Positions 1-51,688 are shown, numbered from the whole stretch's first letter. The stretch: DNA of 51,688 bases, filler included, from Jimgerdemannia flammicorona (GCA_003990765.1; 2 parts of 2 records of this genome joined end to end with filler, not necessarily neighbours in it), one strand, 5' to 3'. Translations and numbers: made by a program. Notes: a model not told the origin generated them from the letters alone.

Positions 1-3000
1 CTACCTCTTCCCTGTGAAAGACCACTTTGTCGAACACTATCCCCACCCTCCCACCACTCTGCTCACAGATCTTTATCACCAAACTGCAATATCATCCCCC
101 CTGAGTACTCCAACCCACCCACCATCTGGTCAGCAGATCTCCCACCAGTTCCTCCCACCTTAATACCTTCTCATGCAGCCCCAACCACTGCCTCTCCTCA
201 AATACAAAAAGCCAATGTCCCGCCAGTCCCACCCATACTGCTAGCACCCACCCTATAGTGAGCCAACTATCCCCCACCCCACCCACAAGCCGAGATCATA
301 AGTCCTCCCAGCAACCCCCCTCCCCTACCAGCTGATGCCCCACACCCAGTCTATCCCCTATTTCAGGCCAAAATTCCCCCAAGACCTCACACTCTCCCAG
401 CCAATGTTCTGGTATCTGTACATGACCCCCAGCTTGCCCAACATTGTAACACTCCTCACAATCAAATTGTCCACCCTCTACTAAATGCCCCGAGTGGAAA
501 TTCAGCATGACATTCCTCTGCAACATTCTCCACCATACCACCCAGAACTTGGAAAGAAGCCACCTCCATACCTCTGCACTCTAAGACCAGATGCCTGCCC
601 AGTCCCACTCCTCTCCGATTCCAACTGCCTGCCAGCCACCTGGCCAAAGATCCTGGCTAAGCCCCTGCTGACACTCCACTCCCTCCCCAATATCGAACAC
701 AGCCAGTGGAGTGCCCCCCAGGAGCAGTACCACATATTAGGCCCCCACACCACCTCCCTCTCATTACCTTGTCAATACAGGCCAATTTGGTGTGCTCTAT
801 CAGCCACTCCCCACCAAAAGCCCTTGAATCACAGCCTCTGAATTCCATTCAGCCCCACCAAAGAGAGCAGATCTCCAGAAGACCCTTGAGGGGACATTCA
901 CATCTTCCATACCTTCTGCAGCAGAGGCACCCAACCTCCACCCTGCAATTCCACAGCTCTCTTCAACCACTAGGCTCTCAAGCAGTACAGCCTCTTAGGG
1001 AAATCCACCAGGCCAAGACCCCCCCTGACAACCGGTCTTGCCAGAGTATCCCAACTGACCTGGGACCTCCTCCCCACCCAAATCCAATCCCTAGCCACCT
1101 TCATCAGCTTCTTCACCACCCATGCTGGGAAGTCGAAGTGATATGTCACATACCACAGCTTTGGGAACCAATATATATTCAGGATTGACACCCACCCTGC
1201 TAGAGAGATATGGTGGCCTCTCCAACCTCGAAGGGCCTCCCCCCAACTATTCACCCTGCTCTCCCACCACACTCGTGGCAAGACAGAACCATATATAGAG
1301 AGGAAGATGCCCAGATACTGTACCACCTCACCAGTAGGGACAATTGTTCCAATGACGTCTCCACCCACTAACCCATTCCCTAGCACCATCATCTCACACT
1401 TATGCCAGTTGAGTTTCGCCCCCGAGTGAGTCTCATACCATTCTACAGTCTCCTGAAGTGTCTCTATATCTGCCACAGACCCAAGTCCAATCACCATATC
1501 ATCAGCAAAGGCCCCCACCTTCCACACTATACTATATATAGAGAGCTCTGCTACCTTCTGGCGAATCCTATCCATCAATGGCTCTAGTGAAAGGGCATAG
1601 AGAATCGGGAAAAGAGAGTCCCCCTGAGGTACTCCTCTTCCCAAGGGAAATGCCACCATTATACGTCAGAGCTGCCCGACTACTTTCCAGCAGACTCAAC
1701 ATAGAGGCCCTAAATGTTGGGGAAACACCAATTTGGTCCAACACCTTTCTCAGCCACACCCGCCATACACAGTTGTAGACCTTCTCCTGGTCCAGAAAGA
1801 CCAACCTTCCATCCAGTCTACGGGCCCAGGCCCCTTCAATGACACCATGAATCCATACAGTCCCATCTCTTATTAGCCTGCCCCCAACAAAGCCCCTCTG
1901 CTCTTCCTCCAGCACCTGTTGGGCAACCTTCTGCAGCCTTGTAACAATCACCTTAGTCACCATCTTCCTGTCCATATCCAGAAGCATGATCGGCCTCCAG
2001 TTCTTCCAGTCTTTCCTCCTTCTCTTGTCTTTGTACAGTAAGGCCACCAGCCCCAGATCCTGCTCTCCAACCCACTCACCACTCTAAAGGACATGGTCAC
2101 AAAGATCAGCCATCTCGCCCAAAACTCTGGGGATGTTTACCATCTTCTTCCAGAAGTCCCATGGTAATCCATCCTCCCCTGGCACCATCCCAAGCTTAGT
2201 TGCTACCAGGACACTCTGGATCTCCTCTCTCTGTACTGGTAAGATCAAGTCCCTCAGTCCAGCAACCTGTGGTAGCCCCCACTCGTCTAGTGTATTCGCA
2301 ATCTCTGCCTCATCTGTACCCCCTTCTCTCTCACTCCACAAGCCCTGCCATCTCTCCTTCAAGACCCCCAGGATTTGTTGTGTGCCATGAATCATGTCCC
2401 CATCAGCATCCAGGACCCCATCTCACCGATGGCACACTCTCCTAGCTTTGAGAAGTCTCAATAAGTACCTAGTAGGCCGCTCACTCTCCTCAAGCCCCTG
2501 CCACCACAGCCTAGTAGCCATGCCCTGCATATGGGTCTCCTCCTCTTCCCTCAGCACCTGTTGTAGTTCTACCATCTCCAATTTCACCCTCTCTATCCTC
2601 CAATTCTCCACTCCTACAACAGTGAGCAAATTCACCCAATCTATTTGTAGTCTCCTCAGCCTGCTGGAAGCACACCTCATGCACCTCCTTCTCTGCCTCC
2701 CAGCCTCTCTACCAGCCTCTCCCCAATAAACCCTTGCAGCCTCTTTCAACCTCATCCATCGGACAGCCACAGGCAAACCCTCATGCTTCTATATAAAAAC
2801 TTTTACCTGAATGTCCTCCACCCACAGTTCCCACAGCCCCTTCTCAGCCACAGGGAGGAGTTAAGGCACCAATGTCCAGGTCCATCTCCACTCTCCCCAA
2901 ACTGCCCCTGCCCCAACAGTCCCCAGTGATCAGACCATGGGCACCACTCCACTTCCAATGCCTTCCAAACATCCGAACCCCAACACTCTGTCATCAGAAT

Positions 3001-3606
3001 CCAGTCAATCCTTATGCCCAGGCCATTCACTCAATGTGTGTATACCCTGGTGTCACCCTACCTTGTTCTGCCCATATCTCTTAAGGAGCTCAACATCTCC
3101 ACCTCCTCCCATGTATCCAGACCTCCACTTCTACCTCCAGCACTCCTCCCTCCATCAGTTCTGTCCAGATGCTGATCCCAAACCATATTAAAGTCCCCAC
3201 TGAGAACATCGACCCCTTTCTCCAAGAGAATACCCTCCTCCAGCAACCCCCTAATCCATGTAGTCCTCTCACCCCTAGCCGCAGGGTAGTAGCAAGAGCC
3301 CACCTTCACCGATTCCCACTCTGGCTGATACCAATCTCTCCAGACCAAGTGATCACCCCAGCTCCTGAATCCCCCCAAGTCTCCTCTGCCCTTCCTCACC
3401 AGAATTGCTACCTTTCCAAACCAAGCAGTAGCCCCCCCCCATTCCCTAGTCCACTCTACCCGATTATCCTCATCCTCACATCGAACATCCTGTAATAAAA
3501 AGAGATCAGCCTCCAATCTCTTGAGCCAAGTAAAAATGTTCCTACATCACCCAGAGCCCCTTAGCCCATTTACATTCAAGGAAAAAATGTTGATTGTACT
3601 GTTTAT
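1..3606 (-). pseudogene. LINE ORF2 (AP endonuclease - reverse transcriptase - CCHC zinc finger), with stops/frameshifts
   Basis: Begins (ATA)NSTINIFSLNVNGLRGS at 3606; motifs DLFLLQD, SGDFN, RIDW, WSDH (APE); NWRPIMLL, EEQRGF, FLDQEK, GVPQGDSLFPILY, AFADD, QYLG (RT); CEEC...EHWLGEC at ~385-460. Confidence 0.9.
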
Positions 3607-3639
3607 AAGGAATAATGATATATATCGGGACCCATCCTC

Positions 3640-5651
3640 TATAAGTTGGCATCCTGCCCCTCCTGCACTAAGTCCAAGTTATGTTCAGCAGCCAGTTCCC
3701 TCTCCCCAGCTTCCCGTGCCTCCAACTCTCCCAGAAGTTCTACCATTACCCCATCCTCATGCTCCTCAAAATCCTCGCGATACTCCAGACAGACCTCCTG
3801 CCAGAGCTACAGACCATGACACTCTGCCCAACAGTAGTCTGCCCACTTGCCAGCAACCACCCCCAGCTCTGCCTTTCTCACCTCGTCAACCTCATATCCC
3901 TTCTCCTCCAGCAAAATTGCCAGAATCTCCACCTTCAGTGCCTCCACCATTCCATCACCACACAGAATCCTTGCCCAATGCTCCTCAGGCATCACCCGCA
4001 GATCTACCTCCCCCAATGCTTCTGCTGTGAGGTTATCCATCACCTTGTGTATCCACAATAAGTTCCCCACCTTCTTCCCACCCGGAGTCCCCAGTCACCC
4101 TGCATCCAACATCGTGGTGTCAGCTCCTATACTAGCAGCCTCATCCCACTCTTCCTCAGGGACATCCACTAGCTCATCCTTGCCAACCGCCACCACCTGA
4201 CCCCCTTGTGCCATATCAGGGACCCCAAAGTGCACCTGCTGAGCCCCCTGTATCCATGTATCCTCTGTCATCCCTCTCTTCCTCACTGGGCCCCTTCTGA
4301 TAAGTGGGGGGGGGGGTGGCATCCAACTCTGGCTCCCACACTTCAAAGGTACCATCAGCAAATGGGTTCTTGTCCAGCTCCTTCCCAGCTCCTGCCTCCT
4401 TCACCTCTACCTCCTCTCCTCCTTTATCAGCCCAGACACTGGCCTCAGCACCTCCAGACTCCTCAGCTTCACCCGACTTCTTCTTTCCCCCACCTGTCAT
4501 ACTTGCCAACAGCTCCTTCTGCCTCTTGCATCCCTGGGCCCACTCCCACTACTTCTTATCCATACAGATATACCTCCAGTCCACAACCTCCAGATGCATT
4601 GACTCCTTATACAGTTTCCAGGCCTTCGCCCTCCTCTCCACAGCACCACCCAACTCCTCCAGCACCTCCAACAAGTTCTCCTCCTCCTCTTCGCTCCCCT
4701 TCACCCTCAATATCTTGCAGATGATGGCCCCCCATATCAGCACCGAGGGCCAGTCACTCATCTTCCCTGTGGCCTCCTTCCCTGCCAACCGAATCCTGAC
4801 ATCGACGTCACCTATCCTGATAGTTGTCCCCTCCCACAACTGAAAGCCAATGTCCACCACATCACTATACTCTACCATCACCTCCTCCACCCTCCTCCTA
4901 GTCTCCTCCTTAGTCACCATGGGCACCCCCCTCACCAGAAGCTGCACCACCCTGGGGTCTCACCTCAAGTACCTCACCATGGGGACCACCACCTCCCTAA
5001 CCACTACTCCTGTCCTCATGGCCTCATCCAGTAGGCCTGCCTTCTCAAAGCCCACCTCAACCCCCTCCAGGCCCTTCAAGAACTTCACTGAGGCCGCACC
5101 AGCCACCTGCCTCGAGATAAGCCCCAGGACCATCCTCGCCGTCACTGCCAAGCCCCTGAAGCACAAGGTAGCCACGAACTCCAAGATTGACTTCTTGAGC
5201 AACAGGGCCACCACCAGTCCCATTACACCATCAGCCAGGTCCCCCTTCCACATCGGAAACCCCTGCCCCCCCTGGCCATCAGCCATCACATCTCTTTTTT
5301 TTTCCTGATTCACTGTCACACTACCATCAGCAGTCTCACCACTACCCCCAGCCACTACTCCACTCCCCCCACCTCCCACCAGCGAAGGCCCAGCTCCCCC
5401 AGCATCACCAACCTTCTGCTTCCCCTTTCCTCCTACCTGTCCACTGTGGGCACCCCTCGGCCAACCCCCAGCCTTAAGTGCATCTGCAAAGCTCTCTCTC
5501 TGCTGTCCTCCAGCCCCCCCACCAGTGCCTCCTCCTCTCCCTGAGCTGCCCAGTCCACTCGATCCACCAAAAGACCCCATCCCCAGTCCATACCCTCTCT
5601 CGACATGCTGCCAGTCGAAGGCCCCAGGTCCACCTGACCTAGGACGTGCAT
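3640..5651 (-). pseudogene. LINE ORF1 (Gly-rich N-terminus, acidic C-terminus), disrupted
   Basis: Chain of minus-strand ORF fragments (4960-5580, 4549-4950, 4216-4509, 3807-4070) directly upstream of ORF2, ending with TAG at ~3640. Identity inferred from position. Confidence 0.65.
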
Positions 5652-7779
5652 CGGCTTGCTTGCTTGCTGGTTGACATCTCCTTAATATCTTTCTCTAATA
5701 AACAATTTGAAAGTGTGTTGTAAAGTATGTGTAACATGAATTGAAGTGGAGAGAGATATTGTAGCAGCAGTTTACAATCCAATTCTGCTTCAAGATGCTT
5801 CCTCACTCCACTACAAACCCTTCTGAGAATTCCTACAAGTTAGTATAAAGCCCAACCTCTGAACTGGAATTTATCCTGAACCATCTGACAATCTAGAGAG
5901 AATTGAACCTGACATACAAGAACAATTTGACCTCCACACCTGCAACAAGTGAGATAAACTTCATTTAAAGAAAGAAGAACTTCAGTTAAACCAGCAAATA
6001 GGTGAAACCCTATTCACTAAACTCCTTGCACTACACCCAGCAAGTCAAGATGAAGAAGGTCTTATTGAAGCCTTCTTTACCCTTCTCAATAAGAGTTTTG
6101 TCAGCTCCACAAATCCGAGCAATCTAGGACAACTAGCAGCAGTCTTTCTAGCCTTAATTCCTCATAAGGCCCAAGCCTCTGTAGCCAAGTGACTCAACTC
6201 TACCAACTTTCACCATACCAGGACTAAGACTGCATTATACTACTAATTCCAGAACAGCAAGGCCCACCATATTCTTAAAGAAGAAGTAAGAGAAACCCTT
6301 CGTCAACTATCTGACCCTGAACCTGAAGCAGGCCCTGCTACAACCCTACCTGAATCTGAAACCAATACCAAACCTGAACTTGACTTTGAATTAGGTCCAT
6401 CTGAAATCAGATATATAACTGATTCTGTCTATTTTGATGCTGAGCAAACCCAATTACACAAGGACCAAACCGAAGAAGAGGAGGAGTATCTCAGTGAATT
6501 CGATCCCAGATACATCACGGAAGGAGAAGCACCTCCATCAGGCCAGAATACACCTATATAGCAACAAACAGTCATCTATCAAGCCCTCACCCCAGACCCA
6601 TAACTACTACTCCAGCAACTTACACAGACCCAAAGAACCCCATCACACTCTGCACCAGTACCTCAAGTAGTACCAGTAATACCACTACCAGCAGTCCAAC
6701 CGCCTCCAGTAAACAACATGGCGAACTAACAGATTCTAGACCTCACAGCCCAGGTAGCTATAATGGTAGCAACTATTACTGCCTTAGCTGAACAGACCCG
6801 ACCTACCAAAAATCTGAGCCTACCTACCTTCAATGGTACTGCACAAGAAGTCCAAAGCTTCATTAGTATAGTTGATACCAACTTTGAAGCCAATCAATGG
6901 ACCAATAAGCGAGTTGCTGACCATGTTCTGACAAGCAATCAAGACCACACTCTAGAACAACTCTTTGCTACCACTACAGCCTATGTCTGCTGAGTTGTTA
7001 CATTCTTCCGAGGACCTGCCGAAGAATGGTGGCAAACCCTTCCTGAAAAACTCCTCACATAGGATACCTGACCTGCAGTAGTTGCCCAGAATACAGCAAA
7101 CAATGCCCCAGGATATGGAGCCCATCCTGCAGCCCCTGGACTCAAACAACTCATGATTGCACAATACTGTAGTGAAACCATGATCACTGAATCCTGAGTA
7201 AAACTCCACAACCTCAAATTCGATATACATGGCAAAGAAGAATTTGAAACCTTCTGTACAAAACTCAAGTCACTCCTGAACACTGTTGGCCTAGGATATA
7301 TTGCTAATGATGAAGCATGAAATGGTACAAGAGCAGACCATTTATTCGATGCTCTGCCTGAATGGCTTACTAGAAAAATCCAAGAACAAGACCACCCAGT
7401 TGGTTGTGATCACCAACAATGGTGCCTGGTAAGAATCAAGACTATGGTCAAGCAAATCCTAATGGCTGGACCAATTCTGCCCCAAAGACAATTCAATAAC
7501 AAGGAAAGAACTTAGACCAAGAAAGAAGAACCCAAGCATGAAGCATCCTGAGCTCCCTCCACATCCACCTCTTGGATACCCAGAAATCATGAACCCACCC
7601 AGCCAAGTACCTTCAAGAAACTTACTGAAGGTGAAAGGAACGAACTTTGAAGAAGCAGAGTATGCTTCTATTGCCAAAAGACAGGACACATGGCCAGTGC
7701 CTGCCCTAACCGAAAACCCCGAACACCAATACAAGCAACTGTCACCACTCTGTACCACCTCAACAATCTGACCACCAGA

Positions 7780-8190
7780 ACACTAGACTTCGTCAAGTTA
7801 AGACAAACTGCTAAGGCCCCAACCAAAGGAAGTCAAAAAGCAGCTAGATATGACCTATATATAGCTGAAGAAGCTATAGTTTCCAACCAAGAAGTCAAAC
7901 AAGTCTACACAGGAATCAGTATCCAAATCCCTGAAGAATATGTTGAAAGAATATGCTGTTGCAGCAGCCTAGCACTGAAGGGACTCTCAGTAGAAGGAGG
8001 AGTCATTGACAAGAATTATATGGGCAAAATTATTGTCTTCATCCAAAACCACAGTTGGACACCCTTCAAGATCCCTATTGGCTTCTGCATTGCCCAGATC
8101 CTATTCGAAAAAATCAAGTCAACCCTGATAGTCAAGGAAGTCTCTGAACTACTGCTTACCATCTGAGGATCCAAAGGATTTGGCTCATCA
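7780..8190 (+). pseudogene. dut: dUTPase domain within family A polyprotein (between Gag zinc knuckle and protease)
   Basis: Trimeric dUTPase motifs: A(G)YDL, SSLA, GGVIDxxYxGxI, IAQI, (R)GSKGFGSS. Same domain at ~18480-18890 in copy 2. Confidence 0.9.
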
Positions 8191-11100
8191 AACAAAGCCC
8201 CAGCCCAACCTACCATAAGCAAAGAAGAACAATTCTACAAGAAGATTGAAGATGGATATGTACCAAGTGGCCGATGCCCTCATGGCATTGGAATGTACTC
8301 TTTCTGAATGATTGATGACTGCTTCTCTTGTATCAATAAACTGGCACAAAGGAGAACCAACAGAAGGAAAGCCCCTATAACCGAAATCACTACCATTGGG
8401 TCAGACAAACTGCTTACACTTAAAGCTTTTGTCAACTGAGCACCTGTCAAGATTATGATAGACAGTGGTATCTCAGGCAACTTCATCAATGAGGAAACAG
8501 TCAACAGACTCAAGGTCTTCATCTCTCTGGTACAACAAACTCAAGCAGTTGCTATAGCTGATGGAACCTCACATGTTATTAGCAAAGAAGTCCACAATCT
8601 ACCCTTCTGAATTGGCGACTATCGAGTACATGTTACCCTCCAGATCATACTACTCCCTGACAATAAAATCATCCTTGAAACTCTGTGGTTGAAATAAGAG
8701 AACCCCATGATCGATTGGGTAAACCATTCTCTGACCATCAAGAAAGGACACCACAACTTCAAACTATAAGGCGAAAAGGACCCACTTAATTCTAGTGACT
8801 CTGGACCAAAGATCACCCACATCAACAAGCTACAACTCAAGAAATTGGCCAAGAAATACCCTCTTTTCACCATCTCTATCTGTCCATCCAAAGGAGAATC
8901 TGACAACTCTGAAGAAGATTTTTCCAAAGTTGACAGCTGTGTCAGACCACTACTCCAGAAATTTCGAGACATATTCCCAAAGAAGCTCCCGAAAGGCCTA
9001 CCTCCCAAACGAGTAGTAGACCATACCATCAAGACCATCCCAGATGCCAAACCAGCCTTCAAGTCAATCTACCACATGTCTCCAAGAGAAATTGATACAC
9101 TCAAGAAAGAAATTGACAAACTCCTAGAATAAGGATTCATCAGACCCAGTGTATCACCCTATGGCACACTGGTCCTCTTTGTTGTCAAAAAAGAAGGAGA
9201 CCTGTAAATGTGCATTGACTACTGCAATCTCAATGAACAGACCATTAAGAACTGTTGCCCACTACCAAGGATCGATGAAATATTTGATAGACTTACCAAC
9301 CCACAATTCATGAGCTCTTTTGATCTACAAAATGGTTACTGGCAAATTGCTATGAAAGAAGAAGACATCTACAAGACAGCCTTTCAAACTTGCTATGGAC
9401 ACTTTGAGTTCCTGGTTATGCCCTTTGGCTTAACTAATGCTCCAGCAACCTTCCAGACACTGATAAATACCATTCTGCATCCATACCTGGACAAATTCGT
9501 TATTGTCTATATTGACGACATCCTAGTCTTCAGCAAAACCCTGGAGGAACATCTTGAACACCTTGAACTAGTACTACTGAAACTCCGAGAAAACTGACTC
9601 TTTGCAAAACTCAGCAAGTGTGAATTTCTCCTGAAAGAAATTCAATTCCTTGGACACATTGTCACTTCAAATAGAATCAAAGTGGACCCCAGCAAAATCT
9701 CTGCAATCAAAGATTGGCCCAGACTCAAGAAGCTGAAAGACCTCTAGTCATTTCTGGGATTAGCAAACTATTACAGGCAATTTGTTGCCAACTTTGCTAA
9801 AATTGCTACTGCCCTCACCCAAATGACCAAGTATAATAAGAAACAAGAACAACCCTGGACCATAAAACAAGAGAAGGATTTCAACAATCTTGTAAATTGG
9901 GGACCTGAGTAAGATACTGCCTTTCAAGCACTGAAGGATGCCTTGATAACCACTCCAGTACTTCAAGTAGCAAATCCTGCCCTACCATATGAAGTCACTA
10001 CTGATGCCTCTGACCTAGCTCTTGGAGCAGTACTCATGTAAGAAGGACACCCTGTGGCCTATCACTCCCACAAGTTCAATGATGCCAAAATCAACTATGT
10101 AACTCATAAGAAGGAAATGCTAGCCATTGTAGACACTCTGATCAAATGGCGATCATACCTAGAAGGAGCACACTTCACTGTATTGACTGACTACAAGTCA
10201 TTAGTCAACATCAAAACACAGACTACTCTTTCTCAAAAACAAGCCAGATGGATGAAAGTCCTCACCAACTTTGACTATAAAATCCAGTACCACCCTGGCA
10301 AGGAAAATATTGTTGCCGATGCAATCTCCAGACCACCAATCGAAGAGGTTATCCAAACTCTCACCTTGGTTACAAACTCCATTATGGAACAAATTATCAC
10401 AGCATGTGCCAATGATAAGGAAGCTCAAGCATTCTGAGAAATCCTGAACAGTGATGATGCCGATAAGTATACACAGTATCATCAATACCAACTGAAGAAC
10501 AATGCTATCTACTATAAAGACAGACTGTATATTCCAAACAACCGAGACCTCCAAAGGACTATCCTATTCGAATGTCATGATACACCTATAGCTGGACATT
10601 TAGGATTCGATAAATGTTATGAAGTCATCTCCCGAAACTTCTATTGGCCCTGCATGGCAGATCAGCTCAAAACCTATATCACTTCCTTTCATGCCTGCCA
10701 ACGAAACAAGTCCTCAACACTAGCAAAACCCAGCTTACTCCACCCTATCCCAGTACTATCTGCGAATTGGGAACAAATCTCTATGGACTTTATTGTACAA
10801 CTACCCTGAACCAAGAATGGAAAAGATGCAATTGTTGTCTTTGTGGACTATCTCAGCAAACAAACCCATTTTGTACTAACTACCATCACTACAACAGCAC
10901 CAAACATAGCCACACTCTTGTTTGACAACATCTTCCACTATCATGGTCTTCCTAAGATCATTATTAGTGACCAAGATCCGAAATTCACCAGCCATTTTTG
11001 GAAAGCCCTCCATGCATACCTTGGAACAAAGCTTGCACTATCCACAGCCTTTCACCCAGAAACTGATGGCCAAACTGAAAGAATGAACCGAACTCTGGAA

Positions 11101-11688
11101 CAAATGCTAAGGAACTATGTTTCCTACAGACAAGATGATTGGCATGAACACCTCACTGCAGTCGAGTTTACCTATAATAATAGCAAGCAAGCCTCTCTTG
11201 GAATAACTCCATTCTTTGTCAATACTGGACAAAACCCAAACACCCCTTTGACACTTATCTGAACCACTGAAGAACCCTCCACAGTTGAAGCTGTTGAAGA
11301 ATTCTTACTTCAAATACACAACCTAAGCCAGATTGTCATTGAGAATTTATCATGAGCTCAAGAACAACAGTCACAGTATGTTAACCAACACTGCTGAGAA
11401 GAAACCTTTGATATTGGAGAAAAAGTTCTACTGGACATCAGAGGATATCGAGTTGACAACCTCAAGCACAGACCATCTACAAAGCTGAACAGCAAGTTCA
11501 TTGGACTATTTGAAGTCATCACACAAGTCTCTCCAATCTCCTACAAATTGGTGCTACCAGACACCATTAAGATTCACCCAGTCTTTAATATTCAATGTCT
11601 CAAGCAATACAATGAGAATGATGATGAGCTATTTCCAAACTAGACCACCAAACCACCTGCACCTGTCATTATTAATGATCAAGAAAAA

Positions 11689-11835
11689 TATGAAGTTGAA
11701 CAAATCCTCAACAAATGTAGCAACAAGAGCCACCCTGAGTACTTTGTCAAATGGAAAGGTTACCCGATCCACGATGCAACCTGGGAACCCAAGACCAATC
11801 TCCAGAATGCTACCAACCTAGTTCAGAAATATGAT
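11689..11835 (+). other. Chromodomain at integrase C-terminus (copy 1; copy 2 at 22389-22535)
   Basis: YEVEQIL...EYFVKWKGYPIHDATWEP..NL, classical chromodomain aromatic residues. Confidence 0.92.
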
Positions 11836-12354
11836 TCCTTGAACAACTAGAACCAAATATTCCGCACCTATCCATACATACTATATATTATCCTCCCGAA
11901 CATTATAATTATTGCAAACCAAACCAAGAACTCAGCAAAACAAGACAAGAATACTGACCCTCTGAAGAAATGGCAAAACTGAAAGCAAGCCTATTCTCCC
12001 TATACCACTGAACAAAATTAGAAGGCCCTGATGAGGATGTCGAAAGCTAAGAAGGGGAGAGTTGTAAGCACACAACCTCCAAGCCACCGAAATTATACAT
12101 TACCCTCTGAACAAGCTAATGAAATCACATGCAACCTCTGAACAAATCTGGAAATCACCTGCTTGATTACAAAGCTGAGTCAAATCGAAGTTACAGCATA
12201 CAAAGCTGAGTCAATATGAAGTCACAGAACACAAGATTTACACAAATGGAATCTTACCAATCAGGACCAAATGCATATACATATACCGAGCACTGAGACG
12301 TGTTGAATCAGAGAACCAAAACAAACAACAACCACAACTTCCAAACACACAAAC

Positions 12355-13464
12355 ATGACTACCGAGATCTATACCTATATCTGCGCTGACATTTGGAATG
12401 CCATTGTCAACTGAGCCACACCCCCTCTGCCCCTCATGAATATCTATAGCCTAGCACCCCTCTACTTTGTGGAAGCCCAATGGAACACTCTGAACATGCT
12501 TAGCAAGGCCCACCGAATCGGACAAATCTCAAGCTACTACCAGATCAGCCACCTCCTGGAAGACATGGTCGAACACCACCATGATACAGACATTACCGAG
12601 ATGTCTCAACACCAGAAGCTCATCACCTGCAAACATCGAGAACTCTTCTACGAGTATAGTACCATTATTCCCTGCCTCCGAGTTACTACTAGCAAAATGG
12701 TTGCTACTCTGTCCTATGGTCAAATCAATGACATGATACAAGAACTCAACCAGAAGTACTTCGAGTACATTGAAACTACAGACAGAACCTTCCCACACCC
12801 CAATGATCACATCCTGCAAATGCCCCAAGTTGGATATGCCATGAAGGACATCTACAATATAATCCACTTCGATGAAGACAAAGCAGAAGACAATGATCTC
12901 TCTGATACTGACATGACCTCTAGCCAAGGATCTCTGCCAACCCTGATCACACTGCCAACCTTGCCAATGAACTTACAACAATTCATAACAGCATATGAGA
13001 CTTATTGAGACAATGATCACTGGCATGAATACCAACCAGCATTCATTCCCGATTACTTCAACTACAATGAAGAGACTGGAGAACATAATCTGTACCTTCA
13101 GACAACCCTCAAGATTGAACCAACCACTCCACCACCTGAATATGAGTGACATAAACCACAGCCACCAGCTTACTACAACCCTGTGACTCATAGTACTATA
13201 ACCTACAGAAGATATGCAGACAGCAAATCCAATGAAAGTGAAGATGATGCACCCCTCCTTTGCCCACCAACACCATATCCAGCATATGAGACAGACGATG
13301 CTATTCTGTGGGATGGTGATGAAGTTCCAATGTATTATTACCTCAGCGAACAAGGAGAAGTAATCTGTGAACCACTCTTCCTAGATGACTACTTTATCAG
13401 AGATGATGCAATTGATGGTAATATCATCGAGGACTACTCAGATAGCACCCAAACCCATAAATAG
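12355..13464 (+). pseudogene. LTR (U3)-encoded ORF of family A, 369 aa unknown protein; copy in LTR 1
   Basis: ATG 12355 to TAG 13464; ORF-track pieces 12436-13008 and 13183-13464 are in the same frame; internal stops are sense codons in other LTR copies. Confidence 0.75.
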
Positions 13465-13641
13465 CCTAGCAGTCATAGTATAGTTAGATTAGCCTTGTAT
13501 GACGTAACTGTGAACTGACTCAGCAGTCAGACAATCTCTTGATATATCAGATCACACTTGTACTATGTGACTGCATTCTGACTCAGCAAAGCACTTAGTG
13601 CTACATCTATATCTAGCATAGTCCAGATAGCCCCTCACTAG

Positions 13642-13770
13642 TATAAATACCCCTTCCCCCAGACCTCAGAATCTCAGACTCAAATATACAAGAACATTCC
13701 TGAATACTTCCCCATAATATCCTCTTACACAACTACTCCTAGTATAGCAATATCATGAATAGTGAATAAA
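13642..13770 (+). promoter_or_regulatory. Family A LTR TATA box (TATAAATA 13642-13649) and poly(A) signal (AATAAA 13765-13770)
   Basis: Both motifs conserved in all three full LTRs, in U3-R order. Confidence 0.6.
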
Positions 13771-14129
13771 CCTATTCGAATAACCCACAAACCACTCTTA
13801 AGTAAATCCACTCCCCATTAGGTCTACTCCTAACCCCATTACGAAATTTCCTAATTGGGTATTGTTTGCAGTGATACGCCAATTCAACTAAGCTAGTCTT
13901 AGGTTCTTGAACTTTCTGAAATACAGAAAATCCTGAACATCCAGAACTAGTCCAAAAAAGGACTTTGGTTGAGACATCAACCTGATCTTAAAATCAATAA
14001 GCATAGAGGATGTACTCTATATGAAATTGAGCTTGACCATAAAGAAAACAGTCTTCCAGAATATCCAGAACTTCCAGAAACTCTTCTAGAACTACATAAC
14101 GGTTACCCTAAAAAAGCAACCCTCTTACA

Positions 14130-14435
14130 TATAGTCACTTGGACTCTGCCATTTATTACCCATCTATTAATAATTTTACAGTTCACTCTTATACTATCCA
14201 ATCTCCATAGGAGTACCACTCCTCCTACATACATGATCAAAGACCACTCTTGCACCCACTACCCCAACCCTCCCCCCACTCTGCCTACAGATTTGTTCTA
14301 TCAAATGACGCCTTCAACCCCCCTTCAACCCCCAACCCAGCCATCAGCCTGTCAAGGTGTCTTCCATAAGGCTATGCCACCTCATCAGTCTGACCTCGGA
14401 GCCAAGTTTCCTCCCATCCTCAAAAACAAATAGCC
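14130..14435 (-). mobile_element. Second, diverged L1/Tx1 LINE copy, left piece (3' part of ORF2)
   Basis: Aligns with window 1-213 (AAAGACCACT; CCTCAAAAACAAATAGCC vs CCTCAAATACAAAAAGCC); continues at 24802. Confidence 0.8.
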
Positions 14436-16466
14436 TGTAAGCACACAACCTTCAAGCCACTGAAATCACACGTGACCTCTGAACAAATCTGGAAATCACC
14501 TGCTCGATCACAAAGCTGAGTCAAACCGAAGTCACAGCACACAAAGCTGAGTCAATACAAAGTTACAAAAATACAAAGTTTATACAAATGGAATCTTACC
14601 AATCAGGACCAAATGCATATATACCAAGTACTGAGATGCATCGAATCAGAGAACCAAAACAAATAATAACCACAACTTCCAAACATACAAACATGACCAC
14701 CAAGATCTATAACTATATCTATGCTGACATTTGGAATACTATTGTCAACCGAGCTATACCCCCTCTGCCCCTCATGAATATCCATAGTCTAGTACCCCTC
14801 TACTTTGTGGAAGCCTGATGGAATGCCCTGAACATGCTTAGCAAGGCCCACTGAATCGGACAAATCTCAAGCTACTACCAGATTGGCAGCCTCCTGGAAG
14901 ACATGATCGAACACCACTATGATACAGACATTATCCAGATGTCTCAACACCAGAAGCTCATTGCCTGTAAACATCGAGAACTCTTCTATGAGTACAGTAC
15001 CATTATTCCCTGCCTCTGAGTTACTACCAGCGAAATGGTCGCTACTCTATCCTATGGCCAAATCAATGACATGATACAAGAACTCAACCAGAAGTACCTC
15101 GAGTATGTCAAAACCACAGACAGAACCTTCCCACACCCCAATGATCATATCCTGCAAATGCCCCAAGTCGGATACACCATAAAGGATATCTACAATATAA
15201 TCCACTTCAATGAAGATAAAGCAGAAGACAATGATCTCTCTGATGCTGAGATGACCTCTAGCCAAGGATCTCTGCCAACCTTGATCACTCCACCAACCTT
15301 GCCGATGAACTTACAATAGTTCATAACTGTATACAAGACTTATTGGGACAATGACCACTGGCATGAATACCAATCTGCATTTACCCCTGATTACTTCAAC
15401 TACAATGAAGAGACCAGAGAACACAACCTGTACCTTCAGACAACCCTCAAGATCGAACCAACCACTCCACCACCTGAGTATGAGCGATATGAATCACAGC
15501 TGCCAGCTTACTACAATCCTGCAACTCATAGTGCTGTAACCTATAGAAGGTATGCAGATAGCAAATCCAATGAAAGCAAAGACAATATACCCATCCTTTG
15601 TCCACCAACACCTTATTCAGCCTATGAGACAGACAATGCTATCCTGTGGGACAGAGATGAAGTTCCAATATATTACTACCTCAGTGAACAAGGAGAAGTA
15701 ATCTGCAAACCACTCTTCCTAGATGACTACTTCATCAGAGATGATATCATTGATGGTGATGTCATTGAGAAATATCCAGACAGTACCTAAACTCATAAAT
15801 AGCCTAGCAGTCATAGTATAGTTAGATTAGCTTTATACAACATGACTGTGAACTGACTCAGCAGTCAGATGATCTCTTGATATGTCAGATCACACTTGTA
15901 CTACATAACTGCATTCCAACTCAGCAAGGCACTTAGTGCTACATCCATATCTAGCATAGTTCAGATAGCCCCTCACTAGTATAAATACCCTCTCCCCCAG
16001 ACCTCAGAATCTCAGACTCGAACACACAAGAACATTCCTAAATACTTCTCCACAATATCCCTTCACACAACTACTTCTAGTATAGCAATATCATAAATAG
16101 CAAATAAACCTATTCAATAACCCACAAACTACTCTTAAGTAAATCCACCCTCTGTTAGGTCCCACTCCTAACCCTGTCATGAAATTTCCTAATTGGGTAT
16201 TGTCTGCAGCAATATGCCAATACAACTAAGCTGGTCTTAGTTTCTTAAACTTCTTGAAATATAGAAACTCCTGAACATCCAGAACTAGTCTGAAAAAGGA
16301 CTTTGGTTGAGATGTCAACCCGATCTTGAAATCAATAAGTGTAGAGGATGTACTCTATACAAAATTGATCTTGACCATAAGAAAATGGTCTTCCAGAATA
16401 TCCAGAACTTCCAGAAAACCCTTCCAGAACTACGTAATGGTTACTATAAAAAGCAACCCTCTTACA
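14436..16466 (+). repeat. Family A 5' LTR of copy 2 (2031 bp)
   Basis: TGTAAG...CTTACA, preceded by TSD, followed by PBS. Confidence 0.95.
14693..15802 (+). pseudogene. LTR (U3)-encoded ORF of family A; copy in 5' LTR of copy 2
   Basis: Same 1110-nt span as 12355-13464; an upstream in-frame ATG exists at 14588 in this copy only. Confidence 0.72.
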
Positions 16467-16469
16467 ACT

Positions 16470-16491
16470 TGGTAGTAGTGGTTTACAATCC
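16470..16491 (+). promoter_or_regulatory. Primer-binding site, probably initiator tRNA-Met
   Basis: TGGTAG(C/T)AG 3 nt after the 5' LTR; copy 1 retains GTAGCAG; TGGTAGCAG complements the 3' end of a common eukaryotic tRNAi-Met type. Confidence 0.65.
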
Positions 16492-19400
16492 AATTCCACT
16501 TCAAGACACTTTCTCACCCCGCTACAAACCCTTCCGAGAATTCCTATAAGTTAGTATAAAGCCCAACCTCTGAACTGGAATTTATCCTGAACTATCTGAC
16601 AATCTGGAGAGAATTGAACCTGATATACAAGGACAATTTGATCTCCACACTTGCAATAAGTGGGATAAACTTCATTCAAAGAAAGAAGTACTCCAGTTAA
16701 ACCAGCAAATAGGTGAAACCCTATTCACCGAACTCCTTGCACTACACCCAGCAAGTCAAGACAAAGAAGGTCTTATTGAAGCCTTCTTTACTCTTCTCAA
16801 TAAGAGTTTTGTCAGCTCCATAAATCTGAGTGACCTAGGATAACCAGCAGCAGTCTTTCTAGCCTTATTTCCTCACAAAGCCCAAGCCTCTATAGCCAAG
16901 TGGCTCAACTCTACCGATTTCCACCATACCAGGACTAAGACCGCATTATACTACCAATTCCAGAACAGCAAGGCCCACTATATTCTTAATGAAGAAGCAA
17001 GAGAAACTCTTCATCAACTACCTGACCCCAAACCTGAAGCAGGCCCTGCTATAGCTCTACCTGAATCTGAAACCAATACCGAACCTAAACTTGACTTTGA
17101 ATTAAGTCCATCTGAAATCAGATATACAACTGATTCTGTCTACTTTGATACTGAGCAAACCCAATTACACAGGGACCAAACTGAAGAAAAGGAGGAGTAT
17201 CTTAGTGAATTCGATCCCAGATATACCACCAAAGGAGAAGTACCTCCATCAGGACAGAATATACCTATACAGCAACAAACAGTTATCTATCAAGCCCTCA
17301 CTTCAGACCTACAACTACTACTCCAGCAACTTACACAGACCCAAAGAACCCCATCACACTCTGCACCAGTACCTCAAGTAGTACCAGTAACACCACTACC
17401 AGCAGTCCAACTGCCTCCAGTAAACAATATAGTGAACCAATAGATTCTAGACCTTACAGCCCAAGTAGCCATAATGGCAGCAACCATTACTGCCTTAGCT
17501 GAACAGACCCAACCTACCAAAAATCTGAGCCTACCTACCTTCAATGGTACTGCACAAGAAGTCCAAAGCTTTATTAGTATAGTTGACACCAACTTCGAAG
17601 TCAATCAAAGGACCAATGAGCGAGTTGCCAACTATGTCCTGACAAACAATCAAGACCACACTCTGGAACAACTCTTTGCTATGACTACAGCCTATGTCCA
17701 CTGAGTTGTTATATTCTTCTGAGGACCTGCTGAAGAATGGTGGCGAACCCTTTCTGAAAAACCCCTCACATAGGATATCCGACCTGCAGTAGTTGCTCAG
17801 AATGTAGCAAACAATGCCCCAGGATATGGAGTCCACCCTGCAGTCCCTGGGCTCAAACAACTCATGATTGCTCAATACTGCAGTGAAACCATGATTGCTG
17901 AATCTCGAGTAAAACTCCGCAATCTCAAATTTTATATATATGGCAAAGAAGAATTTGAAACCTTCTGTACAAAACTCAAGTCACTCCTGAACACTGTTGG
18001 CCTAGGATACATTGCCAATGATGAAGCATGAAATGGTACAAGAGCAGACCATTTATTCAATGCCCTGCCTGAATGGCTTACTAGAAAAATCCGAGAACAA
18101 GGCTGCTCAATTGGTTGTGATCACCAACAATGGTACCTGGCAAGAATCAAGACTATGGTCAAGTGAATCCTAACAGCTAGACCAATTCTGCCCTGAAGAC
18201 AATTCAACAACAAGGAAAAAACTTGGACCAAGAAAGAAGAATCCAAGCATGAAGCATCCCGAGCTCCCTCCACATCTACCTCTTGGACATGAACCCACCC
18301 AGCCAAGTACCTTCAAGAAACTTACTGAAGGCAAAAGAAATGAACTTCGAAGAAGTAGAGCATGCTTCTATTGCTAAAAGACAGGACATATGGCCAGTGC
18401 CTACCCTAACTGGAAACCCCAAACAGCAACAAGAGCAACTGTTACCACTCTGCACCATCTCAACAACCTGACTACCAGAACACTAGACTTTGTCAAGTTA
18501 AGACAAACTGCTAAGGCCCCAACCAAAGGAAGTCAAAAAGCAGCTGGATATGACCTATATGCAGCCGAAGAAGCTACAGTTTCCAACCGAGAAGTCAAAT
18601 AAGTTTATACAGGAATCAGTATCCAAATCTCTGAAGGACATGTTGGAAGAATATACTGTCACAGCAGCCTAGCACTGAAAGGACTCTCAGTAGAAGGAGG
18701 AGTCATTGATGAAGATTATACAGGCGAAATCATTGTCCTCATTCGGAACTACAGTTGGACATCCTTCAAGATCCCTATTGGTTTCTGCATTGCCCAAATT
18801 CTATTCAAAAAAATTGAGTCAACTCTGACAGTCAAGAAAGTCCCTGAACTACTGCCCACCATCTGAGGATCCAAAGGATTTGGCTCATTAAAAAAGGCCC
18901 CAGCCCAACCTACTATGAGCAAAGAAGAACAATTCTATAAGAAGATAGAAGATGGATATGTACCAAGTAGCTGATGCCTACATGGCATTGGAATATACTC
19001 TTCCCGAATAATTGATGATTACTTCTCTTATATCAATGAACTGGCACAAAGAAGAACCAACAAAAGGAAAGCCCCTACAACCGAAATCACCACCATTGGG
19101 TCAGACAAACTGCTTACACTTAAAGCTTTTGTCAACCGAGCACCTGTCAAGATTATGATAGACAGTAGTACCTCAGGCAACTTCATCAATGAGGAAACAG
19201 CCAACAGACTCAAGATTTTCACCTCTCTGATATAACAAACTCAAGCAGTTGCTACAGCTGATGGAATCTCACATATTATTAGCAAAGAAGTCCGCAATCT
19301 ACTCTTCCGAATTAGTGACTATCAAGTATATGTTACCCTCCAGATCGTACCACTCCCTGACAATGAAATCATCCTTAGAACTCCATGGTTGAAACAAGAG

Positions 19401-22400
19401 AACCCCATGATCGATTGGGTAAACCATTCTCTGACCATCAAGAAAGGATGCCACAACTTCAAACTGCAAGGCAAAAAGGACTCACTTAATTCTAGTGACC
19501 CTGAACCAAAGATCACTCACATCAACAAGCTACAACTCAAGAAATTGGCCAAGAAATGCCCTCTCTTCGCTATCTCCATCTGTCTATCCAAAGGAGAACC
19601 TGAGAACTCTGAAGAAGACTTTTCTAAAGTTGACAGCCATGTCAGACCACTACTCTAGAAATTTCGAGACATATTCCCAAAGAAGCTTCTAAAAGGTCTA
19701 TCTCCTAAATGAGCAGTAGACCATGCCATCAAAACTATCCCAGATGCCAAACCAGCCTTCAAGTCAATCTACCACATGTCTCCAAGAGAAATTGATGCAC
19801 TCAAGAAAGAAATTGATGAACTCCTAGAACAAGGATTCATCAGATCCAGCATATCACCCTATGGTGCACCAGTTCTCTTTGTTGTCAAAAAAGCAGGAGA
19901 CCTGTAAATGTGCATTGATTACTGTGACCTCAATGAACAGACCATCAAGAACTATTGCCCACTTCTGAGGATCGATGAAATATTCGATAGACTTACAAAC
20001 CTATAATTCATGAGCTCTTTTGACTTGTGAAATGGTTACTGGCAAATTGCTATGAAAGAAGAAGACATCTACAAGACAGCCTTCTGAACTCACTATGAAC
20101 ACTTTGAGTTTCTGATTATGCCCTTTTGCTTAACTAATGCCCCAGCAATCTTTCAGACACTGATGAATACCATTCTGCATCTATACCTGGACAAATTTGT
20201 TATTGTCTATATTGATAACATCCTAGTCTTCAGCAAAACCCTGGAGGAACATCTTGAATATCTTAAACTAGTACTATTGAAACTCCGAGAAAACTGACTC
20301 TTTGCAAAACTCAGTAAGTGCGAATTTCTCCTAAAAGAAATTCAATTCCTTGGACACATTGTCACTCCAAATAGAATCAAAGTGAACTCCAGCAAAATCT
20401 CTGCAATCAAAGATTGGCCCAGACCCAAGAAGCTGAAAGACCTCCAGTCATTCCTGGGATTAGCAAACTATTATAGGTGATTTGTTGCCAACTTTGCTAA
20501 AATTGCTACTGCCCTCACCCAAATGACCAAACACAGTAAGAAACAAGAACAACCCTGGACCATGAAACAAGAGAAAGACTTCAACAATCTTGTAAATTGG
20601 GGACTCGAGCAAGATACCACCTTTCAAGCACTAAAAGATGCTCTGATAACTACTCCAGTACTTCAGGTAGCAAATCTTACCTTACCATATGAAGTCACTA
20701 CTGATGCCTCTGACCTAGCTCTTGGAGCAGTGCTCATGCAAGAAGGACACCCTGTGGCCTATTACTCTTGCAAGTTCAATGATGCTGAAATCAACTATAC
20801 AACTCATGAGAAGGAAATGCTAGCCATCATAGACACTCTGATCAAATGGCGACCATACCTAGAAGGAGCATACTTCACTGTATTGACTGACCACAAGTCA
20901 TTAGTCAACATCAAGACCCAGGCTACCCTTTCTTGAAAGCAAGCTAGATGGATGAAAGTCCTCACCAACTTTGACTATAAAATCCAGTACCACCCTGGCA
21001 AGGAAAATATTGTTGCCAATGCAATCTCCAGACCACCAATTGAAGAGGTTATCCAAACTCTCACCTTGGTTACAAACTCCATCATGGAACAAATTATCAC
21101 AGTATGTGCCGATGATAAGGAAGCTCAAGCACTATGAGAAATCCTGAACAGTAATGATGCTGACAAGCATATACAGTATCACCAATACCAACTGAAGGAC
21201 AATGCTATCTACTACAAAGACAGACTGTATGTCCCAAACAACCAAGATCTCCGAAGGACTATCCTATTCGAATGTCATGATGCACCTATAGCTGGACATT
21301 TAGAATTCGATAAATGTTATGAAGTCATCTCCCAAAACTTCTATTGGCCCTGCATGACAGATTAGCTTAAAACCTACATCACTTCCTGTGATGCCTGCCA
21401 ATGAAACAAGTCCTCAACACTAGCAAAACCCAGCTTACTCCACCCTATCCCAGTACCATCTATGAATTGGGAACAAATCTCTATGGACTTTATTGTACAA
21501 CTACCCTGAACCAAGAATGGAAAAGATGTAATTGTTGTCTTTGTGGACTATCTCAGCAAACAAGCCCACTTTGTACTAACTACTACTACTGTAATAGCAC
21601 CAGATATAGCCACACTCTTGTTTGACAATATCTTCTGCTATCATGGTCTTCCTAAGATCATTATTAGTAACTGAGATCTAAAATTCACCAGCCATTTTTG
21701 GAAAGCCCTCCATGCACACCTTGGAACAAAACTTGCACTATCCACAGCCTTTCACCCAGAAACTGATGGCCAAACTGAAAGAATGAACTGAACTCTGGAA
21801 TAAATACTAAGGAACTATGTTTCCTATAGATAAGATGATTGGTATGAACACCTCACCACAGTTGAGTTTGCCTATAACAATAGCATACAAGCCTCTCTTG
21901 GAATGACCCCATTCTTTGCCAACACTGGACAAAACCCAAACACCTCTTTGACACTTATCCAAACTACTGAAGAACTCTCCACAGTCGAAGCTGTTGAAGA
22001 ATTCTTACTTCGAATGTGCAACCTAAGCCAGATTGCTATTGAGAATTTATCACAAGCTCAAGAACAACAGTCACAGTATGTTAACCAACACCACTGAGAA
22101 GAAACCTTTGATATTGGAGAAAAAGTCCTACTAGACATCAGAGGATACTGAGTTGACAACCTCAAGCATAGACCATCTACAAAGCTGAACAGCAAGTTCA
22201 TTAGACCATTTGAAGTCATTGCATAAGTCTCTCCAACCTCCTACAAACTGGCGCTACCAGATACTATTAAGATCCACCCAGTCTTTAATGTTCAATATCT
22301 CAAGCGATACAATGAGAATGATGATGAGCTATTTCCAAACCAGACCACCAAACCATCTGCACCTATCATTATTAATGATCAAGAAGAATACGAAGTTGAA

Positions 22401-22550
22401 CAAATCCTCAACAAATATGGCAATAAGAGCCACCCTGAGTACCTTGTCAAATGGAAAGGTTATCTGATTCACGATACAATCTGGGAACCCAAGACCAATC
22501 TCCAGAATACTACTGACCTAGTTCAGGAATATGATTCCTTGAACAACTAG
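16472..22550 (+). pseudogene. gag-pol: Family A gag-dut-pol polyprotein, copy 2 (stops, 11-bp deletion near 18288, RT YIDD->YIDN)
   Basis: Colinear with 5761-11850 (offset 10711, then 10700 after the deletion). Confidence 0.92.
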
Positions 22551-22763
22551 AACCAAATACTCCACACCTATCCATACATACTATATACTTTCCTCCTGAA
22601 CATTATAATTATTGCAAAACTGAACCAAGAACTCAGTAAAACAAGACAAGAATACAGACCCTCTGGAGAAATGGCAAAACTGAAAGCAAGCCTATTCTCT
22701 CTGTACCACTGAACAAAATTTGAAAGCCCCGACAAGGATGTCAAAAGCTAAGAAGGGGAGAGT

Positions 22764-24801
22764 TGTAAGCACACAACCTCCAAGCCACTGAAATCACACG
22801 CGACCTCTGAACAAATCTGGAAATCACCTGCTCGATCATGAAGCTGAGTCAAACCGAAGTCACAGCGCATAAAGCTGAGTCAATATAAAGTCACAAAAAC
22901 ACAAAGTTTACACAAATAGAATCTTACCAATCAGGACCAAATGTATATATACTGAGCACCAAGATGCATCGAATCAGAGAACCAAAACAAACAACAAACA
23001 ACAACCACAACTTCCAAACACACAAACATGACCACTGAGATCTATAACCATATCCGTACTGACATTTGGAATGCCATTATCAACCGAGCTACACCCCCTC
23101 TACCTCTCATGAATATCTATAGTCTAGCACTCCTCTACTTTGTGAAAACCTGATGGAATGCCCTGAACATGCTTAGCGAGGCCCACCAAATTGGACAAAT
23201 CTCAAGCTACTACCAGATCAGCCATCTTTTGGAAGATATGGTCAAACACCACCATGATACAGACATTACCCAGATGTCTCAACACCAGAAGCTCATTGCC
23301 CGTAAACATCGAGAACTCTTCTATGAGTACAGTACCATTATTTCCCACCTCCGAGTTACTACCAGCGAAATGATCACTACTCTGTCCTATGGCCAAATCG
23401 ATGACATGATACAAAAACTCAACCAGAAGTACCTCAAGTATGTTGAAACCACAGACAGAACCTTCCCACACCCCAATGATCACATTCTGCAAATGCCCCA
23501 AGTCAGATATGTCATGAAGGACATCTATGATATAATCCACTTCGATGAAGACGAAGCAGAAGACAATGATCCCTCTGACGCCGAGATGACCTCTAGCCAA
23601 GAATCTCTGCCAATCTTGATCACTCTGCCAACCTTGCTGATGAACTTACAACAGTTCATAACTACATACAAGACTTATTAGGACAATAACCACTGGCACA
23701 AATACCAACCTGCATTCACCCCTGATTACTTCAACTATAATGAAGAGACTGGAGAACACAACCTATACCTCCAGACAACCCTCAAGATTGAACCAACCAC
23801 TCTACCACCTGAGTACGAGTGACATGAACCACAGCCGCCAGCTTACTACAATCCTGCAACTCATAGTGCTATAACCTATAGAAGGTATGCAGACAGCGAA
23901 TCCAATAAAAGTGAAGACAATATACCCATCCTTTGTCCACCAACACCTTATCCAGCCTATAAGACAGATGATGCTATCCTGTGGGATGGAGATGAAGTCC
24001 CAATATATTACTACCTCAGTAAACAAGGAGAAGTAATCCGCAAACCACTCTTCCTGGATGACTACTTCATCAGAGATAATATCATCAATGGTGATGTCAT
24101 CGAGGACTACCCAGACAGTACCTAAACCCATAAATAGCCTAGCAGTCATAGTATAGTTAGATTAGCTTTATATGACATGACTGTGAACTGACTCAGCAGT
24201 CAGACGATCTCTTGATATGTCAGATCACACTTATACTACATGACTGTATTCCAACTCAGCAAGGCACTTAGTGCTATATCTATATCTAGCATAGTCCAGA
24301 TAGCCCCTCACTAGTATAAATACCCCCTCTCCCAGACCTCAGAATCTCAGACTCGAACACACAAGAATATTCCTGAATACTTCCCCACAATATCCCTTTA
24401 CACAACTACTTCTAGTATAGCAATATCATGAATAGCAAATAAACCTATTTAATAACCCACAAACTATTCTTAAGTAAATCCACCCCCTGTTAGGTCCCAC
24501 TCCTAACCCTGTCATGAAATTTCCTAATTGGGTATTGTCTGCAGCAATATACCAATTCAACTAAGCTAGTCTTAGTTTCTTAAACTTCCTGAAATATGGA
24601 AACTCCTGAACATCCAGAACTAGTCCGAAAAAGGACTTTGGTTGTGACATCAACCCAATCTTGAAATCAATAAGTGTAGAGGATGTACTCCATACGAAAT
24701 TGATCTTGACCATAAGAAAACGATCTTTCAGAATATCCAGAACTTCTAGAAAACTCTTCCAGAACTACATAATGGTTACCATAAAAAGCAACCCTCTTAC
24801 A
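22764..24801 (+). repeat. Family A 3' LTR of copy 2 (2038 bp)
   Basis: After PPT AAGAAGGGGAGAG; TGTAAG...CTTACA; followed by TSD. Confidence 0.95.
23028..24137 (+). pseudogene. LTR (U3)-encoded ORF of family A; copy in 3' LTR of copy 2
   Basis: ATG 23028 to TAG 24137, again 1110 nt; includes ORF-track 23169-23681. Confidence 0.72.
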
Positions 24802-25553
24802 TAGCCAGTGACTGACCAGCCCCACCCAAATGGCCAAAGCCTACCCTAATATCAGCCATTCCTTCCCCACCCCCCCCTCCAGTCTACCCCTTAAATCCTC
24901 CCAACACCCCTGCACATCAGCTCTCCTGCACATGACTCCCAGATGATCTCCAATATTCTGCCAAAAGGTACTAAGTACCTTAAACTCCCCTAGCCAATGT
25001 TCAGGTGTCTGTATATATCTCCCTTCCTGCCCCACATTATAACACTCTTCATAGTCAAAGCAGCCTCCCTCAATAAGGTAACTAGAGTGGAAGTTGAGCA
25101 TGACATTTTGCCTCAGCACGTGCCACCAGACCACCCAGTACTTCAGCGGCAACCACCTCCTCACTTTGGCACTCTAGGCCCATATGCTATGCCAGTCCCA
25201 CTCCTCACCGATTCCTACACCCTACCAACTGCTAGGCCACAGATCCTGGCCTGATCTCTGCTGGCATTTGATCCCATCACCAATGTTAAACTCAAGTAAG
25301 GGAATACCACCAAGTAACACTCAGTTCCATCACCACATTGCTGGGTCCCAAGCCTCCTCCCCTTCATTTCTCTACCACCTAATTCCAATGCAGTGTACTT
25401 CCTCTGCCACTCTCCACCAGAAGCCTTTGTACCATAATTGTCTAGAGTTCTGAAGGCCTACAAGCACCAGGAGATTACCCATCGAACTCCTTGGAGAGGA
25501 CCTCATCTCCCAGACCTTCTGCAGTAGGGGAACCCTCAGATATACACCATGGT
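24802..25553 (-). mobile_element. Second L1/Tx1 LINE copy, right piece (ORF2 C-terminal region)
   Basis: ORF 24841-25164 (NVMLNFHS..LIEGG.FD.EECYNVGQ.G..IQ.PEHWLGE) matches 296-541. Confidence 0.85.
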
Positions 25554-25797
25554 TGTAAGAGGGTTACTTTTTAGGGTAACCGTTACGTAGTTCTAAAAGG
25601 GTTTTCTGGAAGTTCTGGATATTCTGGAAGACTGTTTTCTTATGGTCAAGATCAATTTCATATGGAGTATGTCCTCTACGCTTATTGATTTCAAGATCGG
25701 GTTGACGTCTCAACCAAAGTCCTTTTCCGGACTAGTTCTGGATGTTCAGGATTCTCCGTATTTCAGGAAGTTCAAGAAACTAAGACCAGCTTAGTTG
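25554..25797 (-). repeat. Third family A insertion: inverted LTR 3' end, cut by assembly gap
   Basis: Reverse complement of the LTR U5 end (TGTAAGAGGGTT...); retains more CpG than the other copies. Confidence 0.92.
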
Positions 25798-25897
25798 NNN
25801 NNNNNNNNNNNNNNNNNNNNNNNNNNNNNNNNNNNNNNNNNTTAATTAATTAANNNNNNNNNNNNNNNNNNNNNNNNNNNNNNNNNNNNNNNNNNNN
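25798..25897. other. Assembly gap (44 N + TTAATTAATTAA linker + 44 N)
   Basis: N runs around a linker with stops in all six frames; technical. Confidence 0.95.
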
Positions 25898-27469
25898 AAC
25901 TCAATGTCTTGATCAATCTCCTTGAGTTGAGTCTTGCTTTGAATAGTGATAGCTGGGGTCTTCTTTGGTCTTCCAACTGGCTTGCTTTTGCTCTTCTTGT
26001 CATAGGGCTTGGACTAGGTTCTGGTACCTTCAGTAGCACAGTAGAATTCAAGCTCCTTATAGTATTCTTCATCATCAGTATCACCAATCTCCTTGATGAC
26101 TACTGCATTAGTTTGTTCTCTGGTTCTGCTAGCATTGCCTGGTTGGGCTTTGTATCTTATTTCGGTCATACAATTCTTTGCATAGTGGCCTTCTTCTCCA
26201 TATCTAAAGTATGTAATATTGTATTCTTCTATAATAGCTGCAAATCTCTACACTGGTCTCCTGTTGGTACTTTGGACTTCTCTAACAACATCACCAAGGT
26301 GTGCAGTCATCTTGGCGAACTGCTTGGCAAGTTCCTCCACTGGGTTAGCTTCGGCTGTCTTGGGGGTAGGTGGAGATGGTTGTCTGTTTACAACTGTGGC
26401 AGATATGATACTAGTTGGCTTTGATGGCTCCATCTTGATGCCAGTTATTTACTCCATTGAGTGTTCAGCAGGGTATCTGGCAGTCCAATATCTCTGTGCA
26501 AAGACCACTTTCTGATCAAGAGTCAGTACAGCTGGGGTAGACCAGATTGCTAGGGCAATTTCAGAGTGAACTCCTTTGAGGAAGGTTGAATCCACTATTT
26601 GTTCCTTGGGGGCATCATTATAGCCAGCCAGGACAATCTGGTGGCAGATTCAAGTATAGAATGAGTTGGGATCTTCACTAAGTCTCTGGCAGATAGTATT
26701 GAGTTGATCCTTGAGAGCTTGCTTGATCTCTTCAGTATAGTATATTGTTCTGAGGAAGGCCTTCATGTTGGAAAATTTAGCTGCACTATTATCAACAATA
26801 GTGGTTGCATTGAATTTATCTCTGGCAGGTCCTCTGAGACTGACTGGTAGAAGGGCCAATTGTGCATCTACACCAAGAGCTTGTATGGCAGCAAATTGTT
26901 CAAAGTCTTCAATGAAGGTCAGGATTGACTCTTCAGTAGTATATCCATGGAATGTGGGGAGATATATTTCTATCTTGTCTTGAATTCTTGCAGGGGTGAC
27001 TCTTGTAGTCAGGGTAGTTGTTGTGGGGATTATTTATTTTTCAGCTTGAAAGTGAGGGATTCATCTTAAATCACTAGCCAATAGGCACCATATTGTCACA
27101 TAGTAGTTGCTGAGTCTTTTAAATATTCCAGATTCTCTTCAAGATATATCTCTTAGACTAACTCAAGCTTATTATAAGTAAGTTCTTATTGGAGTGCCTT
27201 CCCAAGGTCTTATAGTTCTCAAAATTCTTATCTTTAAACTGTCTTGTTATCTCTTAGATTGCTTGCAAGAGATTGTATGTATTGCACTAAGAGGAACTGA
27301 CTTTATTTCAGAGAAAATAAGAGGAGTATTTATACAAAATATAATTCAATAGTTGCTAAGATATAAAGCTAAATATAAATTCAATAACTAAAATAAAATA
27401 CCAGGACAGAAAAAACAGCTAAGTTCCAGGGTTGGCACTGATGGTTGTACAGGTTCAGGATCTGATATA

Positions 27470-27618
27470 ATTCAGTATTATATCAAAATACTAGTGCTGG
27501 CATTATTCAGTGTTATATCAGAATACCAGTGCTGGTATTATTCAGTATTACATCAGAATACTGGTGCTGGCATTATTCAGTATTATATCAGAATACCAGT
27601 GCTGACATTATTCAGTAT
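27470..27618. repeat. 35-bp tandem repeat x4.3 in family B LTR
   Basis: ATTCAGTATTATATCAGAATACCAGTGCTGGCATT units at 27470, 27505, 27540, 27575, 27610. Confidence 0.9.
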
Positions 27619-27629
27619 AACCAAGGGAC

Positions 27630-28466
27630 TTAGAGCAGAATGTTCAAGACTATGAGGGCTTCATAATTAGAGGTCAGAATGTCTTTGAAGGAGATGAGGT
27701 CTGCAAATTCATCATTATCATATGTTTTGTATACTTTGCATGCTTCATTATGTATCTCATATATATCATATGAGATGACATCATTGCTGATGACATCATC
27801 ACATTTGGCAGTGGGAAGGAGGTCTGGAGCTCTCCAGTCTATGAGATTCTCTTCCACAAAATAGGAAACAAATGTGGAGTCTTGGGTAGGTCTAACCTGG
27901 ATACTTGGGCCTTGGAATACTGAGATCAATCCTTGCTGAAATTGGTCTGGGTTGTTCTGAAGAATGGGATGCCAGAAGTCTTCTACTTTATCACTATTGA
28001 GAGTGATAGTGGACTGAGCTTCTGTAGCCACCCTGGCTTCTAGTGCATTGATACAGTGGGATGACAGATCTCTGAAATCTGAGACTCTAATATACTTCAA
28101 GTTGGAGATTGATCATAGTGTATGCCTGAAGATCTGATGGATCTTCTGAGCCATTCTTATCTTGTATATATCCATGGAAGTGGTATCTTGTAGCTCTTAA
28201 GGGCTGGCCTGTAGGAACTCCCAGCAGAGGAGGTTTCCTATTTTGTACTCCTGCGATATTTGGAGGCATTCGGTAGCAATGGTGATCCTTGTTTCCATTT
28301 CATGGCAGTAGAACATATAATGATAAGAGTCACTGATACTCAGGTTGACACTAGGAGTCCTTCTTAAGTGAGTCCTCATGGCTCTTCTGATGTCTTGGAA
28401 CATCCTTTTTTCAACTGAAGTACCTTGGTGGTTCCTTGACCTTGAGGTTTGGCAAGCAGCAGGCAT
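27630..28466 (-). pseudogene. LTR (U3)-encoded ORF of family B, 278 aa unknown protein
   Basis: ORF-track 28197-28466 and 27630-28100 are in one frame, separated by two stops that read Q and W in the solo LTR; TATAAAAG 80 bp upstream (28546-28553). Confidence 0.72.
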
Positions 28467-28921
28467 TTCATTTGTAGTGAGTCTTTGAGCTATTTTGGGA
28501 TTGGTGGATCTTATTGATTGCTGTTACTGTGGTTTCTTGATTCTTCTTTTATATTCCTCAAGATGCTTGTATCTTGGTCACAATGACTTACAGTTGGTCA
28601 TCATTACTCATCTTATATGCTGTATAATCTTCTTGTACTCCAATCTGATGGCTTGTAAGGAAAGACTGTCTCCTGTACTAATTTCATCATTCTGTAGTCA
28701 CCATTATAATATATATTTGTTAGCTTTAAGAATATAATAGTCAGAATAATGATCTAGTATATAAACTATATAAAAGATTATATAATATCACATAAGTAGC
28801 CTATTTATAAAATAGAAAAATCAATAAGTCTCTCTTTGATAATAGCTTTATATATATCCTATATAGTAGATAACTGTATATATATTCAATACTATATTAA
28901 TAGAATTACATTTATAGGTAT

Positions 28922-30377
28922 TGTCATGTAGTGGTCACTGAGTCCTTCAAATATGCCAGATTCTCTTCAAGGTATATCTCTTAGACTAACTCAAGTTATT
29001 ATAAGCAAGTTCTTATTGGAGTGCCTTCCTAAGGTCTTATAGTCCTCAAACTTCTTATCTTTAACTGTCTTGTTATCTCTTAGATTGCTTGCAAGGAAGT
29101 GTGTATATTGCACTGAGAAGACTGACTTTATTTCTGAGGAAATAAGAGAGGTATTTATACAAAATATAATTCAATGGTTGCTAAGATATAAAGCTAAATA
29201 TAAATTCTAATAACTAAAACTACTAAGTTCTAGGGCTGGCATTATTTAGTGTCACATCAAAATACCGGTGCTGAAATAATTTTGTGTCACCTCAGAATGG
29301 TGGTGCTGGCATTATCCAGTATAATAAAGAACTTAGAGCAGAAAGTTCAGGATTATGGGGGCTTCATCATCATTATCACTGAAGGAGATGAGATCTGCAA
29401 ATTCATCATTTTCACATGCTTCGATGTTATGCGGGATGATGTCATTGATGACATCATCATGTTCAGCTGTGGTGGGGAAATCGGGGATAAGGTCTGGAGC
29501 TCTCTAGTCTATGAGGTTCTCTTCCATAAAATAAGGAACAAATGTGGGGTCTTGGGTAGATCTTACCCGGATGCTTGGGCCTTGGAATACTGAGATCAAT
29601 CCTTACAGGAATTGATCTGGGTTGTCCTGAAGGATAGGGTGCCAGAAGTCTTCTACTTCTTTGCTGTTGAGGGTGATAGTGGACTGGACTTTTGTAGCCA
29701 CCCTGACTTCTAGTACATTGATATGGCAGGATGATAGGTCTCTGAAATCTGAGACTCTAATATACTCCAAGTTGGGAATCGACCATGGTGCATGCCTGAA
29801 GATCTGATAGATCTTCCTTGCTGTCCTTGTTTCGCATATATCTATGAGAGTGGCATCTTGTAGCTCTTGGGTGCTGGCCTGTGGGAACTCCTGGCAGAGG
29901 AGGTTTCCTATTTCATACTCTTGCCACATTTAGAGGCATTTAGTAGCAATGGTGATCCTTATTTCCATTTCGTGACAGTAGAGAATAAAGTGATAAGAGT
30001 CTGCAGTACCCAGGTTGATGCTAGGAGTCCTTCTTGAGCAGGTCCTCATGGCTCTTCTGATGTCTTAGAACATCCTTTCCTCAACTGAGATACCTTGGTG
30101 ATTTCTTGACCTTGAGGTTTGGTAGGCAGCAGGCATTTTGTTTGTGGTAAGTTTTTGAGCTATTTGGGATTGGTGGTTCTTGTTGGTTGCTGCTACTGTG
30201 GTTCCTTGATCCTTCTTTTATATTCTTCAGGATGCTCATGCTGTGGTCACAATGACTCACAGTTGGTCATCATTGCTCATCTCATATACTGTATGATCTT
30301 CTTGTGCTCCGATCTGGTGGCTTATAAGGAAAGGCCGTCTCCTGTACTGATGTCATCATTCTGGGGTCACCATTACA
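28922..30377 (-). mobile_element. Family B solo LTR (1456 bp), 4-bp TSD GTAT
   Basis: TGT...ACA ends; GTAT at 28918-28921 and 30378-30381. Confidence 0.88.
29333..30136 (-). pseudogene. LTR (U3)-encoded ORF of family B in solo LTR, 267 aa
   Basis: ATG 30136 to TAA 29333 (804 nt), in frame with ORF-track 29603-29929; TATAAAAG at 30215-30222. Confidence 0.7.
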
Positions 30378-31830
30378 GTATATAGGTAAATTATACAATT
30401 ATTATAGTAATGAAAAATAAGCTTAACAGAGTTATAGAAGTTCTATATAAGGAATTCAAGATAACTAATATAGATAATATATTATTTATTAAATATAACA
30501 AAAGAATATATATATATTATATATCTCTTATAGTTAATCTATATTTAAAGCATCTCTTATTAAATGAATATGAGCAAATATAAGCTAGTAAATACTTTTA
30601 TAAAACTTCTATAAAGTTAAAATAGACTGATACTATACTAGAGGTAAATAATAATATTCTTTATTAGTGAGCAGTCAGTTCTCTCATATACTATAAATAT
30701 AGTAGTACAGTACTCATTTTGCTTTAATATTTTATATTAGAGTACATACTATTTAAAGAATTTTTAAATATATTAAAGATATAATATACTATTTACTCAC
30801 CCTTAGCAGATTGAGCAGAATTAATAACAATAAGAATAAGAACAATAGCATATAACTATCTAGTATATATAATACTAATTAGACTAACAACTTAGATAAT
30901 TACTAATATATAACTGAGTACTTCTTTAAATTAAATGCCAAAGGAATTATACCTTAGCAAATACATATATAGAGCTTAGTAGTAATATTATCTATTTAAG
31001 TAGAGTATTAGTATTATCCACAGTAATAAAGAAAGTTATTTGGCTATACTAGCTATTAAAAGATCTTATTTTTTATCAAGAGTACTCTATGCTTATTCAT
31101 CAGAATGATCAGTCTATGATTATAATGATCAAGAATACTATTCATTATAGTATAATCAAACATATTGATATATAATATTATTATTTAAGAGAAATATAGA
31201 GAATAGATCTATATACTTGAAATTTATCTCTATAGAGTATATTATTATAAATTTACTTACTAAAGCTCTTCTGAAATCTAAATTTAAATAATGTACAAAA
31301 GAAATGAGTCTTATAGTAAAATATTATCAGCAATAAAACTATATACTAACAATGAATAATTATAGAATATTTTATAATAAAAAGAAAGTAGAAAAATAAT
31401 ATATTTTTATTCATCTTTCTCTCTTTTTAAACATTGAATTATATTATGATTATTTATTAGATTTTCTTTTTTTTCTTCTATATTTGAGTTTTTCTACTAT
31501 TAGGATCTTCTATATCTTTTATTTTTATAATATTTTATTATACTTTAAGAATAGGTAGATAGTATTCTTATAGTATATTCATAGTTATTTTGTAGTTATT
31601 GTTTAGTTATATTATATTTCTATTTATATTACATCCTTATATATTATCTCTTTGAGTAGGAGTATTGAAGTTCTCATTAGTATATATCTTAATAATATGG
31701 CTTAGAAAAATGATTATTTATAACTATATCATCTTTGAGTTATATTACTTGATATATAAATATATGAATAATTAATAAATATAATATACTCTTCTACTAT
31801 ACTCTATACTCCTAACTAAGTTACAATATA
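30378..31830 (+). mobile_element. Highly decayed Ty1/Copia 3' part (RT/RNase H remnant, PPT, short LTR)
   Basis: Residual KHIDI (~31158) and LLTKAL (~31252) motifs; PPT-like GAGTAGGAG then T(G)TTGA at ~31663. Probably continues left into 28709-28921. Confidence 0.6.
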
Positions 31831-32300
31831 TTATAAAGAGAGGTATTTTTATTCAAGTTACATAGATTATATATTTCATATATTACTAATGAATGCTATA
31901 AAACTAATAGAATAGTATAAGTTACATACTAATATATCAAGTTGTCATATCAATACTCTCACTCAATAAGATATATAATCTAAAAGAATGCAAACTTGAT
32001 TAAAAAAAACCCCCTAATACAATATATATATAAAAAATGAACTACATATATCTTTATATTTAAGAATTTTTTGTAGGTCAAAAATTAGTCTGAAATATAT
32101 CAGAAATATCCAAAAAAAACAATATATATAATTCATATAATATACTTGTAGATAAGAGATGTAACCAATATAGATATAAATATATCATATAGTAAGAGAG
32201 GCCTTTTACAGTCTAAAAAATGGCCCAAAATTATCTAAATATTAATGTACTACTTATAGGATCTATTCCATTAATATATTGCTTGAACTTTGGCTTTGAA
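31830..32300 (-). mobile_element. Decayed Copia 3' end in opposite orientation
   Basis: TCAATACTCTCACTCAA at ~31950-31966 is the reverse complement of the Copia PPT/LTR junction seen at 31651 and 34321. Confidence 0.4.
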
Positions 32301-32429
32301 AGGGCTTTTATAAGTAAAGCAGTGATTATATACTCTATGGAGAAATATTCTAAGTATATAGTATTGTTTTTTACATTATAAATAACATTATATAAACTAT
32401 ATCTATAAGTATAAGTATATTATAACAAC

Positions 32430-34484
32430 TGATGAGCCAGCAAACTATGACAAAGCCATATACTTAAATGATAAAAAGAAGTGAAAAAAGGCTATAAATA
32501 AAGAGTACAGTTTGCTCATTGAGAATAATATCTGGAATATAGTCTCTCTTTTAGTAAATTGATAAGTAATAGGATCCCATTAAGTATATAAAATTAAGCA
32601 TAATAGCAAAGATAGTATAGAGTAGTATAAGGTCTGATTTGTAGTTAAGATGTATTTATTAGGATATATTATAAACTACAATGAGATCTTCTCTCTAGTA
32701 TTCAAGCTTACTTCAATTAGAATACTTCTTATAATTAGAGCCAAATGTAATTAAAAAATCTATCAAATAGATATTAAGACAGTCTTCTTGAATAGTGATA
32801 TACATAGATATAGAGCTATATATCTGTTAATTATAAGAATATAAACTATATAATAATAATCAAAATATGCTCATATATAAATTATATAAAGGTTTCAATA
32901 ATATTAAACAAATGATAAGACTATAGAACTGAAAAATCATAATATATCTCTTAGACAATAGATCTAAGTATCACAAAGCTAATATATATATATATCTAGC
33001 ATATACTAGTACCTAGGAATTTAGGTTGATGATATATATATTCTGATTAAAATAAAAAACAAGATCAATGATATTATAGTAACTATGCCAGAAATTCAAA
33101 ATAATAGATATGGATAATATATTATATCTTCTTGAAATATTAATTATATATAATAAGTATGAATATATTATATATGTATCTATCATAAGCTATATATATT
33201 TAGACTATACTTAAATAATTTAGAATAAGTGAATGCAAACCTATTGGAATATCTATAGAAATATCTGTGAGGCTCAAGAAGTTCAGTAATACTATAGCTA
33301 AAGATAATTACATATTCTCTATTGGTAAGCTGTAGAAACTTGTATATATCTTATACTTGAGATGAGATCTAATATATCATATATAGTTAATAAAGTGATA
33401 CAGTATCCATTCTGTTATAACAATTCACATTAAATAGCAATTAAGTGCATTTTTAGATATATTAAAGATATAGTATACTATATGCTATATTTAAACAACA
33501 ATGGATCAAGCAGGAGTACTATAAAGTTATATAGTATATATATGTGATACCAATTAGATCAGTGATCTGAATGACAGATAGTTTATAACTAGATATGTAT
33601 CTCTTTAAAATTAGTAAAAATTAAGTTATTTTATAGTAAATATATAAGTAATATTCAGTGACAACATCATTTATATAAGTGGTATATTAAGTATTATCTA
33701 TAGTAATAAAGAATGCTATATAGCTTCTGAAACTACTAAAGGAGTTAAGATATAAATAACAGTACTCTATATTACTCTATCAAGATAATCAATCTATAAT
33801 TACTATAGTAAAGAACTCTATAAATTATGCGAGAATGAAATATATTAATATATAATATGATTTTATATAAGAATATGTAAAAAATGATACTCTATATTTA
33901 GAATATACTTCAACAGAGTATATAATAGCAGATTTGATAACTAATGCTCTTCTAAAGATAAAGTTTATCTTATATATATAAGGAATGAAATTTATAAATA
34001 ATTCTATATCAGCAAGTAATAAACAATAATAATAATACAGCAATAATAGAAGTTTTTTGGAGTGCTGAAAAGTCTCCAATTATATCTTATATATATATCT
34101 CTATATTCTTACATATCTTACATACATCTATCAATATTGCTTATATCTTTTCATTTATAAATGAATCTGGATCTATATTACTAATCTTTTACTACATTCT
34201 TGACCTATTTTTATACTTATATAAAAGCAGGAAATTTGGACCTTTTTTGGTCATCTAGATTGCACCCAGTTAGTTATAATTAGTTAGTTCTTTATTTTCA
34301 TATTCTGGAACATATCTCATTGAGTGGGAGTGTTGAAATATCTTAGTTATAGCAACTGAATATGTGGTAGTGCAGCCTGACTATATCATTCTGTAAATAT
34401 TATCAATATATATAAATGCTTATAAGCTAGTATCAATAAACAATTGCTGCTTCTCTCCACCTGTCTTCCAAGTATTCCACAACA
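32430..34484 (+). mobile_element. Decayed Ty1/Copia element: RT-RNase H, PPT and 3' LTR
   Basis: EPANYDKAI, (W)KKAINKEYSLLIENNIW, YKV(R)FVVK, QIDIKTVFLN, VDD, QDNQS, ADLITNAL; PPT GAGTGGGAG (34322-34330). Confidence 0.85.
34331..34484 (+). repeat. Copia 3' LTR (154 bp)
   Basis: TGTTG...CAACA ends with internal TATAAA and AATAAA. Confidence 0.8.
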
Positions 34485-34695
34485 TTAATAAAGTCTGAAA
34501 CTATACATAAATAATAATATAATTATCCCCTATCAATAAGTAGTAAGAAGCCTTACATATCTTATGCTTAGAAAATAACTAGATATCATATATATAGTCA
34601 ACAAAGATACACAGTACTATAACAAAATTAATTAGATAGCAATCAAGTAAATTTACAGATATATTAAAGATATAGTATAATTCATACTCACCCTG
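34485..34695 (+). mobile_element. Further Copia RT fragment
   Basis: Similar to 33330-33490 (GATATATTAAAGATATAGTATA shared). Confidence 0.5.
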
Positions 34696-36421
34696 GTACT
34701 GTTCAGGTTGAAAGACAGTATGGGTAGATTGTTAGGTAGGCCATTTTTCGGGTTCAACGTGCTGCATGGTTGGCTATTTATCAGGGTTTGTAAATTTCAG
34801 AGCCAGCTCCATTGTGTACACGGGTGGTAAGACAGATGACGAATACCATTATCTGAAATTAGGGAAGTTGCGTAAGCCGTGAATTTACGGAAATGTCACG
34901 TAAGGTCACGTGCCCACATATCGAATTGTAATGTGAATCATACATAAAGCAAAGCTAAATAAAAGTCTAAATCTACATAGATTTAATTTTTTTATATTCT
35001 TTTTTCATGACGTTGTACTATACAAAATTTATTGAGGGTTATAGGTTGGGCGCACTGTATAAAGGAGCCCGCAAGTGACATCTAAAATATTCACGTTGTT
35101 GCCATTCGTTTCGCGTTCCACTGGTAAATACCCGACGCATGCCATTTACCTTTAAAAGACGCGAGGCTCGGGGCTCTGTTGAACAGACAATTATAACCTC
35201 TTGTGTCGATCGAAAGGTTGTGGTGTGTTTGCATTTTCGGTACGGTCATCTCCTGAGGTTTCCCATACTTCCCAAATCGCTTTTCGATTGTTTGAATCCC
35301 ATTATATATATTTTTTATTTTCAAACACTTAATCCTTGACCACCCTCGATTGCATTGTCTGTCAAATGGTTGTGAAGTTGAAAACGGATGATAACATCTC
35401 TGTCGTCTGAGAATCTTGGCTAACCCATGGAATTGCCAAATTTGGCGTCTGTACACAGGTCCTGACTCTCACCCGGGAATGCGGATTCAATCCCAATCCC
35501 CGGGTGATTATAAAACCACCGCGGCATTCCTCGAAATGTGCATGGCGTAATGAGAAGAGTGTGTCTCGTTAGGGGCTATTCACATGCCCCCGGAGGCGAA
35601 GCGTTCAAGTTTGTGAACATTATGTTTTAGTTCTTATTATGCGTTGCTTTGTCCGCTCTACATTCTCTAATTATAGAGTCGTATATATACAAAACTATGA
35701 GCCTTTCCCTACTTCTTTACCTACATCGTCATTCCCCATCTAAATCTAATTTCTATAAATTTTGGTTTTGATAACGTGGCAATGCCAATGTGAAGGCGAA
35801 TTTCGGCGACCACATTAAATGTTTTTGTTTAATGTTATTTGATGTTTCATTCTCGAATGGTTTTCACCGGTCTCCCCACTTTTCGCTTCCAAATTTTTTA
35901 TTTGTCTCTTGTAACGCCATTCTCAGCGGGAAACAGCGGTAGGCTCCCTGTCACGTTACATGGCATTCTGTGACCCCGATTATGCAACTAGTTTTTAAAG
36001 TAATTTCGTGTCTTAAAAAAAAAAAAAAAAAAAAAAAGGTGGCGTCTTTCTTGCTGAATCTCGAACCAGTATTTGGTCCTTGTCATAACAAACAATACTC
36101 TATTGGGTCAAGTCAGGTCACATAGGAATGTAAATAACTATTCCATACTTCCGAAAAACTCCGGGAATGGCAGAATTGAGTCTGATAATTGAAGGAAAAT
36201 ATCCGTCGGATCGTGCTCTTAAGGAGCACTGCAATCAATCAATCAACATCATATGAACATAAAATTTTGTCCTATGTGACTATATCTCAGGATTTCCTAT
36301 CCTATTTTTTTATTTTATTTTATTTTTTGTTTTAAAAGGGGCTGCATTTTCCGAGTTCAAATAGAAAAAAAAAAAAAAAAAAAAAAAATTAAAAAACTGA
36401 AAAACCTTAACCCCCCCAATC

Positions 36422-36803
36422 ATGCCTGATCATAACGATTTCAAAGTCGACGACCACGTTCGGTACAAGATACCCAACTCGCCTCAGTCTACAGGTGTAA
36501 TTGCTAAGATTTTGACAGAGGTAAGTATGAAGAGTATTCTCCTTTTCTCAATTATCTGGAAACCATTTTCGCGAAAAGTATCTATAATTCCCACCAGCAT
36601 AATCCGCCCAAATACGTCGTAAGGGACGATGGGACTGGCCTAACATACGGCAAGTGATAGGCTGTTTGATTTTCACGTACTTACATTTGCGCATCATTAT
36701 ATGGCGCTCTATACCCCACACCTTTAAATGTGGTTGGAAATTTGACCAAACCATCTTTATTACCCATTTAGTTGCCGCGCTTGAGGACATCAAGAGGCTC
36801 TGA
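36422..36803 (+). CDS. Small Hva1/DUF2945 Tudor-like domain protein, 60 aa, 3 exons (36422-36520, 36598-36649, 36772-36803)
   Basis: MPDHNDFKVDDHVRYKIPNSPQSTGVIAKILTE/HNPPKYVVRDDGTGLTY/VAALEDIKRL*; intron 1 GTAAGT...CAG, intron 2 GCAAGT...TAG; pattern FKVxDHVRY...GVI..I.T...P.Y....TG fits my recollection of the Hva1_TUDOR family. Confidence 0.72.
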
Positions 36804-38180
36804 TAAGACTGGTTGGGAAAATGTATGCCTGGCTTCCCGCAGTCGACAAAAGGTGTATTTGTAGCACAAATGAATTACTGGGTGGTAGGAATTAAACCAT
36901 TGTTATTTGTGGCAACAACTGATAGATTGAATCGGCATTACATGTGACACTGTAGCTGTTTCCAATATGCGAGAGGTTGTGATTTTACTGGCCGATAACA
37001 TGCTTGCTTCAAAAATAGGACCCATTCCGGTTGAGTGTAAACTTTTTATCCGTCGTTAGTGTAGCGTTTTTATGACGGCAGTCAATAACGTTGGCAATAT
37101 CACTATTTGTGAGGATGCCTTCAAAGTATTTATACTTCAGTTTGATTGATCTTATATATTTAATACGTCCGTTAATACAAGCTGAGGTGTGTTAATGTCG
37201 GTTAGATGCCATCTGAGGGAGTCGCTCCTGCGCGGCGAAGCTCGGCGTTGCGAGAATTCTCCGAAAATTGCATAAATGCAACACATTGCAAAATCAGTCG
37301 TGTGATCGTATTACAAAGAGACATGGTGCTGTCAAGTAAATTGTTGGTGCTAACCAAATGAATGTGTATTACCCAGGCCAGTGCGTAATGCTATGGAATG
37401 TGTACTCTGTGTTGGATAGGTTTATAGGCATTTTCTGTCATGTCATGAAACATGCTGAATTCTAGTTTGATGACCAACTCTTCGGCAAAAGTGTAGCTTA
37501 ATATCCGTACTCTCTTCGGAATGTGCTTTGAAGGATTTAGTTTACTAGGCGAATACAAGCGTTAAGGTAATGTCGAAGGAGAATGGCATAAACATGACCA
37601 TTGGCGAATTGGATATCCGAACAAGGTTCTTGGGTGCTGGTTCGCACGTCCCAATTTACCGGGTCATTATTATATAATCACTACTATTCTTCAAAGTGCT
37701 TCACACTCACTTGCGTTCCGAAAGCCGTGTTGATAGTCCACTCTCGTCACCGACATCGTTTCTTTTACACGCTCCTTCTCCATCTTAATCTTCACACTTC
37801 TTATGCCTTTGATTTCATGTTCGTTTTTCATTTACGGTCAAACCCGTCACCATCAAATATTTCAGCAACTACGTGATCGTCGACTACCATGAAGTTTTTA
37901 TCTCCCTCGTCTGCCTGACGTTCACCTAGTGCTTCCTAAACCTTTTGCTGTCTTACGATATGCCCCCCCTCCCCCTCCCACCCACCAGACCATATTCGTC
38001 CGACTGCAGATGCTGAACGATTTTCAAGTTATATTCCGAATGTTTCGCTTGGGCCACTCATATCACCAAGTCCAATTCTTCATACAACCTCGCACACCTC
38101 GCGCAAGGCTTATATGAAGGGTATATGTTTGTCTCTTTACTATGTCAATTTCGTATTTGTGGCTCTTGTGAGAGTGACGA

Positions 38181-38666
38181 TTGATACAGCACAAAAAAGG
38201 TGCTACGGGGGGTGGGGGAAGGGGGACCCTCATATCGAACTCTACAATTATAACCTACCTATCACACTCTCATATTCCCCAATGGCTATGGAGTACGAGG
38301 TCGAGTGCAAGAAGTAATTCATTGCCCAAGAACAACCTTGCTGACTACAACCTCCGCGCCCGTCGCCAAACGTTCCGGAACGCCATCCGGCAAACTCTAC
38401 ACACGACCTCGCTTACCTCCTTCGCAGACAAGGACGGGGTTCTGCGTCTACCGCTTCGGCCGCCACCGCCATTTTCTCACGTTAGTCTTTATCAATGTTT
38501 ACGAATCCCCGGATGCCCTCCTCAACGTCCATGCCCCGCGTATCTCGACTTCACCCAAATCCGGCCAAGGTTCAATGCCGCTCGCGTCGCCCGCGCAGCA
38601 CAGTATTCGGATGATGGACTCGATGCATTTGCAAAAAACCTTACGAGGCCCCAGCGACGTCTCTAG
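38181..38666 (+). CDS. Possible orphan coding exon (161 codons), start unresolved
   Basis: Longest ORF in the CpG-retaining island, GC-rich; candidate splice sites GTATAT ~38121 and CAG 38189; no recognisable domain. Confidence 0.25.
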   Translation: MIQHKKGATGGGGRGTLISNSTIITYLSHSHIPQWLWSTRSSARSNSLPKNNLADYNLRARRQTFRNAIRQTLHTTSLTSFADKDGVLRLPLRPPPPFSHVSLYQCLRIPGCPPQRPCPAYLDFTQIRPRFNAARVARAAQYSDDGLDAFAKNLTRPQRRL

Positions 38667-40330
38667 GTATTCATATGTTAACAGCTTGTCTGAGGTTAAT
38701 TTTGGGCTCATCAAGCCAGATCCTCTCTTGGGCGAATCCGCTCCCGTGGGTTGAACTACCCAATTAGTAGATTTGAGGAGTCGAAGTATATGGGTCTCGG
38801 TCTTTCGGAAGGTCAGACGAAGGGTTTAGGGAGGAGGTGATAGAAGTGAGGAGAACGTGGGATATAGATAATGGTTTATGGTGTTGAGTTGTTGAAGTCG
38901 ATATATCCTGAGTGGGGTGTCCATTTAATTTGTCCTTTCTTCTCCTTCCTCCTTTATACATGCCGCATAACTTTGTCCACGCACACGCTATCGTTGACCG
39001 ACACATGCTCACCACGAACAATTTATTGGTTTTATTTTAATGTCTAAATTCCCTCTCTCTTGTCGTATCTATCTGTTCCGTTAAGATTTCAATTCTATTT
39101 GTTCGCTGATGCACTGCGCACAATATTTCCGACCGGGATTTAAAAGCACATGTCCTTGTCCATTGATCGTTATGGGTTTTGTGGAAGGGGTAATTAATGA
39201 GGATGGAGGATCCGTGTTGAAGTTCAGCTCATTAGACACTTATACGTTTCCTGATTTAATGATGAATGACATGAGGAAATAGTTAGGAATGGACTGAAGG
39301 AACATTCCAATTATCCCACCGAACACTATTGGTTTAGCCAGCATTACCCGGCGGTGACATGATGGTGAAGAAACTATTCTGAATTTTGGATTCGGTCAGA
39401 TGATACTTTAGGTTCCTATATTCCATGGGAAATTATGTTTCGTGCTTGCTTGGTATGCCTGCCAAATCAATGGAACCAATACCAAATCCATTCATATTCA
39501 TTGGGACTGTATATACGTCCGAGCAGGGAAATAATGGTTTAAAAATCGTAACTAAAGATAAACCAACCACAAGAATTTCATTTTTTTAAAAAAATAAAAT
39601 AAAAAAAAAATAAAAAAAGGGATTAGAGAATGAGTCTTATTAATAAAGGTTGTAGATATTTCTAGAAGATACTATATGATATATAGAACAATATTATATA
39701 CTCTTATAAGTTAATTAAATATATGAAATCGAAATATATAAGTTAATAAATGAATATATAATATAATATAAATATCTTATTTATTTTTCATAAAAACATA
39801 ATAGTCAAATAAAGATATTATAGTATATAATTTGTAATTTTGACATCTTTAAGAAAAATTTAATACATTACTTCACATTTTTAATAATTTAAATTAAATT
39901 TATAGTTAATTTTAAATTAAATTATTCAAAATGAGATAAAATTTATTTAAATTAAATTAAAATTAAAATATTATCTATTTAATTATTTATAACCACTAGT
40001 ACTATTTATAGTAAACTTCAATTTTATTACTTAACTAATATATAGAAGTTTCTTAATAAGCTTTTTTATAATATCTCTTTAATTTATCTTAGTAATTAAT
40101 ATCTTTTTGGTATTTAATTTTCAAATAGCTTCAAATTATAAAAAAAATTCTTTAACTTAAACTTTTTATCTTAACAATTTTTATAAAAATAGATAAATTA
40201 ATTTATAAAAAAAAAAAAAGTTAGAAACATATATTATAAACAATATATACTAAATAGTTTTATAATTATTCAGATTATATCTTTTGAATATCTATAAATT
40301 AATTTATATTAAAAATAGTATTATATATAT

Positions 40331-41083
40331 TGTAATGTAGCAGATGCCTAATCTTGAAAGTATAGCAGATTTCTGTATCTTGAAAACTTGACTTGTTCTG
40401 ACTCTTGCAGAGTTCTTGGAGTGTGAAGTATATCTGCCTACAGACTTACTAGTTCCTTTGCTTTTTCTTTACTTTGAACTATTTCAATCTGAGGTTTATT
40501 TGCTCTAAGATACTGGGTTATTTATATAAGTTTGCTAGCTATAAGGTGGCTATGTTATGAGTCATTTTGCTAATAGCAAAGTATTTACTAATAGTAAAGT
40601 TTTATGACTGCTATTTATGTAGCTATACTATATCAGGACTTGGGTTCAAGTATAGTAATCAAATGTCTAATTCCTCTAATTTATATTCCTAATTCAGATC
40701 AACTATCACAACTTTCTCCTAGATAGATGATTTATTCCTGAGATATCCCATTCACTTGAACTCTCAGACTTCTATAATTTATATCTCTTTATACTATATA
40801 ATTTGTGTTATTATATTCTCCCAATATTATCTCCTAATATATCTGAAGTCTGCTGGGATTACTTCTCAGAGATGAGCTAGAGCTGTTTTATCTTCTTTAA
40901 ACAACTTGTTCACTTATTTGGTGAAAGTAATCTGAGTATGAGAGTGCTAGCATTCTTAGATCCAGTCTTCTTTTCTCATTTCTGGTTGTGAATTCAGTAG
41001 TTACCCAAGCTTGAAGTATTCTTGAAACTCATTTTGGTTCTAGTATATCTTGAAATGTAAAATTTGTGATAAGTGTGTTTACA
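40331..41083 (-). repeat. Family C 3' LTR (753 bp)
   Basis: TGTAA...TTACA termini; TATAAATA (40519-40526) and AATAAA (40495-40500) on minus; only one copy visible, so boundaries are inferred. Confidence 0.6.
40659..40979 (-). pseudogene. LTR (U3)-encoded ORF remnant of family C (~106 aa, 11 internal stops)
   Basis: MRKEDWI*EC*HSHTQITFTK*VNKLFKEDKTALAHL*EVIPADFRYIRR*YWENII...; supported mainly by motif similarity to family A/B LTR proteins. Confidence 0.5.
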
Positions 41084-43897
41084 CTATACTCTGAATACTA
41101 TCAAAAGATTCCTCCATAGTTGGTAACTTAGCAGAATACCACTGTCTTTCTATAGCTCATTATACAGTATGGTAACCTTGAGGGCTGTGTCATTACTCTA
41201 TTAATTGGCCATAATACATATCTCTTGAGTTGGTTTTGATGAATGGTAGTGGGGGATGAATGTACCTAAGGGCTTTTATAGCCAAAAGGTAGTTCCTTTT
41301 ATATCTATACAAGATAAGGTCCCTCTCACTTGGGCTCTAGTTTTCATGACTATGAAGCTTCTATCATATTCCAAATACTAGGACTTTGTCTCCTATTTTA
41401 ATAATCTCCAGGGGCTTGTATATCTTCTCTACATTATTCTGTTGTAGTATCTGTATCTTATTTATATAAATCTTGGCCTTTTTCCTGATTTGGTGTATCT
41501 CTATATTCATGTGTTTCCATATAGCATCTCTATTAGCTGATAAGGTTCTCTGATAACTTTCTTCTCTGAACAGCATTTCTTGAGGGGTAAAATGAGTACT
41601 TTATGATCAAATATCCCAAAGAGCAGATAATGCTTTTGGCAGATAATGATCCCAGTTTTCATTGATATTACACATCTTGGTAATAATATTCTTGAGGGCT
41701 TATTGGTCTTTTCTGTTTGTTTATTTCTCTGAGAGTGATAGGCCATGGTCTGAATGTGCTGGATTCTGTATTTCTTATAGAGAATCTCAAAGAACTGATT
41801 CATGAATTCTGTTCCTCTGTCTGTAGTTACTTGTATTGGAGTCTTGAATTGGCAGATGATTTCTTTGCAGAAGAAATCAGCAATTAACTGTGCATTGGCT
41901 TCTTTGAGGGATTCTGCCTCTATCTATTTTGTAAAGAGATCCACAATAACAATGATATATTGATTGCCAGTCAATGACATAGGTAGTAGACCAATTATAT
42001 CTATTATTATATGAGCAAAGAGTACTGGTTCTACATACATATATATACTGATCCTGGAGTTTGGTTTCATTGGTCTTATTTCTGTTTTTGGTATTTATCA
42101 TAGGTTTTGACAAATTGTCTGATATTTTCCTCCATCTCTGGTCACTATATTGTTCTTCTTACTTTATCATATGTATTTGTTCCTCCTAGATGGCCAAGTT
42201 CATATACTGACTTTATTGCTTACTCCTTCTTATGTTCAGATATAACTAGTAGCTTTCCTTTCTTCAGTATTTCTAAATGTTTTCTATATATTCTGTTGAT
42301 AATTATTTGTGTCCATTCTTCCAGATGTTGGAGTATCTTTCACTATCCCAAGTAAGTGATGATTCTGTAGTAGAGCTCTTTATTTATGGTTAATTTGCTG
42401 GTTGGAGGTCCTTTGGGATATCTGTGAGAGGCCATCTGCATTAGTATTAGTTTTTTCTAGACAGTACACAATGGTTATGTCATAGGCTTACAATTTCATA
42501 ATCCATCTGATATAGATTCCTTTGGATTGCCTGGTGGTTGGTAGCTAAGTGAGAGCTAAGTGATCCATTTGAATGGTGAAGTGTCTCTCTGCAAGGTAGT
42601 AGTGGAACTTCTCTGTAGCCCAGATGACTACAAGACATTCCAACTTATAGGATTTATACTCCTTTCAGCTCCTCTGGTTCCTCAGCTGAGATATGTAATT
42701 TCATATTCTATCTTATCTTTTTTCTGGGCCAGGACTGCTCCTAGTCCTTGAGTACTTATATCTATCTACAAGATAAATTCTTGAGTCCAATTGAGTCTTC
42801 TGTGGATGGGTGTCTGAGTTAGTCTGACCTTAAGCTCATTGAATGCTTTTTGTTATCTTCCTGTCTATTGGAATTGGTATTCTTTCTGTTGAGTTTGTAG
42901 ATTTGGCCCATGATATTAGAAAATCTTCTAATTAATCTGCAGTAGTATGAGGTAAGTCTTATGAAGACTTGGGCTTCAGTAACTATAGTGAGCTATGGAT
43001 ATACTGCTACTGCTTGAATCTTGAGGAAGTCTGTATGTATTCCATCTTGATTGATGACATGGTCAAGATGGATGATCTTGATTTCTACAAACTTACACTT
43101 CTTGATTGATGTAAAGACCATACTATCTTAGCTTCTCCATTATCTACTAGATGTACTGCAAATATTCTTTAGCTGTTTTGCTGTAGAAGATAATATCATT
43201 CACATAAACCATCTTCCATCTTCCCATATCATCATAGAAGATTTTGTTCATCATTCACTGGAAGCTCACAGAGGTATTACACATTATGAATAGTATTTGC
43301 AAGTAGACATAGGTTTCATCTAGGGTGATGAAAGCTGACTTTTTACTTGCTGCTTCAGTGAGACTGATTTGGTAGAATCCTGAGTATAATTCCAAGGTAC
43401 TATAGTACTGTGCTTTATCTTCCAAGATTACAAGGATGTTACTGATGAGGGATAATAATTGGTGATCTTTCTTAGGGACCAAGTTGAGCTTTCTGTAATC
43501 AATGCTAAGTCTTAGGGCAAATTCTCCTGGCTTGTTTTCTTTTATTGGGACTAGTATAACTGGTGAAGCCCAAGGGCTGCTGGCTTCTTTAATGATACCA
43601 GCTTCTTCCATCTGCTTGATTTCTCCTCTGAGCCATTTATGGTAGACTGGCAGTATTGGCCTTGCTTTTTGATAGATTGGTTCAGTATCTTCTATATCTA
43701 TATTATGATTGTAGTATGGGATCTTTACTTTGATATCCTTGAAGTCTGTGGCTAGAACATTCTCAAATTTATAAAGTATCTTCTTAAGTTCCTTCTTGAG
43801 TGAGAATTCATTTCTAATGGTATAGCTATACTTGTTTATAGTTTCCTCCTTCTTGTGATCTAGTTTGGTGATCTTAGTTCTGGATAATACTCCTCTT

Positions 43898-44320
43898 TCT
43901 GTAGATCTGAATTCTTTTCTTCCTCTTTCCTTTTCCTCCAACTTCTTAACTTCCATGATCTTTGGCTGAAGAACTGAGAAGATCAACATCTATACCAGTC
44001 AGTCCTTCTTCTTGATTGGAAATGGAATCATAGGATTGTAGTTCTTAGCAATGAGTAGTATTTCTCCAATGTAATCTAAATCAATGACTTCTCCTTCAAT
44101 GTAATTTCACTCTTAGCCAGGCTGCTTCTTGTCTTGAGGATTCTGAGATGGTACTTTGGAATAGTCATCTCTAGACTGGTTGCAAGTAGAGTGGTTGTCT
44201 GGGGCTCCAGTATAGTTTCTTCTACTATGGAAATATTCATTTTGGCTATATTTCCTGACTTATATTCTGATAGGACTGTATCAGGGTGGATCCTCCAAAT
44301 ATTGACCTTGATTTCTTCTT
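43898..44320 (-). pseudogene. dut: dUTPase domain in family C, between protease and RT
   Basis: Minus-strand reading with frameshifts: TRSSLAK, GEVIDLDYIGEI, FPIKKKD(R)LV(Q)M, ERGRKEFRST (decayed RGxxGFGST). Confidence 0.8.
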
Positions 44321-47138
44321 CATCATCACTGTCCTCCAGAGGGCTGGTGGTTCATCATCCTCTTCCTCCTCCTCCCCTTCTCTTGCCTGTTATTTGAGGG
44401 CCTTCTGTCCTCTTTGCTGGTAGATCTTTCAAATATTAATACTATATTAGTAGCAATCATTGATGTGCTAACTATAGTACATCTTGATTCTATGGAGACA
44501 GACTCCTTATAGTACATATCCTTCTACAATCTGCCTACATCAGGCTTCTTCACTGATCCATCTGACCTTCTTCTTCTTTTTCTGAGTAGTTGCCATATAG
44601 GCTTCTTCTTACTCACTTTTTTCTTCCTCTATCTCAGACAGTACTCCTTTGTTGATATTAATGAGAATTCACATCTTCTAGTCTCAGTAAATAATCTGTA
44701 TATTCTGAGCATTCAGATTAATTATTGTCTTGACTTTATAAAGCCACTAGTTGCTGATGAGAATGTCATAGTTGGTGGCATTAGTTATGATCACATCTAC
44801 TGAAATAGTTGCTTCTCCAAACTTGATGGAAACATCTTGGATCTTTCTTAGAGATGTGACTCTTATATTGTCTACTGTAACAAATACCAATTTGGTTACT
44901 TCTTCAACTTTCCAACCTAAGTAGTCTGTTGCTTTCTTACTAAAGAGACATCCTTCTAATTCTGTATCAATGATGGCTTCAAAGTTCCTATCTTCAATCT
45001 GACATATTGCATAGGCAGAGGTCTTGCAATTGTCTTCACTCTCTTCTTTTAAGTCTTCTTGAACATTGTTGGTCTCAGTTATCTTCCAACCTTGCTTTTT
45101 GGTGGTCTCAGTAAGTCTATATCTTATTTGCTATCTGAATGTAGATATTTCTACCAGCTGGCCAAAGGTTGTATTGACCTTTTATTGACTGAGGTCTTTG
45201 AAGATATTGTACTTAAAGGTCTTGGTTTTATAAACCTCCTTCTTCTTCTCTCCTTTGCTGACTAGAGTGGTTCCTCAGATGATATCTTGAACAGCCTGTT
45301 CTAGCTCTATATCTTGATTCATTTCTTTATCTTAACTTTCTGTAGCAGTCTTCATTTGCTTTTCCATTAGATTCTTCTTAGGTCTCCTTAGTGGTCTCTT
45401 ATAGGGTTGTTTACAGACATCTTTCCTAATAGTCTCAGTAGAGTAGGCTTCCTATTTCTCTTCATCTGATTTCCCAATCTCCTTGAAGGTAATAGTGTTG
45501 GCCTATTCCTTGTTTTGAGTAGCAGTGCTTAACCAGGCTTTGTATTTGGTTTCACTTATATATTTATATGAGTAGTGGCCTTCTTCTTTGCAAGTATAGC
45601 AGGTATATTTCTTCTTGTCTAAGGTGGTAGTAAATTTCTGACCTACAGTAGTTACTTTCTTTAATTTCCTTTATCACATCTTCTAGGTAGGCTGTCATTT
45701 CAGCAAACTTCTTGGCAAGTTCCTCTATGGTATCACTATTCCTCTGCTGCTCAGTAGATCTTGGCCGAGGTATATTTCAATTGATCACTGTAGTAGAGAT
45801 CACACTGATTGCCTTAGGTGCTTTGATTCTAACTCTGGTAACTCTTTTCATTATATAGTCTTGAGGGTGTCTGGCTATCTAGTATTGCTGGGTATAGATG
45901 ACTTTTTGTGATAGATCCAGAACTATTGGTAATAAACAGATAGCTAGAGCTATTTCTGAATAAACTCCTTTCATAAAGGTTGTCTTGGTTACTTGATCTC
46001 AGATAGCAGCAGCATAATCTGCAAGAATTATCTAATATCTGATTCTGGTGTAGAATGTGTTTGGATCCTCACTCATTCCTTGGCAGATTGTATTGAGCTA
46101 ATTCTTCAGAGCTTATTTGATCTTATCTAAATAGTAGGTGGTTCGAAGCCAGGCCTTCGATACTGCTAGCATTGCATTGTCATCAATTCCTGTATGGGTT
46201 GTAGCTGTGAATGCTGCTCTTGCTGGTCCTCAGAGACTGAAGGGTAGAAGGGCTACTTGCTTTATTGCTGTCAGAGTTCTTATAGCAGCATACTACTTAA
46301 AATCATCAATAAAGCTTGGCTGGTCCATTCAAGAGCAAAAGGTTGAGGTGCCATCAATATCTATGATTTTTCTAGGCATTGAGCTTGATTTAGTCATGAT
46401 GGGAGCTCATCTCTCCATAGGCAAACTCAATACTATCATAATACTTCTTCATTAGTGGTCTATGTAGATGTCTTATATAAGACCCCAACTTTAATCCCTC
46501 ATTAGCTCCTTGGCTTTCACTAGTAAAATTGTCCTACAAGTATGGCCCTTTCTCTAGCATTTCATCAATCTGCTCTCTGGCAACTCTAACTTCCACATCT
46601 CTTTATCTGATGTATTCCACACTGATATTCAGTAGTGGCTTGCTTTTCTACTACTTTGGAATAGTATTTTGGTTATTCATCTGATCAAGTAGTCTAGTTC
46701 ACCTGATACCTATCTATGGACTGATATTAGTAGCAACTTAGGCTTCAGGATATATTATGAAGAATTGTGGTTCTTGGCCCCATGGCCCTCTGCTCTAATG
46801 TCATATAATATTCAATTCAAAGAGCTCTATGCTGTTGTGATGGCGACTGCCACTTGGGATACTTAGTGGGCTTTCTGCCAGATCCTTCTTCATATAGATA
46901 ATCAAGCAGTCATTGCCATTGTCACCTCAGGCACTATATACAACTCTCTTCTACTTAAGCTTCTTTGCTAAATTTATTTTCTCATAGTGTTGCATACCTT
47001 CCAACTTTATGCTACATATGTCTCTATCTCTAATAATGGCATCACTGATACTTTGTCCCACTCTGATCTCTCTTGCTTCCACTATCTTATTCCCCATATA
47101 TAGATATATCCAACAACAATTGGTATCATCTGTATGTC

Positions 47139-48118
47139 ATGCCTCCACCCATTATTGCCTTCTTTCTGTGGTTTGGACTGGCAAAATCTATACACTACTC
47201 ATATTTTTCAAGACAAAGCAGCTTTGTCCAATTCTGCACCCTCTACAGTAACAGTAGTTCCAGCAGTACCCTACCTATATCCAAGCTGGTACTGATGCAT
47301 TGGGTCTATCATCTCACCTTATGGTGCCAGCAACCCACTACTATCAAGCAGTATCTCTCTACCATTCAGTCTCTTCACATTGACTCTGGTCTTGCTGACC
47401 CTTTCATAGACCTCCAACAGCTGCCCTGAGTTATTTATAGTGTCAAATGATGGCTGAGCATATGGCCAGCCCCTCCTCAGCTCCCAAACACCATTGATAT
47501 CTTATGGCAGCTTCTGGTCCTTCTGCATCTGCAAGACCATGACAACCTCAATCTGGTAACAGTAATATCTCTGACCTATGTTGGGTTCCTGAGATTGAGT
47601 GAGTTCATATGAGATTGTTAGTTTGATTTCTCCTTCCAGATTTCTTGGAGCTGCATAGCCTTCTACCCTCATATCATAGACCCTATACATATTACTCTGA
47701 CTCTACCTGTCTTGAAAACAGACCTCTTCCAATAGGGTTATGCCCTGTTCATCATCAAAATGGCACCAAATACACCATGCATCATATCTCTACTTTGTCT
47801 TCCATTCCTTGCTGCCCCCAATCCAGCAGGTGTCTCTCTATTTATGTACTCTGTAAGCCACCCCTTCTTATGCTCCTATCTCATTTACTGTCTCTGGTCT
47901 CTGCTGCTATATATTGGACTCAATCTAGCTCTCTACACTGGTTATAGTTTTCAGATCAGTGCTATGTCAGATACCACTATAGCAGATGTATCAGACTACA
48001 AAATTCAAATACTTAGGCACTGATCAAGCATGGTATTCTAAGGGTATATTCACATGTCTATATCTCACACCTGTAATCTTCAGACCTCTCTTACTCAGCT
48101 GTTTCCCTTGGCCACTGA
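47139..48118 (+). pseudogene. Tyrosine recombinase of the Ngaro-like element
   Basis: TTIKQYLSTIQSLH (N-domain), GFLRLSE (box I), LKTD, TGYSFQISA (decayed GHSFRIGA), IQILRH*SS...YI (decayed LGRW..YI). Confidence 0.82.
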
Positions 48119-48399
48119 TATTTCTAACCACATGTCTGTAATATTGATTAATTAGTGAAGTATATCTTGCTGTATGTAGGTCCATAATATGGGCCATTAA
48201 TACAGAGCACTATGTACTCTTCACATCATTCTGGTATCATATTGCTCACAGTACCAACCTATCTTCTCTACCTATACTTCTCTACTTTCCTTTGGGTAAT
48301 GGTCCTTCCTCATTCTCACTTCTTCCATATTAGGTCATATAACACTTTCTTTCTTATTCTTGCTTCTCCTACATCAGGTCACAATACTTATTTGGTCCA

Positions 48400-48945
48400 G
48401 TTTTTCTACTATATATTTCTTTTCTTTTCACCCAAATATATATTCCTTGAATCAAAAAACCTTTCTGAAGATCTTTCTTCCCCCTTTGAACTTGTCATAC
48501 CTCTTGATATAATCACAAAAAATTAAATGAGGTGACTCATTTGAGCCAACAGATCAATGGATGTAGGAATGTCTTGAGTGCTTAGGTCTTTAGTTCTATA
48601 TGCCTTATCTCTGTTTTGGGCTGCATAGTAGGTGTACATTTCCTTTTTTGGTTTTCTTCACTTAATGCTATCTAATTAAGTACTCCATATACTATATACT
48701 ACTCTTTATACTATATACTACTCTATATACTATAACATATATTTGCATTTACTTTCATGTATGTTTACACTTACTTTTTCTACCACCCTCCCTCCCAACA
48801 CATATATATAAGGGGCTGGTTTTTCTACTGTATATTTCTTTTCTTTTCACTCAAATATATATTTCTTAAATCAAAAATCTTTCCTGAGATTCTTTCTTCC
48901 CTCTTTGAACTCATTATACCTCTTGACATTATCACAAAAGATTAA
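48400..48945 (+). repeat. Split direct repeats B1 (48400-48526) - A2 (48527-48818) - B2 (48819-48945)
   Basis: Two 127-bp direct repeats around a segment ending in TATATATAAGG; Ngaro B1-A2-B2 layout. Confidence 0.8.
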
Positions 48946-49642
48946 CAGAGAACCTGAATCTTGCCACAAGCCAGTCTATCTGATATAACTTTGCAGTGGA
49001 TCTAGTCTTTCTAATATAACTCTATATAAACAAAACCAGTCTTTGATGTAACTTGCTAAGAATCTGTGATATCTGAGTTATCTATGCTATCTGAGTTATT
49101 TCCCAGAAGCCTGCTGATTCAGAAAGAATCCATAACATCTGAGTTATCCATATTATCTGAGTTATCCAAGTTATCTGATATTTACAGAAGAACCTGCTGA
49201 ACCAGGAGAATCTGCACTAAAATCAAGTTATCCACTAAATCTGTATAAGAAATACTACTGAGATTATTATGCAGAAATTGCATACTTTTGAAGATCATCA
49301 CTCAAGAAGAAAACTGCTAAATTTCCAGATCATCCCACATAAGAAATCTGCTGAACTAAAAGATTATCATACCAGAAATTGAATACTTTTAGAGAATTCC
49401 TATACTATATATAAAATCGCCACTATATCCAAGAACTATCCCAATAAGGAAATCCACCCAAATTTACCACCACATGAGCAGAAGAACTATCATTATATTG
49501 AGATTGACTATTATATCACTAAACACCAACAAGGAATCTTGGCACATTTTGTTGCTTTTTGACAAAGTAACTGGGGGCTCAAGCCAAACTACATTAATCT
49601 CACAACCTTGTAATTTGCCTCTATTGAGCTAGGTATATTACA
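48946..49642 (+). repeat. Unclassified repeat, possibly a partial LTR, with ATCTGAGTT-type short repeats
   Basis: Repeated ATCTGAGTTAT motifs 49070-49240, TATA-like at ~49407, ends TTACA. Confidence 0.3.
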
Positions 49643-50430
49643 ATAAATATAATTCATACTTATATGTGTCTGGAATCTTAGTGGTCTTTAGATATTTTTT
49701 ACTTCTAATTACATACTCTGAATAATTTCTGAATATTATACAAATATTATTTAAATTATTTTTTCAGAGTAGAGTTCAGGTTCAGGTTCAGGGATTTGGT
49801 TTAGAGTTAGGTTAAGGATAAATAATAGTTAAGTTAAAGACAGATTATATATTTTTTCCAGATTAGATTAAATATGAGTTATATTTAATTTTAAGTTAGT
49901 TTAAAGATGAGTCATATTTTTTCTTAAGTTGAAATAATGATAGATCATATATAATTCTAGATTAGCTATTTTCTAGATCAGATTTCAGATTTATTAGATC
50001 AGATTTGCAGAATACTAGCTATAATGACAATATTATATACTTCTAGAAGATATCTTATAAGTACCAGGATCTTGTCTTCATTATTGAAATAATCTATAGA
50101 TATATTGAGTAAATTCACTTAATTTACTAGATTATCAATAAAATTAATTCAATTATAGATCCTTTTTTTAGATTTCATTCATAGATTGAAAAGCTGAGAT
50201 TTCAGATAGAATCAATTTGATATAAATAGTTATATATACAATGCAGAGTTTTCTATATATCATATATTATTATAGTATATATTACAAACTTCATTTATAG
50301 GTTTGAAAGAATAAAAGTGATCTTTTATAATACTTAGTAGTTAATTGTAGTATTATAATGATAAATTTATACCTGTGGTTTTATATATATATCCACTAAG
50401 CTATGTTTATCTAAAAGATTCTATATATAT

Positions 50431-51688
50431 TGTGACATATGTAATTGACAATGGAGTACCAGTGACTGCTAAGATCAGATGACATAATGGCGTGATAATC
50501 AAATAGACAGCCTCGGCGCTCCTTTCTCTGCTACCTTACTGGTCACAAGGTTTGGTAGGTGACCTTCCGAGTCCCCTTTCCCCTAATATTACCCCCCCCT
50601 CTACCTCGGGTTGGTTTGCTGTATCTGTAGGGGCATGGTGGGAGGAGGGCAATGGTGATGAGTTGCCCCTTTATTGGTGTTGGATCGGTACTTCCTTCAC
50701 TTTTTTGTGGATTCTGGTGCCTTCAGCTGCATCTGGGGTGTACCCGTTTTGGTGCGGTGCCTTCTTCCTTTTGCCGTTGCCAACAAGGAGTTGTCTCGGT
50801 GTGTCTCGAGCTACGTAGGGAGTCGGCCGACCTTGGGCGTCAAGTGCTCAGTGTGGGTTACCTGCAGGTCCTCGGTGCCTGTGGTGGGGCCCTCTGGCTT
50901 TGGCAAGCTTTCCGGCGAGTGCAGTTCTGGCATAGGTGACTGCTTTTTGGGTGTTGTCAGGATGGGAGGGGAGATGGCTGTCACAGATAAGTGGAAGGGG
51001 GATTACAGTGAACCAGTAGGGTGCCAGGCTGGGGGCGGTCGTCGGGGCTGGGGCAGGTGTTGCTTCAGTGGGGCCTTTTGATTGGTGTGGCATGGTTAGG
51101 TGGTAGGTGTCACTATCAGCTTCTTTTGGCATTCAGCAGAGTTGGGCCCCAGTCGTCAGGGGGGGTCAGGAGGCCTGAGGCTACCCATTTCAGGTGTCTT
51201 GGCTACACTCAACTGGAACCAGGAGCTGACACGGCAATGTGATCAAGGCCCACAGGCTTGAGTAGTGGGGTATTGGGGGTTTTCTCCCACCTCACGTATA
51301 AGTCCTTTACTCACCTCATCTGGGAGAACCAGGCCCTACCCACCGTGTTGTGCTTTGATGAGGGTTTTTCTTTACCTGTCATTCTCTTTGGGGTAGCAGG
51401 GGCTATTCTATTTGGCTCGGGCATGGCCTTGTACATACATTGGGTTCTCAGGCATGCACTTTCGGTCGTTGGCATATGGTTGGGTTTCCCCTGATGGTAG
51501 GGAGAGCATGGTGCACAGAATGAGGTGTGGGCTTATTAGCCCTGCTATGTCTGGCATGGTTGAGCTGCTGGACAATAGCTAGCCTAGGTTAATGGGGGGG
51601 CAGTGCTTGGTGGGTGGTGGGGGAGGGTTTTGGCCTATATAGTCTAGGTTCCCTTCCAATAAAAATCCGCAGGACATGAGTCCGTAAA
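50431..51688 (-). mobile_element. Unclassified GC-rich element end (possible long LTR), continues beyond the window
   Basis: Abrupt start TGTGAC after a (TA)n run, GC jump; minus-strand TATA-like (~51635) and AATAAA (~50670). Confidence 0.35.

Follow-up and report, generated by a model that had tools for sequence, protein, structure and literature searches.

Candidate protein-coding genes within the U3 regions of two LTR retrotransposon families in Jimgerdemannia flammicorona

Introduction

Do the long terminal repeats (LTRs) of Ty3/Gypsy retrotransposons in a fungal genome carry complete genes of their own, and do different families carry the same gene? This question was raised by a stretch of DNA of 51,688 nucleotides (filler included) from Jimgerdemannia flammicorona (GCA_003990765.1), which consists of two parts joined end to end and is called the window below. 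LTR retrotransposons are known to carry additional open reading frames (ORFs), and retroviruses can have ORFs in U3, which is the most plastic part of the LTR. In MMTV, the sag gene lies in U3 as a complete sense ORF, a few hundred codons long and 5' of the core promoter. A preliminary description of the window had proposed that three families, A, B and C, each encode a protein in U3, that the three proteins share a motif after reversion of transition damage, and that they represent one ancient or exchanged accessory module.

Results

Family A element and its LTRs

Three family A LTRs, each about 2.04 kb long and with TG..CA ends, were found, which were 88 to 91% identical according to self-BLAST and alignment. 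All are on the plus strand. The A1 copy (12063 to 14129) belongs, as 3' LTR, to an element that is truncated at its 5' end and has its internal part at 5761-12062. Element A2 (14436-24801) is complete and has a 5-bp target site duplication (TSD), TAGCC. Its 5' LTR (14436 to 16466) and 3' LTR (22764 to 24801, with a purine-rich tract just before it) are 91% identical and enclose an internal region (16467 to 22763) with a zf-CCHC gag, dUTPase, RT, RNase H, integrase, SH3_Tf2-1 and a chromodomain. The LTR start motif occurred three times, and none of 100 shuffles gave four matches.

A Pfam scan of 148 stop-to-stop ORFs of at least 75 aa, shorter or N-containing ORFs being left out, gave plus-strand matches in A1 and A2 to zf-CCHC, RVT_1, RT_RNaseH, Integrase_H2C2, rve, SH3_Tf2-1 and Chromo, plus dUTPase. 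With its order of gag zinc knuckle, RT, RNase H, integrase and C-terminal chromodomain, element A is a Ty3/Gypsy chromovirus. Thousands of short contigs from four sequencing runs matched 16467-24801, and the A element family is therefore highly repeated in those runs. Comparison of contigs of these runs with the same range gave 1873 differing places and 29 indels in total; none of the 12 indels listed was inside the ORF described below.

A long frame in U3 of family A

Each family A LTR contains a plus-strand ORF of 369 codons (ORF-A). Copy 1 (12355 to 13464, 369 codons plus stop) lies wholly in U3 and is interrupted by TGA at codons 20, 218 and 265, each of which is CGA or TGG in another copy, while its remaining two sense frames contain 15 and 37 stops. 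Copy 2 is located at 14693 to 15802 and copy 3 at 23028 to 24137. The three copies have 3, 5 and 4 in-frame stops, compared with 15 to 16 and 35 to 37 in the remaining sense frames. All eight codon positions with a stop in some copy are CGA, CAA, CAG or TGG in another. One antisense frame is also fairly open, with five to seven stops. The ATG lies 257 to 293 nt inside the LTR, and several stops occur in frame between the pol stop and this ATG, upstream of the U3 ORF. The ORF ends before the TATAAATA of the LTR, which in A1 is found at 13642 and is followed by AATAAA at 13765.

A putative promoter region of ORF-A was located in A2 at 14517 to 14623 on the plus strand. It contains a pair of TGAGTCA motifs with a spacing of 31 bp, CCAAT at 14599 and, about 70 nt 5' of the ATG, TATATA at 14618. 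The same layout is repeated in A3, and the TATATA is interrupted in A1. Judged from these short motifs, the region may serve as the promoter of ORF-A.

Relatives of ORF-A without a stop were P0008 (247 aa, 63 to 64% identity) and P0014 (an N-terminal piece of 128 aa, 85%). An exhaustive profile search among 1.84 billion representative proteins gave only two true family A matches. The PPxY motifs at codons 260 and 270 of ORF-A were rejected as a lead, as P0008 lacks them.

Family B LTRs and their frame

Two family B LTR copies of about 1.5 to 1.6 kb were found, both on the minus strand. B1 (27094 to 28708) is a 5' LTR, which is followed at lower coordinates by a primer-binding-like site (TGGTGCC...) and gag; a gag-like translation was noticed just below 27090. 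B2 (28922 to 30377) is a solo LTR with the 4-bp TSD ATAC. The ORF-bearing repeats of both families have the properties of LTRs, those of A2 being direct repeats that flank an internal region, together with a TSD, and B2 being a solo LTR with a TSD.

ORF-B copy 1 (27630 to 28466, minus strand) has 278 codons plus stop and two in-frame stops, and copy 2 (29333 to 30136, minus strand) has 267 codons plus stop and four in-frame stops; the remaining sense frames contain 11 to 13 and 18 to 22. The ORF starts about 242 nt inside the LTR and ends before its TATAAATA. The motif TATAAAAG is present on the minus strand at 28553-28546, 80 nt 5' of the ATG of copy 1, with CCAAT at 28504, and again upstream of copy 2 at 30222-30215. 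Open frames were found in P0009 (271 aa, full length), P0010-P0013 and P0020, with 59 to 70% identity to the window copy, and only six true relatives of family B were obtained from the protein database search.

The relatives of both ORFs all come from metagenome contigs of 720 to 2375 bp on which genes were called automatically; they are open frames and not proteins, and protein databases can contain open copies only. Scans of metagenome contigs for the DNA of relatives gave 590 pattern matches with the B alignment and 12 with the A alignment, none of which was confirmed.

In every A and B LTR, TATAAATA and AATAAA are located downstream of the ORF, and promoter-like and poly(A) motifs are kept between the LTR copies. 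In this respect and in the TSDs of A2 and B2, the LTR architecture was described correctly before. The translations given in the preliminary description exist as stated, among them 23295-23408 inside ORF-A copy 3 and 29824-29711 inside ORF-B copy 2, and the ORFs are far longer than these 38-residue pieces.

Coding signals and mutational damage

The interruptions of ORF-A and ORF-B consist of stop codons one transition from a sense codon, and frameshifts do not occur in either. Stops in the other sense frames are 3 to 12 times as numerous. Between B1 and B2, the four gaps within the ORF (12, 3, 33 and 9 nt) are all divisible by three, as against three of eight outside it. Between the A1 and A2 element lineages, 9 of 13 and 8 of 11 transversions fall on third codon positions (binomial P of about 0.009 for 9/13 at p = 1/3). 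Only two transversions separate both LTRs of one element, so most of the family A transversions are older than the insertion. The transversions between B1 and B2 are distributed over the codon positions as 6, 5 and 9 (9/20 at the third), which is no third-position excess. Transition counts by codon position are confounded by mutational context, as position 2 is depleted even between the LTRs of one element.

The transitions show the pattern expected of RIP, with 68 C>T changes in CpA and 52 G>A changes in TpG, compared with 15 and 13 in CpG; these counts were taken from 2-versus-1 columns of the three A LTRs, and their polarity follows from majority rule only. All five ORF copies in the window are dead through RIP-like C-to-T and G-to-A transitions. 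The earlier reversion of such transitions in family A proved largely correct, since the IP.L of the proposed motif can be read in two window copies and in the intact relative P0014.

Family C

A putative 3' LTR of family C is present as a single copy of 0.74 kb at 40333 to 41072 on the minus strand, downstream of an integrase-bearing internal region. A second copy was not found in the window by BLASTN, relaxed BLASTN or a purine/pyrimidine-collapsed search. No ORF is supported in this LTR: its sense frames contain 18, 18 and 14 stops in 181 codons, two stops lie within the 30-codon piece reported earlier, and the A and B HMMs gave no match in it. Family C appears to be without a U3 gene of the kind found in A and B. 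The proposal of a sense ORF in the U3 of each family therefore holds for A and B, with their long frames and intact relatives, but not for C, with 14 to 18 stops per frame.

Relatedness of the proposed motifs

The 38-column register of A and B, for which ten identities had been reported, has 8 to 10 identities as encoded, with a BLOSUM62 sum of 7 to 20. Among the best ungapped 38-residue windows of 300 shuffles, at least ten identities were reached in 40 to 45% and at least nine in 93 to 94%. Of the 30 columns in the registers of C with B and with A, 5 and 6 are identical, which is below the shuffled minimum, as all of 200 shuffles gave at least 7.

Other comparisons of A and B also gave no significant result. 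BLASTP gave E values of 0.09 to 0.95 and did not recover the 38-column register. The profile-profile comparison by hhalign, which the preliminary description had proposed as a check, returned a probability of 0.9% (E 0.064, 18 columns), and the B HMM scored -6.3 against ORF-A (E 6). The gapped local alignment score was matched by 12 to 65% of shuffles, and no B member was among the matches when 1.84 billion proteins were searched exhaustively with the family A profile. The A and B alignments are shallow (Neff about 1.3 to 1.5), which limits the sensitivity of these tests. The motif ascribed to A, B and C is best regarded as a chance alignment.

Protein properties and database searches

The acidic tails reported for A and B were confirmed, with a net charge of -33 over the final 199 residues of A and, in the intact B relative P0009, of -17 over the final 86. 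The N-terminal part of both proteins is roughly neutral and is helical in low-confidence models only, while the strongly acidic C-terminal part is aromatic- and proline-rich in both and is probably disordered. The mean pLDDT of the AlphaFold2 models was 35.7 for B and 30.2 for A, with no residue above 50, and the models were unusable. Such low values are expected of disordered or non-natural proteins.

A Pfam scan of the five ORF copies (E up to 1) gave only a sub-threshold match to RAMP for A (18.1 bits, cut-off 27) and nothing for B. A search of PDB sequences with both profiles gave no match at E up to 1. In the ESM Atlas the best feature score of P0009 was 0.83, which is in the chance range, P0008 had no usable match, and all TM-scores were 0.33 or lower. 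Neither the 5.8 billion clustered proteins searched nor the 1.84 billion representatives included a relative other than transposable elements.

Discussion

The preferred reading, to which a probability of about two in three is assigned, is that families A and B each have a family-specific protein-coding gene wholly in U3, and that the two genes are unrelated, as far as can be detected, to each other and to known proteins. The frames could instead be non-functional and open through composition or recent history (pervasive ORFs, an A/C-rich U3), in which case the database proteins would be gene-caller output on young copies. Consistent with this, no known domain, PDB match or ESM Atlas neighbor above chance was found, the structure models are very poor, the relatives come solely from short metagenome contigs, and ORF-A has a fairly open antisense frame. 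However, relatives with an amino-acid identity of only 59 to 70% are uninterrupted over up to 271 codons, the gaps are all in frame within the ORF, unlike those outside, and the family A transversions that predate insertion are concentrated at third positions. The 3- to 12-fold higher number of stops in the other sense frames and the recurrence of one arrangement, with a TATA element 5' of the ORF, in two independent families also make non-functional frames unlikely.

A common origin was also considered, in which the ORFs of A and B and a remnant in C would go back to a single U3 accessory module, either ancient or spread by horizontal exchange, whose descendants can now hardly be recognized as related. 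The ORF occupies the same place (U3, sense, 5' of the core promoter) in two families within the genome, and both proteins combine a neutral N-terminal with an acidic, aromatic-rich C-terminal part. Three weak patches follow roughly the same order in both proteins (A 57-68 with B 80-91, the A 89-127 register, and A 305-322 with B 208-225, the last by hhalign), and the B HMM also picks the A 89-127 register, although only with an E value of 6. Rapid divergence has a precedent in plant LTR elements, whose accessory ORFs are reported to diverge far faster than pol; in PMC3485330, ORF0 is about 10% similar where ORF1 is more than 60% similar. Against a common origin, neither BLASTP, hhalign, HMM, gapped local scores nor identity shuffles were significant, the exhaustive family A search yielded no B member, and the C LTR was unmatched by the HMMs, with registers under the shuffled minimum. 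The single module of the preliminary description is thus decidedly unlikely. Host-gene fragments transduced into U3 and carried as passengers that do not serve the element would fit the plasticity of this region. Capture of additional ORFs by LTR elements is reported, for example, for bdelloid elements (PMC5408684). The lack of a non-TE relative in the protein sets searched (5.8 billion clustered, 1.84 billion representative) and of a Pfam match speaks weakly against such an origin, because the host lineage may be poorly sampled; it is considered most improbable.

If families A and B do have U3 genes of their own, each LTR would act as a unit with two promoters. A TATA or TATA-like element 70 to 80 nt 5' of the ORF ATG, together with a CCAAT box, would drive a short mRNA, which would pass through the LTR core promoter and terminate at the AATAAA of the same LTR. 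The genomic RNA would likewise include the ORF at its 3' end, comparable to retroviral accessory genes that overlap U3. As U3 is copied to both ends in each retrotransposition, the gene would be present twice per element and persist in solo LTRs. As a best guess of low confidence, the product may be a regulatory or adaptor protein serving the element, for example an acidic protein that activates the LTR promoter or one that antagonizes chromatin or silencing, and not an enzyme. The acidic tail of both proteins is the sole feature compatible with the idea of an anti-silencing factor or transactivator, which is itself speculation. A more far-reaching possibility, considered unlikely, is that fungal Ty3/Gypsy elements repeatedly evolved, or share beyond recognition, a self-contained U3 gene with its own promoter, the acidic-tailed product of which would act in trans on the LTR promoter or against silencing or RIP, as a retroviral-style accessory gene still expressed from scattered solo LTRs.

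Like the 'LTR ORF' sag of MMTV, ORF-A and ORF-B are complete sense ORFs in U3, 5' of the core promoter. They are not related to sag in sequence, and none of the five ORF copies belongs to the Pfam superantigen family. Host and element also differ, a Ty3/Gypsy chromovirus standing against a betaretrovirus, and the function presumably differs as well.

Additional ORFs (aORFs) of LTR retrotransposons, such as ORF0 of rice Retrosat2, RIRE3 and RIRE8, are described in PMC3485330 and PMC7264820 as extra, fast-evolving and lineage-restricted, without homologues outside the element family. ORF-A and ORF-B resemble them as extra ORFs besides gag-pol with a narrow family range and no assigned function. 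Unlike these plant aORFs, which are internal (they separate the 5' LTR from gag or pol from the 3' LTR), ORF-A and ORF-B do not lie between both LTRs of an element but entirely within the LTR, in a fungal and not a plant host, and are therefore doubled in each element and kept in solo LTRs. Chromoviruses with a dUTPase are described from Postia, Phanerochaete and Tuber (Novikova et al. 2010, PMC2864245, main text), and element A is like these in combining a chromodomain and a dUTPase domain in a Gypsy element. An 'add. ORF' is also named there, the position of which is absent from that text and which may or may not be in the LTR. A full-text literature search, with paywalled papers, Repbase/Dfam and the supplements of PMC2864245 outside its scope, gave no description of a complete gene inside a fungal Ty3/Gypsy LTR.

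Both families appear to be very narrow in their known range. In our reading, the U3-borne genes of A and B would be a fresh variation on the theme of the additional ORF and not one gene family. Reversion of transition damage by eye, followed by alignment of short segments, easily yields motif-like matches at chance level, and caution is advisable. If the ORFs are expressed, every solo LTR could count as a copy of the gene, and gene dosage would therefore change with LTR turnover, and the ORFs would provide a testable handle on how these elements respond to repeat-directed mutation and silencing.

Retroelements in the window

Nested retroelements make up the 51.7-kb window, which is heavily damaged by transitions and contains AT-rich blocks. 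Positions 1-5700 carry a LINE-type (non-LTR) element on the minus strand, with Pfam matches to RVT_1 (973-2083) and Exo_endo_phos (3061-3546); the plus strand of this region is extremely C-rich (GC skew about -0.35 to -0.5, GC 51-56%). Its segment 210-657 shows 69% identity to the flank directly after element A2 (24803-25250), which indicates that the A elements were inserted in LINE-derived sequence. Both A elements lie on the plus strand. Element A2 is complete (14436-24801, LTRs 14436-16466 and 22764-24801) and flanked by the target-site duplication TAGCC, while A1, delimited by self-comparison of the window, is 5'-truncated (internal region 5761-12062, 3' LTR 12063-14129). A1 has no 5' LTR, and its similarity to A2 starts at the first internal bases (5761 and 16472, respectively), directly against LINE sequence. 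Family A, with the Pfam domains zf-CCHC, dUTPase, RVT_1, RNase H, integrase, SH3_Tf2-1 and Chromo, is a Ty3/Gypsy chromovirus. The dUTPase domain immediately follows the gag zinc knuckle (7651-8163, E 3.7e-25; 18603-18863, E 5.3e-19).

Family B is present on the minus strand as the 5' LTR B1 (28708-27094), after which come a primer-binding-like site and gag, and as the solo LTR B2 (30377-28922), which is flanked by the duplication ATAC. Element C, also on the minus strand, extends over about 41.1-46.5 kb and has an integrase match at 41510-41923. The A cluster is separated from element B by two 44-base N runs (25798-25841 and 25854-25897), which adjoin an inverted 246-bp piece of the A LTR 3' end (25797-25554, 90-91% identical). 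The N stretch 25798-25897, at the join of the two records, may be an assembly gap or a masked stretch.

The commonest changes among the three A LTRs were C>T in CpA (68) and G>A in TpG (52), a RIP-like signature. In 4 runs, comprising soil metagenomes and runs labelled 'organism A', short contigs that match element A (16467-24801) at 80-99% identity number in the thousands. With the window as reference, most of the differences listed were T>C and A>G, which fits mutation of the window copy. The regions 30400-34700 and 39000-40330 have 19-30% GC, and their self-similarity is limited to low-complexity sequence; they look like former repeats that RIP-like mutation has made AT-rich. The region 34700-39000 (38-49% GC) contains several ORFs of 108-166 codons on both strands, none of which had a Pfam match.

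Reading frames in the LTRs of families A and B

The LTRs of families A and B were found to contain long sense ORFs in U3, as the preliminary description had proposed; both are real features and longer than the segments first quoted. ORF-A comprises 369 codons; its ATG is 257-293 nt inside the LTR, and about 180 nt separate its stop from the LTR's TATAAATA downstream. No copy has a frameshift, and the in-frame stops number 3, 5 and 4 in the three copies, against 15-16 and 35-37 stops in the other two sense frames. At all eight stop-bearing codon positions another copy reads CGA, CAA, CAG or TGG, so that every stop is one transition away from a sense codon. ORF-B comprises 278 codons in B1 (2 stops) and 267 in B2 (4 stops), and the other sense frames have 11-13 and 18-22 stops. 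B1 and B2 are only 80-86% identical, and all four gaps within ORF-B are in frame (12, 3, 33 and 9 nt), while the gap runs outside it measure 1, 3, 71, 30, 21, 1, 1 and 1.

Relatives were sought in 5.8 billion protein clusters with a word-indexed search and in 1.84 billion representatives with an exhaustive profile search. For ORF-A these yielded two true relatives: P0008 (247 aa), stop-free and 63-64% identical over residues 115-365, and P0014 (128 aa), 85% identical to the N-terminus. Three further profile matches were internally repetitive proteins matched by 4-9 short stretches and were taken as spurious. ORF-B had six relatives, 59-70% identical to the window copy, one of which (P0009, 271 aa) is a full-length open frame. 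All relatives lie on metagenome contigs of 720-2375 bp, and none has an informative name; they are evidence for conserved open frames, not for expression. The IP.L motif, obtained in the third A LTR copy (22764-24801) by reverting transitions, is present in P0014 and in two window copies, so this repair was essentially right.

Transitions between the two LTRs of one element numbered 53, 18 and 39 at codon positions 1, 2 and 3. As only mutational context is possible there, the depletion at position 2 makes transition counts by codon position unusable. Transversions numbered 2 within the A2 LTR pair and 13 and 11 between A1 and each A2 LTR, and most of them therefore arose between replicating lineages. 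They avoid codon positions 1 and 2, with 9 of 13 and 8 of 11 at third positions (binomial probability of 9/13 at p = 1/3 about 0.009 by our own arithmetic). The ORF-B transversions (6, 5 and 9 by codon position) showed no third-position excess. Judged from these small numbers, coding selection on the ORFs is likely but not proven.

Relationship between families A, B and C

A single U3-encoded protein family in A, B and C had been proposed from a gap-free motif (A, 23295-23408; B, 29824-29711; C, 40925-40836). As encoded, 8-10 of the 38 columns are identical in the A/B register, and the BLOSUM62 scores sum to 7-20. The best ungapped 38-column window in shuffled sequences (300 per pair) reached at least 10 identities in 40-45% and at least 9 in 93-94%. 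BLASTP of A against B did not recover the register (best E 0.09 and 0.95), and gapped local scores were equalled by 12-65% of full or block shuffles. The B HMM aligned ORF-A on the diagonal of this register, but with E 6 and a score of -6.3. In the profile-profile comparison of the family alignments, hhalign gave a probability of 0.9% and E 0.064 over 18 columns in a different place. In 30 columns, the C/B register has 5 identities and the C/A register 6, while each of 200 shuffles gave at least 7. The motif is thus at chance level throughout and is refuted as evidence that A, B and C belong together.

A and B may still be very remotely homologous. The profiles have little depth (Neff about 1.3-1.5), three weak A/B patches occur in roughly collinear order, and accessory ORFs of plant elements are reported to have about 10% similarity where pol exceeds 60% (PMC3485330). 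In both proteins the N-terminal part is near-neutral, while the C-terminal part is strongly acidic and rich in aromatic residues and proline, and the acidic tails noted earlier were confirmed (net charge -33 over 199 residues in A, -17 over 86 in B); this likeness is compositional and not evidence of common descent. The proposed single family is reduced to what appear to be two independent U3-borne orphan genes.

For family C the proposed U3 ORF did not hold. The putative C LTR (41072-40333, 0.74 kb) is a single copy in the window, where neither BLASTN nor a purine/pyrimidine-collapsed search found a partner, and the 5' LTR was not located. Its U3 contains 18, 18 and 14 stops in 181 codons of the three frames, the quoted 30-codon segment itself contains two stops, and the A and B HMMs did not match this LTR. 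The C LTR is half as long as that of B and unrelated in sequence, although the gags of C (45453-46314) and B (26063-26917) are related (64-67% identity). The U3 gene is thus not constant even among related elements.

Comparison with known systems and possible role

Neither ORF-A nor ORF-B gave a Pfam match above cut-off (sole match RAMP, 18.1 bits, below the 27-bit cut-off), a PDB sequence search gave no match to either protein, and the ESM Atlas returned no neighbour above the tool's chance range. The AlphaFold2 models (mean pLDDT 30.2 and 35.7) were unusable. The window copies of ORF-A have PPxY-type motifs at codons 260-263 (PPEY) and 270-273 (PPAY; LPAY in A2), both absent from P0008.

Three known kinds of system come closest. 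Element A resembles the fungal chromoviruses with a dUTPase, a known feature of some of these elements, that are described in the text of PMC2864245 together with an 'additional ORF' whose position that text does not state. Additional ORFs of LTR retrotransposons are placed in the internal region in the descriptions consulted, whereas ORF-A and ORF-B lie inside U3. Searches of openly available full texts found no fungal Gypsy element described as having an entire gene within its LTR. The MMTV LTR ORF lies in U3, like ORF-A and ORF-B, but by Pfam has no sequence relation to them.

Promoter-like motifs, conserved from copy to copy, lie in U3 upstream of each ATG. In family A these comprise a pair of TGAGTCA motifs with a spacing of 31 bp, putative AP-1/GCN4-type sites, as well as a CCAAT box and, about 70 nt from the ATG, TATATA. 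In every A LTR the TGAGTCA pair is part of a short duplicated segment close to the 5' end (12176-12213, 14517-14554 and 22845-22882). In family B, TATAAAAG precedes the ATG by 79-80 nt, and a CCAAT box lies between the two. Downstream of both ORFs follow the LTR's TATAAATA and AATAAA. With this layout each LTR, including solo LTRs such as B2, could act as a small gene with its own promoter, ORF and LTR poly(A) signal; the genomic RNA would likewise carry the ORF at its 3' end. The acidic tail is the reason for tentatively favouring a regulatory or adaptor role in the service of the element.
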